Assembly (NCBI GenBank): GCA_044892505.1
Contig: CM097883.1
Location: 322,958,001 to 323,022,000 of the forward strand
Source: Schmidtea nova
Lineage: Eukaryota
DNA length: 64,000 nt
Direction: 5' to 3'
In this document: piece after piece, positions 1 through 64,000 of the stretch
Numbering within the stretch: the stretch's first letter is position 1
Layout of the letters: the number at the start of each line of letters is the position of its first letter
The notes under the pieces: generated by a model
What the model was told of the DNA's origin: nothing
What the model saw: only the letters and a program-made list of their open reading frames with translations
Databases searched by the model: none
Program-made: the position numbers and the translations under genes

Positions 1-550
1 GTTTTTATCAACAATTCTACTCCATATTTGTCTTTCTATCGTCTCAATTCAAAAATTTAATTCAAAAATTTCACTTTCGCATTTTCCGAGCAAATTATTT
101 TGCAAATTCTCCGCAAAAAATTTTTTTTCACAAATCCTGATGAAATCCATTTTGATGGCGGTATTTATGTAATTTTCTGCATGTTATTTCCATTGATGTA
201 TTAAAACAAATTGTTCTGGAAGGAATTTTCGATTCTTTCACAATTAAATCTAAGAATTTTACGCAAAATCAAATTAATATTTTTGCATAAAATTTTAATT
301 AAACTAAATAATTTATTTTTAATCCAAAATTTTATCTTTGAATTAAAGTTTATTCCAATTTAGTTACATTTTGACCAAAATTGTTTTGTTTTATATTTTT
401 TCGAATTTTTAAGACAAAATCAAAATTTTCCCTCCGAAAATATGTTAAATTTCCACAACTGAAGTTTTATGTCATGTATGCGTTCTCTACGTGCATATTC
501 AATGTGTTTTTGTCCATTCTAGTTTTTTAAATGTACTTCTATTAACCACT

Positions 551-865
551 TTGGTTTTACTTGACGTTTTGGATCAAGGAATTTTGAATTAGAACCTTGC
601 GCGCTCTACTCGTTATGTTATCGCTTCGTTTATACAATTTGTAGTTTTTGCCCAACATTAATAAAAATTAATTTTAAATGAAAGATTCATACCCATAACG
701 AAAATTTTTTGGTTTTATTTGACGTTTTGGATCAAGGAATTTTGAATTAGAACCTTGCGCGCTCTACTCGTTATGTTATCGCTTCGTTTATACAATTTGT
801 AGTTTTTGCCCAACATTAATAAAAATTAATTTTAAATGAAAGATTCATACCCATAACGAAAATTT
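551..865 (+). repeat. Tandem duplication of a ~158-bp unit
   Basis: 551-707 is repeated at 709-865. Confidence 0.9.
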
Positions 866-1387
866 AAATTTTTTAATTATTCTTTTAACGATTTAGGTAA
901 TCAATATCAAAGATACTGTAATTCATCTCACCACACTAACCCTCAAGAATGTCATAATAAAATGGAATATTATTATGGTTTAAAATATAATAAGTTTTTC
1001 TATTTTATATGTCACATAAGCATAACTTATCAAAATATTACTTATCCTGATTTTTATGATTAACATAAAGATTATTTAGATGAATTTAAAATCTCCAAAA
1101 AAGAAATCTTTAACAAATCACATAATAATTTCCAAAAAAACACAAATAATAATAATATCCAAAATAATAATCAAAATAATTTACATAAAAGAAAATGTAA
1201 TTGAGATAGAACAAGCCTGTAAAAGTATCTCGAAAAAATAATAATATTATAAAAAATATTTCGGATTCTGAAGAAAAACCTATAATAATTATTTCCAATT
1301 CAGAAGAGGATACTATAAATAATGAACTAGTAATAAATTTTGAACGAATAATAAATTTTGAGCGAATAATAAATTTTGAGCTAATAA

Positions 1388-1573
1388 AAAAATTTTGAAC
1401 CCATCCAATCTGTAAATTATCAATTTATCGAACCTTTAAATAATTATTCCGAAAATAATCTATTAATTCAACCTTTAAATAATCAATTTGGTGCTGGTTC
1501 ACTTGTTCAAAATATAACTTACGATTTAAATAATACTCATGCAATTATAACATTAGATATGGCTCCTTTAAAT
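1388..1573 (+). pseudogene. Polinton/Maverick pPolB-associated N-terminal coding fragment (segment 1, before the LTR element)
   Basis: Frame …QFGAGSLVQ…MAPLN continues in frame after the TSD at 30038 (LKSVIIPIE…KIQFCLNVKFEK). Confidence 0.55.
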
Positions 1574-1935
1574 TGTTGGGCCAGCCAAATAGAGGGAAAA
1601 GTGAAATAAAAGTAGAATAATTAAAACAAAAAGAGAAAAATAAGGTAAAAAGGGGGAATATTAATTTGTTAAAAGAAAAGAGTAATATAGTTAAAATATA
1701 GATAAATTAAGAACAAACTATAAATAAAAATAAATGAATTTCTAGATATTAACGGGCCCAGGAGACATCTAAAAACAAAATAAATACAAATAATAATAAT
1801 TAAAACCAAATAAAAGTACTTGTTATTGAATAATTGTTTTTGAAACCCAGACCTCCGAGGAAGAATACAATCTAAAAAATAAAAATTAATTAGAATCAAA
1901 AATAATAATCAAACCCACCATGAAACTGGCCGAAC

Positions 1936-2000
1936 CTGATTGGTCGGTCTAGACACGACTGATCAGTATAAATACTGATCAGATTTTTCATAAAATCAGA
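1936..2000 (+). promoter_or_regulatory. Putative LTR promoter: inverted CCAAT (ATTGG) and TATAAATA box (1967-1974) inside an 11-bp-arm palindrome
   Basis: CTGATTGG near 1936-1943, CTGATCAGTAT-AA-ATACTGATCAG at 1959-1982, and an initiator-like TCAG about 25 nt downstream. Same sequence in the 3' LTR. Confidence 0.55.
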
Positions 2001-2644
2001 CTTTGGTTGAGACTAAAATTTAGACGGTGTAAAAACTTAGACTTGTGTTCAGACGAAAAATTCACATTAGATTGTACATTGCTCCGACCGAGATCACCAC
2101 TAAGTTGATATTAACCAGGCTGATTTTCAATAGACGATCACCGTTTAGACCGATTTTAATCAAACCAATTTTCGGGATTCAATTTAGGTATTTTTGATAT
2201 ATTTACGTTTATTATTGATATTGTTGTATTCATATGTCATCACATTAAAATTTATTGATTATTTATCTCATTATGATTTATGTTTATATTTAAAATATAT
2301 AATGATCATATTAATTTTGCGCCGTTGGGAGCTCTAGGTTCCCAAGGTGTCAGTCCGTGGCGTGGTGCTCGAGGGCTCCACACACGGTAAAGTAATAAAT
2401 AACCAAATATGATTTTATTAGTAGTGGTCGAGATTTGCACATGGGACACCCAACGAATCCGGGGAATTATTTTCCGATCATTTTAGCTTTAGAGGAGGCG
2501 ATTTTCAGATAAAGTCTAACGATGTAGGATAGGAAAGAATTTTTGACTGTGAGGAGGCACAATTTTTCACCCTCACCACAGCACAGTCACTAAACCGCAG
2601 AAAATTATGTCGACCGCATTTGATACGAAAGGGGCGTCTTTCGA

Positions 2645-2650
2645 GTAAGT
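2645..2650 (+). promoter_or_regulatory. Candidate major 5' splice donor (GTAAGT) in the LTR
   Basis: Perfect GTAAGT intron consensus downstream of the putative TSS and upstream of all ORFs. Confidence 0.4.
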
Positions 2651-2935
2651 TAGGGAATACATGATGTGAGAGAGTTTCCGTTTTGAGGTATCAATGTTTC
2701 AATATCCAAGCAGACAAATCACCATTTTTCGACTATATTATTGAACAAGAACAGATAAATCTAAGCATACACGAGAGCAATGTATACCGTAACAAGCAAC
2801 AGTTTTTCTTGATTTCAGTTAAGGTCTAAGGGGAAGGCAAATAATAAAGGCATCACGATGAGAGATAACATCTACTATAATTAATTATTGATTTAAATTG
2901 TTAACTATTATAAAATTCAGCATCGTTCTAGTATC

Positions 2936-3412
2936 ATGACTAAGCACAGATTCACCATCAAAAAGCGACGAGAACGAGCCCGACTTAGCCCATTAAAGCC
3001 GGCTCCTTTTGAGATTTTGCAACAAATCCATCAAAAAATGTGGGCATGGCGCCGAGAGCTTGAAACCGCATGTCCATTTACAGTATGGGACCATCCACGG
3101 CATCACGTATGGTACCGGGGATGCGCTAGTTGGCCAATCATTCCAGACGAGGAATTCGAATCATGGCACGCCGCCTGGTTCGTTCTGATGTTAGATAAAA
3201 GAGGATTCCCGAACTGTGTAATTTATTGGGGGTTCATTCCAGCCTCTACATTCAAGGAATTGGGGTTCAAGTTCCATACAGCAATACGACCCCTTCGAGA
3301 AGCTGAGAGGATCCGTTTTCAACAGGCCTCGTCCAATATCACAGGAATCAACACAAATTTGCAAATCAGATCGATATTTTCGTACCGAGGAAAAATGACC
3401 GAAGATGAATAG
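2936..3412 (+). CDS. LTR-encoded ORF-A, 158 aa, unknown function (basic N-terminus, Trp-rich core)
   Basis: ATG preceded by acceptor-like TTCAG/CTAG, followed by AATAAA at 3443. Identical protein in the 3' LTR. Confidence 0.7.
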   Translation: MTKHRFTIKKRRERARLSPLKPAPFEILQQIHQKMWAWRRELETACPFTVWDHPRHHVWYRGCASWPIIPDEEFESWHAAWFVLMLDKRGFPNCVIYWGFIPASTFKELGFKFHTAIRPLREAERIRFQQASSNITGINTNLQIRSIFSYRGKMTEDE

Positions 3413-3732
3413 TTGAATCGATGGCCACCTGTTTTTAAATTTAATAAATGTTTTAGAGAAATCTGAAGTGTCTCATTTTGTTGATAGTATTGTAATGTAG
3501 ATTTATTAATATCCAGCGTTGTAGTTGTTATAGTCATTAGGAAATTCATTTACTAATTAGTTCAATAAATCTTTTGAGCCTTCAATAATTAGATAGTTAA
3601 ATAATTTTGCAAAGAACTCAATAATTAAAAACATTAGTATGCATCTCGTTTAATAATAATAATAGTTGTCTAAATAAAATACCATTGTTGATAGGTTCTC
3701 CAGCGAATTTATCGTTATAATATTCAGACATC

Positions 3733-4317
3733 ATGCCGGTTTCAGAAAACTCGAAGAGAATCATGGGACAAATCCAAGATAGAAAGTTGAGGGACCAGCA
3801 GCGGCAGATCAAGCGACTCACGGTCGCCAATGATGAATTGAGAGCGAAGTGGTTCTCGTCCGAACAAATGAAGGACCAATCGAAAAAACTCGAGCGAATG
3901 CAGGAAGCACTGGCCGCAACTAAATTGGAACTAGACGCCGTCCAGAGAGAACTACGAAATTGCCTAACTGCAGTAACAAGAAGCTATATCGACTCCGAAT
4001 TACGAGCGCTAATCCGGCCGATCACGGCTCAGCGCTGGACACAAAGTACTTATCAAGATGTCGCTTGCGGGACGGAAGATGGTATCCTCATGGCCCCCAC
4101 TCTTGTAACGGCCGATTTGCCTACTTTTCACAGTGATCCATCGAGAACAATGGCGTCAGCACCTGTCCTAAACCAACCGCTTCGAAAACACCGAATGGGA
4201 TCGCGACAGCGTCGTCGTCGCCGAGAATTTGCGAAGCGCCTGGACGAGCAAATCCACCACTTAAACTCCTTAACCGAAGCAGAGTTGATTCAGGAGATTA
4301 GTCTGGAGTTTGCATAG
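3733..4317 (+). CDS. LTR-encoded ORF-B, 194 aa: coiled coil, arginine-rich motif (RKHRMGSRQRRRRR), Leu-rich C-terminus
   Basis: Heptad-like charged N-half; TTCAG acceptor-like site 6 nt before the ATG; AATAAA at 4359. Confidence 0.72.
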   Translation: MPVSENSKRIMGQIQDRKLRDQQRQIKRLTVANDELRAKWFSSEQMKDQSKKLERMQEALAATKLELDAVQRELRNCLTAVTRSYIDSELRALIRPITAQRWTQSTYQDVACGTEDGILMAPTLVTADLPTFHSDPSRTMASAPVLNQPLRKHRMGSRQRRRRREFAKRLDEQIHHLNSLTEAELIQEISLEFA

Positions 4318-4881
4318 GAAAACATCAATGTCAAATAACAACCTGTTTTTATTATTTTAATAAAAGTATTTTGTGTAAATTTTGTCTCTCATCGTATGAC
4401 TTCACTAAATAAAATAAATAACTCGATTAAATCATAGAAATAGAAAATCTCATCAGTATTTTTTTCAGACCGACCGTTTCTACGTAGAGACTGATTAATT
4501 ACCTTGTAGATCAGTTAAGGAAAGTGCAATTGGGGAAAGCGTGTGATAGATCATGAGGATAGGTAGTATAAAATTCATTGGGAAACGAACATCCGTAGAA
4601 TGTAAATGCGTAAGACCTTCTATCGGCAGCAAGGACCCGAGGGAAGATAAATGGGGAGTAGTTTTGGCAACAAAGCTCACCTGCCCATCATTTTTCCAAC
4701 CCCGTATGCAGTACCAACTTGACTAGTAGGGAATAGTCAAGGGCATGCGCGTGTAGTAGTCATGTTATGTATGGTTATGGGCGTGGAATCCCTAGTATAC
4801 GTACTCATCAATAGTCGTTCAATTAATGATTAACTATTTATTTGAATTACTTAAAACCCACCCATAATCCCAGCATAAATT

Positions 4882-4899
4882 TGGGGGCTCAGCCGGGAT
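4882..4899 (+). promoter_or_regulatory. Primer binding site, tRNA-Pro type
   Basis: TGGGGGCTCAGCCGGGAT matches the MLV tRNA-Pro PBS (TGGGGGCTCGTCCGGGAT) at 16/18 and lies 6 nt after the LTR end. Confidence 0.85.
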
Positions 4900-5203
4900 C
4901 AACTTTGTTTTTATGCGGAAAAGGTGAACCCAATGACAACAGAGAAATTTAAAAATCAGAATTTTGTGAGTAGAAATAGTAACCGAAAGAGTAATCGAGA
5001 TAAAAGTGAGTCGCGTGGAAATAGATAATTACAAACAGAGAATTAAAACAAATTAGTAGATAAATTGAACAAATGCATTCATAAATAACAGGTCGGGACG
5101 ACAATTTACCGAAACACGGGGGGGCTATAAAACTGTCGGAAACGAAACACAGTACTACTTTTCCAATAATATCAACACAGTGTTTAAATAAATTATCTAG
5201 GAA

Positions 5204-5665
5204 ATGGAGGAAAAACTGAAAGAAATCGAGGAATTTTTCAACACCGAGAACGAAACATTTGAGACAGTCTGCGAAAAAATAACCCGAATAAGAGCATCCG
5301 AATATGAGGAACCTACGACACAAACGGAGGAAACAACTGAGTTAATAAAAATCATAGAGAAAGTAAATAAACTCGATATAAATACGCGATATAAATGGTA
5401 CAAAGCACGATTAGAGAATGCCGAGTTAAATATCAGATGCCGACATATGGAACAGCAGTTAAGTCTAACATATAACCGATAAATGTCGCAAGGGGTTGAG
5501 GCAGCAAAACAATATAAACAATGTTACATATGCGAAGACAGCGAAATCCAAATAATGTTTCTACCATGTGGACATTTTCGATTCTGTAAAAACTGTGCGA
5601 ATAAGTGTGATGAGTGCCCCATGTGCAATTTCTCTGTAACTGATAAAATTGTAGTTTATTTATAA
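5204..5665 (+). CDS. Coiled-coil plus C-terminal IAP-type C3HC4 RING protein, split by an in-frame TAA (5480-5482)
   Basis: ORFs 5204-5482 and 5483-5665 are in the same frame. CYICEDSEIQIMFLPCGHFRFCKNCANKCDECPMC...VYL-stop matches the IAP/MDM2-class terminal RING (Cx2C...FLPCGH...Cx2C...CPxC). Confidence 0.8.
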
Positions 5666-6140
5666 TAAATATTTAGAGTGTGTTAAAATATTGTATCGAA
5701 TGACAAAGTCTGGGGAGCAATCAACAATGTTAATTAATTTTTGAGCTACTGTCAAGTAGTCCGTTAAGCACCCATTGGGAGGTACCAGTTGATCAACCCA
5801 CTCGGGGTATATAGAAAGGGGCCAATCGCAAATGTTGGAAAGCTTTTGTGATGTGATTGATCACCACATCCTGCATTAGTAGACCAGCGCGATCTTTTTG
5901 TATATTTTGGTTGGGAGAGAAATAGGGAAACCCTAATGAGGTAGGATGCGCGCAGAGAAAATAATAAAAAATTGAAGTAGAACTGATCAGCGAAAGAATT
6001 AGTAATAAAACAAAGAATCGAGGAATTATAGAGAAAAATAAGAGGTGCATAATCAGCTCGCATGAAATTGAGAGAACTCAGCTGAGAAATTGTAGTCGCT
6101 AGCGAAGTTAAGAATTACGATTAACCGGTTAAGGAAAATT

Positions 6141-6323
6141 TATTAGAATTTGTCCCTTGAAACAAAGGGTTATTAGAATTTGTCCCTTGAAACAAAGGGT
6201 TATCAGCGGTTTGTCCCTTGAAACAAAGGGTTATTAGAATTTGTCCCTTGAAACAAAGGGTTATTAGAATTTGTCCCTTGAAACAAAGGGTTATCAGCGG
6301 GTTGTCCCTTGAAACAAAGGGTT
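6141..6323 (+). repeat. Tandem array 1: six copies of TGTCCCTTGAAACAAAGGGTT (period 30-31 bp)
   Basis: Copies at 6151, 6181, 6212, 6242, 6272 and 6303, with two alternating linker types. Confidence 0.95.
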
Positions 6324-6470
6324 GAGGCCAAAGAGCCATATTGAATGACCTAGCTAGGCGTTATTGAGAGATATGATTTAAGGCCAATAGAGCCATTTGA
6401 GATATGAATTTAAGGCCAATAGAGCCATTTGAGATAATTGATATTAATTAGAGGCCAAAGGAGCCAATAG
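6324..6470 (+). repeat. Tandem array 2: four copies of AGGCCAA(A/T)(A/G)GAGCCA
   Basis: Copies near 6325, 6381, 6413 and 6452. Confidence 0.85.
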
Positions 6471-6486
6471 GGATATCCGGATATAT

Positions 6487-6760
6487 AGCAACGGAGGGAA
6501 TATAGGCCCAGGGTTGCAATTAGTTAAAATTAAAGGAAGATAGTAACGGAGGGAATATAAGCCCAGGGTTACAATTGTTGAGAAGCAACGGAGGGAATAT
6601 AGGCCCAGGGTTGCAATTATTAAAAATTAAAGGAAGATAGTAACGGAGGGAATATAGGCCCAGGGTTACAATCGTTCGAGTAGCAACGGAGGGAATATAG
6701 GCCCAGGGTTGCAAGGGATAAGAAATAACAACAGAGGGAATATAGGCCCAGAGTTGTGAT
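6487..6760 (+). repeat. Tandem array 3: six ~33-bp hairpin-forming units (GCAAC-GGAGGGAATATAGGCCCAGG-GTTGC and variants)
   Basis: Copies near 6487, 6542, 6583, 6639, 6682 and 6727; the arms vary together. Confidence 0.92.
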
Positions 6761-7305
6761 CGTCGACGATAATGAGAATAGTGCGCACCAATAATTGAGA
6801 AATGCGAGTAAAGCTGATTATGCGACCTAAAATAATGCATGCAAGTAGAATTGAGAAATAGGAGCTGACCGGAAAGACCGGCAGAATTAATAATTAGAGG
6901 CTAGCAGAGAGAAAGATAAAGAGATGATAAAATAATAAACGAGTCAAATGACTCAGGAAATTAGAGCGTTCGAACGACAAATAAATTGGGAGACCGCGGA
7001 AAAAATAATTGATGTATTTTAATAACCGATAGATAATTGTTATGACTAAATAGATAATTGTGACCAGTATATAGATAATTTAAATAGACTTAAATAAAGG
7101 GGAATCTGGGAATGGGGAAAAATAATAGAAACCCAGTAATGAGAAGTCCCGTAAAAAGGGAATAAAAGCGCAACGATAACAATAGAGTATCGTTGAAGTG
7201 ACATTTGTATTTTAGATAAATCAATCAAATGAAACCAATCAACCAAGGAAGAAAAGAATCGGAATACGATAAGACAGGAAAATTGAGTATACAAAAGTAA
7301 TCCCG

Positions 7306-9063
7306 TTGAGAAAAGGAGAAAAGAGTGTCATAATAAAACCAACAGAGAAGAAAGTCGACAATAAAAATAAAAAAAAAGATAAGACCGGTACGATAACAAA
7401 CCCAACAAAAAAGAAGAAAGCCGGCAAAGATAGTAACAAAAACCCAAAAGGAAGTAAAGCAAGGCAGATAATAATACAGAAGTCGATTATCGAAAAAGAT
7501 AAATTATCAGTAACAAGCAACAGTTCAAGCAACAAAGAAAATCAAGCAGAACCCGAGAGAAACCCAATAAGTGAAATAGAAGTCGACAAAACCAACAACG
7601 ATTATATAGAAGAAGTAGAAGACGAAAGAGAAGAAACAGAAAGTGACGATACCGATAACGATAGTAAAGTATCGGACAACGAATCAGCAAAGGAAACTGA
7701 GATCGACATAAATTCAAGTGACGAACATAATAGTGAACTAGAAACAAGAGGAAACGAAAGTAAAATAACTACAGACAGCGGAATCGAAATGAGCGAACCC
7801 AGAGAAGAGATAAAAGACAAATTTTCCGGAGAACCGTTTAATGGAGATGCGAGTAAATTGGAAACTTTCTTAAAAGAATTTGGCATATTCGTGGAAGTAT
7901 GCAAGTGGAAACCAGAAACAACTGTAAGCAGAATTCAGCTATATTTAAAAGATAGCGCATTAGATCTATATTTGGAAGCAAAAAATGGAATTAATCCACC
8001 TACAAGTTGGTCAGCGATAAAGGACTTTTTCCAACAAACCTTCGGAATAAATAAAGTATTGAATGAGGCATTCACGGAATTCTCAATGAGGAAACAAAAG
8101 ATAAATGAATCGAATGCGGTATATGCAAGCGAATTGAAAAAGTTAGCAAAGTTGATCTTTAATCAAGACAGCCCAATAAATGAGGAGTTAATGGCAGCTA
8201 TCTTTGTGGGAGGATTAAGAAGACCCGACATAAGAGCGCAAGTTGGATGTCAAGGTTGTAAAACCATCGACCAAGCACTAGAAACAGCTAATAGATTTGA
8301 ACTACACATGATAGGAAATGATGGTAGAATCTATTTGGCTATGGATACAGCACAAAACGAACAAGAAGTGAACCTGAATAACCACATTCCAAATTCACAA
8401 CAATTAAACCGACCACCACCGCAACGAAGGAATGAAGGGAATAAAGTATCAAATTTCGGAAATCAAAGCAATTACAACCCCCAAGGACCAACGAAACAAT
8501 GCAAAACATGTGGGAAATTGGGACATTGGCAACAAGAATGTTATCAGAACTTGAATTGTGGAAAATGTGGAGTAAAAGGACATTCAGAGAGCAGATGTTA
8601 CACAATAACCTGTTTTAATTGTGGACGACCTGGACACCTATCAAGAAAGTGCGGACAAAGAAGCAATCAACGAGGAAACTGGCAGAATATTGGAAACCGA
8701 CCAAACTATGGAAACCAACCAACTGGTGGGAACCAACCGAATTATGGGAATCAGCCAAATAATGGAAACCGACCGGAATACGGAAACCAGCAAAATAATA
8801 ATAATAATAACCAAAATAAAAACACCCCTAAAGAAATACATTTAATGCAAGAGGTTCAAAGATTGACGGAGCTGATAAACAATACAAACAGAGGAAATCC
8901 GCAAACAGGTCAACAACAAATCAACATGATGAGAAAAATAGAAAGCGAAAACGAACGATTGAATCGGGAAAGTCAAGCACGACATGCTCAGGAATGGGCA
9001 AGAATACAAAGAGAAGAGGAACAAAAAACAGCAAGAAAGAGAACGACAACCTCTAAGAATTAA
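7306..9063 (+). CDS. gag: Gag: K/DE-rich N-extension, capsid-like domain, three CCHC zinc knuckles, Q/N-rich repeats
   Basis: FNGDASKLETFL retrotransposon-gag-like segment and knuckles CKTCGKLGHWQQEC, CGKCGVKGHSESRC, CFNCGRPGHLSRKC. The listed start is TTG; the first in-frame ATG is at 7789. Confidence 0.93.
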   Translation: MRKGEKSVIIKPTEKKVDNKNKKKDKTGTITNPTKKKKAGKDSNKNPKGSKARQIIIQKSIIEKDKLSVTSNSSSNKENQAEPERNPISEIEVDKTNNDYIEEVEDEREETESDDTDNDSKVSDNESAKETEIDINSSDEHNSELETRGNESKITTDSGIEMSEPREEIKDKFSGEPFNGDASKLETFLKEFGIFVEVCKWKPETTVSRIQLYLKDSALDLYLEAKNGINPPTSWSAIKDFFQQTFGINKVLNEAFTEFSMRKQKINESNAVYASELKKLAKLIFNQDSPINEELMAAIFVGGLRRPDIRAQVGCQGCKTIDQALETANRFELHMIGNDGRIYLAMDTAQNEQEVNLNNHIPNSQQLNRPPPQRRNEGNKVSNFGNQSNYNPQGPTKQCKTCGKLGHWQQECYQNLNCGKCGVKGHSESRCYTITCFNCGRPGHLSRKCGQRSNQRGNWQNIGNRPNYGNQPTGGNQPNYGNQPNNGNRPEYGNQQNNNNNNQNKNTPKEIHLMQEVQRLTELINNTNRGNPQTGQQQINMMRKIESENERLNRESQARHAQEWARIQREEEQKTARKRTTTSKN

Positions 9064-12000
9064 TATGATGAGAGCAACCAATCAAACAAATACCCACGAG
9101 AAAGAGATTGTGCCAGAAATAAATCCAACAAACCCGAATCCAACCAACAACGAAGGCCGAAAAGAGATAATACAAGAAGATGAAGAAGCAGAAAAAGAAA
9201 CAGAAAAGGAAGTAGAAAAAGAAGGGAACCAAGAAGAGAAAAGGAAACTCGGGAAAAGAGGAATGATGGTAATTTTGCCAAACAAGCACGTGTTTCGATT
9301 CCAATATAACATAAAGGAAGAAGTAGGAATATTGTTCAACAAAGTGAATGAAATGGCTCCAGGAGTAACGAAACTGCCCAGAGAAGCATTCCTAAAAATA
9401 GAAGGTGCACCAGAAGTAAAATTGAAACTAACGGATACATGGGAAAACATGGGAGTAGTAGAGACAAAAAGAAATGTGATGGTAATCAAGGAAATAGAAC
9501 CAGAAGGAATTCCATCGCCAGTGCGTCACGAAACACGAATCAGTCGAATATTTAAAGGGAAAATGATACGAAGACGGTTGGGAGAAATAGACGAGTTAGA
9601 ACGAAAAATGAGAAAGGTCGAAGTAGTAGACGACAAGAGTAAATCAACACAAAAAACTATCAAAAGTGAGACGAAACCAACAGAAAATCCACCAAGCGAA
9701 ACCAACCAAATAAAACACATTAACATGTTGAGAGGCCAGGCAAAGAATTTCTCAGATGACGAAGAGGATAGTGACATCAGTAGTCTAGCAGGGGACATGC
9801 TAAACGAACCGGAAATTGAAGACAAAAAGATAGAAGTAGTAAAGACACCAGAAACTATTCAAGTAAAAGAAGACGAGATCCAGAAATTATTAGATAACGC
9901 GCTAGAAGTAATATATAATGAGGAATTCATCGACAAGAAACACTATCGGAAATTCATGAGAGCAATATTACAAATGAATTATAAAGAGTGGTTATCAGGC
10001 CGAGAAGTAGAAACACTAAGCCAATACGTAGGAAAATTATTAAAAGAACCACTCCATGAATATATAATCCTAATACAGATAAAAACATGTTTGCCAAGGA
10101 TTTGGATCAAAACTCCACTCACGGAGGACATTTATCAATGGGTAGAAGACAGATTAGGGAGTTCGTATAAGAACAAATTCCTCTATTCACAGAATGGACT
10201 AGTGAAGAAAAGGACGCATTTGATAGAAACAGGCATATGGCCAGGAGAGGTGACAACATTATCGATATGCGATGATAAGAGAGAAGAGAACCTACAAGAA
10301 GTAGCAAAGGAAGCGAATACGTGTTTCGAGAAGAAGATAAAACCACGGTTAGAATATGAGAAAGGACGAATCTTACGAGGAAATCTAAACTCCATGATAG
10401 AACAAATCATCCCACAAATCAAAAAACATAGAAAGGAGTTAATGAGAAGCGAGTACGAGAAGCTGAAACGATGTATCGAGTGCATACGTGACACAAGTCA
10501 CACGAGATGGTCACAGATCTCATACGGAAAAGTAATTGCCAAAATGGGAAAAGCAATGTTTAGACAAGGAAAAATAACAGATCTAAAAATTTCAGTGGAA
10601 CTGCCTAATGAGGATACCAAAGAAATTGAAGTGGTAGCAGATTGTACCATAAAAGAATTGGTGAACGTCATCAATGAGACGCTATTACAAAGAGAACCAG
10701 AAGAAGAATGGGAAGATGACATAATCATGAAATATAATGAACATGTATTATGGGATCACGATGAAAGACGGCTATATAAAATTGGTATATGGGATAATCA
10801 CCAAACCATCCACGTTATCAGAATGGACGATACACCAAGAGAAACTGCTAAAGATGAGAAAAGAGAACGGGAACGACAAAAAGAAGTTGTGCATAAATTA
10901 CAACAAATAGTAGACATCTATCGAAATTGGCGGATTTGGCCAGAATGGGAAAATGTATTAGAAGAACTCAATCTCAACAGACGATTACGAACACCTGTAG
11001 AAAAGAAATGGAACGAGCGAGGAAAATGTTGGGAACCAAAAGCAGGCGAATACGAAGAAGAATATGAAATAGGCATAGAAGACGATCACAAACCGGAAAC
11101 CGGAAGAGTCTGTATGGTAACAAGAAAAGCCATGCCAGCGGATTTAGACGGACCAGAAACGGCAACCATGTGGTTGGAAAGAGAAAAACAAAAAACGGAA
11201 GAATTTGTCGAAATATTAAAAACCAATGCTCATGGCAAGAGAAAATTAGTAAAAGGTCTCGCAGATTTTTTCGTAGTTAATGGAGAAGACATAACATGCT
11301 TGCGTAAAGTAGCAAAAGCAATCGCCGAATACAAAAGAGTTAACGAGTGGTGTCCAGAACAATTGGATCACGTAATTAAAAAATGGAGAAACCAAGAATT
11401 CTCGCAGGAATCGCCACAGAAAGTACACCTAAGAATAGTATATCCGAACCAAGAAAAGGAAGAGTTTTGGGTAGGGATAGCGGAGAAAGTTCGAGACATT
11501 AAAAAGAAATTGAGATATGAACCACCATTCCATTTACAACACCAAGGACGATCATTAGATAACAGCTTAGAAATTGGAATAACGCCAGCGCAATTAGATA
11601 TCGCAAATACATTGACAGTGGCAGCAATAGCAGGTCAACCATTGAAATTGAAAGAGGAAAAGAAACCAAAAGGAAGTATGAGTACGCCGAGCCCAACGAA
11701 ATCGGTAATGACTTCAGGAACAAGCTCAGAACAAGCTAGAACAACACCAAGAGAGACAAGAGAAAGAACACCACCAGAACCATACGATGTAGACGAAATT
11801 TTAACAGATAGCGATGATATGTTAGAAGAACTAATAGAGCTAACAAAAGAAAAAGATGATAATATTTTCGAAAGAATCCAAGAATTACCAACAGCAATAC
11901 CGGTAACCAACACCGAAGATGAAGTCGAACAAGAAATAATCATAGAAGAAGTAAATGAAATAGCAGAAGAGGAAGCAAGGAGGGCAAACGTAGAAAACGT

Positions 12001-15000
12001 ACAATTCACACAGGAAATGGAAAGATGGTTAGAAGAAAGAGCCAATGAACCAAGAGACGTCACAGAAGAAACTGGACGAGAAACGAGATTGGTAGAAACG
12101 GGCACGACAATGGATAAACGACCTATAGGTAGACCCAAGATGGATCCAGCAAACGTAGTTATAAAATCAAGAGAGGAAAAAAGACGGGATCAATGGGATT
12201 TGTGTCTAAAGAAACTAAATAAAATAGCCGAAACAAAAGAAAAAGAAACAACACAAACATACCAAGGCGAAGAATGGATATCAAAGATGTTAATAGAAAT
12301 ACTGGCAATAATCGATCCAGAATTAAAGAAATGGTGGAGAATAAGCGAAATAAGCGAAAGGGCAAAATCACTGCATAGCGCCATCGCACCAATCCTACCA
12401 GAACTAATAAAAGAAAAGACAAGGTCAAACCACCTAGATTGGCAAGGAACCACGATGTTGATAAAGAAGTTAACGGGAGGAGCAGAGACGGATAACAAAT
12501 ATTTAATAGCTATAGCATACACCATTTACAATCTGTTGACACTGAGTAGAGGTCGACTAAAACCCACAGCACTTGAAAGACATATAAAGAATACAGCCAA
12601 AATTATAGAGAAAGAAATAGAACCGTACATCATCAGTAAAGGAGGATGGGAAACATTCACAAAACCGAACCAAAAGAAAAACCAAGCCAAAAATATGAAA
12701 AAGAAATTCGAAGAGATATTGGGAGAATTGGAAAAGGAAAAGTCGGGAACAGGAAACGGGAAATCGTCACTAAACTTGAGTTCCATTATTATGATGATGT
12801 TAATATGGATGATTAGTACTGACGGCGCAACAGCATTTGAAGTATTCGATTGCGATCAAATGGCATTAGGTGAAAAATACTCATTACGAGGGACAGAACA
12901 ATGTAAAGACGCAACCCCAACGGAGCTAAAAACATTAAAAAAGAGACAATTATACCACGTATATCAGGAAGCGGAACTGATAAGAACAATGGTCAGAGAA
13001 TGCAAAGTTTATAAAACCAGATTTGCTTTTTATTGTGGGCAGCGCCATTATTCAGCAATCGTGATGCCAGGAACGGAAAGAGAATCGGTAATGCTGCAAG
13101 GAGAAGACTGTGAAAAATTATTCAAACATGGAGAAGTAGAGACTAGAGATAGAGTAAAGATAAGAGGAAAAACGGGAGTGATATTGCAACAAACATATTA
13201 TGTAGCAGGAGCTATTACGGGAGGAGAAGGGTATTGTCAAGGAGCAACATATCCAATATTCGGAGTAGCAGCAACAAACCTAGTAGTAATAGATACGTAT
13301 ACAGTGGAACTAAAAACGTACGAGGCATTCTTCGATCCAACGACGGGAGAAATGAAAACTCTACCTATGTGCAAAATCGAGTCAAACACTTGTCAAACCG
13401 GTATGTCAACCTTAACATACCAGATACGAGGAAAGGAATGTCAACTACAACTGTTAAAGGAAGCAGAATTCGATGAGATACAAGGGAAAACCTTCCAAGA
13501 GGAAGAAGAAGACGAGGCAGCAAGAGGAAAAATACTTCAAGACACCGTACGAGGAGAGAAAAAGATCGAAACACGAACACAAGAAAAACAAATTAAAATG
13601 AGAAATACACCAACGGTACTAATTACCTCAGATGCAGATATCGGAATGAGGTTTGTAAAAGGAAAAACAGCCTTGAAATGCGGAGTAGCCATGTTGGAAA
13701 CCAACTACCCCGGCATTTTCGTATCGAAACAAGAAGTACCTAGTGCGAAACGCAAAGTGAACACGAACGATGTTAAATTACACCTGTACATGAACAATAA
13801 AATGGATTTTCTATTCCATAGAGGACAAGCGTCACTACAAAAAGTGTATTACGACTTAATAAATAACGATTGTATATTAAATAGGGAAATATTAAAGACA
13901 AAACTAGCAGTAGCAATCACAAACCCGGACAGTGCAATGCCACTATTACCATTGAGAGAAGGTCATTTTGGAAGGGTAGTCGGAGAGGTCATGTACGTAT
14001 ACATATGTAAAAAGACAAACGCGAAGGTAGCGACAATGACAAAATTACAACCAGGTCAGTGTACTAACGAACTAGAAATCGAATATAAAGGGAAAGTAAG
14101 ATATGTGCAACCAGTGACAAGAATCATAAATCCAATAAGCTTCGAACCAAATCCTTTCAATTGCAGCAACGCATATGGACCACTATACCAAAAACCAGAC
14201 GGAAATTGGGTTATGTTTCCGTCAAGAACAGAGGTACCAGCACCAAGGGAATTTGAATTGATGCAACTATCAAAAGGACGAAAATTTAAAGACGTAGATG
14301 TAAGTAATATGGGATTCTATAGCGCAAAAGACTTAGAGGCAGCGAGACAAAACATACTATTTCCAGCAAGAAGGGAAGCGGTGCTATCCAGTATTGTAAC
14401 AATAACAGGAGGAACAAATTACCAAGGTGGACCAAATTACGAATTATTATTGTCACCAGCCCACTTTAAGAAGGCAACGGAAAACATGATGAAAGCGATG
14501 TGGGGAAGATTTTTAATATTTGGACAAATGATGGCAGGAATACTTGGTGTTATACTAATTATACAAATAATACGGGTAATAATAACGCAAATGTTAGCCT
14601 GTTTTGACATCTATAAACGAGAAAAGAAAGTAAATTGGAAATTGGTGGTAGGATTCTTACCATTTTTGGCTAAAACAATGGTATTACACGGCCATTCAAA
14701 AGATATTCACCGAATAAAAAGACTCCTAAAAATACTAGCAAAAATGAAAGGAACCGACGAAGAGGTGGGACGAAAATTTAAAAAGATAATGAATAACGAG
14801 CAAACAAGACAACAACTAAAGAAAGAGAGAAAAGGACTATGGGAAAGAATGAAAGGGTACAGAACCCAAGACGATTCCAGTGGCGACGATGATGATGATA
14901 ACGAAGGAGGCCAAGTATATAAAAATCAAGTACCACAATATGTCGAAAAAAATCCAGCAGAAATGTGGAAGTGTTACGCACCCCCACCAACCATGTACCA

Positions 15001-15085
15001 AGAACCAACACCAGGGATGAGACAAAATACAATGCAAATGATGCCGATGACAAACATATATCCTATGATACCAGAAGACTATTGA
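8984..15085 (+). CDS. env: 2033-aa ORF2: ubiquitin-like domains, Bcl-2-like domain, internal signal sequence, chuvirus/gB-like class III envelope glycoprotein, TM and tail
   Basis: UBL-like segments at ~10064-10268, 10583-10822 and 11420-11626. BH2-like IEPYIISKGGWETF at ~12617-12658. Signal-like IIMMMLIWMISTDGATA|FEVFDC. Cys-rich ectodomain with ECKV..FYCG and GHFGRVVGEVMYVYIC. TM at ~14510-14605. Confidence 0.8.
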   Translation: MLRNGQEYKEKRNKKQQERERQPLRINMMRATNQTNTHEKEIVPEINPTNPNPTNNEGRKEIIQEDEEAEKETEKEVEKEGNQEEKRKLGKRGMMVILPNKHVFRFQYNIKEEVGILFNKVNEMAPGVTKLPREAFLKIEGAPEVKLKLTDTWENMGVVETKRNVMVIKEIEPEGIPSPVRHETRISRIFKGKMIRRRLGEIDELERKMRKVEVVDDKSKSTQKTIKSETKPTENPPSETNQIKHINMLRGQAKNFSDDEEDSDISSLAGDMLNEPEIEDKKIEVVKTPETIQVKEDEIQKLLDNALEVIYNEEFIDKKHYRKFMRAILQMNYKEWLSGREVETLSQYVGKLLKEPLHEYIILIQIKTCLPRIWIKTPLTEDIYQWVEDRLGSSYKNKFLYSQNGLVKKRTHLIETGIWPGEVTTLSICDDKREENLQEVAKEANTCFEKKIKPRLEYEKGRILRGNLNSMIEQIIPQIKKHRKELMRSEYEKLKRCIECIRDTSHTRWSQISYGKVIAKMGKAMFRQGKITDLKISVELPNEDTKEIEVVADCTIKELVNVINETLLQREPEEEWEDDIIMKYNEHVLWDHDERRLYKIGIWDNHQTIHVIRMDDTPRETAKDEKRERERQKEVVHKLQQIVDIYRNWRIWPEWENVLEELNLNRRLRTPVEKKWNERGKCWEPKAGEYEEEYEIGIEDDHKPETGRVCMVTRKAMPADLDGPETATMWLEREKQKTEEFVEILKTNAHGKRKLVKGLADFFVVNGEDITCLRKVAKAIAEYKRVNEWCPEQLDHVIKKWRNQEFSQESPQKVHLRIVYPNQEKEEFWVGIAEKVRDIKKKLRYEPPFHLQHQGRSLDNSLEIGITPAQLDIANTLTVAAIAGQPLKLKEEKKPKGSMSTPSPTKSVMTSGTSSEQARTTPRETRERTPPEPYDVDEILTDSDDMLEELIELTKEKDDNIFERIQELPTAIPVTNTEDEVEQEIIIEEVNEIAEEEARRANVENVQFTQEMERWLEERANEPRDVTEETGRETRLVETGTTMDKRPIGRPKMDPANVVIKSREEKRRDQWDLCLKKLNKIAETKEKETTQTYQGEEWISKMLIEILAIIDPELKKWWRISEISERAKSLHSAIAPILPELIKEKTRSNHLDWQGTTMLIKKLTGGAETDNKYLIAIAYTIYNLLTLSRGRLKPTALERHIKNTAKIIEKEIEPYIISKGGWETFTKPNQKKNQAKNMKKKFEEILGELEKEKSGTGNGKSSLNLSSIIMMMLIWMISTDGATAFEVFDCDQMALGEKYSLRGTEQCKDATPTELKTLKKRQLYHVYQEAELIRTMVRECKVYKTRFAFYCGQRHYSAIVMPGTERESVMLQGEDCEKLFKHGEVETRDRVKIRGKTGVILQQTYYVAGAITGGEGYCQGATYPIFGVAATNLVVIDTYTVELKTYEAFFDPTTGEMKTLPMCKIESNTCQTGMSTLTYQIRGKECQLQLLKEAEFDEIQGKTFQEEEEDEAARGKILQDTVRGEKKIETRTQEKQIKMRNTPTVLITSDADIGMRFVKGKTALKCGVAMLETNYPGIFVSKQEVPSAKRKVNTNDVKLHLYMNNKMDFLFHRGQASLQKVYYDLINNDCILNREILKTKLAVAITNPDSAMPLLPLREGHFGRVVGEVMYVYICKKTNAKVATMTKLQPGQCTNELEIEYKGKVRYVQPVTRIINPISFEPNPFNCSNAYGPLYQKPDGNWVMFPSRTEVPAPREFELMQLSKGRKFKDVDVSNMGFYSAKDLEAARQNILFPARREAVLSSIVTITGGTNYQGGPNYELLLSPAHFKKATENMMKAMWGRFLIFGQMMAGILGVILIIQIIRVIITQMLACFDIYKREKKVNWKLVVGFLPFLAKTMVLHGHSKDIHRIKRLLKILAKMKGTDEEVGRKFKKIMNNEQTRQQLKKERKGLWERMKGYRTQDDSSGDDDDDNEGGQVYKNQVPQYVEKNPAEMWKCYAPPPTMYQEPTPGMRQNTMQMMPMTNIYPMIPEDY

Positions 15086-15139
15086 ACGAGACGGTGCAGA
15101 AGCGTAGATCCGCAAGGAGACTCACATACAATTGCAGTA

Positions 15140-15817
15140 ATGTCATCAAACACCGGTCCAGTATTAACCACCACAATCGAAATTAACGGAAGGGAAATTG
15201 AAGCGATGATTGATACAGGAGCAAATATCTCAGCAATAGATATAAAATGGATACCACAAGAACAAAGACGGGAGATTGAGAGAACCAACGTTCACGTAAT
15301 AGCATGCAGTAAAGAAGTAGTAGAAGTTGCCGGAAGATGGTGGGTAAAGATAAAACATCAAAACACGGAAATCGAAACGTACGTAGCAGTAATACCAGCA
15401 CTAAGCGTACCATGCATTATAGGCACGGATCTGATGCCAGCATTATTTAAAGAAATAGTTATTGATCTCGGAACAATGAGACTAAAGGATAGGACAGGAC
15501 AGATATGCGCAATAGAAGCAAAAGTAACAAGTTCGAAACAAATAATCGTACCAGCCCGGAGAGAGAAAATATGTTTCGTAAAAATAGATCCTACAATAGA
15601 AGGTGACATGATCTTTGAACCCAGTAAAAGATTTGAAAAGAGAAAGTCGTTGCCAATGGCAAGGGGATTAGTGAGTGCGAATGACAACGGAGAAATCCCA
15701 ATAAATGTAGTAAATTTCGATGAAGAGGATAAAATAATTTATGAAAATGAAAGATTAGGTAAACTAACTCCAATGATGGATATCGAAATACCAATAAGAG
15801 AGGGAGAAAAAAGATGA
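15140..15817 (+). CDS. Retropepsin aspartic protease followed by a possible degenerate dUTPase-like spacer
   Basis: AMIDTGANISAI catalytic motif and CIIGTDLM flap-distal motif. In frame with ORF2 across a single TGA. Confidence 0.92.
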   Translation: MSSNTGPVLTTTIEINGREIEAMIDTGANISAIDIKWIPQEQRREIERTNVHVIACSKEVVEVAGRWWVKIKHQNTEIETYVAVIPALSVPCIIGTDLMPALFKEIVIDLGTMRLKDRTGQICAIEAKVTSSKQIIVPARREKICFVKIDPTIEGDMIFEPSKRFEKRKSLPMARGLVSANDNGEIPINVVNFDEEDKIIYENERLGKLTPMMDIEIPIREGEKR

Positions 15818-18800
15818 AGAACCCACCTGGAACATTGATAGCCAACTATTAAATGAGGATCAAAAGAAACAGCTAGAAAGATTACTGATAGAATATAAAG
15901 ACATATTCGCAGCATCCGATTTAGATCTAGGGACATGCGACGTCACACTACATACGATTCCACTAACAGACGAAACGCCGATTGCGTTAAGACCATACAA
16001 GTTAGCTGAAGCGCAAAAATCAGTAGCAGAAGCAGAAGTACAGAAAATGCTAGACGCAGAAGTAATTGAACCAAGCTGCTCACCGTGGCAATTCCCAGTT
16101 GTAATGGTGAAAAAGAAAGACGGAACACAACGATTTTGTATTGATTATCGGAGATTAAATGCGGTAACAAAACGGGATACATACCCATTACCAGACATCA
16201 ACGAGATGTTATTGACATTACAAGGAGCGGCATATTTTACATCATTGGATTTGAAAAGCGGATACTGGCAAATTAAAATGAAGGAGGAAGACAAAGAGAA
16301 AACTGCTTTCACTATCGGAAGAGACTTGTACCAATTTAGGAAAATGCCATTCGGACTAACCAATGCGCCAGCATCATTTCAAAGATGTATGAATTTCGTT
16401 ACCCACGGCATAAAACAATGCATGGTTTACATTGATGACCTACTAATCTACTCAAGCACATTTGAACAACACATCCAAGATATCAGAGATGTATTTGTGA
16501 GATTGAGACAATGGAAACTCAAGCTCAAACCATCGAAATGCGATTGGGCAAAGGAGAAAGTGACATTCTTAGGACATATTGTGTCCGCAAAAGGAAAGGA
16601 ACCAGATCCCAGAAACATTGATAAAGTAAAAGAATGTCCAGTACCAAAGACGATAACGCAGATCCAAGAATTTCTCGGATTATGCGGTTACTATAGGAAA
16701 TTCATAAAGGATTACGCAGGAATTGCAAAACCAATCCAAGAACTAGTGAAGAAAGACGTATCATTCATATGGGGAAGCGAACAACAAACCGCCTTCGAAA
16801 CATTGAGAGATAAGTTAATAACTGCACCAATATTGGTTCACCCGGATTTCAAGAAGCCGTTCTTACTCGCGACTGACGCAAGTGGATATGCAGCAGGAGC
16901 AGTGTTAGGACAATATGATGACGAAAGTAAAGAACGAGTAATTGGATACTATAGCAGAACATTCAAGAAACACGAGAAGAATTATTCAGTAACGGAAAGA
17001 GAAGCATTGGCGATAATATTAGCAATAAAACACTTTAAATATCTACTATGGGGACACGTTATATGCATAACCACGGATCATCAACCACTTGTATGGCTAG
17101 GACAACATAAGGAAACATCCAGCAGATTAATGAGATGGGCGATGCAATTACAAGAATATTCACCAGATATAAAATTCAAATCAGGAAAAGCGAATGCCAA
17201 CGCAGATTGCATGTCAAGATTAACGTTTCCAGAACTAACAGACCCAGAAGTGCAAAGAATATGCATAGTGATAGCAGAGGATTTGGATTTCAGCGAGTTA
17301 AAGAAAGATCAGCAAGAGGATAAAGAACTAGGACCCATAAAAGAATTCCTAAGCTCACGGAATATGGATGTATTCAAAGACAATGCGGAGTTAAAAGAAC
17401 ACATGAGGAAATACCAACATCGATACACAATAGAAAAAGGATGGTTGTTAATACAAGATGGAGAGAAACGATTAATGTGTCTGCCAGGCAATAGACGAAA
17501 AGAGATAATAACTCAATACCACGACGGAAAGTTGGGAGGACACATGTCCGACAAGAAAACATTAGATCGCATGAGACAAAAATATTATTGGCCAACAATG
17601 GACGAGGACGTAAAGGAATGGATAAAGAACTGTTTAACTTGTGCCACAAGAAAAGATAGTGGGAAGAAATGGAAAAATCCCTTAAAACCCATGCCGATAC
17701 CAGCAGAACCAATGACTACCATTGCGATGGATGTAATAGGACCGTTGCCAGAAAGTTTAAACGGGAATCAATATATATTGGTAATAACGGATTATTTGAC
17801 TAAATTCCCTGAGGCATTTGCGATGCCGGATCAAAAAGCAAAGACCGTAGCAAGAATTTTAGTAGAGGAAATATGTTGTCGATACGGAACCCCGAAACAA
17901 ATACTGACAGATCAAGGAACAAATTTTATGAGCGAAATATTAGATGAAGTAACAAACTACTTCAGAATAGCCAAATTACGAACGTCACCATATCATCCGC
18001 AAACCAATGGACAAACGGAAAGATTTAACGGCACATTGATTCGAATGTTATCCAATTATGTAAGCAAACATCAAACAGATTGGGATGAATACGTAAAGCT
18101 ATGTCTAATGGCATACCGAATGTCGATACACGCAGCAACAAAACTGAGTCCATTTCAATTAATGTATGGAAGGGAATGCAATATGCCAATAGATCTTGAA
18201 TATCAACCACCTTTGTCTCAATATATGGAGGAAGATGATTACGTCACCAAATTCAAAGAACGAATGCAAGAGATATGGAAGACAGCAGAACTAAACATAA
18301 AGTTTTATCAAGAAAGTTACAAGGACCTACACGATCAAAAGAAAAATGTTAAAACAAATAATCTTAAACCCGGAGATTGGGTAATGATAGAAACCCCAGA
18401 AATAATACCAGGAACCGTTAAAAAACTACAAAGACCAGGAAAAGGCCCTTACGAAGTTATATACAAAAAGGAAAACAATGTGAAGGTAAAACTTGTTAAT
18501 CGACCATTGATACGACCAATATACGTTAATACATGCAGATGTAAGAAAGTACCAAAAACAATAACCACAGCGCCAGAAGAACGAATAATAACCAGATCCC
18601 AGACAGCCAGAATGAATATGCTCAGAGCAACCAATGAAAGTACCGAAGCAGAAAACAATCAACAAGAAAAAAGAAACAAGGAAATTGTACTAAAAGCCAG
18701 AGAAATAATGGGAAAATGGCATGTCAGAGACGATATATTAAGAGATATACAGTTGATAATTAGTGATTACGCAAGGGGACTACCAACAAAACCAGTCATT

Positions 18801-21800
18801 TCAGAACTACTGGAAAAAATTCCAGAAGTACTTTTACTACAAGACATAGGAGGACAACCAGCATTACATAACGCCATAAAATGGGGAGAAGTAGAGAGAG
18901 TAAAAGAATTTCTAAAAATCGCTAAGGAAACAAACCAACACCTTGGTTTTGGGAATAGCGAACAAGAAACACCATTAATGGTAGCGGCCATCTACAAATC
19001 GGATAAAGCAATAGTAGACCTTTTGATAAATGCCAATTTCAACTGGACGGAACGCGATAGAGAAAACAAAACAGTCTTGAATCACGCAATATGGAGCTCA
19101 AATCAGATAATGCTCAAACAAATAATCGAGAAGGCCACTTGGGAAATCGACGAACTGATCAAAGGTGATATAATCAAGGAGGCAATAAAAATCGGTAACA
19201 GCAAAACAATACGCAAGCTAATAAAATGGAAAAGATCTGAAAATGATACATGGGTGTTAAATATAAACGAGGTATACAGTGAAGGACAAAACGCGTTATT
19301 ACAATTTCTATTAAAATTCGTTTGTGATCAGAAAACACTGTTAACGTTATTAGATAGAGGAAATATCATAATTTCCAAAAACATAGAGGAGTGTAAATTC
19401 GAAAGTGAAAAAGAAGCATTATTCAGGAATATTAGGGAATGGTGTGCAAAATCGCTAACCAAGACGATAACTTACAAAGATATATCCAGTTTTCATGATA
19501 AATACAAAACGGTGGAGGAAGAGTATGGCAGACTAATAGACATATTAAACCACCCCGAAAAATGCAAACAATTCCTATGTCGAAAGGAAAGAGAAAGCAA
19601 AAGGAAATTTACACCACTTTTCAGCGCAGAGGTACCATATCAAGAAAGGTTGGATGCGATACAAGACAAAGCAAAAGAACTATTACCAGAATTCGAAAAT
19701 TCTAAACATACACTGGAGATACTCGGAGCAATTGTGGAAAAGGTACACGCATACGCGGAAGGAACTTACAATGAAAACGATATGATGATCATAAAAAGAG
19801 AAATGCCAGTAACTTTCTTATTAACAAAGAATGGAGTATTGCCAATACATAGAGCCTTACGAGCAAGAAAAGAGAGGAGGATAGTCGAAATTGCACGGTT
19901 GATGCAAGATTGCGGAAATGACATGAACATGAAAGATAAAAAGGGAGATACCCTCATGATATTCGCAGCAAGAGCGAACACAAAAACCCGAGTGTTACAG
20001 GAACTGTACGAAGCAGGTGCAGGGCTCATGGGAAGAACGGGCAAAGACAGCTCAATACTAGACGTAGCATTGTTAACGCACAATTGGGAGGTGATAAATT
20101 TTATAAAAACAATCACAAATCAGGAAGAAATAGAATACCTTACAAGGACAGTTAAAAAAGCTAGCGTACATTCCATGATGCATAACACTGAACTAACCGA
20201 AGCAATACTCAATTGGATGAACCCAAACACCAATGAACCAGCATTCAGGATCAACGAGTTCATGGAACAAGGCCAAAATTTATATATAAAGTGTGCATTA
20301 ATAATAAACAAATGGCCAAAGATAATAGACATCTTCATGAGAAGAAACGATTTACGATTCACAAACAACCCAAAGGAAACAGAACGTACGGAAAAATGGA
20401 AAGAACTAATGAAAACGTACCTTAATAATTGGATAAAAGCCAAGAAAGAGATTCTAGATTGTAAATTAACCGATAAGGAAATACCTAAACAGGCATTAAC
20501 ACAAGAATATGAAGCAAGTATACTCACAACCATAACGTATGAAAAAATGATAGAAGCAATTAATGTCGAGGACGACATTTTTAACGACCAAAGGGGAGGC
20601 GACAATACAGGAAGCGACGACGATAGTACTCGAGAAAATCCAGAGGATCATGAGTTATCAGATAAAGAGGACAGTGAAGAGAAAGGAAGGGACACAGAGA
20701 AAAATGATAAGAAAAATGAATTTGGGAAACAAAGAAACAACAACTATAAAAATAAAAACGAAGCAAAAAGAACAGGCTACAAACAAACAATAAACCCATT
20801 CCTTAAACCAGAACTATTATTACTAACGGTAATCATGACCTTAATTAGTCCAACTCAAGGAATGATATGTGAAGAAAGAGCGACAATACAAATTAGAAAC
20901 GCAAAAGGAATCGAACGAGTATGTTGGTCAAAAAAGGACAAAATCTCGGGACAAAATAGTCCAATGGATTGCAGGATCTCAGAATACGAACAAGAAATCA
21001 TAGAGATCGATGACTTAGAGCTAGATACTTGGTACAAAATATGCACCATCAGAAAACAAAGGAATCCAAGATCACACAACACAATCGCATGTGCAAACTA
21101 CCTAACACCCAAAGTAACCATAACAGTACAGCAGTCATCCAAAGGAGACTATGTCGTAGGAAAGTGTGGAAGAACAGAGACACAAGGAACAAAAAACAAG
21201 AAACCCCAGACAATAGATAGACGAACAACGCCAACTATACGAATTACAATAGACAAGCCCGAAGCAAGAGTAACCACAAACGAAACCGAAAGAGTGACCT
21301 ACCAAACAGAACTACTATGTTTAGCACTCATATTAACAATGTTAAAACGGTTAGAAGAAGGGATAGACATTGAGACAATGGCAGTAACAGAGATGAACGA
21401 CACCCAAAATACCAACCCAAAGTGTTGGGCCAGAAACAACGAAGAAATTGGCATAAGCGAAATAAAGACGAGTCGGAAAAGGAAAACAAATAAAGTAACC
21501 AAGATATCAAAATTAAAAGCAGACAGGACGTATGAACTATGTTTACTAGAAAAAGAAAGACACAAGAAAGGAACGACAATTTGTAAAACATTTCAACCCG
21601 GGGAAGCAATAAAGTTCATAAGAAGAAGAAGAAATATACGCACCAAACGGAGAACAACTATAATGTTGGAGTTAACCGGAATAGAACCGGACGTCAAAGG
21701 CGTATGCTGGAAGAAGCAGGAAAGGAAAACAAACCAGAATACACCGCCGCAATGTCAAACAAACAGAGGAACAACCACAATACAGATAGAAGGATTAGAA

Positions 21801-22751
21801 AGCAATCAAACGTACGAAATATGCTTGATTAGGAAAAGCGACAAAATAACAGTAAATGAATTGGAATGCAAATTATATAAAACACCCACCAGAACAAGAG
21901 TTGGAAAGACAACGCGAAAAAGTAGAAGACAACGGAACAAAGGAAAAGCGAGGTATACCACTACTTTTAAACCTAATGGACAACAGAAAAACCAAGAAAT
22001 ACAAATAAAAGCCGAAAAGAATACTACAGCAACTCTTATACTATGGAGAATAGACAATAAAACGTTAGAAATATGTTGGGTAATAGTTCAGAAACAAAGG
22101 GAAAGACAGCCACGAAACTGTGGAAACGTGAAAGGAAAAGAGGAAATAAGTATCAGAAATCTGAAATTCAATAGCGAATACGAGATATGTGCGATAGAAA
22201 AGACGGACATATTGGGAAATCAGCAGGAAAGATGCGAAACGTACTACACACCGGTAAACTCAACGTCCAAAGGGAAAGTGAGAAAACTCGAATTTAGAGA
22301 ATTAAGTCAGACAACGGAACAAATGGACGCAGAACAAGTAGTAATAGACCCTTACGCAAGATGGACGCCGGAAGAAGTAATTAAAGAAGTTAAAAGAAAA
22401 CAACAAGAACGAGAACAACTACTAAATAAACTAAAGGGACAATACGGACCAATGATTAACCAAAGTGAAATTACAAAGATAGACACAAACAAACAAGTTA
22501 GAGAACTAATTGGTCTAGGAATACTAGCAGCAACTATTCCAGTAATAACAGTGTTATTAATAATATGGATATACGATGTACTCAACAAGAAACCAATAAC
22601 ACATTGGCCAGATATAAAAATTATGAACTACAGAATAGAATTACCGGAAGAAGTACAGAAAGAATTTCAAAGGAGGACGAAAGGTAAAGAATTTTGGAGA
22701 CAAATAGAAGATGAAGAGCGGTACGAAGGAAAGACAGTGATGGTGATATAG
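15798..22751 (+). CDS. pol: Pol (RT, RNase H, integrase with GPY/F) extended by ankyrin clusters and an FN3-repeat membrane protein
   Basis: Frame is open from 15798 (…LIEYKDIF…PIALRPYKL…) although the ORF track starts at 16047. Motifs: YIDDLLI (RT), TDASGYAAGAVL (RH), HDGKLGGH..CLTC, MDVIGP/TDQGTNF/GQTERFN (IN), GPY. ANK motifs at ~18840-20340, signal-like segment ~20810-20861, FN3-like repeats ~20862-22260, TM ~22506-22574. Confidence 0.95.
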   Translation, partial: EREKKDEEPTWNIDSQLLNEDQKKQLERLLIEYKDIFAASDLDLGTCDVTLHTIPLTDETPIALRPYKLAEAQKSVAEAEVQKMLDAEVIEPSCSPWQFPVVMVKKKDGTQRFCIDYRRLNAVTKRDTYPLPDINEMLLTLQGAAYFTSLDLKSGYWQIKMKEEDKEKTAFTIGRDLYQFRKMPFGLTNAPASFQRCMNFVTHGIKQCMVYIDDLLIYSSTFEQHIQDIRDVFVRLRQWKLKLKPSKCDWAKEKVTFLGHIVSAKGKEPDPRNIDKVKECPVPKTITQIQEFLGLCGYYRKFIKDYAGIAKPIQELVKKDVSFIWGSEQQTAFETLRDKLITAPILVHPDFKKPFLLATDASGYAAGAVLGQYDDESKERVIGYYSRTFKKHEKNYSVTEREALAIILAIKHFKYLLWGHVICITTDHQPLVWLGQHKETSSRLMRWAMQLQEYSPDIKFKSGKANANADCMSRLTFPELTDPEVQRICIVIAEDLDFSELKKDQQEDKELGPIKEFLSSRNMDVFKDNAELKEHMRKYQHRYTIEKGWLLIQDGEKRLMCLPGNRRKEIITQYHDGKLGGHMSDKKTLDRMRQKYYWPTMDEDVKEWIKNCLTCATRKDSGKKWKNPLKPMPIPAEPMTTIAMDVIGPLPESLNGNQYILVITDYLTKFPEAFAMPDQKAKTVARILVEEICCRYGTPKQILTDQGTNFMSEILDEVTNYFRIAKLRTSPYHPQTNGQTERFNGTLIRMLSNYVSKHQTDWDEYVKLCLMAYRMSIHAATKLSPFQLMYGRECNMPIDLEYQPPLSQYMEEDDYVTKFKERMQEIWKTAELNIKFYQESYKDLHDQKKNVKTNNLKPGDWVMIETPEIIPGTVKKLQRPGKGPYEVIYKKENNVKVKLVNRPLIRPIYVNTCRCKKVPKTITTAPEERIITRSQTARMNMLRATNESTEAENNQQEKRNKEIVLKAREIMGKWHVRDDILRDIQLIISDYARGLPTKPVISELLEKIPEVLLLQDIGGQPALHNAIKWGEVERVKEFLKIAKETNQHLGFGNSEQETPLMVAAIYKSDKAIVDLLINANFNWTERDRENKTVLNHAIWSSNQIMLKQIIEKATWEIDELIKGDIIKEAIKIGNSKTIRKLIKWKRSENDTWVLNINEVYSEGQNALLQFLLKFVCDQKTLLTLLDRGNIIISKNIEECKFESEKEALFRNIREWCAKSLTKTITYKDISSFHDKYKTVEEEYGRLIDILNHPEKCKQFLCRKERESKRKFTPLFSAEVPYQERLDAIQDKAKELLPEFENSKHTLEILGAIVEKVHAYAEGTYNENDMMIIKREMPVTFLLTKNGVLPIHRALRARKERRIVEIARLMQDCGNDMNMKDKKGDTLMIFAARANTKTRVLQELYEAGAGLMGRTGKDSSILDVALLTHNWEVINFIKTITNQEEIEYLTRTVKKASVHSMMHNTELTEAILNWMNPNTNEPAFRINEFMEQGQNLYIKCALIINKWPKIIDIFMRRNDLRFTNNPKETERTEKWKELMKTYLNNWIKAKKEILDCKLTDKEIPKQALTQEYEASILTTITYEKMIEAINVEDDIFNDQRGGDNTGSDDDSTRENPEDHELSDKEDSEEKGRDTEKNDKKNEFGKQRNNNYKNKNEAKRTGYKQTINPFLKPELLLLTVIMTLISPTQGMICEERATIQIRNAKGIERVCWSKKDKISGQNSPMDCRISEYEQEIIEIDDLELDTWYKICTIRKQRNPRSHNTIACANYLTPKVTITVQQSSKGDYVVGKCGRTETQGTKNKKPQTIDRRTTPTIRITIDKPEARVTTNETERVTYQTELLCLALILTMLKRLEEGIDIETMAVTEMNDTQNTNPKCWARNNEEIGISEIKTSRKRKTNKVTKISKLKADRTYELCLLEKERHKKGTTICKTFQPGEAIKFIRRRRNIRTKRRTTIMLELTGIEPDVKGVCWKKQERKTNQNTPPQCQTNRGTTTIQIEGLESNQTYEICLIRKSDKITVNELECKLYKTPTRTRVGKTTRKSRRQRNKGKARYTTTFKPNGQQKNQEIQIKAEKNTTATLILWRIDNKTLEICWVIVQKQRERQPRNCGNVKGKEEISIRNLKFNSEYEICAIEKTDILGNQQERCETYYTPVNSTSKGKVRKLEFRELSQTTEQMDAEQVVIDPYARWTPEEVIKEVKRKQQEREQLLNKLKGQYGPMINQSEITKIDTNKQVRELIGLGILAATIPVITVLLIIWIYDVLNKKPITHWPDIKIMNYRIELPEEVQKEFQRRTKGKEFWRQIEDEERYEGKTVMVI

Positions 22752-22789
22752 GAGGCGGGATATGACTGTAAATAATAGTGTAAATAACA

Positions 22790-23290
22790 ATGCATTACCG
22801 TAATAGTATGGGTATCGATATTATAAAAATACAAAAAGAGAAACCGAAAACGATTAATGTATATAATTTAGAAATGAACGAACAGGAAGAAATAGCAGAA
22901 ACTACTATGGCTATGCGATGGAAAGCCCAGTGTGACATGTTAATACGAACGATCAACTCACTACAAAATCAGTTAATTGAGAAACAGAATTTGTTATCCG
23001 AAAGTTATAATAATAGTTTTGAACAACTCCACAGAATCGAGGAGCAACAGAGATTGATAACGCAACTTACCAGAGAGAATCAAATGATGAGCGACATAAA
23101 TCAGAGACAAGCAATAGAGATAGACCGTTTAACAATGGGAGAGACAGAAGAAGCAGAGGATGGATGGACAAATTGGGCAATAAACAGATCAGAAAATGAC
23201 CCAGAACCAGATTCAACAAACGAGCCGTGGATAAATAAAGCGAAAAATTGTAAATATGTAAAAACAAAAACAAGAAAAATCAAAAAATAG
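22790..23290 (+). CDS. 166-aa coiled-coil accessory protein, unknown function
   Basis: Heptad-rich LQNQLIEKQNLL…LITQLTRENQ; same strand and codon bias as the element. Confidence 0.7.
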   Translation: MHYRNSMGIDIIKIQKEKPKTINVYNLEMNEQEEIAETTMAMRWKAQCDMLIRTINSLQNQLIEKQNLLSESYNNSFEQLHRIEEQQRLITQLTRENQMMSDINQRQAIEIDRLTMGETEEAEDGWTNWAINRSENDPEPDSTNEPWINKAKNCKYVKTKTRKIKK

Positions 23291-23321
23291 ATAACAAATC
23301 AAGTGTATATATCATTGTAGA

Positions 23322-24698
23322 ATGAATACAGAAGGAAAAGCCGAAGAGCGGATAATCGAAATTTTGAGAGCCGAGAACAGGAAATGGAGTCAGAGACTCA
23401 CTTGTGTAAATTGTAAAAACATAATATTGAAACCAAGACAAACCCTATGCGGATGCAGAGTATGTACCAAATGCATACACGAGTTAAGTATGAAAAGACC
23501 ACCAGAATGTCCAGAATGCAAAGGACAAATAAAATTCGAAGAAACCAGACCAGATAGAGCAACTCAGAGAGAAATCATGAACACGAAAACCGAATGTATA
23601 AATCAACCATGTATATGGCAAGGACAAATACGCGATCTCGAGAACCATCTGGAGAACTGCGAAAAGAAAACTGAATGTAACAAATGCCAACAAAAAATAA
23701 CTATAAAGAATAAAGAGCAGCACAAAGATGAATGTAAAGAAGAGGAAAGTCTATGCGAATATTGTGGAACTCGAGAAACGAGGAGAAAGATCGAAGAAGA
23801 ACACCTGAATGTAAAAGAGGAGAAAGTATGTAGACAATATGTAGGAATATGTTCAAACGAATGCGAGATAACGGTAGAAGTAAAATTACAAGAACATTGG
23901 AAAGTGTGCACGGAGAAACCAAGGGAATGTCCTTATAACAAACAGGGATGTATGGAGAAAAGAACGCAACAAACCATGAAACAACATCTGGAGGAAGCAT
24001 TGCTAAAGCATGCGGAAATGACAAACGAAGCAACAAAAGAAACCGAACAAACGATCAAAAAATTAGAAAGAGAAATAGAGTCACACAAGATAATGGTAAG
24101 CCTACTGTTGGAAACCAGAGAGCAATTCGAACTAACACGAGAAAAAATGAAGAGAAAGATAAAAGCTATTGAAGAATTGGCTAAAGGAATGAAAATCCAA
24201 TACAACAAACTCACCCAGGATACCGAGGAAAAGCTACCAATCGCACCATACGTATGGAAAGTGACAGATTTTAGAGACAAATTAACACAGGCCCGAAACA
24301 TGACGAAAACAGCAGTAATAAGCCCACCATTTTATTTATGGAGAAACGGAGCTAAAGTGAGATTGAAGCTATACCCAAATGGAGACGGAAGAGGACGAGG
24401 AACACATGTGTCAATATTTTTCTCGCTATGTAAAGGAGAATACGACGACCTAGTAGAATGGCCCTTGAAAGTAGGAGTCATTGTAAGAATCAGAAGTGTA
24501 ACAAAACCAGTAGAAAAATTCTTTGAGACAGAGAAACATGCGAGTACAAGCGAGAAACCAACCACAGAATGTGGATTAGCAGCGGGAGAACCGATGTTTA
24601 TAACGAAAGAAAGCCTATGGGAACGATTATATGCAGACACCCTATATATAGAAATGGAAAGGAACGAGAAAGCGGATAGAAAAGGATGGTTGACGTAA
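23322..24698 (+). CDS. TRAF: Full-length intronless TRAF-family protein (RING, TRAF zinc fingers, coiled coil, MATH/TRAF-C)
   Basis: RING CVNC..KPRQTLCGCRVCTKC..CPEC, then PDRATQREI and zinc fingers. MATH domain YVWKVTDF…SPPFY…KLYPNGDGRGRGTHVSIFFSLCKGEYDDLVEWP parallels TRAF2/3/5. Confidence 0.95.
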   Translation: MNTEGKAEERIIEILRAENRKWSQRLTCVNCKNIILKPRQTLCGCRVCTKCIHELSMKRPPECPECKGQIKFEETRPDRATQREIMNTKTECINQPCIWQGQIRDLENHLENCEKKTECNKCQQKITIKNKEQHKDECKEEESLCEYCGTRETRRKIEEEHLNVKEEKVCRQYVGICSNECEITVEVKLQEHWKVCTEKPRECPYNKQGCMEKRTQQTMKQHLEEALLKHAEMTNEATKETEQTIKKLEREIESHKIMVSLLLETREQFELTREKMKRKIKAIEELAKGMKIQYNKLTQDTEEKLPIAPYVWKVTDFRDKLTQARNMTKTAVISPPFYLWRNGAKVRLKLYPNGDGRGRGTHVSIFFSLCKGEYDDLVEWPLKVGVIVRIRSVTKPVEKFFETEKHASTSEKPTTECGLAAGEPMFITKESLWERLYADTLYIEMERNEKADRKGWLT

Positions 24699-24810
24699 AA
24701 CGAGAAGTGATCATGTAAATAATATGTACAGTTAAATACCCAAAAATTATTATATAAACAAAAATAACTGATATATAAACCGATTAAAATTTTTTTCTGT
24801 AATTATAGCA

Positions 24811-25872
24811 ATGGGAAATATCGAAGTATGCTTACAGGAAATTACGATGCATCAAGCAGAAGCGATTAGCGATCATCTAGAACAGATTGAAATATGGGTC
24901 AATGCATATTATGGAAAGCAAGAGGAGGTAGAGAGACAAGCCGAATTATTAAAAGAAGCGGAAAGATCAAGTCAAAGAATTCGAGAAAAAATAGAAGAAG
25001 TATACAAAATGCTACAACAACAAAAGGAATATTACCAGGGAATGATGAAAGAGCGACGAGAGGAAAGAGACAGACAGCAGATGGAAGCTGAACACAAGAT
25101 GTATTCGATTACAGAACAAGCAAGATACTGGAAGAAAGAAGCAAAAGAATCTTACGAAAAAGCTAAAGAAATAATAGAAAAGACAGCGTATAGTGATGAC
25201 TGGAAGTTATATAAAGAGATCGACGAATTAAAAGACGAGTTAGAACAGAAAATCCACCAAGAAGTGTTGAATAAGAGATGGAATACAAAGAGACAGCAAT
25301 TTATCCGGGAACAAGCAAAGAAAATTAAAGGACTAACCTATCAAGTTCAAAGAATGGGAGAAGAACTAGCTAATCAGGAACAACTGAAAATTATGCTCAC
25401 CGGAATATGGAATCAGAAAGAAGAAGAGATGAAGAGAGATATAAATGGTTATCAAGGAGTGATTACCCAGAAGAAAATAGAGCTAAAAAGAACCAGAGAA
25501 AGGTTAAAGGAAGCGAAGCAAAGTTATGAGGAAAATTTAACGAATTTGATGAAAGAAAACGAAGAATTGAAACAGAAACGAGTAACAGTACCAGCAATAC
25601 CCAAAGAAGCAAGTATAACGGCAGCCGTAACAAAAATGATGAAAGAAGACGAACAAAAGACAAAAGTAATCGAATTAGAGAAGCAAATAGAAACATTAAC
25701 AGAACAAGCAAATTACCTAGAATATTTGCTGGACGAGGAGATCCAGATATCTCACATGTATCGAGATGAAGTCGAAATGTGGAGGAGAAGGGTTGTTTGG
25801 ATACCACTCCCCACGAACCAAGTAGAGCCTCAGGACGAAGGTTTCTACGAACCAAACGAGACGATTGTGTAA
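24811..25872 (+). CDS. 353-aa long coiled-coil accessory protein
   Basis: Almost continuous E/K/Q-rich heptads; pyrimidine tract plus ATAG just before the ATG; AATAAA overlaps the stop. Confidence 0.75.
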   Translation: MGNIEVCLQEITMHQAEAISDHLEQIEIWVNAYYGKQEEVERQAELLKEAERSSQRIREKIEEVYKMLQQQKEYYQGMMKERREERDRQQMEAEHKMYSITEQARYWKKEAKESYEKAKEIIEKTAYSDDWKLYKEIDELKDELEQKIHQEVLNKRWNTKRQQFIREQAKKIKGLTYQVQRMGEELANQEQLKIMLTGIWNQKEEEMKRDINGYQGVITQKKIELKRTRERLKEAKQSYEENLTNLMKENEELKQKRVTVPAIPKEASITAAVTKMMKEDEQKTKVIELEKQIETLTEQANYLEYLLDEEIQISHMYRDEVEMWRRRVVWIPLPTNQVEPQDEGFYEPNETIV

Positions 25873-25955
25873 ATAAAGCGGAAAATATAATTTTTGTAAA
25901 TAATTATATGAAATGTAGTGTCAAATTGTATTGACCTATCTGTAAAGAAAACAGT

Positions 25956-26510
25956 ATGAAAAAGCTCAGAATACCGATATTCCTATACCTAATAACAATC
26001 ACCCTACAAAGAGAAGATCTTCAACTCACAGAGAAGGAGCTACGAGCCCTACCCGAGAAAACCTATCAAGAGCTAGATAAACTAATCAGCGAAGCAACAC
26101 AAGAAAACACCCAACTTCAACAGATAACATTAGGCAAACCAAACGACGAAAAATTTCAACAGGTCCTATATGAACATCGAATCAAATTGAAAACAATCAG
26201 AAAAACCCTAAAAGAAGGTCGAGAACCCATAAAAAGCTTAGCCCAAGCAGAGACAGAATATCAAGAAAAATGGATCATCGCAATTATAATAATCCTTGCA
26301 CTCAGCGTGACCATTATCGCATTCACAATCCTCATAACATCATACCGAGTGAAGATCCTAAAACAAAAACAAGTCATCCTGAATCGAACAACAATACAAG
26401 ACATCAGAACCCAAAAAACGAATGAGAAAACATCTCAACCGAATCCAAAGCCACTACGAACTACGAACAATCAGCGAAAGAACCCCAATCCAATCCAATA
26501 CCAATCATGA
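25956..26510 (+). CDS. 184-aa predicted type I membrane protein
   Basis: N-terminal hydrophobic MKKLRIPIFLYLITITL, helical ectodomain, TM WIIAIIIILALSVTIIAFTILITSY and basic tail. Confidence 0.72.
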   Translation: MKKLRIPIFLYLITITLQREDLQLTEKELRALPEKTYQELDKLISEATQENTQLQQITLGKPNDEKFQQVLYEHRIKLKTIRKTLKEGREPIKSLAQAETEYQEKWIIAIIIILALSVTIIAFTILITSYRVKILKQKQVILNRTTIQDIRTQKTNEKTSQPNPKPLRTTNNQRKNPNPIQYQS

Positions 26511-26698
26511 AATCAAAGAGCTTGTGTAAAACTGATAAATTACATTCACTTTATGTATGATCCACTTACATTTAACAATAACATAACTTTGTGCTTACGT
26601 ATAAACTCTATCACCTTATGTGATTCTTTGTGTATATGTAAATTGACATTTATCTGCTTAATTTTTATGTATGATGATATAGTTGTAAATGTATAATT

Positions 26699-26733
26699 AA
26701 TTGCGGGACGCAATTTTAGGGGTCCCCGAGTGA
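26699..26733 (+). promoter_or_regulatory. Plus-strand priming region (atypical PPT)
   Basis: AATTGCG-GGA-CGCAATT hairpin, then TTTTAGGGGTCCCCGAGTGA directly before the 3' LTR; only a short purine run. Confidence 0.45.
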
Positions 26734-28095
26734 TGTTGGGCCAGCCAAATAGAGGGAAAAGTGAAATAAAAGTAGAATAATTAAAACAAAAAGAGAAAAA
26801 TAAGGTAAAAAGGGGGAATATTAATTTGTTAAAAGAAAAGAGTAATATAGTTAAAATATAGATAAATTAAGAACAAACTATAAATAAAAATAAATGAATT
26901 TCTAGATATTAACGGGCCCAGGAGGCATCTAAAAACAAAATAAATACAAATAATAATAATTAAAACCAAATAAAAGTACTTGTTATTGAATAATTGTTTT
27001 TGAAACCCAGACCTCCGAGGAAGAATACAATCTAAAAAATAAAAATTAATTAGAATCAAAAATAATAATCAAACCCACCATGAAACTGGCCGAACCTGAT
27101 TGGTCGGTCTAGACACGACTGATCAGTATAAATACTGATCAGATTTTTCATAAAATCAGACTTTGGTTGAGACTAAAATTTAGACGGTGTAAAAACTTAG
27201 ACTTGTGTTCAGACGAAAAATTCACATTAGATTGTACATTGCTCCGACCGAGATCACCACTAAGTTGATATTAACCAGGCTGATTTTCAATAGACGATCA
27301 CCGTTTAGACCGATTTTAATCAAACCAATTTTCGGGATTCAATTTAGGTATTTTTGATATATTTACGTTTATTATTGATATTGTTGTATTCATATGTCAT
27401 CACATTAAAATTTATTGATTATTTATCTCATTATGATTTATGTTTATATTTAAAATATATAATGATCATATTAATTTTGCGCCGTTGGGAGCTCTAGGTT
27501 CCCAAGGTGTCAGTCCGTGGCGTGGTGCTCGAGGGCTCCACACACGGTAAAGTAATAAATAACCAAATATGATTTTATTAGTAGTGGTCGAGATTTGCAC
27601 ATGGGACACCCAACGAATCCGGGGAATTATTTTCCGATCATTTTAGCTATAGAGGAGGCGATTTTCAGATAAAGTCTAACGATGTAGGATAGGAAAGAAT
27701 TTTTGACTGTGAGGAGGCACAATTTTTCACCCTCACCACAGCACAGTCACTAAACCGCAGAAAATTATGTCGACCGCATTTGATACGAAAGGGGCGTCTT
27801 TCGAGTAAGTTAGGGAATACATGATGTGAGAGAGTTTCCGTTTTGAGGTATCAATGTTTCAATATCCAAGCAGACAAATCACCATTTTTCGACTATATTA
27901 TTGAACAAGAACAGATAAATCTAAGCATACACGAGAGCAATGTATACCGTAACAAGCAACAGTTTTTCTTGATTTCAGTTAAGGTCTAAGGGGAAGGCAA
28001 ATAATAAAGGCATCACGATGAGAGATAACATCTACTATAATTAATTATTGATTTAAATTGTTAACTATTATAAAATTCAGCATCGTTCTAGTATC

Positions 28096-28572
28096 ATGAC
28101 TAAGCACAGATTCACCATCAAAAAGCGACGAGAACGAGCCCGACTTAGCCCATTAAAGCCGGCTCCTTTTGAGATTTTGCAACAAATCCATCAAAAAATG
28201 TGGGCATGGCGCCGAGAGCTTGAAACCGCATGTCCATTTACAGTATGGGACCATCCACGGCATCACGTATGGTACCGGGGATGCGCTAGTTGGCCAATCA
28301 TTCCAGACGAGGAATTCGAATCATGGCACGCCGCCTGGTTCGTTCTGATGTTAGATAAAAGAGGATTCCCGAACTGTGTAATTTATTGGGGGTTCATTCC
28401 AGCCTCTACATTCAAGGAATTGGGGTTCAAGTTCCATACAGCAATACGACCCCTTCGAGAAGCTGAGAGGATCCGTTTTCAACAGGCCTCGTCCAATATC
28501 ACAGGAATCAACACAAATTTGCAAATCAGATCGATATTTTCGTACCGAGGAAAAATGACCGAAGATGAATAG
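28096..28572 (+). CDS. ORF-A copy in the 3' LTR
   Basis: Identical translation to 2936-3412. Confidence 0.65.
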   Translation: MTKHRFTIKKRRERARLSPLKPAPFEILQQIHQKMWAWRRELETACPFTVWDHPRHHVWYRGCASWPIIPDEEFESWHAAWFVLMLDKRGFPNCVIYWGFIPASTFKELGFKFHTAIRPLREAERIRFQQASSNITGINTNLQIRSIFSYRGKMTEDE

Positions 28573-28892
28573 TTGAATCGATGGCCACCTGTTTTTAAAT
28601 TTAATAAATGTTTTAGAGAAATCTGAAGTGTCTCATTTTGTTGATAGTATTGTAATGTAGATTTATTAATATCCAGCGTTGTAGTTGTTATAGTCATTAG
28701 GAAATTCATTTACTAATTAGTTCAATAAATCTTTTGAGCCTTCAATAATTAGATAGTTAAATAATTTTGCAAAGAACTCAATAATTAAAAACATTAGTAT
28801 GCATCTCGTTTAATAATAATAATAGTTGTCTAAATAAAATACCATTGTTGATAGGTTCTCCAGCGAATTTATCGTTATAATATTCAGACATC

Positions 28893-29294
28893 ATGCCGGT
28901 TTCAGAAAACTCGAAGAGAATCATGGGACAAATCCAAGATAGAAAGTTGAGGGACCAGCAGCGGCAGATCAAGCGACTCACGGTCGCCAATGATGAATTG
29001 AGAGCGAAGTGGTTCTCGTCCAAACAAATGAAGGACCAATCGAAAAAACTCGAGCGAATGCAGGAAGCACTGGCCGCAACTAAATTGGAACTAGACGCCG
29101 TCCAGAGAGAACTACGAAATTGCCTAACTGCAGTAACAAGAAGCTATATCGACTCCGAATTACGAGCGCTAATCCGGCCGATCACGGCTCAGCGCTGGAC
29201 ACAAAGTACTTATCAAGATGTCGCTTGCGGGACGGAAGATGGTATCCTCATGGCCCCCACTCTTGTAACGGCCGATTTGCCTACTTTTCAGTGA
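28893..29294 (+). pseudogene. ORF-B copy in the 3' LTR, truncated to 133 aa by a 2-bp deletion
   Basis: TTTTCA-CA-GTGA becomes TTTTCA-GTGA; also an E-to-K change at 29022. Confidence 0.8.
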
Positions 29295-30037
29295 TCCATC
29301 GAGAACAATGGCGTCAGCACCTGTCCTAAACCAACCGCTTCGAAAACACCGAATGGGATCGCGACAGCGTCGTCGTCGCCGAGAATTTGCGAAGCGCCTG
29401 GACGAGCAAATCCACCACTTAAACTCCTTAACCGAAGCAGAGTTGATTCAGGAGATTAGTCTGGAGTTTGCATAGGAAAACATCAATGTCAAATAACAAC
29501 CTGTTTTTATTATTTTAATAAAAGTATTTTGTGTAAATTTTGTCTCTCATCGTATGACTTCACTAAATAAAATAAATAACTCGATTAAATCATAGAAATA
29601 GAAAATCTCATCAGTATTTTTTTCAGACCGACCGTTTCTACGTAGAGACTGATTAATTACCTTGTAGATCAGTTAAGGAAAGTGCAATTGGGGAAAGCGT
29701 GTGATAGATCATGAGGATAGGTAGTATAAAATTCATTGGGAAACGAACATCCGTAGAATGTAAATGCGTAAGACCTTCTATCGGCAGCAAGGACCCGAGG
29801 GAAGATAAATGGGGAGTAGTTTTGGCAACAAAGCTCACCTGCCCATCATTTTTCCAACCCCGTATGCAGTACCAACTTGACTAGTAGGGAATAGTCAAGG
29901 GCATGCGCGTGTAGTAGTCATGTTATGTATGGTTATGGGCGTGGAATTCCTAGTATACGTACTCATCAATAGTCGTTCAATTAATGATTAACTATTTATT
30001 TGAATTACTTAAAACCCACCCATAATCCCAGCAAAAT

Positions 30038-30217
30038 TTAAAATCAGTTATAATACCAATTGAAATCGAAAACGCTTTAGTGGAAGTTGTAAATAAAATG
30101 GGTTTATCCAAAATACAATTTTGCTTAAATGTGAAATTTGAAAAAGACGATGAATATCAATTTATCATAATATCAAATCGAGCAAAACTTATGAGTGATA
30201 CATTTTTAGAAGATGGT
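30038..30217 (+). pseudogene. Polinton pPolB fragment (segment 2)
   Basis: …KIQFCLNVKFEK…SDTFLEDG joins in frame to ITRLNEKISKINEKGSNW at 31794 once the 1.57-kb insert is removed. Confidence 0.65.
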
Positions 30218-31786
30218 TTTATGAACCGGAAATCACACCAAGGTATTTTGATTTTTGGTGTGGTTGCCGATTCATCAATTTTATTTTTGTTTCCCCGCTT
30301 TTAATTTTATGTAATCTTACAAATAAATTTAATAATACTTCGTTGTGTTCCGGTGGCCGAATTTTGTGTTGCTTGGCAACTGCATCTGTGTACGGGGAAT
30401 TGAAACTGTGAATTGAACTCTCATTTTGAATTTGAACTACCGGACTATATTTGGAAATATTTATTTTTAAAATACACAGAACGTTGTATTTATTTGGCTC
30501 CAGGGAACGTACGTCGTAAGAGATTTTATCAATATTATAGTTGCCTGTCACTTTAATGTCATTGTTTATTAATTCTAATGAGGTAAATTGGAGCGTTTTG
30601 GAATATTTATTATGGAATAAGACCATAAAGTTTATGAAAATAGAATGTATGTATATAAATATTGTTCTTTCCGGGGATAATTTCAATTGAGACAGATACT
30701 GGGGAGTCGTTGCAACATAGCATGATTTTATCGACAAGTATTTATTATTATCATCATTACAAATGATACAATAATCATCTTCTTTATAAGTAAGCTGTTT
30801 GAAGAATGTTGTGAACACTGTATCACCAGCAGAATTGGAGGAACAGTAATCCTGGTGCACAAACGAAAATATGTCAATGAGGGTTCTATTGGTTGTTATT
30901 ATCGATAGATAAAGTGGAGTACCGATGGGTATTTCGCAATCATTAATTGAGATCAGATTGCGCATCAGAATATATCTTACCATTCCTTCCTCCCCATCGA
31001 TGACGGCGATATGCAGCCGATTATAACCTGCTTTATATTCAGTCTGCTAGAAGTCATTTCTCTTCTCCAATATTTGTCTAATTTCTCCCACTGCATTAGA
31101 TAAGTCATGTTGCTCCAATTTATAAACTTTTTTAACCATGAAATCAAAAAATTTAATTCTATTTTCAATGGCAGAGATCTCCAAAAGTAAATGACCACTT
31201 TGTGCAGTGAAGTCATTAATTGCTTTAGCTGGACAATTAGCAGCAAAATATTCAAATTGATTTGAAAGTAAAAATTGGTCAAGCATTATTAAATAGTGAG
31301 ACAAATAATATCAAGTAACTAATGATATAATATAAATAATATCAAGTAACTAATAAAATTCGTAAGCGTTAACTAATATTTTTTTTTGTGCGCGGTATCC
31401 GCTAACATATTTTTTTAAACAACTTTTTACAACTCATACTTTAATTTATAAAAATAACAAAATATTCAGTATTACAAAATTTTTACATAGATAATTACAC
31501 AACATTAAATATAAATAAGACAGGGCAATAAATGATTATAACATCTCTAGTCAAAGTATATAATATTATTATCAACAAACATATTAATTTATTTAAGAAA
31601 AATTAGTAATTATTAATTCAAACAGACACAAATAAACACATACAGTTAAAAAATATCCAAACATTACTAACGAGAGCTATTATGGTGTATAAAATATACA
31701 ATGAAACAACAAAATACATCGACATCATAATAAAAACTATAAACACTCTTTGATTGAATGGACATGATATGACAGCAGAACATTAC
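30218..31786 (-). mobile_element. 1.57-kb insertion flanked by a 7-bp direct repeat (AGATGGT), carrying an ankyrin-repeat gene with one in-frame stop
   Basis: AGATGGT at 30211-30217 and 31787-31793. Minus-strand ORFs 31047-31304 and 30219-30983 share a frame, and the joining stretch reads GYNRLHIAVIDGEEGMVRYILM…GTPLYLSI (ANK-like). Confidence 0.7.
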
Positions 31787-31793
31787 AGATGGT

Positions 31794-32833
31794 ATAACTC
31801 GGTTAAATGAGAAAATAAGTAAAATAAATGAAAAGGGTAGCAATTGGGTTATTAATATAATTATTGAAATAATTTTTAAATTAACAAAATGTGCACCAAT
31901 TAATCGGTTAAGTGATCATGGTAATATTCCAACAACTGAATCACTAAAGAGTAAACATTGCAAATACAGATGAATTATGTTTTATTTATAGCATTTTAGC
32001 TATTTTAAAATATGATGAGATAACTAATCATAGAGACAAACCATCGAAATATAATACTTCCGATCTTTTGTTTGATTCTTCTGAATTACTTATGAAGCTT
32101 TGTAACATTAGAAATTTCGAATCTAAAAACCCTGGTATTTCAATCAATGTTTTATCTTATAATGATGACACTTCTTTAAATATGGCGGATAAAACTGAAC
32201 TAGTTAAACACCCTTATGTAGACAATACATAGATCAAAGGTTATTGGTGGTAAATCTATAAATTTAATTTTACTTGAGGGACAAATTAATTACCACTATA
32301 TAGCTGTTACAAATCTTAATAGACTATTAAATAGTCAAACTAGTTTTGTTACAGATGTCCGTATTAGAAGTATATGGTTTTAGAGATGCTTAAACGGTTT
32401 TAGAAATGCTGAAGGTTAAAAAAGACATGTTGCTTTAAGTGTTAAAAATCAATTAGGAACAACTTTTTACACTACCGAATGATAATCTGCTTAGCTTTAT
32501 AGATTGGTCTAAAGACGTAACTCCACCTTTTGTTATTTATGCAGACTTCGAAACAATTTTGCCTAAAGATGATAGATATCATCAAAAGCATTCACCGATA
32601 TCTGCAGGTTTATTGCTAATAAATAATTTTACGGGGGATAAGATTTATAAAAGTTCCATTGGTTTAGACTCTGTTGAAAGCTTTCTTACTGAAATTAATG
32701 ATATACCCAAAAATATAGTTAAACCATATTATAACAACAATTCTTATAACCCTATGATATTGACTGATGATTATCGTCTTTCTTATTATTCTAGTGTTAC
32801 TTGCTATCTTTGTGCTAAAACCTTGAAAATAAG
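31794..32833 (+). pseudogene. Polinton/Maverick protein-primed DNA polymerase B, degenerate (segment 3)
   Basis: Motifs EKGSNW, DELCFIYSILA, NFESKNPGISINV, HYIAVTNLNRLL, RCLNGF, PPFVIYADFETIL and CYLC. Confidence 0.8.
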
Positions 32834-35800
32834 TAGGGAATAACCGAATCTTGATCCGGAAATCGGTACCTGCCGGATTTTGCTAAAAACCGATATATCG
32901 GTATCGACACCAAAACAGCGGACCGATCCAAATAGTGAAAATAAACAAAATAACTAAAACCCGACAAAAAATACCCAAATAACCAAAAGAACTGTTTACA
33001 GCAGAAAAACACAAAAAAAATTATAGAAAACCCCACTCTGCATATATTACTCATGTCTGAGTCTATTTAACAAACACACTATTTAATGAGCAGCATGAGG
33101 TCAATTTGACGTCATCAAATATCAATGTTATTCAACTTCACTATTTTGTTTTGTATTATAAAATATAAATCAATTAAAATCAAAACAAATAATTTTAAAT
33201 AACTTTGAATATTGAAAAGGTTTAAAACTTTATATATTTAGTCGATTTTATCATAAATAAAAGGAATTATAAGTTTGGGAAGCTAATGTTTTTTTGTTGT
33301 TTAACACCATGTCCCGAAGTAAGATATGGCAATATTTCGAAATAAACGCTGTTGACGAGTCAAGAGCGGCGTGTCTCGTATGCAAGGACAATTTGAAAAG
33401 AGGAGGGAACGACCCCCGCACATACGGAACCAGTGGGCTCATTAACCATCTTCGTTCTAAACACGGTGAAGAATTTAAAGTCTATTCCCGAATCTGTGAA
33501 ATGGAAAAGAAGAGAAATGCTGAAGAAGATAACATGTCTTCCAAGAAGCAAAAGTGCAGACACTTGAAGCTCTCTTTGACAAGAAAAAAACTTTTGATGC
33601 CAACGACCCGCGGCAATTACGGATCACAAAGTTAATAGCTGAAATGATTGCATCGGATGTCTCGCCCTTCAATTTTATTGTTCATGTTGGTTTCGTCCGC
33701 TTGATGCTTGAGTTAGAGGCTCGTTACAACATACCAGCACAAGTAACTTTTTCCAGAACTTTAATTCAGGAAATTTATGCTTTAGTAAGAAACAAAGTTC
33801 AGATTTTGGTCGATAAAGCAGACTCCATCCACGTTACAAGTTATGTCTGGATAAGCGACAATAATCTCAATGCCTTTCTATCCTTAACTGCCCATTGGAT
33901 TGACCAAAAGTGGAACCGGATGTTTGTTGTGCTATCATCAAGGAATCTTCAGGACCGCCACACCGGACAACTCATTGCTGCCAGCCTCATTGACATCTTA
34001 GAGGGATAATCAATCCCAATTGGTAGACGTGGTGTCCTAATTAGAGATAATGGGGCAAGTATGGTGAAAGCCGCCGGATTGAGTGGAATGCAGGATTTGG
34101 GTTGTTATATACACAACATCCAGTTGGTTGTAAAGGTTGGATTTCAAAGTCAAAAATCAGTCATCGATGCAATTCAGACGGCAAGAGCTCTAGTTGGACG
34201 ATTTCGTCATTCTACTCAGAGTACAGAACAGCTGCTTAGAATTCAGAAGACTCTGAAATTAGCGGATGGAACACCATATCCACAACACCGGCTTATACAA
34301 GATGTAACCACAAGGTGGAATTCTACCTTCTACATGTTGGAGCGTCTAGTGGAACAGAAGACCGCTATTGCCATATACTCTCAAGACAATGATGGAGTCA
34401 AAAACTTATCTCCAAATGAATGGAATTTGATGGAGGGTTTTATTAACGTTAAAACCTTTTGAACAAGAAACTAAGAATGCCAGTCTGGCGTCTGCAAGTG
34501 CTGGGATGATCATCCCTGTGGTCCGTGTTTTACTCGCAACTTCGATGAAACCTGCAAAAGTCGGTGATGATGTTGGAATACATACGATGCGTTCAGACAT
34601 GATGACTGATCTAAGTGTACGTTATGCTGAGATAGGAAGAAATAAGATTTGTGTACTTGCAACGGTTCTCGATTCCACATTCAAACTTTTGGTTTTCAAT
34701 CTAGATGAACGGGATGGCGCGAAAGCATCACTGCTTGCAGAAGTTCGTATTGAAGCTGAAAAAATGAGAACCAACCAGATCGACACAATTTCTTTAGGTA
34801 CGGATCCGACTCCTGTCGCTTCTACTTCTCTGGAGTCTTACTATCAAGAGTTCTTAGCTTATTGCAGCTCCAACTATATGGACGCAACTCCTGCATTTGG
34901 AAGTGATTACGAGGAAATGAAGTACCTACATGAAATTAATTCTTACCTGGCAGAACGGAACCAGCTGAGAACGTCAACACTAACCAATCCTGTAATCTAT
35001 TGGAAGTCTAGACAACACACTTACCCACACCTTGCAGCCGTTGCAAGACGTTTTTGTGCCACTCCACCATCAAACGTGGATAGTGAGCGCACTTTTAGCA
35101 CCAGTGGTGCTATTTGCTGTGACAAACGTTCGCGTATGACTGCATGTAAGACGGAAATGTTGCTGTTCCTTCAAAAGAACTTGGAAGTGGTCAACTTTGA
35201 ATATTAACAATTTTTCATGCAGAAGATCGTTTGTTTACTAATTAAATATCTATTATTATGCTGTTAAAGCCTATTGAAGCCTGTTTGATTTTGATCTTCA
35301 ACTCGCACTGAATGTTTTTTATTAATTTATAATTAATGATTACGATTAAGCTGTAAAAGGCTTAAAGTTTACTAAAGGCTGTTTGACTTGGAGTTTAAAA
35401 CCCTTCAAGGTTCAACGCCTAGTGAAGGTCTTTCCTTAATTATTATTAACTATTAAGCTGTTCATTTGTTAAAGCCTACTAAAGTTTAAAGCTGTTTTAT
35501 TTTGAGTTTCAAACTTTCAACCGACACTGAAGGTCGTTTATTAATTATAAAAGTTTATAATTATTAAGCATGTCATTAGATAATTGACACTTTCTGGTAT
35601 TTATATTTCCAATAATATAATAAATGAATAATGATATTAAAAATGTATGATATCATTAATAATATATTATACAAATAATCAAATAATTCAAAAAAAAAAT
35701 CTTTTAGAAACTTTGCTGTTAATAGTTTAATAAGTATAAATACAAAACTCGGCCAACATAATCGATTTCAACATAAAACAACTGTTCAAGTTTCAATAAT

Positions 35801-36137
35801 CACGTTGAATCAACATTGAACAAGCGGCAATGTTATACAACAACTTTAGTTTAATATTCGTCGATTAATGATATCACATTTCAAGTAATACGGATTACAG
35901 AAGTGAATGGGATTGTTTCTGTCTTGGCTTCTTGTGAATTTTGTCATCATTCGAATTTCTAGGCTTCTGGCGACCTATAAACGAAGACAAGACAACATCT
36001 AAGATTAATATTGTATTAACAATTTCAAATGTAATTATGTTACCTAACTATCCGGATCGTATCCGGAATCGGCAAATACCAAATCAAAAATATCCGGAAT
36101 CCGGAATCGGCAGAAAATGCCAATCGGTTATGCCCTA
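32834..36137 (+). mobile_element. hAT DNA transposon (3.3 kb) with 8-bp TSD
   Basis: TIRs TAGGGAATAACCGA / TCGGTTATGCCCTA (13/14). TSD AAAATAAG at 32826-32833 and 36138-36145. Subterminal ATCCGG repeats. Confidence 0.93.
33309..35207 (+). pseudogene. hAT (ZBED-like) transposase broken into four ORFs
   Basis: BED finger IWQYF…CLVC…TSGLINHLRSKH, DVTTRWNSTFYMLERL, and dimerisation domain YWKS…LAAVARRFCATPPSNVDSERTFS. Confidence 0.92.
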
Positions 36138-36145
36138 AAAATAAG

Positions 36146-36520
36146 GTTAGGGATTATGATCATTTTTCAGGTAAGTTCTTGGGTGCTGCTTGCAGAAATT
36201 GTAACGTTTCTCGTCATATCCTCAAATTCGGCTTGAAAAAAATATTTATATTGGAAACTTCTCTGTATTCCGATATCTAGTGAAAAGATTTTAGCACTGT
36301 TTGCAAGAATTAAAGGTACGACAATTAAGTTTATAGATTCTTATCAATTTATAAACGATTCCTTGGCTAAAGCTGTAAAAACAATAAATTTTTTTTCAAT
36401 AACGTCAACAGAGTTTAGAGGGACAATTATAAATTTAAAGGGAATATTTCCTTATAATTTTGCAACGTCTTTGGAAGTTTTAGAAAATAAATATGAGTTA
36501 CCCCAATTTGGGAAGATGTT
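36146..36520 (+). pseudogene. Polinton pPolB fragment (segment 4)
   Basis: KVRDYDHFSGKFLGAACRNCN, KFIDSYQFINDSLAKAV and KGIFPYNF motifs. Confidence 0.75.
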
Positions 36521-36689
36521 ACAGAATTTATATTAGAAAAATTTTTAATTTTCATGATAACTATAAGTGAATCAAAAAATTTCAAACAATAACGAAACAA
36601 AAGTCTATTATTTAGTTATTTTAAAATATTTAAATGATTATTGGTTGAAGTTTAGAAATTTAAATTTTATTGAATTTTTAAAAATTTTA

Positions 36690-37620
36690 TTAATACGAAT
36701 TTAAACTCGTGCGTAAAGCAACTCAAACAGCTCAAAATATCAACCAAGTTTGAGACAATGGTAGTGTAAATGTGTGTACAGTTATTTGTTGGTTTCAAAA
36801 ATTTCGGAATGGAGAAATTAACCTCGAAGACAAGAAAGGTTAAGGCCGGAACTTATGTTGAAAATGATGGCAAACCTGATCGACTCAAATCAACGCAAAA
36901 GTAGCAGAAAAAGTCAGAGTTCATCATTCGACCATCATTTGTCATTTGAAACATATCGGAAAAGCGAAGAAGCTCCACGAGTAGGTGCTGCATTGATTTA
37001 ACAAGAGTTAAATGAATTGTCGCTACAAGGTCTTTACTACGCTTCAATTAATGGCCTATTTTTAATCGTATAGTGACGCGTGATGAAAAATGGGTTGTTT
37101 AAGATAACCGAATGTGTTCTTAACAATGGTATGAAAATAATCAAGCACCGAACCACTTATTAAAACTGAAGTTCCATCAAGTGAATGTCAAGGTGACTGA
37201 CTGTCAAGTTTCGGCATTAGCAATTATAGACTTTTCAATCTTTGCGAAACCATCACAGCAGCTAAGTATTGTCAATAAAACGATGAAATGCATCAAAAAC
37301 CTCAATTTCTTTGTCCGGCTTTGATCAACATAAAGAGCCAAATCTTCTTGCACGACAATGCTCGGCCACACATCGTACGACTAACGCCGCAGAAGCCTAA
37401 TGAATTGTGCTACGAAACTTTGCCTCACCCATCATATTCACTTGACCTCTCACCAACATACTACCAATTTTTTAAACATTTAGGCAACATTTTAGGGATA
37501 AAATATTCTGAAATCAGGATGCAGCCAAAAATTCTTTCCGAAAATTTCTTGCTTCCGGAGGCCAAAAATCAGTGAATAAGTAAACTTTTACCTTGTTCAT
37601 AAAAGTGTATCGAATCTAAT
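36690..37620 (+). pseudogene. mariner (DD34D-type) transposase fossil
   Basis: YEFKLVRKATQTAQNINQV, WFQKFRNG…LED, RIVTRDEKW, FLHDNARPH and LPHPSYSLDLSPTYY. Confidence 0.88.
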
Positions 37621-39821
37621 TGTTCTTATTTTGATTAGTAAAGTTCAGTATTAAGCAAATTAACAGCTTTTCAAAGTTTATAGTAAAAAAATTAGATTAT
37701 AAGAGATCTTATCATTACAATTTTAGCCAGAGTATACAAAGAAAATAATTGGGCAGAATTACTTCCAAAGATTGAAATTACAATAAATGCAACCAAACAA
37801 AGTACTGGAAGATTTTTACAATTTGAGATAATTTTTGGAAGAAAAATCAATCTGTATTCGACGTATAACAAGCGCCGGAATCCAGGGAAAACGTAAGATT
37901 GGCAGTAAAAACAAAAATCGCAAATAATGGCAATCAAAATAATAAACATGTGTGGAAATAAAATAGGTAGTTGACAATTTGAAGAGGTAGAGATTTTGGT
38001 AAAGAAAAAACCTGAAAACTGGAAAAAAAACGAAATTAAATACGAAGGTTCATCCAGGATTATTAAATTTATTTCACTAAACAAGAAGAAATTTAAAATG
38101 GAACTATACTGAAACAGGGAAGAATTGAATTGCTACAAGTTTTAATGAATGGAGAGCTATATTCTTTAAATTTATAATATATATACAATATTTTAATATT
38201 ACAAATAACTTGAGAAAAACTAATTATTTCATAATTAGTTTTGTTTAAATATTGAAAAACTTGGAGGTAAGTTTAAAATTTAACTGAATAAATCTTCCTA
38301 ATTTTATGTCTTTGTCTTTAGATGTAAGTATTCTTTATATTAAAAATCGTTAAATTTTAAAAATTGGTACGATTTTTTGTGGTACTTGTGCAAAACTAAC
38401 ATCTTCGTAACCTTAGGAGTTGACTACTAAATACTAGGTGTAAAGGTTAATTATTTACTGAATCACATTAGTATTTCAATTAGTGTTTAATTTTGTTATT
38501 AATTGTATCATTATTTTGCTTCACTCAATAATAAAACAAGTTTGCTATGATTTATAATAATGCAATGTTTATTGTTCGTCAATTTCAATTAACGGTGGAA
38601 GCAAGCAAAAATTGCTAATAATAAATTGGTGCAGTGTATTGTGAGATCCAGTTGGAAATATAAGATCCTGCTGTGTTATCTTAGAAATCGTAACAGGGAG
38701 TCGCCTTGAGATAAATTTCCTAATCCACATCGGCGACGGGGAATCAAATCATCATGCCGATTCAACTAGAGTAGTGTTTCCCAACCTGGGCGATTTGAAA
38801 TTTTAGGTGGGCAATGTTTTTGCCATATTTTTTTTGCATGTCTACCTTTTTGCCACTGTTTGCCTTAAAATTTTATTATTTCCGTTTAGTTCTAAATTTN
38901 NNNNNNNNNNNNNNNNNNNNNNNNNNNNNNNNNNNNNNNNNNNNNNNNNNNNNNNNNNNNNNNNNNNNNNNNNNNNNNNNNNNNNNNNNNNNNNNNNNNN
39001 NNNNNNNNNNNNNNNNNNNNNNNNNNNNNNNNNNNNNNNNNNNNCCTATAAATGACCTACATCTATATATACATCTACTCTCAATTTGTTAATCTTTATA
39101 GTATAACAATATATGACGCACACACATCAACTTACACACAGTTACATCTACTCTACGCCAGTGTTTCCCAACCTGGGCGATTTGAATTTTCAGCAATTGG
39201 AAATGGGCGATAAAATGGTTTGGAAATGCTGAACTAGAGGTTTAATGGCATTATATAATTTTAGATGAAGCAAACTGCAAAGAAAATTCAACTAAAATTT
39301 TCCAACGATTTGATAAGTGCAGAGGTTGCACGAGCACAATTTGATTGCGATATGGCGTTGCCTATGGCACGAGATTGCTAGCGGATGTAGCATCGATAGT
39401 TACCTAGAGCAGCAGCAGGAACCACCAAGTGATTGCTGCAACCAGGACAGATTTTTTGTGGATACTCTGTCCTACTCTAAGTACACGGCAGTCATGGAGG
39501 TACATGATACATGACACATTTTTGTCCAATAAATTTACATTTTAAATGTGATTTGATTTTAGTGTGCCGTAAGGTGATCACTTTATTTATTTTATCTACC
39601 TTTAATAACCTCGACTATCAATAGTAATAAAGGGTGGAGATCAATTGAAATTTTGAATATCGAAATTAATCGATGAATTTTAGTGTTTGTATTTCTAGTA
39701 TAGAACAAATGAGCACTCCTCATTAAAGGCATATCGATCTGCAAATGCTCGAAGATGCATGGTCAAGAGTAAGTGAAAATACGTATCACAGAATTATAGT
39801 ATACCTAATATGGATTTCGAC

Positions 39822-41140
39822 CAGGGTTTCCCGAACCAGAAAACCCAGGTTTTTCAAAGATTTTACTAACTCGAAACCCGGGGAATTTTTAATGAAAATC
39901 ATGGGAATTAGATATTTGTCTAATACAATAGAATACCAATTATATTCCTTAATTTGGAACTGAACTAGTCGGACTCAGTACGGCTCTCAAACAAATGAAT
40001 ACAAAGTACAATCAGATGAAGTGAGATGGAGGTATATTGGCGGCGTCGTACGCCATAGCTCTATTTCACTCAAGTTTATGAGTTGGGGATTCCCAACAGC
40101 AAGTGTGTCATGCGTGTGAATTATACAATTATCCAGCTACATGACCATGTCTGTTTTCTGTGGTTTGTGTTTGTGTGTGTTTGGTCTAGTTATATCTCTC
40201 ATTGTGTTGTGTTCTCGATGCTTTTTTATGAGATGAGGAAAGAAATTAAAATTGCAATGCTTCAACTAGATTATCACTTTGATGTCAATAACTAGGAATT
40301 AGACAAGATTAAAAAATTATGTGATGAGCTTACTTCCATTGAAGTCGCAGTGCAATATTTATGTAAAGAAAACGCCGATCTTTCTCTGAAAAAGTATTAG
40401 TATTTACAGTGAATAAGCTAATAAATCTAAACGCCCCTTTCACAAATTCGATTCAAATTACGTCGAAACCCAGAGCTAACTCATCTCATTAAATTTTTAT
40501 AAAATACCGAATTCGTCAATGATTCATATATTTGATTGAATAAAATATTTAATCTGGCAACAACCTTAATAAACCGATTATTCAACGTAAACTATAATAG
40601 CCCAGAGTCTGAATCATAAGTAGCAGTTGAGGTGGGAGTTAAAGATGGAATTGAAGATGATGCTATGAGTATTGGTACTTGTACTAAACAAATATCCCTA
40701 TCTGATGAACTTTGTATGTTTCTGCAGGAGAATGATAATAAAGAAAATCATGAAAAATCATGATAAATATATAAAAAAGAAATATATCATAAGCAACAAA
40801 AAGCCGATCTGAAATGCTAGAGGTCTTTAACAATGATTCTACCAACTTCGGTGGAAGTAAAACGAGCATTTTCTGTAATGAGTCTCCCTGCTAATAAACT
40901 CTGAATTCAATTCAATGATGATACGTTGAGTGCAATGATTGTTGTAAGGCAGTTTTATAAAAAATGAGATATTTGTACCATTTTTATTAATATTATACAT
41001 TTATGTATATGTTTATTAACATTAAATTTATTTACTGTTATTTTTATATTTGAAATTCTGAAATAACTTATATTGACCACTTGGAACCAACCAAGTAAAC
41101 CAAGGCTTTAAAGGAATTGCTCAAAATCGAAAACCTTAAT
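39822..41140 (+). pseudogene. Highly degenerate hAT-like transposon remnant
   Basis: C-terminal motif LPTSVEVKRAFSVM…DDTLSAMIVVR near 40830-40950; subterminal GAAACCCGGG-type repeats near 39820-39890. Ends are approximate. Confidence 0.55.
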
Positions 41141-55108: not shown

Positions 55109-58100
55109 CACCAGGTTTCACTGGATATGGCGACCTATAATAATCAAATAGCTTATATTATAGAAAAATACACACCTACCTGTACCTAATTCATTGCTGT
55201 TTTACTGAAAATGGCGATTTATTATGTCGTAGACAAAGAGTAAGAAAAAAAAATAATTACACACAAACACAAAACATAGAAAAAACAGATGGTAACTTTC
55301 ATGGGTGTGTTTTGTTTTATTCAATATGGCTACCATATATAATTTTAATCAACAGAAAATTGAAAATTAAAATGGAAAATAAAATTTCAATAATTGGATC
55401 TGATGAATCTACATTGAGTTTCCGCGAAAATGATGAAATATCATAGTAAGTGTTATAATTTAAGTATTAAAAAATTTATATTTTCCCAGTTTTTCAGACA
55501 ATTCACTGGAAACAATACCATTTCGTGAAAAAGATGAAATATCATCGTAAGTAATGTAAATTGTTATAAAATTTTTATACTTTCCCAGAATTTTAGAAAG
55601 TTCACTGGAAAAAATGGCATTTCGTGAAGATGAATTAGGAAAATGGTATCACCTTTTTATTTATTAAAATATTTATTATGGTCTTAGCCTTTCAGATATT
55701 CCAGGGACACCGTAAAACTGCATTTCATTCGATATCCGAAAAAATGTTCGAAAATCGTAAGATGAAATAATAAATATTTAAAAAGTTATTTGATTTTTAT
55801 AGGATTTCAGATATCGACAAAGCCAGAATCATAAACACAAAGGAAAATAAACAATATTACTTCCATTTGGGAAGCTTACTTGGCCACCATATAGCCCTTT
55901 CCTCAACCCAATCAAAAGTTAATTTAGCAAAATCAAATGCAGTTTAAGGAAGACAATACACAAGATCAAATGGCTTCTCCACTATGTCTTTCCAAGACAG
56001 ATTTTGTTTGGTGAAAACTACTCTTGAAGACGAATTAAATAAAGATGAATATAAAGATTTGGAAAACTTTTCCTTACATGTTCGCCGATTTTTTTCTAAA
56101 TGTTTTCGAAAAATTGAAATATTTGGAGATTAATGTATTTATCAAATAAATATTAGTTAGAATTGAATTTTTACTTACTTTTGATGTTAATAATTCCATA
56201 ATATCATAAACATTTTCTACTAATTATTTAAAAAATAAATAAAAATAAAATTGATGAATAAAGATAACCTTTTAAAGCTTTTATAGTGATCTCATATCAT
56301 TATGAGATGAAAATAAAAGACTTAAAAGTTATCCTAATTACAAAAATTACGTGAAAGCCATTTTAAAATGGCTAATTCCAACAAGTTTTAAAAATTGAGT
56401 AATAATAACTCGTGATGTATATCACTCACCTGTATTATAGGTCGCCATATCCAGTGAAACACGGTGTACAACCCACACCCAATATCCCCTACAAATTGCG
56501 CGCTCTCGCGGCCGCGCAGCTGCTGAAATTCATACGCGCACTAGCTGCAAGCCTCCGCGCACTAGCTGCAAGCCTCCGCGCAGTTTCCACAGTCAGCAGA
56601 CCAGGTAAGTATGCTACACCGTGTTTCATTGGATATGGCGACCTATACACCCGGTTTCAAGCATTAAAAATAACTATGATACAAGTAGGTGTGCACACCT
56701 ACTTGTTATTCATAGTTACTTTGTTTAATGCTTTACATTTATTTTTCATTTCATTTATTTTTCAATTAGCCATTTTTTAAAAATGGCTATCAGGTAATTT
56801 TATTTATTTAGATATCTTTTAAGGATTCTATTTTGATCTTACAATGATATAAGATCACTATAGAAACTTTGAAAGTTTATCTATATTCTTCATTATTATT
56901 TTTATTTTATATTCATTAGTTTTTTAGAAAAATATGATTTTTTATGAATTTTTTTGGAAGTATTTTATTTAAACGTAAGTAAAATTATTTTTTAATAAAA
57001 GTTTATTATGAAATTAATCGTTATCTGAATATTTCTATTTAATATGTTGTTCTACACTTACATTTATTAAATTTTTAAATACTTTTTAGGAAATCATGAT
57101 TTTTTAAACATTTTTTGGGAATTATTTTCATTTAACGTAAGTTAAAAAATCATTTTTTAATAAGAATTATTATAATTATTTCTAATTTTGAAATATTTTT
57201 TGGATATTCCAAGAAATAATTTAATTAAGCTTAATTTTTTATTTAAAGAATTGGCAAAGTGTATTATCCTGTATTATCTTAGGCTTCAATATGATCTAAA
57301 TTGAAGTGTAAATATGTTACTTTGTCTATAATTTTAAAATAATTAGACTGAATTATTTTTTTTGGCTACTGAAAACAAAAAATTTTGCAAATAATTTTTG
57401 TAAATATATGAAATTTTATATTAAAATAAAACTTACGATGTTATCTATCCATTTTCTGGACAACTACCCTAGAAAATATTCCAAATATTTACCCAAAAAC
57501 CATATTTTAAAAATAAATAACTTTATTATAGGATTTTTAATAGCGAAATAAATAACACCCTTAAAAGTTTGCATGCAATTTTCATTTGTTTTGTGTTTGT
57601 GTGTATAATTTATTTTTTCTTACAGAATGTCTATCACATATTAAAATTTTTTAACCATGAAATGTCAAAATGCAACACCTACGTAAGTTTTCATTTGCTA
57701 TTGGTTATTTTTAATTTATATTATAGAAATTTTTAATGCTTGAAACCAGGTGTAATACAGGTGAGTGATATACATCACGAGTTATTATTACTCATTTTTT
57801 AAAAGTTGTTGGAATTAGCCATTTTAAAATGGCTTTCAGGTAATTCTTGTATTTAGGATAACTTTTAAGTCTTTTATTTTGATCTCATAATGATATGAGA
57901 TCACTATAAAAGCTTTAAAAGGTTATCTTTATTCATCAATTTTATTTTTATTTAATTTTTAAATAATTAGTAGAAAATGTTTATGATATTATGGAATTAT
58001 TAACATCAAAGGTAAGTAAAAATTCAATTCTAACTAATATTTATTTGATAAACACATTAATCTCCAAATATTTCAATTTTTCGAAAACATTTAGAAAAAA

Positions 58101-59077
58101 TCAGCGAACATGTAAGAAAAAGCTTTCCAAATCTTTATATTCAAGGGCTGTTTTCGCCAAACAAAATCTGTCTTGAAAAGACATTGTGGAGAAGCCATTT
58201 GATCTTGATGTTGTCTTCCTTAAACTGCATTTGATTTTGCTAGGTGGCCATATTTTTCATATTTATAAATTATTTTTCTTAAAGAATTTTTTGATAGGCC
58301 AAGTAAGCTTCCCAAATGGAAGTAATATTGTTTATTTTCCTTTGCGCTTATGATTCTGGCTTTGTCGATATCTGAAATCCTATAAAAATCAAATAACTTT
58401 TTAAATATTTATTATTTCATCTTACGATTTGCGAACATTTTTTAGGGTATCGGACGAAATGCAGTTGTACGATGTACCTGGAATATCTGGAAGGCTAAGA
58501 CCATAATAAATATTTTAATAAATAAAAAGGTGATACCATTTTCCTAATTCATCTTCACGAAATGCCATTGTTTTCAGTGAATTTTCTGAAATTCTGGGAA
58601 AGTATAAAAATTTTATGACTTAATTTACATTACTTACGATGATATTTCATCTTTTTCACGAAATGGTATTGTTTCCAGTGAATTGTCTGAAAAACTGGGA
58701 AAATATAAATTTTTCAATACTTAAATTATAACACTTACGATGATATTTCATCATTTTTGCGGAAACTCAATGTAGATTCATCAGATCCAATTATCGAAAT
58801 TTTATTTTCCATTTTAATTTTCAATTTTTCTGTTGATAAAAATTATATATGGTAGCCATATTGAATAAAACAAAACACACCCATAAAAGTTACCATCTGT
58901 TTTTTTCTATGTTTTGTGTTTGTGTGTAATTATTTTTTTTTCTTACTCTTTGTCTACGACATAATAAATCGCCATTTTCAGTAAAACAGCAATGAATTAG
59001 GTACAGGTAGGTGTGTATTTTTCTATAATATAAGCTATTTGATTATTATAGGTCGCCATATCCAGTGAAACCTGGTG
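55109..59077. mobile_element. Two inverted copies of a ~1.35-kb TA-flanked non-autonomous TIR element; the right copy holds a nested related element
   Basis: TIR CACCAGGTTTCACTGGATATGGCGACCTATA at 55109, with inverse copies ending 56466 and 59077. Left arm 55109-56437 is mirrored at ~57753-59077. Nested TIR pair at ~56648 and ~57752. Confidence 0.75.
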
Positions 59078-59619
59078 TATAGAAATTGACGTGACTCTTG
59101 GTTGCAGTGACTTTACCTGATGCTCGTAGTTTGGTCGAATCGAGCAAGGCTACAAGTCATAGCCCGTGTGATTTACTGACTAACCACTATTAACCGCTGT
59201 TGGGTGTACTATTTGGAGGTTGTGTGGCCCTAGACGGCCTAGTCAATGCTCTAAAGTTTCATAAAGTCGTGGCCGAATTTATTTAAAATACAAATAAACG
59301 TTAATTGATTTATTATATCGTTATATTAAAAAGTTTAAATCTATTTTTATTTTAAAATCACACTATCCGTCTTATAATGACAAAAAAGCAAGTGGAAGCG
59401 AATCATGATCTTCAAAAAAGAAAACTTGTTCAAGATTCAAGGAAAAGTGGCTTACCGAAACGGTCGAAACTGGTATGTTGTTATTATAATCTTTAAATTT
59501 TTAATCAATTTTTTTTTGTATTTTTTAATTCCTATAGTAATTTAGCTTATTACTATAGGAATTGATTTTTATTTGAATTAATTTTTTTAATTCACCTAAC
59601 TTTAAATTTTAATTATAAT

Positions 59620-59770
59620 AATAACAAATTGCACACACCAACAAAAAGGGGGGGTCCACGGTGACCGCAAAGGCACCGTCCATACCAATGACGGCGATTA
59701 CCATATAATAAACAAATGACAACATAAAAATAACAATAAAATAGGACATCTACATAACTTCCCCCTTTAA
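59620..59770 (-). promoter_or_regulatory. PPT (AAAGGGGGAAG) and start of the 3' LTR (TGTAGATG at 59754) of the minus-strand Gypsy element
   Basis: Purine tract directly before a TG start; the far end of the LTR could not be resolved. Confidence 0.55.
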
Positions 59771-59869
59771 AACCGGAGGTTAACATTTGGACGAAAAACA
59801 GGAAAACCACATTCACGGAATCACACCGAATTTACATTTTTATAATAACAGTAACATAAAACTCTTTTT

Positions 59870-59935
59870 TGTTTTGTTTTGTTTTGTTTTGTTTTGTTTT
59901 GTTTTGTTTTGTTTTTGTTATGTTTTGTTTGTTTG
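59870..59935. repeat. (GTTTT)n microsatellite
   Basis: Direct observation. Confidence 0.9.
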
Positions 59936-60042
59936 GTTAAATTTAACACCATAATTTACATATCTACATAGAAAAATAAAATAAATCTGTACAAATGACT
60001 ATGTTGTGCTTGTGTTTTGATTGTGTATGTTTGTGTATTTTT

Positions 60043-63000
60043 TTATTTGAGGCAATCGCTATAGCGTTTTTTGTAAAGGGGTGTGATTATGGCGTCCTTG
60101 TCGAATAGTTTTATAGAGTTTTTGTAGTTGAATGTGATGTGTTTGTGTTTCGGTTGAGTTTTTAGTTCTGCCGGGGCTTTTTCTTTTGTGGGGTTGTTTA
60201 ATGTGTTTCGGTTGTTGTGGTACGGTTTTATTCGTCTTAGATTAACTCTTGTTTTGATGTTGTCTTTTATTATTGTTGCTACGTTTTTGTTAACCTCGAG
60301 CAGTTTGAATGGGCCTTCGTATTTTGGTTCGAAACCGTTGGTGAAGGGCTTTTTGATTAAAACGTAGTCTGTCGTTAGAACTACTTTTCCGTCCATTTCA
60401 GAGTTTTCTCTTTTTTTTAAGATTCCCTTTAGTTTGTTTTCCATTGATTTGTTTATTTCGGTTTCTTTTCTGCTTTGACTGTCAGTTTTCAGTGATGGTA
60501 AATTTGTTGATTTACCAAATACCTTGTGTGCGGGACTTTCATTGTCAGTTGAATTAGGACAATTTCTCAATCCTATTAGTATTGTGGGTAGTTGTTTTAA
60601 CCAATTCTGATCGTTGGCTTTGGTTCTAATGCTTTCTTTCAGCGTTCGGTGAAACCTTTCTATCTTTCCATTTGATTGTGGATTGTATGCTGTTGTTCGG
60701 TTTCTTTTAATGTTGTATTTGTTGCAAAGAACCTTGAACATTTCCGATTCGAATTGTCTGCCTTGATCCGTTATAATTGTTTTTGGTTGGCCGTAGCGAG
60801 CTATCCAGTTTAATTCTATCATTTCGCAAATATTTTTGGCTGTGATTTCCTTTAAGGGTATTACTTCGAACCAATTAGTTTTTCTGTCTATAATTGTCAG
60901 TAAATATTTGTTGTCGTTATTTGGTGGAAGTGGTCCTACAATGTCCGTGTGAATTGTTTCAAAAGCTTGGCTGCTTGGAAAATTCACTTTTTGAGTTTTG
61001 AGTTTTTTTGAGGTTTTGTTTAGTTGACAATTTAGACAACTTTTTACGAAATTCTTTATATCGGTTCTCATTTTGGGCCATACATAATTGTTATGTATTA
61101 GTTCGTATGTAGTTTTGTTTCCCGGGTGATTTATTGTATGTATCTTTTCAATGCATCCTTTTCGGAATTCTTCTGGGAGTAATATTCGTTTGTTGGTTTC
61201 ATTTGATACGTCGTACCATATTCCGTCGTGTTCCTGAAGTTTCAGGCTATGTTTTGTAGAAAGTTTCCTTATTGTTTCGGGTTGCTTAGGTTTAATTTGT
61301 TCTATTTCTATTATTTCCCCGAATTCTAAGGAGTTTATGTCGCTTTCTATTCTAGATAGTGCATCTGCTGCGACGTTAGATTTTCCAGCTACATAATTTA
61401 TCGTGCAATTGAATTGGGAAATAAAATTCAATTGTCGGATTTGTCTTGGCGATGGATTCTTCATCGCGATTGCATTTATTAAGGGTTTGTGGTCCGTATA
61501 TATTTTAAAAGTTTGTCCTTCTAACAAGTGTTGGAAATGTTTGATTGCATCATGTATTGCTAGGAGTTCTCTGTCAAAAGTCGAATATCTGATTTGATGT
61601 GACTTTAGTTTTTTTGAGAAGAATCCTATTGGTTGTCTTCCAAATTGATTGTCCTGATAAATTGTTGCGCCCATTGCGAATCCTGAGCAATCTGTTGTTA
61701 GTTGGTATTCCAAATTTGGGTCTGGATATCCAAGTAATGTTGCTTGTGATAGGCTTTCTTTAGCTTTTTCGAATCCTTCGGTTGTCTGTTGGGTCCAAAT
61801 TATTTTGACATCTCGTTTTGTTTTTATTATGTCATTTAGTGGAGCCAATAATTTGCTACAATTTGGAATATAAGAGTGGTAAAAGTTTACCATTCCCAGG
61901 AATCTTCGCAATTCCCTAGTGGTCATAGGCAGTTTGTAATTTTTAATGTTGCTTATTTTGTTTCCGATTGGTTGTGTTCCTTTTTCATTTAGGGTATGTC
62001 CAAGGAAGTTTATTTCGGGTTTCATGAATTCACACTTTTGTGCGTTGATTTTTAGTTTTGCCTTTTTTAGTGTCTCGAAAACGTTTTTTATGTCGTTTAA
62101 GTGTGTTTCCTTGTCTGGGCTGGTTATTAATATATCATCCAGGTAGGCGATTGTGTTTTTGTTGCTTTTCATTGTTTGATCCATGAATCGCTGGAAAGTT
62201 GCTGCTGCATTTCGTAGACCGAAAGGCATTCGATTGTATTCAAACATTCCAACCGGTGTTGTTATTGCAGTCTTTTTTATGTCTTCTTTCCTTATTGGGA
62301 TCTGATGGTATGCTTTTTGCAGATCTATTTTTGAAAAGTATTTTGCGCCCTTTATTCGATTAATTATGTCTTTTATAATTGGTAATGGGTAGCTGTCTGG
62401 TTCTGTTATTTTGTTTAGTAGTCTGTAATCGCCACAGGCTCTCCATTCACCGTTTGCTTTTTGTTTCAGCATCAATGCTGAAGACCATTCTGAGTTAGAA
62501 TGTTTCACAATATTATTTTCTAACAGTTCGCTGAAAATGTTTTTTGTGATTTCTATCTTTTTGGGATCTAGTGGTCTTACTTTTGCGTGTACTGGATTGC
62601 CGTTTGTGATTATGGCGTGTTCGGTTGTTTTTTCAGAGTCGTCGTTGAATTGGACGGGTTCCGTTAATTCTTTGAATCGTTCTAGAATTTTGTCGATTTC
62701 CGGTATGTTTTTAATCGGGTTTGTTTTGTTTTTTATGTTTGTTGTAACTACTCCAATGTCTATCTTTGGACTTGGTCCACTGCTCGTGTTGCGTTGTGGA
62801 GTTGCAGCATTAGTATTTTCTATTACTTGCTTGTTTTTGCAATCTACTAGAAGGTTGTAATTTGTTAAGAAATCTGCTCCTATTATTGCTTGTTGAACTT
62901 CGGCTATCGTGAATGTCCACTTGTAAGTTTTGTTGTTTATTGTTAGGTTTATATCCTGTTCACCAAACGTATTTATGTTGGATCCATTGGCTGCGGTAAG

Positions 63001-64000
63001 TAGTTTGTTCTGATTTTTTGTATTTTTGTATAAAATATGTGGTAGTAGCGATATCTCTGAACCTGTGTCCACTAGGAATTCTATTTTATTTGAACTTATT
63101 GAAAAAGTTGTATGTTTATTGTCGAATGTAGGTGCTACTACTGGTAATGTTTTCCGTTTATCTGTATTTGTTTCGCCAAATGTAGGAGCAACTGATGGCA
63201 AACTTTTCAATTTTTCTGTGTTTTTTTCGTTGTATCTACATGGTTTTGTGCATCTGAATGCTTTTTCTCCAAATTTGCAATGGAAGTAACACCATTCTTG
63301 GTTTGATAATCTAATTTCTGGTTTCCAGAATTTTTGTCTATTTCCAGATCCTTTATTTTTATTGTTGTAAAAATTTTGGTGTTGGTTTCCTGAGTTTGTT
63401 TTTGGCCTATTGAGCATGTACGATATTTGATTTGGACAGTAGTTTTGTTTTAGATTTTTTTCTTTAATTTCTTTTAGTTCTGATTTGAACCTTTTATTTT
63501 CAGTTGCAATTTTGTCAAGTTGACTTATCAAGTTATTTAGGATTTTATTTGTTTCGTTAAATTCTGTTTTTTCGTCTTCATTCTCATCTTGTTCATGGTT
63601 CAGTGTTTTGTTTTTGTAGTCATGAGTACTATTAATACTGGGGTAATCTCCTGCCTTTATTTTATCGACCATGTTTGTCCACCTTTTATTTTCGGTTTCA
63701 TTGTTTTTAGTTGCTAATGTTTGGCATGATCTCCGTTCATTTACATCAATGTTTGCTAATATTGTTTGGTCGTACTCAAAATTCTGTTTTAGTGGACTTG
63801 AAAGATTATTTTGGGTATTATCCTTTTGCCTGTTGTTTGTGAAAGGTTCCTGTATTTCTTTTTTGTTTGATTCGTCCCTATTTGCTTATATGCTGCACAG
63901 TTTTTTGAATGGGTTATTGCAATTGAAAATTGTGTCTATTTGATCCGCAATTGATTTGTGTATATTGCTTGGGAGTGCTGTGAATATTTGTGAGCATATT
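60043..64000 (-). CDS. pol: Gag-Pol of a CsRn1-clade Ty3/Gypsy element (5' end beyond the window)
   Basis: CHCC Gag motif C-x2-H-x9-C-x3-C (CYFHCKFGEKAFRCTKPC), LVDTGS protease, YLDD RT, TTDCSG RNase H, HPG..CLNC, DIVGP, TDQGRQF, GKIERFH and YEGPF. The same frame continues to the window edge with one TAA at 63886-63888. Confidence 0.95.

What the first reader, a model, noticed from the sequence alone, without database searches (positions are those of the whole stretch)
1574..30033. Giant enveloped Gypsy element carrying a multi-gene cell-death / TNF-NF-kB toolkit
One young 28.5-kb element encodes TRAF, an IAP-type RING, a Bcl-2-like fold, ubiquitin-like domains, ankyrin clusters and receptor-like membrane proteins, plus a fusion glycoprotein (seen in sequence). 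TRAF, cIAP RING, ubiquitin and IkB-type ankyrins act together in TNF-receptor/NF-kB signalling, and large DNA viruses capture the same classes to block apoptosis (established). The inference is a retrotransposon that has become a complex infectious virus manipulating host survival and immune signalling. Giant >30-kb Gypsy 'Burro' elements are known from the planarian Schmidtea mediterranea, so the family may be related or already catalogued. The novelty is this particular domain combination and must be checked.
Basis: partly seen in the sequence, partly recalled or inferred. Interest (0 to 1): 0.95.

Follow-up and report, generated by a model that had tools for sequence, protein, structure and literature searches.

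The report
Known giant Burro-type retroelement copy
This is a young, nearly complete copy of the giant "Burro"-type envelope-carrying Gypsy retroelement of planarian flatworms; its load of cell-death and ubiquitin-related domains is real, but it and the "provirus that meddles with apoptosis" idea were published in 2007-2019.

Summary
Window 1574-30033 is one 28,460-bp Ty3/gypsy LTR retroelement: 3.3-kb LTRs 99.8% identical, TG...CA ends, 4-bp target duplication.

Strongly recovered: gag with three CCHC knuckles, a Monjiviricetes-type fusion glycoprotein between gag and protease, PR, RT, RNase H, IN, two ankyrin clusters, a complete TRAF (RING, zf-TRAF, coiled coil, MATH) and an IAP-type RING. 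Below significance but pointing the same way: ubiquitin-like, Bcl-2-like, dUTPase-like and FN3-like modules. No BIR was found.

The same collinear architecture is in print for planarian Burro/GYPSM1 elements (PMC6431247, citing Jurka 2007 and Grohme 2018), as is the idea of an integrated provirus meddling with apoptosis and ubiquitination.

This copy differs only in layout. TRAF is a separate full-length gene after pol, a RING mini-gene sits in the leader, and an FN3-like membrane module ends pol.

The gag-pol frame is interrupted three times. No other copies could be compared, so selection on the cargo, the NF-kB link and infectivity remain untested. Novelty is low and interest modest.

The parts
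1574..30033 (+). Whole LTR retroelement (28,460 bp)
   Evidence: Direct 3.3-kb repeats at both ends, TG...CA termini, 4-bp target duplication
1574..4875 (+). 5' LTR (3302 bp)
   Evidence: 99.8% identical to the 3' LTR: 4 substitutions and one 2-bp indel
26734..30033 (+). 3' LTR (3300 bp)
1570..1573 (.). Target-site duplication AAAT (second copy at 30034-30037)
   Evidence: Read directly
4882..4900 (+). Primer binding site, 19 nt starting TGG; its complement looks like a tRNA 3' end with a T-arm; tRNA not identified
   Evidence: Read directly; no tRNA gene in the window
5204..5665 (+). Leader accessory gene: coiled-coil segment followed in the same frame by an IAP-type RING. One in-frame stop lies between them, so it is either one interrupted gene or two small ORFs.
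5516..5641 (+). IAP-type C3HC4 RING domain
   Evidence: PF13920 E 5e-13; XIAP/cIAP1/cIAP2/ML-IAP RINGs E 2.6e-12 to 4e-8
6140..6755 (.). Tandem repeat arrays in the untranslated leader (30-bp unit x6; 97-bp unit x2.3)
   Evidence: tandem repeats are drawn for Burro elements in PMC6431247 Fig. 2A legend
7273..22751 (+). gag-to-pol polyprotein coding region, about 5,080 codons in four consecutive open segments. It is interrupted 3 times (2 frame changes, 1 in-frame stop). First ATG of the gag frame is at 7789.
7942..8220 (+). Gag capsid-like domain (Retrotrans_gag, weak)
   Evidence: E 9e-4
8500..8652 (+). Three CCHC zinc knuckles
   Evidence: zf-CCHC E 3e-8; three pattern matches
9716..11338 (+). 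Post-gag region shared with the only database relative, P0008 (31% identity). P0008 has a MATH domain inserted here; this copy has none.
10580..10825 (+). Ubiquitin-like (beta-grasp) candidate
   Evidence: Ubiquitin_4 top Pfam hit, E 0.04; beta-beta-alpha-beta-beta in a low-confidence model; Foldseek top hits LC3/GABARAP/ubiquitin, E 0.09-0.4
12206..12688 (+). Bcl-2-like candidate (all-helical, BH2-like GGW motif)
   Evidence: PF00452 top Pfam hit, E 0.18; model pLDDT 45; Foldseek top ~50 PDB hits almost all Bcl-xL/Bcl-2, E 0.4-1.8
12776..15082 (+). Envelope module: signal-like hydrophobic segment (12776-12808), fusion glycoprotein domain (12788-14623), membrane anchor (14528-14587), long cytoplasmic tail
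   Evidence: PF24664 Monjiviricetes_fusion E 1e-69, profile positions 6-580 of 653; hydropathy; one relative, P0011, at 36% identity
15170..15442 (+). Aspartic protease
   Evidence: RVP E 1e-9
15551..15793 (+). dUTPase-like candidate between PR and RT
   Evidence: All 5 weak PDB hits are dUTPase or dCTP deaminase, E 0.05-0.1; no Pfam hit
16107..18056 (+). Reverse transcriptase (16107-16583), RNase H (16770-17159), integrase (17484-18056)
   Evidence: RVT_1 E 2e-37, RT_RNaseH E 1e-37, Integrase_H2C2 E 3e-22, rve E 1e-10
18804..19316 (+). Ankyrin repeat cluster 1
   Evidence: Ank_2 E 1e-14; DARPin/ankyrin PDB hits
19800..20108 (+). Ankyrin repeat cluster 2
   Evidence: PDB ankyrin hits E 1e-8; weak Ank_2
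20811..22574 (+). Type I membrane module at the end of pol: signal-like segment (20811-20849), four ~80-aa Cys-containing FN3-like repeats (20874-22256), membrane anchor (22506-22574), short tail
   Evidence: the repeat profile hits only FN3 domains of tenascin and contactin, E 0.5-1; fn3 E 0.1 for one repeat
22790..23290 (+). Accessory ORF, 166 aa, coiled-coil-like, no family match
23322..24698 (+). Complete TRAF-like gene, 458 aa: RING (23385-23591), TRAF zinc finger (23823-23987), coiled coil, MATH/TRAF-C (24234-24656)
   Evidence: MATH_2 E 1e-20, zf-TRAF E 8e-5; TRAF5/3/2 TRAF-C E 4e-22 and TRAF6/5/2 RING E 1e-10 to 1e-7
24811..25872 (+). Accessory ORF, 353 aa, long coiled coil, no family match
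25956..26510 (+). Accessory ORF, 184 aa: N-terminal signal-like segment, coiled-coil ectodomain, one membrane anchor, basic tail

Best explanation
The region is one recently inserted, nearly full-length copy of a Burro-type giant Ty3/gypsy LTR retroelement. The host is most probably a dugesiid planarian such as Schmidtea.

Shown here:
- It has the complete LTR-element apparatus: LTRs, primer binding site, gag with three zinc knuckles, PR, RT, RNase H and IN.
- A class III-type viral fusion glycoprotein is embedded between gag and protease (GAG-ENV-POL order).
- A same-strand, compositionally uniform cargo is present. It comprises an IAP-type RING mini-gene in the leader, two ankyrin clusters and an FN3-like membrane module fused behind integrase. 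After pol come four compact accessory ORFs, one of them a complete TRAF.

Below significance in this copy: ubiquitin-like and Bcl-2-like modules after gag, and a dUTPase-like module after PR.

Inferred mechanism:
- The genomic RNA is translated into a very long polyprotein.
- Internal signal-like segments send the Env and FN3 modules into the ER membrane, and the protease releases the cytosolic modules.
- Env would allow cell-to-cell passage, for example from differentiated cells into stem cells.
- The RING E3, TRAF adaptor, Bcl-2-like and Ubl modules would bias host ubiquitin, stress-kinase and cell-death decisions in favour of the producing cell.

This architecture and this hypothesis are already in the literature for Burro/GYPSM1. 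The present copy is a layout variant and carries three interruptions of gag-pol.
For: - LTR structure and youth.
- Core and env domains and their order.
- Three CCHC knuckles.
- IAP-type RING.
- Complete TRAF.
- Ankyrin clusters.
- Weak but top-ranked Ubl, Bcl-2 and dUTPase signals, in the positions published for Burro.
- FN3-like membrane module.
- Cargo ORFs share the A-rich composition and codon usage of gag/PR/RT (A 41-46%; r 0.63-0.90). The LTR ORFs and a neighbouring hAT fragment do not (r 0.38-0.48).
- AT-rich flanks (24-33% GC). Planarian genomes are >70% A/T (PMC11410931).
- The only relative of the post-gag region among 1.84 billion representatives is P0008. It carries a MATH domain after that region, as described for Burro1.
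- Literature: PMC6431247 section 7 gives the collinear order Gag(3 CCHC)-MATH-Ubi/SUMO-BCL2-Env-PR-dUTPase-RT-RH-IN, with BIR and ankyrin also reported (position not stated), tandem repeats and the provirus/apoptosis hypothesis. PMC13524379 reports GAG-ENV-POL with gB-type Env in Platyhelminthes. PMC8532177 shows BURRO1 is expressed and under PIWI control.
Against: - No Burro reference sequence was available, so family membership rests on architecture and one distant relative, not on phylogeny.
- The host species was not identified.
- No BIR pattern or domain is present in any forward frame.
- MATH/TRAF is not inside the polyprotein as in Burro1. It is a separate gene after pol.
- Its MATH domain is no closer to P0008's (33%) than to cellular TRAFs (34-36%).
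- The Bcl-2, Ubl, dUTPase and FN3 calls are all below significance, and both structure models are low confidence (pLDDT 45 and 32).
- gag-pol is interrupted three times, whereas Burro1 is described with a single 4,873-aa ORF.
- The functional part (cell-death and ubiquitin modulation, cell-to-cell passage) has no direct evidence here.
Confidence: 0.85

Rival explanations
1. One reading: the element is today a complex, infectious retrovirus-like agent whose cargo forms a coordinated TNF-receptor/NF-kB and apoptosis toolkit.
For: Env with a signal-like segment, ectodomain and anchor is open. The LTRs are 99.8% identical. All cargo ORFs are open. TRAF plus IAP-type RING plus a probable Bcl-2-like module are present. 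BURRO1 is described as abundant and active (PMC8532177).
Against: gag-pol is interrupted three times in this copy. Nothing tested links the ankyrin repeats to IkB or the cargo to NF-kB; planarian immune signalling in the review read runs through TAK1/p38/JNK components (PMC7958881). No data on particles, transmission or horizontal spread were available. The idea is already published as a hypothesis.
Confidence: 0.15
2. The cargo serves the element's own replication rather than host cell-death or immune control. The ubiquitin-like modules, RING E3 and TRAF adaptor would support Gag ubiquitination, trafficking, budding or polyprotein turnover. The ankyrin and FN3 modules would act as assembly or attachment scaffolds.
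For: The Ubl candidates lie directly after gag inside the polyprotein. Cargo composition is fully matched to the core genes, which argues for long co-evolution with the element. It is established that retroviral budding uses ubiquitin ligases.
Against: The Bcl-2-like module and IAP-type RING are classic cell-death regulators. A complete TRAF with a receptor-peptide-binding MATH domain is an adaptor of host signalling, not a known assembly factor.
Confidence: 0.2
3. This copy, and perhaps the cargo in general, is a decaying passenger load: a dead insertion whose accessory ORFs are open only because it is young.
For: There are three interruptions in gag-pol and one in the leader RING gene. At the LTR divergence rate, about 14 post-insertion changes are expected in gag-pol, so these interruptions could simply be decay or assembly errors (my arithmetic). 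No close copies exist in the protein libraries to show conservation.
Against: About 9.7 kb of cargo coding sequence stays open on one strand in compact order. The cargo classes recur in distant Burro lineages of two genera according to PMC6431247 and in P0008 at 31% identity. Such retention across deep divergence argues for selection.
Confidence: 0.3
4. Artefact: an ordinary Gypsy element with host genes nested in it, or a chimeric assembly.
For: The window contains assembly gaps elsewhere, and planarian genomes are hard to assemble.
Against: There are no N runs inside 1574-30033. All genes lie on one strand between matching LTRs with a target duplication. Composition and codon usage are uniform across core and cargo. 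The published family has the same collinear order.
Confidence: 0.03

Closest known systems
[quoted passage not shown] 2018; reviewed in PMC6431247)
   Same: Size class (>25 kb with multi-kb LTRs); leader tandem repeats; gag with three CCHC knuckles; Ubl and BCL2-like modules after gag; mononegavirus-like env between gag and PR; dUTPase-like module between PR and RT; ankyrin repeats; MATH/TRAF cargo; total gag-pol length about 5,000 codons.
   Different: Here MATH is absent from the polyprotein, and a complete RING-zf-coiled coil-MATH TRAF is a separate gene after pol. No BIR was found, only an IAP-type RING mini-gene in the leader. An FN3-like type I membrane module ends pol. gag-pol is not a single ORF in this copy. 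Sequence identity to the catalogued entries could not be measured.
Burro-like element of Dugesia (Girardia) tigrina described in PMC6431247
   Same: The polyprotein lacks MATH_TRAF_C, which is encoded by a separate accessory ORF; gag-env-pol order.
   Different: There the accessory ORF is upstream and gag has two knuckles; here TRAF is downstream of pol and gag has three. The midasin-like homology reported there was not seen here.
Env-carrying Ty3/gypsy elements ('errantiviruses') of Platyhelminthes, Nematoda and Bryozoa with GAG-ENV-POL order and gB-type class III Env (PMC13524379)
   Same: Ty3/gypsy core; env placed between gag and pol; env of the class III / chuvirus-mononegavirus-like kind (Pfam PF24664).
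   Different: Those elements are described without a large accessory cargo. Here about 9.7 kb of extra coding sequence is present, and env appears fused in frame to upstream modules.
Anti-apoptotic genes of large DNA viruses (baculovirus IAP, herpesvirus vBcl-2), as a functional analogy
   Same: The same protein classes are carried by a mobile or viral genome: IAP-type RING, and a probable Bcl-2 fold. The top BFVD hit was a gammaherpesvirus protein (A9) and another was a gammaherpesvirus v-Bcl-2-like protein; neither was significant.
   Different: Replication strategy is unrelated (retroelement). No BIR. No functional data.
Cellular TRAF2/3/5/6
   Same: Full TRAF domain order. The TRAF-C domain aligns to TRAF5/3/2 at E 4e-22 and the RING to TRAF6/5/2.
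   Different: Only 25-28% identity to the best full-length database TRAFs. It is encoded inside a retroelement with retroelement-like A-rich codon usage.

Membership tests
Ty3/gypsy LTR retrotransposon | Two direct LTRs with TG...CA ends and a short target-site duplication | tested here: met
   4-bp AAAT duplication
Ty3/gypsy LTR retrotransposon | Domain order PR-RT-RNase H-IN, with Ty3/gypsy-type RNase H and H2C2 integrase families | tested here: met
   RVP, RVT_1, RT_RNaseH, RT_RNaseH_2, Integrase_H2C2, rve in that order
Ty3/gypsy LTR retrotransposon | tRNA primer binding site next to the 5' LTR and a polypurine tract before the 3' LTR | tested here: inconclusive
   A 19-nt TGG-initiated PBS-like site lies at 4882-4900, but the tRNA was not identified. 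Only a short purine run precedes the 3' LTR.
Ty3/gypsy LTR retrotransposon | RT phylogeny inside the Ty3/gypsy clade | not tested
   No reference set was at hand. The only comparison is 33% identity over RT-IN to another Gypsy in the same window.
Burro group of giant planarian Gypsy elements | Total length >25-30 kb with internal region >20 kb | tested here: met
   28,460 bp in total; 21.9 kb internal
Burro group of giant planarian Gypsy elements | Gag with retrotrans_gag motif and three CCHC knuckles (S. mediterranea type) | tested here: met
Burro group of giant planarian Gypsy elements | Mononegavirus-like env located between gag and PR | tested here: met
   PF24664 E 1e-69, upstream of RVP
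Burro group of giant planarian Gypsy elements | Ubi/SUMO-like and BCL2-like modules between gag and env; dUTPase-like module between PR and RT | tested here: inconclusive
   Each is the top-ranked hit in the expected position, but all are below significance.
Burro group of giant planarian Gypsy elements | MATH_TRAF_C and ankyrin cargo | tested here: met
   TRAF is in a different position from Burro1
Burro group of giant planarian Gypsy elements | BIR domain | tested here: not met
   No BIR in Pfam scans of the ORFs, and no C2HC BIR pattern in any forward frame. Only an IAP-type RING is present.
Burro group of giant planarian Gypsy elements | Single giant gag-pol ORF | tested here: not met
   Three interruptions in this copy. 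Whether they are copy-specific is unknown.
Burro group of giant planarian Gypsy elements | Sequence similarity to catalogued Burro-1 to -4/GYPSM1; planarian host | not testable with these tools
   No Repbase/Dfam or planarian genome in the collections. Exact look-ups of flank ORFs found nothing. Grohme 2018 is not held.
Platyhelminth GAG-ENV-POL env-carrying Ty3/gypsy (PMC13524379) | ORF order gag-env-pol with a class III (gB/chuvirus-like) fusogen | tested here: met
   Order and Pfam family are met. The class III fold itself was not modelled.
TRAF family (ORF 23322-24698) | N-terminal RING, TRAF zinc fingers, coiled coil, C-terminal MATH/TRAF-C | tested here: met
IAP family (leader RING gene) | At least one BIR domain; C-terminal RING of the IAP type | tested here: not met
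   The RING is met but BIR is absent. It is an IAP-type RING protein, not an IAP.
Bcl-2 family | Helical bundle with BH1-BH2 motifs and a BH3-binding groove | tested here: inconclusive
   PF00452 E 0.18, over the BH2 end only. No PDB sequence hit. Model pLDDT 45. Foldseek hits are consistent but not significant.
IkB proteins | Ankyrin repeat domain that binds Rel/NF-kB, plus a signal-responsive degron | not tested
   Only generic ankyrin matches were found; no IkB-specific comparison was possible.

The most novel reading that the evidence does not exclude
This copy may represent an uncatalogued Burro lineage. In it the cell-death and ubiquitin cargo would have been re-partitioned into independent accessory genes: a complete RING-containing TRAF after pol, a BIR-less IAP-type RING gene in the leader, and an FN3-like type I membrane protein with a small membrane protein as possible surface or receptor-mimic factors. 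The three gag-pol interruptions would then be family-wide recoding sites rather than damage. That would make it a 'complex retrovirus-like' genome organisation in a flatworm Gypsy element, with cargo under purifying selection.
Probability: 0.2. Interest if true: 0.55.

Novelty: already known. Interest (0 to 1): 0.22.

Why it matters
Burro-type elements are the largest LTR retroelements known and fill a sizeable part of planarian genomes. They are also the clearest case of a retroelement carrying cell-death, ubiquitin and signalling modules of the kind seen in large DNA viruses.

A clean, young copy with every cargo ORF open is a useful reference for descriptive work: a copy census, tests of selection, and transcript mapping. 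It also carries a practical warning. The reported expansion of MATH/TRAF genes in S. mediterranea transcriptomes (PMC6109357) could partly reflect element-borne TRAF/MATH sequences.

It does not open a new question. The architecture and the hypothesis are in print, and what is missing is functional and population evidence.

Tried and rejected
- Protein library searches with the TRAF ORF, the post-integrase cargo and Env found no close copies, only distant cellular TRAFs, one ankyrin protein and one unnamed Env relative (P0011, 36%).
- A full HMMER scan of 1.84 billion representatives with the first 1,200 residues downstream of gag found a single relative, P0008. It has no contig on record.
- The best TRAF hit's contig (L001) is an unrelated gene with 14 MATH and 7 zf-TRAF domains, not a retroelement. 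I dropped it.
- AlphaFold2 of the Bcl-2 candidate (single sequence) and of the Ubl region (two-sequence alignment) gave pLDDT 45 and 32. The Foldseek results are therefore only hints.
- phmmer against PDB found nothing for the post-gag region or the Bcl-2 candidate.
- Rfam and tRNA scans of the window were empty.
- Species identification by exact look-up of two flank ORFs failed.
- Grohme 2018 and the supplements of two papers were not held, so Burro-2 to -4 layouts and probe or PBS tables could not be checked.
- I considered and rejected a nested host-gene insertion or chimeric assembly, on composition and collinearity.
- I do not accept the LTR ORFs (2936-3412, 3733-4317) as element genes. 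They have no family match, a different composition, and one differs between the two LTRs.

Full report
**1. Observation**

A self-comparison of the window shows a 3.3-kb direct repeat at 1574-4875 and 26734-30033.
- The two copies differ by 4 substitutions and one 2-bp indel.
- They begin with TG and end with CA, and the tetranucleotide AAAT flanks them on both sides.
- A 19-nt site starting TGG lies 6 nt after the 5' LTR. Its complement looks like a tRNA 3' end.
- The element is 36-40% G+C and strongly A-rich on the + strand (AT skew 0.30-0.47 across the 2-kb bins from 6001 to 26000). The flanks are 24-33% G+C without skew.
- There are no N runs inside it.

**2. Core genes**

All long ORFs lie on the + strand. 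Pfam gives the following order.
- Gag: Retrotrans_gag (weak) plus zf-CCHC, with three knuckles by pattern.
- A long region without family matches.
- A Monjiviricetes-type viral fusion glycoprotein: PF24664, E 1e-69, covering profile positions 6-580 of 653.
- Retroviral protease, reverse transcriptase, RNase H and integrase (H2C2 plus core).

This is a Ty3/gypsy core with env between gag and pol. The glycoprotein domain is preceded by the only short hydrophobic segment of that region. It is followed by a strong membrane anchor and a ~165-residue tail.

The gag-to-pol coding region is about 5,080 codons, in four consecutive open segments. Relative to a single reading frame it is interrupted three times: two frame changes and one in-frame stop. 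I do not list the places.

At the LTR divergence rate, roughly 14 post-insertion changes are expected over these 15.5 kb (my arithmetic). So the interruptions may be decay or assembly error. They could also be family-wide recoding sites. One copy cannot tell.

**3. Cargo, strongly supported**

(a) *Leader RING gene.* An ORF in the leader carries a C3HC4 RING of the IAP kind.
- PF13920 E 5e-13.
- Best solved relatives are the RINGs of XIAP, cIAP2, cIAP1 and ML-IAP, E 2.6e-12 to 4e-8.
- It is preceded in the same frame by a coiled-coil ORF, with one in-frame stop between them.
- No BIR is present anywhere in the forward frames. It is an IAP-type RING protein, not an IAP.

(b) *TRAF.* ORF 23322-24698 is a complete TRAF.
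- Its RING aligns to TRAF6/5/2 RING-zinc-finger structures.
- It also has a TRAF zinc finger, a coiled coil and a MATH/TRAF-C domain. The latter aligns to TRAF5/3/2 at E 4e-22.

(c) *Ankyrin.* Two ankyrin clusters follow integrase in the same frame. They are generic ankyrin repeats; nothing marks them as IkB-like.

**4. Cargo, weakly supported**

*Post-gag region.* It has a single relative among 1.84 billion representative proteins: P0008 (UniParc entry, 882 aa, 31% identity). P0008 has a MATH domain inserted where this element has none. That matches the published Burro1 order gag-MATH-Ubl-BCL2-env.

*Ubl and Bcl-2 in this copy.*
- The best Pfam hit on 10544-10840 is Ubiquitin_4 (E 0.04). The best on 12206-12688 is Bcl-2 (E 0.18, BH2 end).
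- AlphaFold2 models were poor, with pLDDT 32 and 45.
- Even so, Foldseek's top lists were dominated by LC3/GABARAP/ubiquitin (E 0.09-0.4) and by Bcl-xL/Bcl-2 (E 0.4-1.8).
- In the viral library the top hit was a gammaherpesvirus protein (A9) and rank 15 a gammaherpesvirus v-Bcl-2-like protein; neither was significant.
- These are consistent hints, not proof.

*dUTPase-like.* The segment after the protease domain gives only dUTPase or dCTP-deaminase hits (E 0.05-0.1). That is the position published for Burro.

*Membrane modules.*
- The last ~650 residues of the pol frame form a signal-like segment, four ~80-residue repeats with invariant Cys, Trp and Tyr positions, a membrane anchor and a short tail. 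The profile of the repeats hits only FN3 domains of tenascin and contactin (E 0.5-1).
- ORF 25956-26510 is a small signal, coiled-coil and anchor protein.
The membrane topology is predicted; 'receptor' is speculation.

*Coiled-coil ORFs.* ORFs 22790-23290 and 24811-25872 are coiled-coil proteins without family matches.

**5. Is the cargo part of the element?**

Yes, as far as one copy can show.
- All cargo lies on one strand in compact order inside the LTR pair.
- Its base composition (A 41-46%, third-position A 42-54%) and codon frequencies correlate with gag/PR/RT (r 0.63-0.90).
- The LTR ORFs and the neighbouring hAT fragment do not (r 0.38-0.48).
- This argues for long residence in the element rather than recent capture, nesting or mis-assembly.
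- The MATH domain of the TRAF gene is no closer to P0008's MATH (33%) than to oyster or Trichoplax TRAFs (34-36%). A common or separate origin of element-borne MATH domains stays open.

**6. What is known**

PMC6431247 (Arkhipova and Yushenova 2019, section 7) summarises Jurka 2007 (GYPSM1) and Grohme et al. 2018 (Burro-1 to -4).
- These are giant planarian Gypsy elements of >30 kb with leader tandem repeats.
- The polyprotein is 4,873-5,140 aa. Its order is Gag (three CCHC knuckles in S. mediterranea), MATH_TRAF_C, Ubi2/SUMO-like, BCL2-like, env in frame, PR, dUTPase-like, RT, RNase H, IN. The env has hits to arthropod and fish mononegavirus glycoproteins. BIR and ankyrin motifs are also reported.
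- The D. tigrina relative lacks MATH in the polyprotein and encodes it in an accessory ORF.
- The authors state that these elements may be integrated proviruses 'meddling' with apoptosis and ubiquitination.

Two further papers bear on this.
- PMC13524379 reports GAG-ENV-POL Ty3/gypsy elements with gB-type Env in Platyhelminthes.
- PMC8532177 shows BURRO1 is abundant, expressed in differentiated tissue and held down by SMEDWI-2/piRNAs.

**7. What differs here**
- TRAF is a complete, separate gene after pol.
- The IAP-like part is a BIR-less RING gene in the leader.
- An FN3-like membrane module ends pol.
- gag-pol is not one ORF.

I could not read the layouts of Burro-2 to -4 or compare with any reference sequence. 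Whether this exact family is catalogued is therefore untested. Given a curated repeat library for the most likely host, I think it probably is.

**8. Mechanism (inferred)**
- Transcription starts from the 5' LTR, with tRNA-primed reverse transcription.
- Translation gives a very long polyprotein. Internal signal-like segments insert the Env and FN3 modules into the ER membrane, and the protease frees the cytosolic modules.
- Env mediates passage between cells.
- The RING E3, TRAF, Bcl-2-like and Ubl modules bias ubiquitin, stress-kinase and cell-death decisions of the host cell.
- My probability that the cargo acts on host cell-death or ubiquitin pathways is about 0.45. My probability that the family is currently transmissible between cells or animals is about 0.15-0.2.
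- None of this is shown here.

**9. Steps left out and disclosures**

That covers search for related loci, exact look-ups with the element's own proteins, and the contig of P0011. This is why no copy census or dN/dS is reported.

The N runs were left alone. No contig looked human.

*Disclosures.*
- Before settling on the rule above, I looked up P0008 (nothing on record) and P0009 (an unrelated multi-MATH gene, L001).
They bracket the interruptions. I went no further and do not repeat them here.

**10. Verdict**

Novelty is low. The remaining value is as a clean reference copy for descriptive follow-up.

Noticed in passing
window 60043-63672 (- strand): A second, ordinary-sized Gypsy pol ORF (1209 aa: PR, RT, RNase H, IN), 33% identical to the Burro-type RT-IN. 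It has the same A-rich coding bias and probably runs on towards the window end.
   Followed up: partly
window 34506-35207 (+): A 233-aa ORF with a hAT-family C-terminal dimerisation domain (E 2e-16): a fragment of a hAT DNA transposon.
   Followed up: partly
window 55107-56437 and 57753-59079: A 1.35-kb inverted repeat pair, 92.7% identical, about 1.3 kb apart, with no sizeable ORF between the arms. It may be a foldback or long-TIR element. A small palindrome lies at 53873-54067.
   Followed up: no
window 2936-3412 and 3733-4317 (copies in the 3' LTR at 28096-28572 and 28893-29294): Two ORFs lie inside the 3.3-kb LTR. They have no family match and a composition unlike the element's genes (46-50% G+C, A 30%). 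The second differs in length between the two LTRs. They are probably not genes, but 3.3-kb LTRs are unusually long and their content is unexplained.
   Followed up: partly
window 7273-7788: The gag frame is open for about 170 codons upstream of its first ATG and encodes a low-complexity, charged sequence. The start codon may be lost, initiation may be non-AUG or spliced, or the stretch may be open by chance in T-poor sequence.
   Followed up: no
window 6140-6323 and 6487-6755: Tandem arrays lie in the untranslated leader. The 30-bp unit contains a short inverted repeat (stem-loop-like). The function is unknown; similar tandem repeats are drawn for Burro elements.
   Followed up: no
window 550-865: A 158-bp unit is repeated twice in tandem (99% identical) in the AT-rich 5' flank.
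   Followed up: no
L001 987-13122 (ENA metagenome scaffold): A TRAF-like gene with three MATH domains is followed by a giant ORF (>3,200 aa) with 14 MATH and 7 TRAF zinc-finger domains. It is not a retroelement. The organism is unknown.
   Followed up: partly
window 45313-45477 and 46794-46959: 166-bp direct repeats (96% identical) border the N runs in a very AT-rich stretch (10-19% G+C). The N runs were left untouched.
   Followed up: no
literature (PMC6109357) versus window 23322-24698: The reported expansion of MATH/TRAF transcripts in S. mediterranea might in part be element-borne TRAF/MATH sequences from Burro-type copies. This is an idea only.
   Followed up: no

What the first reader, a model, noticed from the sequence alone, without database searches (positions are those of the whole stretch)
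6487..6760. Leader array of six RNA hairpins with compensatory base changes and purine-rich internal loops (RRE-like)
The arms covary: GCAAC/GTTGC in copies 1, 3 and 5, GTAAC/GTTAC in copies 2 and 4, and ACAAC/GTTGT in copy 6. Each encloses a 3x3 purine internal loop (GGA/AGG, or AGA/AGA in copy 6) above a GGG/CCC stem. At least two independent compensatory events indicate selection on structure. HIV RRE stem IIB binds Rev through a purine-rich internal loop, and this element encodes an Arg-rich protein (ORF-B). The inference is a Rev/RRE-like export or packaging system.
Basis: partly seen in the sequence, partly recalled or inferred. Interest (0 to 1): 0.75.

Follow-up and report, generated by a model that had tools for sequence, protein, structure and literature searches.

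The report
Swappable hairpin arrays in giant retrotransposon
A giant jumping gene, likely from a flatworm, carries rows of short hairpin-forming repeats that differ between related copies and replace one another, next to a conserved predicted kissing-loop hairpin; together they likely form the signal that gets its RNA paired and packed by Gag, rather than an HIV-style export signal.

Summary
The six 30-nt units are real and their stems covary. They are the third of three hairpin arrays (A, B, C) in the leader, between primer site and gag, of a young 28.5-kb Burro-type Ty3/gypsy element. Related subfamilies in the same genome add real covariation (6 of 10 pairs change on both sides), so selection on pairing is supported. 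The RRE reading is not: 526 of 835 units have a paired helix where the purine loop should be; 14 of 28 complete leaders of one subfamily have no C unit while 28 of 30 others have only C; and 5 of 5 other whole elements with arrays lack a detectable ORF-B. About 270 nt upstream of the arrays lies a covarying stem-loop whose loop palindrome UGAUCA is intact in 168 of 170 copies, like a retroviral dimer-initiation site. Gag-only and gag-less young elements keep both features. Best reading: a packaging and dimerisation region with a redundant, multivalent Gag-binding array. Binding, structure in cells and expression are untested.

The parts
1574..4875 (+). 5' LTR (3.3 kb), TG...CA, 4-nt target duplication
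   Evidence: 99.8% identical to the 3' LTR; ends and flanks read
3733..4317 (+). ORF-B: LTR-encoded 194-aa protein, coiled coil, linker, Arg-rich helix
   Evidence: 26-36% identical homologues in subfamilies 2, 3 and one cluster-1 copy; model; no Pfam, atlas or PDB match
4882..4899 (+). primer binding site (tRNA-Pro type, label recalled)
   Evidence: directly behind the LTR; 2,940 exact matches in G000, 0 for the control
5204..5665 (+). leader ORF and RING-finger ORF
   Evidence: zf-C3HC4_3, E 5e-13; RING homologues in distant families
5816..5899 (+). conserved long stem-loop, itself with a predicted 3x3 purine internal loop
   Evidence: same fold predicted in 6 of 6 plus-strand representatives; 5 of 18 pairs change on both sides, 93.5% paired
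5850..5870 (+). apical hairpin: 6-bp stem, 9-nt loop with palindrome UGAUCA (5858-5863); candidate dimer-initiation site
   Evidence: palindrome intact in 168 of 170 copies found among 177 loci; outer stem pairs differ by family and stay paired
6140..6323 (+). array A: six C-rich/G-rich stem hairpins, 30-31 nt period
   Evidence: stems show C-G, U-G and U-A states in subfamily 3
6326..6465 (+). array B: four GGC/GCC hairpins with A-rich loops
   Evidence: stem fixed, loop variable
6488..6757 (+). array C (the finding): six 30-nt hairpin units, 5-bp stem, 3x3 purine loop, 3-bp stem, 8-nt loop
7273..9063 (+). gag frame (first ATG 7789) with three CCHC knuckles
   Evidence: other copies carry one 5,140-aa frame, the window's copy is split over several frames
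8984..22751 (+). env-like fusion protein, protease, RT-RNase H-integrase, ankyrin repeats
26734..30033 (+). 3' LTR; its ORF-B copy is shorter (133 aa) and lacks the Arg-rich part

Best explanation
The six units are one of several interchangeable hairpin-forming arrays in the leader of a Burro-type retrotransposon, and they likely serve, with the conserved palindromic stem-loop just upstream, as the RNA packaging and dimerisation signal. Shown: the element's anatomy, the covarying stems, the turnover and mutual replacement of arrays, the invariant loop palindrome, and retention of both features in young elements that lack pol, env or gag. Inferred: two genomic RNAs would first kiss through UGAUCA; Gag, through its three CCHC knuckles, would then load on many short stems with exposed purines, so that the number of hairpins matters more than their sequence. 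Slippage during reverse transcription would expand and replace units, and selection would keep them paired and numerous.
For: Position between primer site and gag, behind a palindromic loop, as described for retroviral Psi and DIS (PMC12789967 section 28; PMC516450 passages). Covariation: helix-type C units 6 of 10 pairs, 22 cells, 0 of 500 shuffles, 95.7% paired against 21-47% when slid; loop-type 3 of 8 pairs. Variants found in 2 or more loci keep pairs 10 of 14 times, one-locus variants 15 of 44 (p = 0.028). G-U outnumbers A-C on + in recurrent haplotypes: array A 4:1, cluster 1 13:0, array C 17:9; the long stem-loop folds on + and falls apart on -. All 118 complete leaders carry at least 11 units; C-only and A+B-only leaders both occur in many copies. 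52 of 53 random primer-site stretches with the stem-loop have an array behind it, in unrelated sequences. Two gag-only elements (LTRs 100% and 99.9% identical) and one lacking gag, env and RT keep both. HIV-1 Gag itself prefers a purine internal loop with an AGG strand.
Against: No binding, probing or expression data. The palindrome has an AU centre, not the GC dyad named as typical. No loop sequence is shared by all arrays and some B loops have no G. B stems are only 3 bp. The commonest subfamily-3 unit (127 units) folds better on the minus strand, -8.1 against -3.7 kcal/mol, and B shows no G-U excess (2:2). 7 of 60 random stretches showed neither stem-loop nor array within 4.4 kb and were not followed up. 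Retention in defective elements fits any cis signal, export included. Covariation counts are sequences, not independent events, and the tool's shuffle control ignores relatedness.
Confidence: 0.5

Rival explanations
1. The arrays are a nuclear-export element for the unspliced RNA, bound by ORF-B (Rev/Rex-like, possibly in trans) or by a host export factor (CTE-like).
For: ORF-B is conserved as a gene and keeps a basic G-x3-RR helix while the rest diverges to 26-36%. The purine-loop form closes 31 of 31 subfamily-3 C arrays and a predicted 3x3 purine loop also sits in the upstream stem-loop. Rev binds several purine-rich loops (PMC4488727 passages).
Against: 526 of 835 units lack the loop; 14 of 28 leaders lack C; no ORF-B profile hit inside 5 of 5 other whole elements, two with full gag-env-pol; 0 of 5 simple NES patterns match ORF-B; the model is a long coiled coil, not a helix-turn-helix, with no PDB match (pTM 0.31, weak).
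Confidence: 0.17
2. The arrays are by-products: reverse transcriptase slips at hairpins, so units that fold get duplicated and covariation arises without any use to the element (mechanism recalled, not from a call).
For: Copy number is highly variable (A 2-16, B 4-18, C 1-7 in subfamilies 1-2; up to about 30 C in subfamily 3); unrelated sequences fill the same place; strand bias in C is weak.
Against: Arrays sit at the same place in every family examined and never fall below 11 units in 118 complete leaders; the single-copy stem-loop beside them covaries too; G-U intermediates are seen.
Confidence: 0.15
3. The arrays help translate gag from a long leader with upstream ORFs (IRES or shunt).
For: 38 ATGs and a RING ORF lie between primer site and the gag ATG, so plain scanning is unlikely.
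Against: An element lacking gag keeps the arrays; variable copy number and about 500 nt distance to the gag frame; no Rfam match.
Confidence: 0.1
4. The arrays are DNA binding sites for transcription or insulator proteins, like the 12 Su(Hw) sites in the gypsy 5' UTR.
For: Same place and same layout of motif plus A/T-rich spacers as the gypsy insulator (PMC2374998 passage). Window units contain Myb-like, CCAAT and TCF-like words (motifs recalled).
Against: Those words vanish while stems stay: Myb-like 184 of 226 units in subfamily 1, 0 of 584 in subfamily 3; TCF-like 261 of 262 against 0 of 591; no recurrent subfamily-3 B loop has CCAAT. Paired changes and G-U states are not expected of a double-stranded site.
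Confidence: 0.08

Closest known systems
Burro giant Ty3/gypsy elements of planarians (PMC6431247, passages)
   Same: Gag with CCHC knuckles, in-frame env related to mononegavirus fusion proteins, ankyrin repeats, TRAF/MATH accessory ORF, large size; the 5,140-aa frame of many copies equals the length given there for one Burro-like element.
   Different: That text notes tandem repeats in a figure legend only; no leader RNA structure is described in the passages seen. Here the TRAF ORF lies downstream of pol.
Retroviral Psi with DIS: HIV-1 SL1-SL4, MMTV (PMC12789967 section 28; PMC516450 passages; PMC8096270 abstract)
   Same: Leader position, palindrome at the tip of a stem-loop with purine internal loop, further stem-loops with unpaired purines, CCHC Gag.
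   Different: AU-centred palindrome; 11-50 short repeated hairpins in place of a few unique ones; unit sequences replaced between lineages.
Alphavirus packaging signal (PMC6283419, passages)
   Same: Several stem-loops acting together as a capsid-binding signal.
   Different: There a GGG motif is shared and the signal lies in coding sequence; here no loop motif is shared and units are tandem duplicates.
HIV-1 RRE stem IIB and Rev (PMC4488727, passages)
   Same: Purine-purine internal loop in a short helix; an element-encoded protein with an Arg-rich helix.
   Different: Symmetric loop without bulged U, not in env, no multi-way junction, loop dispensable in most homologous units, ORF-B not found in 5 of 5 other whole elements.
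Ty1 PAL1/PAL2 dimer contacts (PMC6844567, passages)
   Same: Palindromes in a retrotransposon 5' region used for dimerisation.
   Different: Ty1 palindromes form a hairpin stem and a kissing step was not confirmed there; here the palindrome is in a loop.

Membership tests
Rev/RRE system | About 350-nt branched element in env with long stem I | tested here: not met
   30-nt tandem units in the 5' leader against listing
Rev/RRE system | Internal loop with G-A, G-G and a bulged U | tested here: not met
   symmetric 3x3 loop, no U
Rev/RRE system | Purine loop conserved as the binding site | tested here: not met
   526 of 835 units have a paired helix there; kept in 3'-terminal units of 31 of 31 subfamily-3 arrays
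Rev/RRE system | Cognate Arg-rich protein encoded by the element | tested here: inconclusive
   ORF-B basic helix conserved in 8 aligned copies; not detected in 5 of 5 other whole elements; supply in trans not excluded
Rev/RRE system | Leucine-rich export signal and helix-turn-helix fold | tested here: not met
   0 of 5 crude patterns; coiled-coil model, low pTM, no PDB hit
Rev/RRE system | Protein-dependent export of unspliced RNA | not testable with these tools
   needs a reporter assay
Retroviral-type Psi/DIS | Lies between primer site and gag | tested here: met
Retroviral-type Psi/DIS | Conserved palindrome in the loop of a conserved stem-loop | tested here: met
   168 of 170; covariation
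Retroviral-type Psi/DIS | GC dyad in the palindrome | tested here: not met
   UGAUCA has an AU centre; GC dyad
Retroviral-type Psi/DIS | Stem-loops exposing unpaired purines; Gag with CCHC knuckles | tested here: met
   predicted folds; knuckles
Retroviral-type Psi/DIS | Kept by non-autonomous elements | tested here: met
   L077, L084 (gag only), L106 (no gag, env, RT)
Retroviral-type Psi/DIS | Gag binding, dimer formation, restriction to unspliced RNA | not testable with these tools
   no RNA run listed; needs bench work
Burro elements | Giant LTR element, gag-env-PR-RT-RH-IN order, ankyrin and TRAF cargo | tested here: met
   no Burro reference sequence was available, so by architecture only
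gypsy-type DNA site array | Conserved primary-sequence motif | tested here: not met
   candidate motifs lost in subfamily 3 while pairing stays

The most novel reading that the evidence does not exclude
Burro elements have a Rev/Rex-like system of their own, the first in a Ty3/gypsy retrotransposon: the LTR-encoded ORF-B binds the 3x3 purine loops of the terminal C units and of the upstream stem-loop and licenses export or packaging of a genomic RNA of about 25 kb, serving ORF-B-less relatives in trans.
Probability: 0.12. Interest if true: 0.8.

Novelty: new variant of a known kind. Interest (0 to 1): 0.5.

Why it matters
How LTR retrotransposons pick and pair their RNA is poorly known (PMC6844567 abstract start). 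If right, these giant elements use a retrovirus-like kissing loop plus a count-based array whose sequence is freely replaced, a design unlike the few unique hairpins of HIV or MMTV. The genome holds natural C-only and A+B-only variants and 2,940 primer sites, so the idea can be tested with short RNAs in vitro. It also supports the view of Burro as provirus-like and shows what lets defective copies spread.

Tried and rejected
Rfam scan of 4500-8000: 6 matches at E 3-8, none over array C, all far below cut-off. Gag homologue search among longer proteins: none of 905 candidates (weak). Env-family search gave other, smaller gypsy families (Gag 22% identical) whose repeats are in the LTR and not homologous. 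MATH-family search was not used further. Sequencing runs: no RNA holder listed; four contig sets of unrecorded kind cover the leader but show no usable splice joint. Each C unit as a small dimer site through a self-complementary loop centre: holds for the four subfamily-1 haplotypes, not for 12 of 12 subfamily-3 haplotypes shown; rejected as general. A splice donor behind the stem-loop (window about 5940) was seen in some subfamily-1 copies but is not clearly conserved; untested. ORF-B: atlas best score 0.88, lead only. The A-unit pair calls were out of register and were redone; its B pattern missed most subfamily-3 units. Four false hits were dropped before the count of 835; 36 of 123 haplotypes had no one-step parent and were left out of the test. 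Subfamily-3 loci L135-L164 were found with a C-array query and are biased towards C; L185-L214 were found with the upstream block. Literature: searches for Burro with RNA structure and gypsy leader hairpins with Gag binding listed no paper on this; the original Burro paper was not held, and its figures and supplements may describe these repeats. Four look-ups of earlier scan notes returned nothing.

Full report
Observation. Each has a 5-bp lower stem, a 3x3 purine loop, a GGG/CCC stem and an 8-nt loop, and the arms covary as stated. The pattern is not chance (0 of 200,000 shuffles). Across 30 close copies there are only three stem haplotypes, so the window alone gives two stem events. Predicted folding pairs units with one another as often as with themselves; the same 3x3 loops form either way.

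Setting. The array lies in an LTR element at 1574-30033 with 3.3-kb LTRs 99.8% alike. Gene order is primer site, RING ORF, gag with three CCHC knuckles, env-like fusion protein, protease, RT, RNase H, integrase, ankyrin repeats, then TRAF and other ORFs. This fits the Burro elements of planarians as described in PMC6431247 (passages); many copies have a 5,140-aa frame. The host is inferred from this match only. The primer-site 18-mer occurs 2,940 times. Sixty stretches behind such sites, taken in list order from the first 100 shown, fell into further families with Gag about 32-85% identical to the window's.

The array is one of three. Arrays A (6140-6323) and B (6326-6465) precede C, each built on a short G-C-rich stem with a purine-rich loop. 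Other families have arrays of other sequence at the same place.

Structure is under selection. From 92 loci I collected 835 C units. Among haplotypes seen in two or more loci, the helix type has 6 of 10 pairs changed on both sides and 95.7% of cells paired, against 21-47% for slid controls; the loop type has 3 of 8. Spreading variants keep pairs more often than one-off variants (10 of 14 against 15 of 44, p = 0.028). Array A shows C-G, U-G and U-A states at two stem positions. G-U outnumbers A-C on the plus strand in A, C and cluster 1, which points to the sense RNA, but the commonest subfamily-3 unit folds better on the minus strand and B is neutral.

The purine loop is not the constant. 526 of 835 units pair through the middle. 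In subfamily 2, 16 of 19 leaders have a single unit whose 3' loop strand carries U. In subfamily 3, 28 of 30 leaders found with a C query have no A or B, and 14 of 28 complete leaders found with the upstream block have no C (one inspected has a degenerate remnant). All 118 complete leaders hold at least 11 units of some type (pattern counts, approximate). Against my reading, the loop form closes 31 of 31 subfamily-3 C arrays, so it may have a role of its own. What stays in C is the apical GG/CC hairpin with an A-rich loop and the basal stem.

ORF-B. The LTR ORF at 3733-4317 is a real gene: homologues at 26-36% identity keep a coiled coil and a basic helix. It has no family or fold match and no simple export-signal pattern. 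A profile of eight copies found nothing inside five other elements covered end to end, two of them with full gag, env and pol and LTRs 100% and 99.9% alike. All five have arrays. Action in trans, or a homologue too distant to detect, remains possible.

The neighbour that explains the place. At 5816-5899 a long stem-loop is predicted with the same shape in 6 of 6 plus-strand representatives and not on the minus strand. In 23 aligned copies from six lineages 5 of 18 pairs change on both sides and RNAalifold recovers the core. Its tip is a 6-bp stem with a 9-nt loop holding UGAUCA, intact in 168 of 170 copies found among 177 loci, while the outer stem pairs differ by family. A palindrome at the tip of a leader stem-loop is the mark of a retroviral dimer-initiation site (PMC516450 passages); the 2+6+1 loop layout of HIV-1 is recalled, not from a call. 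The GC dyad is missing. Single-sequence folding z-scores of this stem-loop are modest (-0.6 to -1.9), so the case rests on conservation. Gag-only and gag-less young elements keep stem-loop and array.

Mechanism. Most likely (0.5) the region is Psi-like: kissing through the palindrome, then Gag loading on many short hairpins with exposed purines, as Gag does on stem-loops and unpaired purines in retroviruses (PMC12789967 section 28; PMC8096270 abstract) and capsid does on repeated stem-loops in alphaviruses (PMC6283419 passages). Anatomy, covariation, replacement and retention are shown; dimerisation, Gag binding and the counting logic are inferred. Rivals: export element (0.17), slippage by-product (0.15), translation aid (0.10), DNA site array (0.08; candidate motifs disappear in subfamily 3).

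Novelty. The element type is known and tandem repeats in Burro are mentioned in a figure legend. Searches listed no description of its leader RNA structure; the original paper and its supplements could not be seen. I file this as a new variant of a known kind: it works like a retroviral packaging leader, is not a member of the RRE family, and differs from known Psi regions in using replaceable tandem hairpins. Interest 0.5.

Noticed in passing
window 5790, 5858, 5984: Three TGATCA palindromes lie within 200 nt around the stem-loop; the flanking two are partly kept in relatives and could pair with the loop as a monomer-dimer switch.
   Followed up: no
window 6097-6800: Perfect 8-12-nt palindromes separate the arrays and are largely kept between subfamilies 1-3.
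   Followed up: no
window 2936-3412: Second LTR ORF (158 aa), 29-31% identical in subfamily 2, no Pfam match.
   Followed up: partly
window 4608-4875; L172, L175, L176: LTR length varies from about 1.4 to 4.1 kb between families; the last 280 nt match a cluster-2 LTR at 88%, so ORF-B lies in the variable part.
   Followed up: partly
window 7273-7788: The gag frame is open for 172 codons before its first ATG, with a Lys-rich stretch; other families also show an open N-terminal extension. Non-AUG start or splicing is possible.
   Followed up: no
L181, L182, L224 (cluster 0): A lineage lacking gag, env and RT but keeping protease, ankyrin and TRAF parts; two copies 95% alike.
   Followed up: partly
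L061-L073, about 5500-6450 in element orientation: Smaller env-bearing gypsy families (about 3,400-aa frame) with 17-nt repeats in their LTRs.
   Followed up: no
L095:706 and L225: Isolated ORF-B profile hits outside a typical long LTR context.
   Followed up: no
G000:C2:405-455 Mb: Dense cluster of MATH-domain genes, apparently host, near the end of contig C2.
   Followed up: no
window 33644-35207 and 60043-63672: hAT-like transposase fragments (label recalled from the translation) and an ordinary gypsy pol on the minus strand; inverted 1.3-kb repeats at 55107-59079.
   Followed up: no

Follow-up and report, generated by a model that had tools for sequence, protein, structure and literature searches.

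The window, a 64,000-nucleotide stretch of Schmidtea nova DNA, carries a giant Ty3/Gypsy element whose envelope region (env) has the modelled fold of a class III fusion protein and, among genomic copies, experiences purifying selection that equals in strength that on the reverse transcriptase (RT). We consider it probable that this is the class III envelope of a Burro-type element which, in intact members, lies in frame within a polyprotein of ~5,100 residues, is likely cut out of it at the endoplasmic reticulum (ER) and likely supplies an enveloped particle with its fusion protein. The setting is a regeneration model animal in which RNAi is routine; piwi knock-down is reported to raise BURRO1 RNA (PMC8532177).

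The element and its envelope

The element is 28,460 bp (~28.5 kb) long with LTRs of ~3.3 kb each (Table 1). The LTR pair is 99.79% identical over 3309 nt by self-BLAST (4 mismatches, 2 gaps) and is flanked by a 4-bp target duplication, AAAT, at 1570-1573 before the 5' LTR and 30034-30037 after the 3' LTR; LTR copies elsewhere in the genome begin to match at or near 1574. The primer-binding site, which we take to be tRNA-Pro-like, has a 15-nt core pattern that occurs 3,904 times genome-wide against 0 for the reversed control, and no tRNA gene was present in the 8 loci scanned from these matches. Paired TG...CA LTRs with a target duplication, and the Pfam order protease (PR), RT, RNase H (RH), integrase (IN), place the element in Ty3/Gypsy (Metaviridae), and the best PDB sequence match of the RT region is Ty3 Gag-Pol (E 3e-121), with foamy virus and MLV RT scoring far lower. 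A BEL/Pao identity was rejected, as the seven window proteins gave no DUF5641 or Peptidase A17 match at E 0.1, in a search whose control recovered DUF5641 in the relative P0055, and Ty3 was the best RT match. By size, domain order and cargo, as read from sequence, we assign the element to the Burro-type giant Ty3/Gypsy elements, the named Burro1-4 being compared by description. The four runs listed as matching the element come from a single study, and no RNA source that would point to expression was listed; they are contigs of unrecorded kind, compatible only with high copy number.

Table 1. Features of the element in the window
Feature	Position	Strand	Basis
5' LTR, TG...CA ends	1574..4875	+	self-BLAST against 3' LTR; ends read directly
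Primer-binding site	4882..4899	+	sequence just 3' of 5' LTR
gag frame with capsid-like domain and three CCHC knuckles; first Met at 7789	7273..9063	+	Pfam zf-CCHC E 3e-8, Retrotrans_gag E 9e-4
Cargo region X	8963..12355	+	open frame; pN/pS 0.097
Bcl-2-like domain, directly 5' of env signal	12356..12691	+	homology to P0007 region
Putative internal signal sequence, predicted cleavage right before FEVFDC	12770..12835	+	hydropathy
Class III (Monjiviricetes/gB-type) fusion-protein ectodomain	12836..14527	+	Pfam, structure model
Env transmembrane helix TM1	14528..14590	+	hydropathy; helix in model
Second hydrophobic stretch after TM1	14642..14686	+	conserved; sequence comparison
In-frame TGA interrupting the window copy	15083..15085	+	open in 20/20 other copies
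PR frame (aspartic protease)	15086..15817	+	Pfam RVP E 1e-9
RT, RNase H, integrase, ankyrin repeats	15798..20810	+	Pfam; Ty3 Gag-Pol best PDB sequence match
Second membrane module, made up of a signal-like stretch, four FN3-like repeats with a cysteine pattern, TM2 and a short tail	20811..22751	+	hydropathy, modelling, comparison
Second signal-like stretch	20811-20858	+	hydropathy
TM2	22509-22568	+	hydropathy
Accessory ORF, no assigned function	22784..23290	+	ORF list, Pfam scan
Accessory TRAF gene (RING-like, zf-TRAF, MATH)	23295..24698	+	Pfam MATH_2 E 1e-20
Accessory ORF, charged, probably coiled-coil	24772..25872	+	sequence reading
Accessory ORF with one transmembrane stretch	25935..26510	+	hydropathy
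3' LTR	26734..30033	+	self-BLAST; ends read directly

Env matches the Pfam family PF24664 (Monjiviricetes_fusion) with 240 bits (cut-off 27; E 4.4e-71), and its AlphaFold model (pLDDT 91.9) has a long central helix at 315-362. The best match of the model in BFVD is a chu-like virus glycoprotein (E 2e-38) and the best solved structure in the PDB is herpesvirus gB (E 8e-14, Z 11.1, rmsd 6.1 over 398 aligned); vesiculovirus G is matched with Z 6.4. A class I or class II fold, or that of a non-fusogen, is ruled out by the chu-like glycoprotein and gB matches, and on its model env is a class III fusion protein with the multi-domain fold of gB, G and GP64. The initial annotation had already recognized a chuvirus-like and gB-like class III envelope here from eight ectodomain motifs, all of which lie in one frame at 12836-14060; the Pfam match and the structural comparison it proposed agree with this, as does the Pfam evidence with its placement of env between gag and pol, env following the zinc knuckles of gag and preceding PR-RT-RH-IN. 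Across 131 aligned sequences, 10 of the 14 ectodomain cysteines are conserved in at least 90%. The predicted fusion-loop hairpin tips are present in the model and are weakly, not clearly, hydrophobic, and the ectodomain has just one N-glycosylation sequon. HMMER recovered 842 env homologues at E 0.001, and a word-index search found 2 near-length homologues and none longer. Of the 14 top relatives scanned, whether long or partial, 9 combine env and protease in one protein, 5 of these with RT too, and the complete class III fold is retained at 28-47% identity among relatives.

The internal signal and transmembrane segment that had been proposed as the likely topology correspond to candidate stretches on either side of the ectodomain: the signal stretch is unchanged, save for single changes, in 20 other genomic copies, and all 12 relatives examined have a signal-like stretch at the matching site upstream of env. 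The stretch that follows TM1 is found in all 16 sequences compared, chuvirus and BEL-type env included, and scores worse than TM1 in 15 of them; it likely lies on the membrane surface rather than spanning it. These topology assignments rest on hydropathy and a crude insertion scale. Directly upstream, the Bcl-2-like region gave no direct Pfam, PDB-sequence or Atlas match of its own, and is homologous to its counterpart in P0007 (E ~5e-9 in a 9-sequence set), which matches Pfam Bcl-2 (E 1e-3); its GGW motif occurs in 5 of the 9 sequences. Cargo region X had no Pfam match. Ubiquitin-like stretches were seen in it, by eye only.

Reading frames and selection across genomic copies

In the window copy the env-bearing frame (8963-15085) closes with a TGA at 15083-15085, directly after env; gag (7273-9063) lies in a different frame from it, and PR (15086-15817) and RT (15798 on) likewise occupy different frames. 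The other genomic copies are open at these sites: the env/PR junction in 20 of 20, the PR/RT junction in 19 of 20 and the gag/X junction in all 16 that could be assessed (4 of the 20 could not), with gag to RT unbroken in 11 of 20. Among 87 copies at 90% identity or above, 33 have open frames of 5,067-5,162 codons. Because the junctions are open in sister copies, the three breaks are private to the window copy; they leave the window without a continuous polyprotein. The insertion is young, but in its broken state it would have depended on functions supplied in trans for its mobility. The earlier claim that env resides inside a polyprotein thus holds for the sister copies and fails for the window copy, where the feature, drawn as 12782..15085, had been read as continuing into pol and the in-frame stop formed by the last codon of those coordinates was overlooked. 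An in-frame TGA between env and PR does recall the read-through retroviruses, and the stop and frame changes could in principle be programmed, adjusting the Env:Pol ratio through recoding or splicing, but the TGA and the other two breaks are missing from the sister copies in the proportions just given. We regard this explanation as extremely improbable, and programmed read-through or frameshifting at the three breaks is refuted at the family level.

The hundreds of near-identical copies offer a direct read-out of selection. Among 21 copies, pN/pS is 0.023 (0.014-0.035) for env and 0.032 for RT, against 0.054 for gag, 0.097 for cargo X, 0.22 for the ankyrins and 0.37 for the FN3-like module (the 3' comparison covering 19 copies plus the window copy). 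That env is as constrained as the copying enzyme itself argues for cell entry or fusion as a step in the spread of the element. Alternatively, such strong constraint could arise if a misfolded lumenal domain destroyed the attached pol.

A second membrane module and a working model

Beyond the ankyrin repeats, the polyprotein appears to end in a second signal-ectodomain-anchor module. A hydrophobic pair follows the integrase in all four distant relatives that are long enough (P0152, P0004, P0009 and P0014), and the module is also found in two other env-bearing families of the same genome (L103-L106) and is duplicated in a sister family (L101, L102). The FN3 region is poorly modelled overall (pLDDT 47.6, best Z at most 8.0), and no homologues were found among proteins of 304-970 aa. 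Its 7 sequons are near chance (shuffle mean 4.8) and were dropped as a sign of a lumenal location. It contains a further hydrophobic stretch, the third of its kind, that scores 3.5 against 2.8 for the second signal on the same crude scale. The literature on these elements, in its incompletely covered text, yielded no account of this module, which the figures of PMC6431247 and PMC13524379 may show. A second cassette that is swapped and duplicated between families would give the retroelement a surface protein besides its fusogen.

From sequence, fold, family-level reading frame and selection we infer cleavage, topology, particle and fusion as follows. Gag and cargo would be synthesised in the cytosol, after which the internal signal would start translocation and signal peptidase would cut at the N-terminus of env; the Bcl-2-like domain upstream would thereby remain in the membrane as a tail-anchored protein. 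TM1 would then halt transfer, so that PR-RT-RH-IN and the ankyrins would fold in the cytosol and be freed by the element's own protease. The second signal would direct the FN3-like repeats to the lumen, where TM2 would anchor them, for a total of four membrane crossings. This four-crossing topology would change if either the post-TM1 stretch or the FN3-region stretch spans the membrane.

Env might instead be inserted in the membrane and work without free virions, fusing neighbouring cells or vesicles, moving capsids between cells (e.g., from stem cell to germline), or blocking receptors against related viruses. A single polyprotein would yield as much Env as Gag and Pol, in contrast to retroviruses, the partly covered literature on these elements gave no description of a particle, and receptor interference has been proposed for solo chuvirus-type glycoproteins in mosquitoes, in the available text of 10.1101/2020.02.15.950899. 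We nevertheless hold this role to be unlikely: selection on env in multiplying copies fits the element's own cycle better than a host benefit, and the full ectodomain, transmembrane segment and tail are retained. Still less probable, in our judgement, is an Env that no longer fuses, retained on account of its locked-in frame and of a need for its folding or anchor in pol survival and ER assembly. The in-frame position does impose an open frame, and the loop tips are only weakly hydrophobic, but env is more tightly constrained in amino-acid sequence than cargo X, the ankyrins and the FN3 region, and relatives keep the complete fold despite their divergence. An enveloped particle with env as its fusion protein remains our preferred reading.

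A bolder extension of the fusion-protein reading, possible but on balance doubtful, is that Burro-type elements are infectious two-glycoprotein planarian viruses. Their polyprotein would pass through the ER four times (six in the sister family) to yield two products: a class III fusogen, which is conserved, and an FN3-type protein for attachment or as a decoy, which changes fast and is encoded after integrase, where env usually lies. Labour would be divided between them as between gB and its receptor-binding partners; the env signal would double as the Bcl-2-like tail anchor, and every multiplying lineage would pass a fusion step.

Relation to known systems

Chuviridae/Jingchuvirales G and herpesvirus gB have the class III fold in common with env over the whole ectodomain, and stand-alone 650-aa homologues, including the Wufeng shrew chuvirus 2 glycoprotein, are 21-28% identical to it. 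Chuvirus G and gB have an N-terminal signal and a gene of their own, whereas env here has a putative internal signal and a tail that runs into the protease. Alphavirus and flavivirus polyproteins thread the ER by internal signals and stop-transfer anchors and are cut by host signal peptidase and their own protease; the likeness is one of analogy only, as their fusogens are class II and unrelated.

In mosquitoes, the Anakin elements carry a chuvirus glycoprotein of the same Pfam envelope family within an LTR element, but they are BEL/Pao, not Gypsy, according to the portion of 10.1101/2020.02.15.950899 available. In our set the single BEL-marked match, P0055 (DUF5641), has env 3' of the integrase end and branches elsewhere in the env tree. 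In this quick tree (106 rows, C-terminal half only), 15 polyprotein-type rows, labelled from RT or protease matches for part of them, form one side of a branch, apart from the single BEL/Pao-marked env and the single named chuvirus protein. This grouping gives partial support to the independent env acquisition suggested by the initial annotation; against it, PMC13524379, in the text available, argues for ancient, largely vertical descent of such elements, and no donor can be named. The accompanying view that enveloped Gypsy elements are restricted to a baculovirus-F env 3' of pol does not stand, as planarian Burro elements were reported in 2019 to have env lying in frame, with gag before it and pol after (PMC6431247, partial text), and a gB-type env with GAG-ENV-POL order is described for flatworms, nematodes and bryozoans in the accessible part of PMC13524379.

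Burro1-4 and GYPSM1, as far as the available text of PMC6431247 describes them, share with the family of the window element a size of ~28-30 kb, multi-kb LTRs, one polyprotein of ~5,000 aa, the order of three CCHC knuckles, Bcl-2-like domain, env and PR-RT-RH-IN, and a cargo of ankyrins and TRAF/MATH, and Burro env matches mononegavirus fusion glycoproteins. The same text places TRAF inside ORF1 in Burro1 and in an upstream accessory ORF in a Dugesia tigrina element, whereas here it has an ORF of its own, 3' of the polyprotein; unlike the Burro description, the ORFs scanned here gave no Pfam match to BIR/IAP or dUTPase-like cargo. Signal peptides, topology and a second ectodomain go unmentioned in that portion of the review. 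The Platyhelminthes errantiviruses with HSV/gB-type ENV (Smed_errantivirus_1-6, cysteine type C1a) share the gag-env-pol order, multicopy state and a class III env with signal or TM stretches on either side, with a coding span of 14.5-18 kb, and the env fragment listed for Smed_errantivirus_5 parallels the window env motif by motif, as judged by eye (PMC13524379, partial text). The main text of that paper, so far as available, contains neither "polyprotein" nor "fibronectin", and no selection analysis of copies was found in it. The gag-env-pol arrangement with a gB-type env is thus already published, and no new class is opened here; what is added is that selection on env is as strong as on RT, and that the polyprotein appears to end in a second signal-ectodomain-anchor module. 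Together these provide a working model, open to test, of an element that is published but has been little explored.

Envelope gene and host element

The initial annotation placed a class III, chuvirus/gB-like envelope gene (env) between gag and pol, and our analysis bears this out. All eight motifs that it quoted lie in a single frame of the window, from 12836 to 14060, and the segment matches Pfam Monjiviricetes_fusion (240 bits, E 4.4e-71). A structure model built with 98 aligned sequences (pLDDT 91.9; central helix of 48 residues) has chu-like virus glycoproteins as its best viral-library matches (E 2e-38 to 4e-35, TM up to 0.69), and its PDB Foldseek matches, among those listed, are herpesvirus gB throughout (best E 8e-14). 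By VIA the model aligns with gB over 398 residues (Z 11.1, rmsd 6.1) and reaches Z 6.4 with vesiculovirus G. Of the 14 ectodomain cysteines, ten reach 90% conservation or more across 131 sequences; the predicted fusion-loop tips are only weakly hydrophobic.

From 5' to 3', the host element carries gag (three CCHC knuckles), 1,100 residues of cargo (X), a domain that indirect sequence evidence suggests is Bcl-2-like, env, protease (PR), RT, RNase H, integrase, ankyrins and a second membrane module, and four accessory ORFs including TRAF close its coding part. Its LTRs are 3.3 kb each and 99.79% alike. The closest solved structure to its RT-IN is Ty3 (E 3e-121); with RT-IN nearest to Ty3 and no BEL/Pao domain found in the element, a BEL/Pao identity was rejected. 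Together with a by-eye resemblance of env to published Schmidtea fragments, this layout points to a planarian as the probable host. The word (R/Q)-(I/V)-(N/C)-M-(M/V) recurs at 8917, 9056 and 11105 and is possibly a cut site of the element's own protease; a looser pattern of it matched six times, where 500 shuffles averaged 0.9 matches and reached 7 at most.

Features of the window
Feature	Positions	Strand	Remarks
Whole element	1574-30033	+	LTR pair, TG...CA ends, 4-bp target duplication, PBS-like 18-mer
Tandem repeats in 5' leader (2.4 kb)	6110-6321 and 6483-6773		units 30-nt and about 43/55-nt
Signal-like hydrophobic stretch	12770-12835	+	immediately 5' of env ectodomain
Transmembrane stretch (TM1)	14528-14590	+	3' of env ectodomain
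275-aa ORF	30219-31046	-	just beyond 3' LTR; no clear Pfam match
hAT transposase remnant	33273-35207		Dimer_Tnp_hAT E 2e-16
4-kb unit	55107-59079		1.35-kb terminal inverted repeats, 92.7%; TA flanks; resembles a non-autonomous Tc1/mariner-type element
Ordinary Gypsy gag-pol frame	60043-63885	-	1,280 aa; unrelated to element

Polyprotein and constraint

The further claim that env lies inside a polyprotein fails for the window copy but holds for its sisters. In the window the env-bearing frame (8963-15085) stops at a TGA right behind the env tail, and gag, this frame, PR and RT lie in differing or interrupted frames; because the frames are broken while motifs, Pfam match and flanking stretches are present, the polyprotein is absent from this copy and env with its placement is confirmed. 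A genome search returned 1,609 candidates, and the 40 scored show 97-100% identity. Among 20 further copies, an open frame crosses env/PR in 20 of 20, PR/RT in 19 of 20 and gag/X in all 16 assessable, and 11 of the 20 span gag to RT without a break; open frames of 5,067-5,162 codons occur in 33 of the 87 copies listed at 90% identity or more in one FN3 (fibronectin type III) repeat. The window copy's three breaks are therefore private damage rather than programmed recoding. Its LTRs differ at 4 of 3,309 sites, and its interior, with the three breaks, differs by 1.9-2.8% from the 20 other copies, a combination that could reflect either recent transposition of an already defective copy or homogenisation of its LTRs. 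Taken together, the observation in the initial annotation is partly confirmed and its interpretation partly supported.

Pairwise counts among 21 copies, in which pairs are not independent, gave the env signal and ectodomain a pN/pS of 0.023 (95% codon bootstrap 0.014-0.035), RT 0.032, gag 0.054 and X 0.097; among 20 copies the values were 0.071 for integrase, 0.22 for ankyrins, 0.26 for TRAF and 0.37 for the FN3 module. The low env value, near that of RT, therefore indicates that env is constrained as tightly as RT in multiplying copies. Env most likely acts as a fusogen, probably that of an enveloped particle and with lower probability that of cell-to-cell transfer; under a rival reading of the constraint, a misfolded lumenal domain would ruin the attached pol. 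Among the sequencing runs listed, no RNA run appeared.

Second module and proposed topology

Past the ankyrins lie a second signal-like stretch, four repeats of a four-cysteine pattern, and a strong TM with a short tail behind it. Identity between repeats 1 and 3 is 34% (E 2e-11), and the module matches Pfam Fn3_ELFN at E 0.046. Its model has low confidence (pLDDT 47.6), with fibronectin type III repeats as top matches (E 6e-7); comparison with FN3 gave Z values of up to 8.0, or 7.6 for a single domain (rmsd 2.4 over 71), and its Atlas matches are FN3 without exception, all under 0.9. Several weak lines from sequence and model thus suggest that the repeats are FN3. A signal-ectodomain-TM arrangement follows integrase in all four distant relatives of sufficient length, three with an FN3-type motif.

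The genome contains further env-bearing families (68 scored of 3,413 candidates). In a sister family (L101:1-5625, L102:3-5618), whose post-integrase part is about 68% identical and whose frames reach about 5,690 codons, two signal-FN3-TM modules stand in tandem, so that six passes through the membrane are predicted. In two other families (L103-L106) the polyprotein also ends in such a module after integrase, its ectodomain different in sequence, and a separate ORF follows with DEDDh-exonuclease-like motifs, judged by eye. Hydrophobic C-termini, several of them T-x-V, end polyprotein tails (window 22700-22751; L103, L106, and relatives P0152 and P0009) and an accessory ORF (25850-25872); we take these to be PDZ-ligand-like.

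We propose that one long polyprotein threads the ER membrane. Gag and cargo would stay cytosolic, cleavage of signal 1 would leave the Bcl-2-like domain tail-anchored, and the env ectodomain would be lumenal, followed by TM1; PR-RT-RH-IN-ankyrin would be cytosolic and freed by the element's protease, and signal 2 would send FN3 into the lumen ahead of its anchor, TM2. A conserved hydrophobic stretch past TM1, common to chuvirus and BEL-type env and often with a Cys-Cys pair, ranks below TM1 on a crude insertion scale in 15 of 16 sequences; we read it as a surface helix, among other grounds because a second crossing would place pol in the lumen. Against a lumenal FN3 region, an additional hydrophobic helix sits within it and sequons are at chance level. 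That helix (21294-21350) is similar in register to the second signal, as a duplication of signal plus FN3 would leave it. What deserves follow-up is the four-crossing model, in which a second protein reaches the surface, together with the strong constraint that env is under.

Relatives and published elements

A HMMER library search with env found 842 proteins at E 0.001. The nearest relatives (28-47% identity) are long polyproteins; 9 of 14 scanned carry env and protease on one chain, five of these with RT too, and all 12 examined have a signal-like stretch with small residues ahead of env. Several relatives (P0152, P0003-P0006) have multiple aspartic-protease-like domains, both in the interval from env to RT and past integrase (up to seven stretches in P0152). 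P0009, an env-PR-RT-IN polyprotein, carries the NCBI label of a Flavobacteriaceae hypothetical protein and comes from a metagenome bin; eukaryotic contamination is the likeliest explanation.

A quick tree built on 106 C-terminal halves unites the 15 polyprotein-type env (SH-aLRT 92; 99 when eight stand-alone proteins are included) and sets them apart from the one BEL-marked and the one named chuvirus protein. The split agrees with an origin distinct from that of mosquito BEL/Pao env, the tree bearing on separation rather than donor or date. The proposed independent acquisition gains from this grouping, but PMC13524379 argues for an ancient origin. The text of the papers searched describes neither the second module nor the polyprotein topology.

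The Anakin preprint (10.1101/2020.02.15.950899) concerns BEL/Pao, and PMC13465017 and PMC8532177 treat Burro1 B-IAP and piwi control. The contrast drawn earlier, with enveloped Gypsy elements carrying env only 3' of pol, does not survive the literature: PMC6431247 describes an in-frame Burro env with BCL2 on one side and PR on the other, matching mononegavirus fusion glycoproteins and presented as the first such case, and PMC13524379 documents gB-type env and the order GAG-ENV-POL for Platyhelminthes, Nematoda and Bryozoa, listing six Schmidtea mediterranea elements. An in-frame env between gag and pol (Burro) and a gB-type env in GAG-ENV-POL order (flatworm elements) are already published, and by eye the window env resembles the Schmidtea fragments published in PMC13524379.

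Follow-up and report, generated by a model that had tools for sequence, protein, structure and literature searches.

A putative second surface protein with predicted FN3 repeats at the polyprotein end of a giant Gypsy element in Schmidtea nova

Burro and GYPSM1 are planarian Gypsy elements of ~28–30 kb with multi-kb LTRs and an env lying in frame between gag and pol, and one Burro-like ORF is given as 5,140 aa (PMC6431247). Errantiviruses of the GAG-ENV-POL type with an HSV/gB-type envelope protein have been described from Platyhelminthes, Nematoda and Bryozoa, flatworm members included (PMC13524379).

The window, a stretch of 64,000 nucleotides from Schmidtea nova, holds a recently inserted, Burro-like Gypsy element of 28.5 kb, and the segment under study is the C-terminal end of its polyprotein. 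The element spans positions 1574–30033, and all its features lie on the forward strand. Comparison of its 3.3-kb LTRs (5′ LTR, TG...CA, 1574–4875; 3′ LTR, 26734–30033) gave 99.8% identity, with 4 mismatches and 3 gap bases. A target-site duplication of 4 bp, AAAT, was found at 1570–1573 and 30034–30037. A primer-binding-site-like stretch, read from the sequence at 4882–4899, is presumably tRNA-Pro-like. Gag (7273–9063) had a Retrotrans_gag domain and two CCHC knuckles. The middle of the polyprotein (8963–15085), upstream of the protease, carried an internal signal, a fusion-glycoprotein ectodomain (PF24664, E = 1e-69), a TM and a cytosolic tail. It was followed by an aspartic protease part (15086–15817), by RT-RNase H-integrase, recognized by domain profiles (15798–18587), and by two blocks of ankyrins (18645–20567; Pfam Ank_2, E = 8.5e-14) with an acidic linker reaching to about 20800. 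Downstream of the polyprotein there was a separate accessory TRAF-like ORF (23295–24698) with zf-TRAF and MATH domains (Pfam MATH_2, E = 1.2e-20). A Pfam Bcl-2 match in the element was weak (E = 0.21).

In the window copy the polyprotein is broken by a frameshift after Gag, a stop at the end of the middle part and a frameshift between protease and Pol. The last ORF (15798–22751; 2317 aa, stop-free) encodes RT-RNase H-integrase and ankyrins, then the FN3 module. An earlier sequence-only reading had placed the segment at the end of Pol, after integrase and ankyrins, and this was borne out, with the correction that the ORF makes up only the 3′ part of a single Gag-Env-Pol polyprotein of 5140 aa.

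Compared by description, the window element shares with Burro and GYPSM1 the giant size, the long LTRs (around a ~25-kb interior here), a single ORF of ~5,000 aa in which env separates gag from pol, intact in other copies of the window family, and a cargo of ankyrins and MATH/TRAF. The 5,140 aa given for the Burro-like ORF is the commonest intact length in the window family. The TRAF part is a downstream accessory ORF in the window element, whereas in Burro it lies inside the ORF or upstream (PMC6431247), and section 7 of that paper does not name a signal-FN3-TM module at the polyprotein end. With the gB-type errantiviruses the element has in common a class III-type fusogen upstream of Pol (PMC13524379), and by eye its env resembles the Smed_errantivirus env rows. 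For the integrase C-terminus, this second source discusses chromodomains; the words fibronectin, immunoglobulin and ankyrin do not occur in its main text, nor fibronectin, FN3 and ankyrin in its text supplements. We found no description of an FN3 module at a polyprotein end in the literature searched.

The module starts with an internal signal peptide (LLLLTVIMTLISPTQG, 20814–20861) with predicted cleavage. The residues at −3/−1 were small: T and G in the window element, G and A in the sister family A2, T and A in family D. Repeat 1 (R1, about 20880–21110) is a predicted FN3-like sandwich of strands B–G with four conserved Cys. After a second hydrophobic patch, LLCLALILTML (21312–21344), comes repeat 2 (R2, about 21366–21596), which has three Cys and is homologous to the other repeats, without a confident fold. 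A polybasic linker (21621–21653) separates it from repeat 3 (R3, about 21654–21887), and a basic patch (21915–21935) lies between R3 and repeat 4 (R4, about 22023–22253); both R3 and R4 are predicted FN3-like sandwiches of strands B–G. The membrane-proximal stalk (22254–22502) is conserved, with 42 of 83 residues identical between family A, that of the window element, and A2. It leads to a transmembrane helix (22506–22574) and a cytosolic tail (22575–22751, stop codon included) ending in V-M-V-I, a class II PDZ-type motif.

The signal-like segment, the four repeats, the hydrophobic patch, the TM and the tail of ~55 aa named in the sequence-only reading were all found, the tail having 58 aa, and the type I membrane layout was supported by models, fold searches and conservation. 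As for the furin-like linkers it proposed, the R2–R3 linker had strict R-X-[K/R]-R sites, in family A only, whereas the R3–R4 patch (RKSRRQR), basic in both A and A2, had none. Repeat-to-repeat likeness was above chance in local alignments (2000 shuffles each), with z of 5.7–16.2 in five of six pairs; R2–R4 was the weakest pair (z 3.1, P = 0.012). N-glycosylation sequons were not enriched in the module (7 vs 4.9 expected, P = 0.20).

The second hydrophobic patch resembles a copy of the first signal that lacks the cleavage region, and its Cys was kept in 48/48 copies. A full TM at this place was disfavoured, the best 19-mer scoring 1.15 in an intact copy, vs 2.6–2.8 for the two TMs. The intact, natural 5140-aa copy had only five hydrophobic segments: a signal and a TM, followed by a second signal, the weak patch and the last TM. 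A spliced mRNA of its own as a conserved feature of the module was rejected: in family A no ATG preceded the signal core, and in A2 the AG ahead of the ATG was present in just 6 of 20 copies.

The proposed FN3 fold was likewise supported, save for strand A. Three of the four repeats (R1, R3 and R4) modelled as two-sheet beta-sandwiches with the FN3 strand order, predicted to have six strands (B–G) and C-C′ and F-G disulfides; R2 did not fold confidently and is assigned by homology only. The AF2 model of R4 (pLDDT 83.6) had six strands, with disordered residues preceding strand B; the seventh strand, A, was absent from it, and fold matches began at FN3 residue 12–18. In the VIA fold search with R4, the titles of all 50 rows pointed to FN3 domains or to chains containing them, a few of these labels being our presumption. 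Single-repeat scores were middling, with six chains at Z of at least 8 and a top match at Z 8.7 (rmsd 2.6 Å over 76 residues). Foldseek with a single repeat was also middling (E = 0.018), and the whole-ectodomain model (pTM 0.26) matched fibronectin FN7-10 with E = 3.4e-6. The Leu...Tyr corner of strands E-F was present in the repeats, whose profile matched fibronectin, tenascin and NCAM in this E-F stretch, with a weak E of 0.9–1.6. With single repeats, Pfam gave weak fn3 and Fn3_ELFN matches only, the best fn3 score being 13.3 bits, below the gathering cut-off of 25. An Fn3_ELFN search of genome G000 found no host donor (one match, E = 0.45). The 658-aa module had no match among 1.84 billion representatives, nor in a viral fold library at E ≤ 0.001. 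A disulfide-pinned FN3 domain without strand A would be a structural oddity, and may bind partners via strand addition.

Among the best-scoring copies drawn from 3067 and 6448 candidates, a choice that overstates intactness, the module was stop-free in 62/67 scored family-A and 56/63 family-A2 copies, and thus not frameshifted or absent in most of them. It was in frame with the integrase core in 49/67 and 44/63 of these best-scoring copies, and a single ORF measuring 5,000 aa or more, with Gag, fusion protein, Pol, ankyrins and module, was present in 29 of the 67 from family A. The dN/dS of the module, 0.25 in 28 family-A copies and 0.20 in 20 family-A2 copies, indicates purifying selection, and 16 Cys are common to both families. 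Between A and A2 the module was 40% identical and the fusogen 80%, pointing to faster divergence of the module; between families B and C the values were 60% and 85%. Within the module, the tail (30/57 identical) and the stalk were better kept between A and A2 than R1 (20/79), and the TM plus tail had 21/56 identical residues between B and C. Family D, a single family with two copies seen, kept TRAF, BIR and ankyrin domains; it had one repeat only and no TM, and gave no env, gag or RT match.

The earlier statement that no Gypsy Pol was known to end this way gave way to a wider picture: the post-integrase surface module is a lineage-wide trait, not peculiar to the window element. A signal plus ectodomain after the integrase, mostly with a TM, was found in 22 of the 24 rows of one RT clade (SH-aLRT 99, from a quick tree). 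The ectodomain types are interchangeable within the clade, being FN3-like, Ig (for example P0024, Pfam Ig_3, E = 4e-8) or Cys-rich, and the family B/C ectodomain matched neither FN3 nor Ig profiles. Profile-profile comparison matched window-type with database-type repeats over the E-F stretch only (probability 6.6%, E = 0.0055; reversed controls, E 0.09–0.13), so common ancestry of the two is not established. A PDZ-type C-terminal motif was carried by 15/23 module proteins vs 5/101 other Pols, counts for which Fisher P values are too small, as clade members share ancestry. The module was absent in P0035, P0052 and P0112, in-frame-env polyproteins outside the clade, and the fusogen type therefore does not always need it.

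For the module, whose layout, frame, conservation and clade-wide presence are direct observations, we tentatively favour a role as a second surface protein that signal peptidase releases and that probably partners the fusogen in attachment or targeting. The polyprotein would thread the ER membrane twice: signal, fusogen and TM, then the cytosolic protease-RT-integrase-ankyrin part, then signal, FN3 module and TM. Fusogen and module would thus be made 1:1 in the same membrane. Signal peptidase would free the module after its internal signal, and the viral protease would free the integrase at the word RMNML. The PDZ-type end may sort the module to the membrane domain of particle exit or cell contact, where the exposed FN3 edge and the basic patches may bind a cell-surface or matrix partner. 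The second hydrophobic patch could halt translocation in some chains, and membership of particles is not guaranteed for a module that signal peptidase leaves without a covalent tie. The module likely aids attachment of the element to, or its passage between, cells.

In the main rival reading, which we consider possible but unlikely, cells expressing the element would display or shed the module as a decoy of a host receptor or as an immune modulator. The host-mimic cargo (ankyrins, TRAF and the weak Bcl-2 match) fits such a role and makes it equally natural. FN3 is the cytokine-receptor fold, and IFNAR1, gp130, IFNAR2, GHR and IL-20R were among the VIA matches (Z 7.2–7.9), but cytokine receptors did not outrank fibronectin or adhesion molecules such as Dscam, and WSXWS was absent, so that the cytokine-receptor mimic suggested before is not singled out. 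A W-P-D-[I/V] motif ~10 residues past the TM in A and A2, which we take as a candidate likeness to the first half of Box 1, was not followed by P-x-x-P. The strict furin-type site, present in 27/27 family-A copies, would release R1–R2, but it was missing in 20/20 copies of A2, making the case for furin shedding weaker than proposed. The fast sequence change would also suit a decoy; against it, relatives carry unrelated folds in the same slot, and family D (two copies seen) retained the intracellular modulators and lost most of the module along with env.

Alternatively, the module may be mainly a sorting scaffold, whose TM and PDZ-type tail mark a site of assembly or release (junction or vesicle) and whose ectodomain is mostly a spacer. 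There is a precedent in HTLV-1, where Dlg1 attaches to the tail of Env and is found at the same sites as Env and Gag (PMC3395148). Where ectodomains were swapped, the PDZ-type C-terminus was the feature that varied least, and the better conservation of tail and stalk than of R1 points the same way. We nevertheless find this distinctly unlikely, as the repeats are under purifying selection and have invariant Cys and duplications, the motif was missing in 8/23 module proteins, and the TM and tail were poorly kept between B and C. A terminal Val can also act as an ER-export signal, which may be all that the motif is.

Superinfection exclusion, in which the module would block re-entry by occupying the receptor on element-expressing cells, is improbable. 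Retroviral Env proteins are known to cause receptor interference, and a fast-evolving module that is made together with the fusogen and turned to the cell surface would suit such a role. The receptor binding required is no different from that of the attachment reading, and the present evidence does not favour a blocking function. A functionless captured host sequence, or a frame open by chance, would agree with the absence of database matches and the low between-family identity, but is largely refuted, and very improbable, given the dN/dS values, the invariant Cys and the clade-wide layout.

Returning to the favoured reading, it is conceivable, and we hold it with reserve, that the whole clade uses two-glycoprotein entry, with both proteins derived from the same polytopic polyprotein. 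A swappable attachment protein after the integrase, with a PDZ-type tail and a head that is Cys-rich, Ig or FN3 without strand A, would set the cells reached, acting with a class III fusogen that precedes Pol. To our knowledge, enveloped LTR retroelements have been described with a single surface protein. If true, such entry would be a division of labour as in herpes- and paramyxoviruses, undescribed for LTR retroelements in the literature searched. An additional type I protein, present across the clade and with ectodomains that can be exchanged, would give a handle on intercellular movement in animals reliant on adult stem cells, and on the question whether these retroelements are infectious at all.

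Known systems offer parallels by analogy only. Herpesvirus gB, a class III fusogen, is aided by a separate receptor-binding protein (gD, gH-gL), and flavivirus-type polyproteins alternate internal signals and TMs, as the window polyprotein would. The planarian secretory cell nidovirus encodes ankyrins and extracellular modules in one giant polyprotein, with predicted release by signal peptidase and furin (PMC6211748); it is an RNA virus, and its fibronectin domains are of type II, not type III. In flies, the single-pass FN3 protein Sas targets capsid vesicles of the Gag-derived dArc1 to receptor-bearing cells (PMC10289811). Sas is a host gene, unlike the element-encoded module, and the analogy is one of function; both proteins, the module by prediction, are single-pass, bear FN3 domains and end in a short tail.

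Pol of the element in the window ends in a membrane module (20810-22751) consisting of an internal signal (signal 1), four repeats (R1-R4), a TM and a tail. All motifs claimed for it by the sequence-only reading were found in place, and the similarity between the repeats was significant. The module is a real feature; what it does, we infer. The frameshifting or absence in most copies that had been feared did not appear: it was stop-free in 62 of 67 scored copies of the window's family (A), and shared the frame of the integrase core in 49 of them. The sister family A2, 92% identical over RT-RNase H, also carried the module, with 247 of 616 residues identical; 56 of its 63 scored copies were stop-free there. 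Pooled pairwise dN/dS was 0.25 in family A (n = 28; 30 loci minus two with stops) and 0.20 in A2 (n = 20 loci), from non-independent pairs and a sampling biased toward intact copies. The two families had sixteen Cys in common, of which one was present in 19 of the 20 A2 copies. Cys at Pol residues 1691 and 1790, flanking R1, occurred in 28/28 family A and 0/20 A2 copies, possibly as a family-specific disulfide.

The host is a 28.5-kb LTR retroelement on the forward strand (1574-30033). The 99.8% identity of its 3.3-kb LTRs and the 4-bp target-site duplication point to a recent insertion. Pfam domains followed the order Gag, Monjiviricetes-type fusion glycoprotein (env), protease, RT-RNase H-integrase and ankyrins, with a TRAF ORF downstream; the element type is already known. 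Three lesions break the polyprotein of the window copy: frameshifts near 9.0 kb and 15.8 kb and, between them, a stop near 15.08 kb. Among the 67 best-scoring family A copies (of 3067 candidates in genome G000), 29 kept a frame open over 5000 aa or more, in most cases 5140 aa. LTR-internal ORFs at 2897-3412 and 3721-4317, present also in the 3′ LTR, had no Pfam match. A coiled-coil accessory ORF (24772-25872) had a class I PDZ-type C-terminus, ETIV, and its homolog in the env-less family D had ETFV. The 191-aa ORF at 25935-26510, with a signal-like N-terminal stretch and a TM, is a candidate third membrane protein of the element. The window also held a 1280-aa PR-RT-RH-IN ORF of an unrelated, ordinary Gypsy kind (60043-63885, reverse strand) and an inverted repeat (55107-59079) with 1.35-kb arms, 92.7% alike.

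The repeats scored weakly against Pfam fn3 (13.3 bits), and a search among representatives with the module gave 0 matches. Their profile had 10 PDB matches at E ≤ 10, nine of them FN3-bearing, ranked behind one chance ribosomal match. The AF2 model of R4, from an alignment of 10 repeat rows, had six strands (pLDDT 83.6) after 14 disordered residues. Top Foldseek rows were mostly FN3 (E 0.018), and with VIA all 50 rows were FN3 or FN3-bearing chains (top Z 8.7), the alignments to single FN3 domains beginning at their residue 12-18, i.e. strand B. A whole-ectodomain model of low overall confidence (pLDDT 53, pTM 0.26) repeated the six-strand unit in R1, R3 and R4, and matched fibronectin FN7-10 (E = 3.4e-6). 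The claim of FN3 repeats thus held as an FN3-like sandwich in R1, R3 and R4, but strand A is missing and R2 folded poorly; as modelled, the repeats are FN3-like and fall outside strict FN3 membership. The predicted placement of Cys in the C, C′, F and G strands suggests hairpin disulfides. Every repeat has a beta-like segment after strand G (e.g., 22278-22304); one of these, RKLEFRELS, is identical between the window copy and an A2 copy (locus L063). Modelled as an additional strand after R1 and R3, this segment might complete the missing one. A viral fold search with R4 gave weak matches to envelope polyproteins of Walleye dermal sarcoma virus (E 0.017) and WEHV1 (E 0.075).

An intact natural 5140-aa copy had five hydrophobic segments: env signal, env TM, signal 1, patch 2 (21312-21344, after R1) and the last TM. 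Positions -3 and -1 of signal 1 hold small residues in A, A2 and D alike. Patch 2 resembles it (in A2, PEMLCIAILI vs PELICVALIL in signal 1), lacks a cleavage region and had a 19-mer score of 1.15 vs 2.6-2.8 for the TMs. We read it as a duplicated signal usually passing into the lumen, a passage favoured by the conserved Cys pairs downstream. Most likely, by analogy with flaviviruses, the polyprotein would thread the ER twice, yielding fusogen and module in equal amounts; signal peptidase would release the module, for display at a PDZ-organised membrane. The viral protease would free integrase at RMNML, a word after integrase similar to those at other domain borders. A spliced message of the module's own was unsupported.

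Families B and C (L039-L056 of G000), distant and env-bearing, were ~47% identical over RT-IN, in elements of ~16-17 kb with 0.86-kb LTRs. Their ORFs (3,393-3,401 aa) lacked ankyrins and ended with a signal, a beta-rich ectodomain, a TM and a short tail closing in ETFV. Other Gypsy Pol C-termini, where no such ending had been known to the sequence-only reading, had a post-integrase signal and ectodomain in 19 of the best 120 of 1481 proteins from an RT-IN search (1274-4055 aa). The TM was clear in 16, weak in one and replaced by a short terminal hydrophobic stretch in two. Among the other 101, post-integrase hydrophobic segments occurred only in P0096, where we take them for an env lying downstream. 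A quick RT-RNase H tree (60 of 124 rows, every third background row, P0027 left out for its incomplete RT) placed the four genome families, 18 module proteins, P0007 and P0020 in one clade (SH-aLRT 99). Clade member P0021, labelled a Flavobacteriaceae MAG protein, is likely animal DNA inside a bacterial bin.

FN3-type E-F motif repeats were found in 14 of the 19; their profile, biased as a test by picking repeats on that motif, matched neogenin (E = 0.0017), and 35 of 38 PDB rows were FN3-bearing by name. Profile comparison gave no demonstration of shared ancestry between window-type and database-type repeats. The remaining heads were Ig domains (two proteins) and a Cys-rich domain (three). 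In P0024 and P0028 the Ig domain precedes the terminal stretch, possibly GPI-like or truncated; in P0015, P0016 and P0018 the Cys-rich domain is small and the tail has a PPxY motif. By what we take to be the class I and II PDZ motif definitions, 15 of 23 module proteins had a PDZ-type ending vs 5 of 101 others, the rows being related by descent. An extra aspartic-protease-like domain between integrase and signal in some clade members (P0007, P0008, P0010, P0011, P0013, P0016, P0017, P0022, P0025, P0027) could free integrase from the membrane.

Family D (L089-L096; G000:C1:108570000-108609999 and C1:357912000-357951999) is a 25.6-kb element with 3.9-kb LTRs, identical to each other at the second locus. 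No match to gag, env, RT or IN was found in its loci. Its coding content is a protease, a single block of ankyrins, a degenerate signal and a lone repeat lacking a TM, besides TRAF, BIR-RING and coiled-coil proteins; the second locus adds two ORFs for small membrane proteins. The family resembles a high-copy, non-autonomous derivative of Burro: 150 BIR matches were scored, most in a ~400-aa frame.

We tentatively rank first a role of the module as attachment or targeting partner, quite possible although short of probable. Throughout the clade it accompanies an in-frame env; its exchangeable head diverges twice as fast as the fusogen; family D, which has no env, no longer has the TM or three of the repeats but kept the intracellular modulators; and the fly protein Sas sets a precedent. 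A decoy is a less likely reading, to which the FN3-like fold, half a Box-1-like word in the module protein and the other mimic cargo of the element point. So do the furin sites of family A; of the proposed furin-like linkers, strict R2-R3 sites stood in 27/27 A copies but in 0/20 A2 copies. A sorting scaffold seems improbable, and superinfection exclusion very improbable.

Literature searches found no description of the module, which may be annotated in figures or other element papers. It is unmentioned in section 7 of PMC6431247, on Burro elements, and a term search did not find it in the main text and seven text supplements of PMC13524379. New here are the missing strand A, the spread of the module through the clade under different heads, its PDZ-type ending and a furin site confined to one family. 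The layout of the window element agrees with the description of the giant planarian Burro elements in that section (PMC6431247). For attachment or targeting, the working precedent by analogy would be Sas, a single-pass FN3 protein that targets dArc1 capsid vesicles (PMC10289811).

Follow-up and report, generated by a model that had tools for sequence, protein, structure and literature searches.

A full-length, apparently maintained TRAF gene carried by a giant Burro-type LTR retroelement of Schmidtea nova

The 64,000-nucleotide stretch of Schmidtea nova DNA analysed here (the window; contig CM097883.1, positions 322,958,001 to 323,022,000) contains a giant LTR element whose TRAF cargo forms a gene of its own, full-length and apparently maintained. 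A single frame of 458 aa lies between two 3.3-kb LTRs, as the first-pass annotation had proposed for a complete intronless TRAF inside an LTR retrotransposon. We consider it probable, at about 60%, that a host TRAF was captured long ago by a Burro-type element and kept by selection, and that it serves as a TRAF2/5-like scaffold that retunes host signalling.

Anatomy of the element

The element is 28,460 bp long with an internal region of 21.9 kb, and its gag, PR-RT-RH-IN order, LTRs and target duplication are those of Ty3/gypsy (Table 1). The LTRs are 99.8% identical (4 substitutions and one 2-nt indel), have TG...CA ends and are bordered on both sides by the 4-bp duplication AAAT; the near-identity of the LTRs marks the 28,460 bp as a young insertion. 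The probable primer-binding site is presumably akin to a tRNA-Pro site. Both ORFs within the LTR, which are also present in the 3' LTR, have acceptor-like starts and no assigned family, and the 3' LTR copy of the 194-aa ORF is shortened by the 2-nt indel. The parts of the Burro layout (gag, fusion-type env, protease, RT-RH-IN and ankyrins) are all present, with the fusion-type env between gag and protease and with MATH/TRAF and ankyrin cargo, and the size falls within the giant range of Burro elements (about 30 kb overall, of which as much as 25 kb is internal).

Table 1. Coordinates of the giant LTR element and its TRAF gene, in positions of the window
Feature	Position	Strand	Evidence
5' LTR, 3302 bp; contains a 158-aa ORF (2936-3412) and a 194-aa ORF (3733-4317)	1574..4875	+	
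Probable primer-binding site	4882..4899	+	
92-aa ORF, no family; in frame with the RING ORF, stop between	5204..5482	+	
60-aa IAP-type RING ORF (XIAP/cIAP-like)	5483..5665	+	Pfam zf-C3HC4_3 E 5e-13; XIAP RING E 2.6e-12
Two tandem-repeat blocks in leader (30-nt unit and 42-55-nt unit)	6110..6773	+	
gag, three CCHC knuckles	7273..9063	+	
2040-aa ORF between gag and protease; C-terminal Monjiviricetes-type fusion glycoprotein (env; best stretch 13592-14617)	8963..15085	+	Pfam PF24664 E 1e-69
Aspartyl protease ORF	15086..15817	+	
pol with RT, RNase H and integrase, ankyrin repeats at 18864-19133 and a long tail that has two hydrophobic segments	15798..22751	+	
Accessory ORF, 166 aa, no family	22790..23290	+	
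Spacer before TRAF: TGTANATA at 23304 (another at 23249), T-rich run, AG one base ahead of ATG (acceptor-like)	23290..23321	+	
Full-length TRAF ORF, 458 aa	23322..24698	+	
C4C4 RING (C28, C31, C43, C45, C48, C51, C63, C66); N30/K32 at TRAF6 I72/L74	23403..23519	+	
Five zinc fingers; R104 at TRAF6 R146 (R83 just upstream, at TRAF6 R125)	23595..24011	+	
Coiled coil (TRAF-N)	24000..24215	+	AlphaFold helix, trimer model
MATH/TRAF-C, receptor groove partly diverged	24249..24656	+	Pfam, PDB
353-aa accessory ORF of no assigned family; its start is acceptor-like	24811..25872	+	
Accessory ORF, 184 aa, one hydrophobic segment	25956..26510	+	
3' LTR, 3300 bp; duplicated AAAT directly after	26734..30033	+	

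Burro elements have one polyprotein of about 5,000 aa; here a similar total length is split into four pieces, with breaks near 9.0 kb, at the stop 15083-15085 and near 15.8 kb. Ordinary decay suffices to explain the broken polyprotein, since the LTR divergence predicts 2.7 disabling events and three were counted; assembly error or recoding may be responsible instead. The pol tail (20598-22751, plus strand) has its two hydrophobic segments around repeats that are weakly fibronectin-III-like (Pfam E 0.13), and it looks like a membrane-anchored ectodomain ending the polyprotein. The motif I/M-N/H-M/L-M/L occurs five times at apparent domain borders (gag, env ORF and after the integrase; 7273-22751, plus strand), and its copies are candidate protease cleavage sites. 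A BIR was found neither by Pfam in the ORFs scanned nor by a BIR-like pattern in six frames, and the 60-aa IAP-type RING ORF is possibly a reduced counterpart of the Burro1 IAP cargo. By-eye candidates for the BCL2-like and ubiquitin/SUMO-like segments that precede env in Burro elements gave nothing significant in Pfam, PDB or Atlas, and a model with pLDDT 49 led to an uninformative fold search; a dUTPase-like segment likewise gained no significant support. Rfam gave 0 matches in the element, 0 tRNA genes were found, the phage collection gave no match, and a scan for bacterial promoters and terminators, not relevant here, was at or below chance.

Elsewhere in the window are another gypsy element, unrelated to the first, whose gag-pol frame of 1280 aa is open (60043-63885, minus strand), a broken hAT transposase remnant (33273-35207, plus strand) and a foldback-like pair of 1.3-kb inverted repeats (92%) around a 1.3-kb core (55107-59079). 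There are N runs at 38900-39044, 45485-47435 and 50619-51261; low GC and a 300-nt repeat family at these positions were rejected as artefacts of the N runs.

The TRAF gene and its domains

The TRAF frame runs on the plus strand from the ATG at 23322 to a TAA ending at 24698, and no intron is needed to read it. The chance of an open frame of this length at the local base composition is about 1e-14, and this value, together with the Pfam and Foldseek TRAF matches, ruled out an artefact or chance ORF. Comparisons with PDB, Pfam, AlphaFold and Foldseek agreed with the first-pass annotation that all TRAF modules are present and in order, namely RING (aa 28-66), five zinc fingers (aa 92-230), coiled coil (aa 227-298) and MATH (aa 310-445). 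The N-terminal 150 aa align with the RING-zinc-finger regions of PDB TRAF6, TRAF5 and TRAF2 (E 7e-11 to 4e-9); the Pfam RING models give the RING no score, and Pfam zf-TRAF reaches E 7.6e-5, under its curated cut-off. Zinc ligands number 8 in the RING, all of them Cys, and 20 in the five zinc fingers. Pfam MATH_2 matches the MATH domain with E 1.2e-20, both MATH_2 and TRAF-mep_MATH exceed the cut-off, and the best PDB matches of the domain are TRAF5, TRAF3 and TRAF2. The AlphaFold model (19-row alignment, mean pLDDT 86) has a single 72-residue helix at aa 227-298 ahead of the MATH sandwich. Foldseek with this model ranks TRAF1/2/3/5 first (E about 1e-14), and all ten Atlas rows shown are TRAF-type clusters.

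RING chemistry and predicted ligase function

Ligand 4 of the RING is Cys where the TRAF2, TRAF5 and TRAF6 chains have His, which confirms the earlier observation of a replaced His. The suggestion that went with it, of a change specific to the element that alters the ligase, was not supported. Of the 16 close relatives examined, 2 lack the segment; in the other 14, ligand 4 is Cys in 12, Phe in one and His in one. The Cys is thus a trait of a broad divergent TRAF group and not of the element, and an element-specific lesion was rejected. The Cys preserves a zinc ligand, and C4C4 RINGs can be active, as in the ligase TMEM129, and are also known in CNOT4 (PMC4024746).

To judge from the alignments, the E2-binding positions, the kept arginines and the diverged receptor groove are more telling than the His-to-Cys change. 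The I72D/L74R mutant of TRAF6 has been reported to abolish Ubc13 binding, and R125 and R146 to position ubiquitin (PMC5702613); these residues were mapped to the ORF through the PDB N-terminal alignment. I72 and L74 correspond to N30 and K32, which are polar or charged, neither being hydrophobic, and which resemble the TRAF6 mutant without Ubc13 binding and also the TRAF2 pattern. Both ubiquitin-positioning arginines are retained, as R83 and R104, and the Pro after ligand 7 is kept. The position of TRAF6 F118, which we take to have a role in RING dimers, is Arg. The ligase behaviour of the protein may differ from that of other TRAFs, owing to the E2-binding positions rather than to the His-to-Cys change. 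Reports also exist that the E2 surface is variable among TRAFs, that TRAFs without E2 binding are able to serve as partners, and that TRAF5, a weak E2 binder too, raises TRAF6 activity within heterodimers (PMC5702613).

Receptor groove and trimer

The TRAF2 hot spots for Px(Q/E)E motifs (PMC6125299) were mapped to the ORF through the PDB MATH alignment. Four of the ten are identical (Y395, F410, F447 and S454), and the others are altered: R393 to Lys, L432 to Val, S453 to Ala, S455 to Thr, F456 to Ser and C469 to Glu, the last two being unique to the ORF among the 19 alignment rows. The ORF does not share the receptor hot-spot pattern of TRAF1/2/3/5; TRAF4 and TRAF6 also differ at these positions, so that the claim of TRAF2-like specificity is lowered and not that of TRAF family membership.

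A trimer model of aa 255-450 scored 0.83, compared with 0.21 for the best of 3 controls, with at least 96% of contacts agreeing between runs and pLDDT of at least 85. Among microbial proteins, 21 of 30 solved pairs attain the score mark, as do 0 of 23 single chains, and the eukaryotic counts are 17 of 29 and 0 of 30; since TRAF trimers are already solved structures, the pass here may reflect the model's prior exposure to them. The protein is predicted to form a trimer via its coiled coil and MATH domain. We read it as a trimeric scaffold that would act with host TRAFs and have a shifted receptor specificity.

Residence, selection and relatives

Four-fold sites of the TRAF ORF have A at 0.62 (n=138) and T at 7%. 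The corresponding A fraction is 0.61-0.65 in gag, the env ORF, the protease and the pol core, and 0.28 in the hAT transposase remnant of the flank. The A-rich codon bias proposed earlier as like that of the element is thus present, with the qualification that the unrelated gypsy element of the same window also reaches 0.59. Under a codon model of the element core the TRAF ORF scores 0.199 per codon (0.20-0.24 for the core ORFs), and under the model of the other gypsy element 0.108. No host gene that could serve as codon control was recognised in the flanks of the element, where GC is 0.306, no more than compatible with a triclad host; the genome of S. mediterranea is more than 70% A/T (PMC11410931).

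All 28 columns that are Cys or His in at least 70% of the other alignment rows are kept in the TRAF ORF, while its non-ligand N-terminal positions are 16-36% identical to relatives. The nearest full-length relative has about 34% identity, and retention of every such column at that distance argues for long selection. The long residence put forward in the first-pass annotation gains support from these columns and from synonymous sites that match the element core, and taken together they argue that the gene was captured long ago and has since been under sustained purifying selection in its lineage. The intact frame of this young copy proves nothing about selection, because a neutral TRAF frame would still be open with a probability of 0.78 at the LTR divergence.

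A HMMER search with the ORF gave 5006 matches, and 16 of the best 150, picked as high-ranking single-stretch matches, were examined. A word-based search with the TRAF protein alone gave 6 distant TRAFs (24-29%), and a profile search gave 11 proteins, only one of them from the close group. The ORF groups with P0008, P0025, P0036 and P0118 with support of 97/92 (94/94 on the N-terminal part), and its branch is long in all trees; the grouping could be partly an artefact because of long branches and skewed composition. Three of these four nearest relatives (P0025, P0036 and P0118) are without an intact MATH domain. The group with Cys at ligand 4 was not recovered as one clade, and the His-bearing P0044 groups with an oyster TRAF2-like protein. 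At residues 15-52, P0020 has the C-terminal tail of an integrase (pairwise E 1.5e-6 and 45% over 38 aa against the pol of the element), joined in frame to a TRAF with a C4C4 RING that belongs to another branch. This fits a second capture, but insertion of the element tail into a host gene or a chimera made during assembly would fit too. A tree uniting P0020 with the TRAF ORF was rejected (AU p 0.001, the pair being named after earlier trees were seen). Amino-acid skew of the N-terminal part is 0.39-0.48 in the TRAF ORF, its four nearest rows, P0019 and P0020, and 0.19-0.33 in the other 12; it was dropped as a marker of element-borne relatives, being limited to the N-terminal part and absent in MATH.

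Expression of the 3' ORF cluster

The TRAF needs an mRNA of its own because it is positioned 7 kb behind the pol start. It is the second of four stand-alone ORFs after pol, and the spacers in this cluster are 31-112 nt long. These lengths resemble the operon spacing of roughly 100 nt in Macrostomum, and planarians are cited as using spliced-leader trans-splicing (PMC8629364). An acceptor-like start was defined, for ORFs of at least 90 aa, as a pyrimidine-AG that lies at most 3 nt from the first ATG and is preceded by 20 nt containing 5 or more T. Of the 5 internal stand-alone ORFs, 4 have such a start, compared with 15 of the 479 other ATGs (p 8e-6; over 9 thresholds, p ranges from 0.013 to 8e-6). 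The ORF at 22790 has an acceptor-like site solely at a later ATG, and the 60-aa RING ORF, below the 90-aa limit, has none. The element has 8 plus-strand copies of TGTANATA, all of them grouped around the ORF starts of this 3' cluster (22767-25895). Within the four 120-nt stretches (480 nt) ahead of these ORFs there are 7 of the 8 internal copies, with 0.22 expected (0 of 5000 simulations; the motif was spotted before the test). We take the motif to resemble a Pumilio element or a UGUA cleavage-factor site. The acceptor-like starts and the shared spacer motif suggest that the 3' ORFs may have separate mRNAs, made by cis- or trans-splicing.

Proposed role and alternative explanations

According to the reading that we prefer, a host TRAF mRNA would have been taken up long ago by a giant env-bearing Burro-type Ty3/gypsy retroelement and retained by selection as an accessory gene. 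The TRAF mRNA would be released from the four-ORF 3' cluster by cis- or spliced-leader splicing onto the AG ahead of the ATG, and the protein would trimerise by coiled coil and MATH and serve as a TRAF2/TRAF5-like scaffold, not as a self-sufficient TRAF6-like ligase. Given its poor E2-binding residues and kept ubiquitin-positioning arginines, the protein could pair with host TRAFs. Such pairing would retune TNF-receptor or stress signalling, most likely favouring the survival of cells with an active element, beside the IAP-type RING that the element also encodes. The pro-survival direction is taken from the other cargo of the element, and the TRAF of a fish virus acts oppositely (PMC3352826). 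Evidence that counts against this reading includes the youth of the copy with its polyprotein in four pieces, the receptor groove, degraded in comparison with TRAF2, the Arg at the position of TRAF6 F118 and the lack of a BIR in this copy.

Polar or charged E2-binding positions, a diverged groove and a coiled coil and trimer interface that look intact in the model would also suit a dominant-negative decoy that, once incorporated into trimers or RING dimers of host TRAFs, poisons them and so weakens immune or death signalling instead of relaying it. We consider such a decoy unlikely, since the zinc ligands are all retained, as are the two ubiquitin-positioning arginines, which goes beyond the needs of a pure decoy, and since the weak E2 binder TRAF5 boosts TRAF6 activity in heterodimers (PMC5702613). 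The complete C4C4 RING with its Pro after ligand 7, of a class that can be active (PMC4024746), the variable E2 surface of TRAFs (PMC5702613) and a groove altered at specific positions, not lost, fit an autonomous E3 ligase that acts with a non-Ubc13 E2 on a new substrate (e.g., a host restriction or silencing factor), the altered MATH groove being the substrate site. Both TRAF6 E2-contact positions are without a hydrophobic residue, however, and we hold this redirected ligase to be quite improbable.

It is also conceivable that the gene is a captured retrocopy without function for the element, drifting or newly acquired, and the long branch of the ORF, the three nearest relatives without intact MATH and a copy too young for its open frame to carry meaning are in line with this. 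Its synonymous sites are fully element-like, however, and the frame and the full set of ligand columns survive at such low identity elsewhere, where an unselected gene would not stay open; a passive passenger is therefore very improbable. The captured and selected scaffold remains our preferred reading.

Planarian TRAF expansion and significance

An expansion of 121 MATH domains in 99 transcripts has been reported for planarians (PMC6109357), most of them partial or redundant (PMC7586133). The string 'transpos' is absent from the main text of PMC7586133 and PMC8807557, and the accessible text of PMC8532177 and PMC13238120 has nothing on TRAF. Targets of SMEDWI-3 (piRNA-degraded transcripts) are enriched in TRAF zinc-finger, ankyrin and E3 mRNAs, in an account whose accessible text leaves Burro unmentioned (PMC6824462). 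The TRAF and ankyrin cargo of the element belongs to the same domain classes as these degraded transcripts (PMC6824462). Element-borne TRAF copies could contribute to the planarian TRAF/MATH expansion; a genuine expansion in the host is no less likely, because most of the 16 relatives have a better-conserved MATH and no sign of element origin. A wider proposal, which we regard as speculative and rather doubtful, is that Burro-type elements captured TRAFs repeatedly and carry an operon-like 3' cassette resolved by spliced-leader trans-splicing. Their copies would then be a sizeable share of the planarian TRAF/MATH expansion and a source of the piRNAs behind the prominence of TRAF, ankyrin and E3-ligase mRNAs among SMEDWI-3 targets, and cargo gene and silencing would jointly tune host TRAF signalling in stem cells. 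The element makes the expansion and the piRNA-target enrichment testable through genome counting, and its full-length, apparently selected TRAF with a defined start is a concrete target for RNAi and biochemistry beside the IAP cargo reported to aid regeneration.

Comparison with known systems

Like cellular TRAF2/3/5 and TRAF6, the TRAF ORF has RING, zinc fingers, coiled coil and MATH; it differs from them in its C4C4 RING, in the serine triad (Ala-Ser-Thr), in two hydrophobic-pocket residues that are Ser and Glu, and in being intronless and element-borne. TRAF cargo of Burro has reportedly been noted since 2007, as a MATH domain label. Viral TRAFs found as BFVD matches (megalocytivirus ORF111L and giant-virus TRAF-like proteins) are likewise TRAFs taken up by a mobile genome, but they are independent captures in DNA viruses with 11-27% identity to the ORF. 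The megalocytivirus ORF111L binds TRADD and induces rather than blocks apoptosis (PMC3352826).

The RT-IN relatives are polyproteins 46-51% identical to the element, and 9 of the 120 matches listed have a fusion env in one polyprotein, ahead of the protease (P0240, P0245, P0251, P0253, P0261, P0262, P0271, P0275 and P0277), several with extra protease-like copies. On this sequence comparison, a fusion env between gag and protease extends beyond Burro. The RT-IN relatives listed have no MATH family, the 15 compared have no TRAF match, and no named Burro sequence is among the 120 matches listed. Our literature search found no other report on TRAF in LTR elements; the primary Burro descriptions may already show a full-length downstream TRAF.

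The closest known systems are Burro1/GYPSM1 of Schmidtea mediterranea and Burro-2/3/4, which share with the element the giant gypsy-like LTR form of about 30 kb, the three-CCHC gag, a mononegavirus-like fusion env that separates gag from the protease, ankyrins, a MATH of the TRAF type, tandem repeats and IAP-related cargo (PMC6431247). Planarian Burro/GYPSM1 has the same part order and MATH_TRAF_C, BIR, ankyrin and BCL2-like motifs; the accessible text makes no statement that every Burro has a BIR (PMC6431247). The captured IAP region of Burro1 (RING and BIR) protects stem cells against apoptosis, as cited second-hand in PMC13465017, whereas the present element is without a BIR and has only the short IAP-type RING ORF upstream of gag. 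A Burro-like element of Dugesia (Girardia) tigrina also has a TRAF-type domain on a separate accessory ORF, which is not stated in the accessible text to be a full-length TRAF; that ORF is upstream and the gag has two knuckles, whereas here the TRAF is downstream of pol and the gag has three (PMC6431247). The novelty implied in the first-pass annotation was thus overstated: TRAF-type MATH cargo of Burro elements is already published, for another planarian even on an accessory ORF of its own (PMC6431247), and the element is a variant, not a discovery of a new kind. Compared by description, MATH_TRAF_C lies within the 4,873-aa polyprotein of Burro1/GYPSM1, whereas in the present element it belongs to a separate ORF downstream of pol that also has a RING and five zinc fingers.
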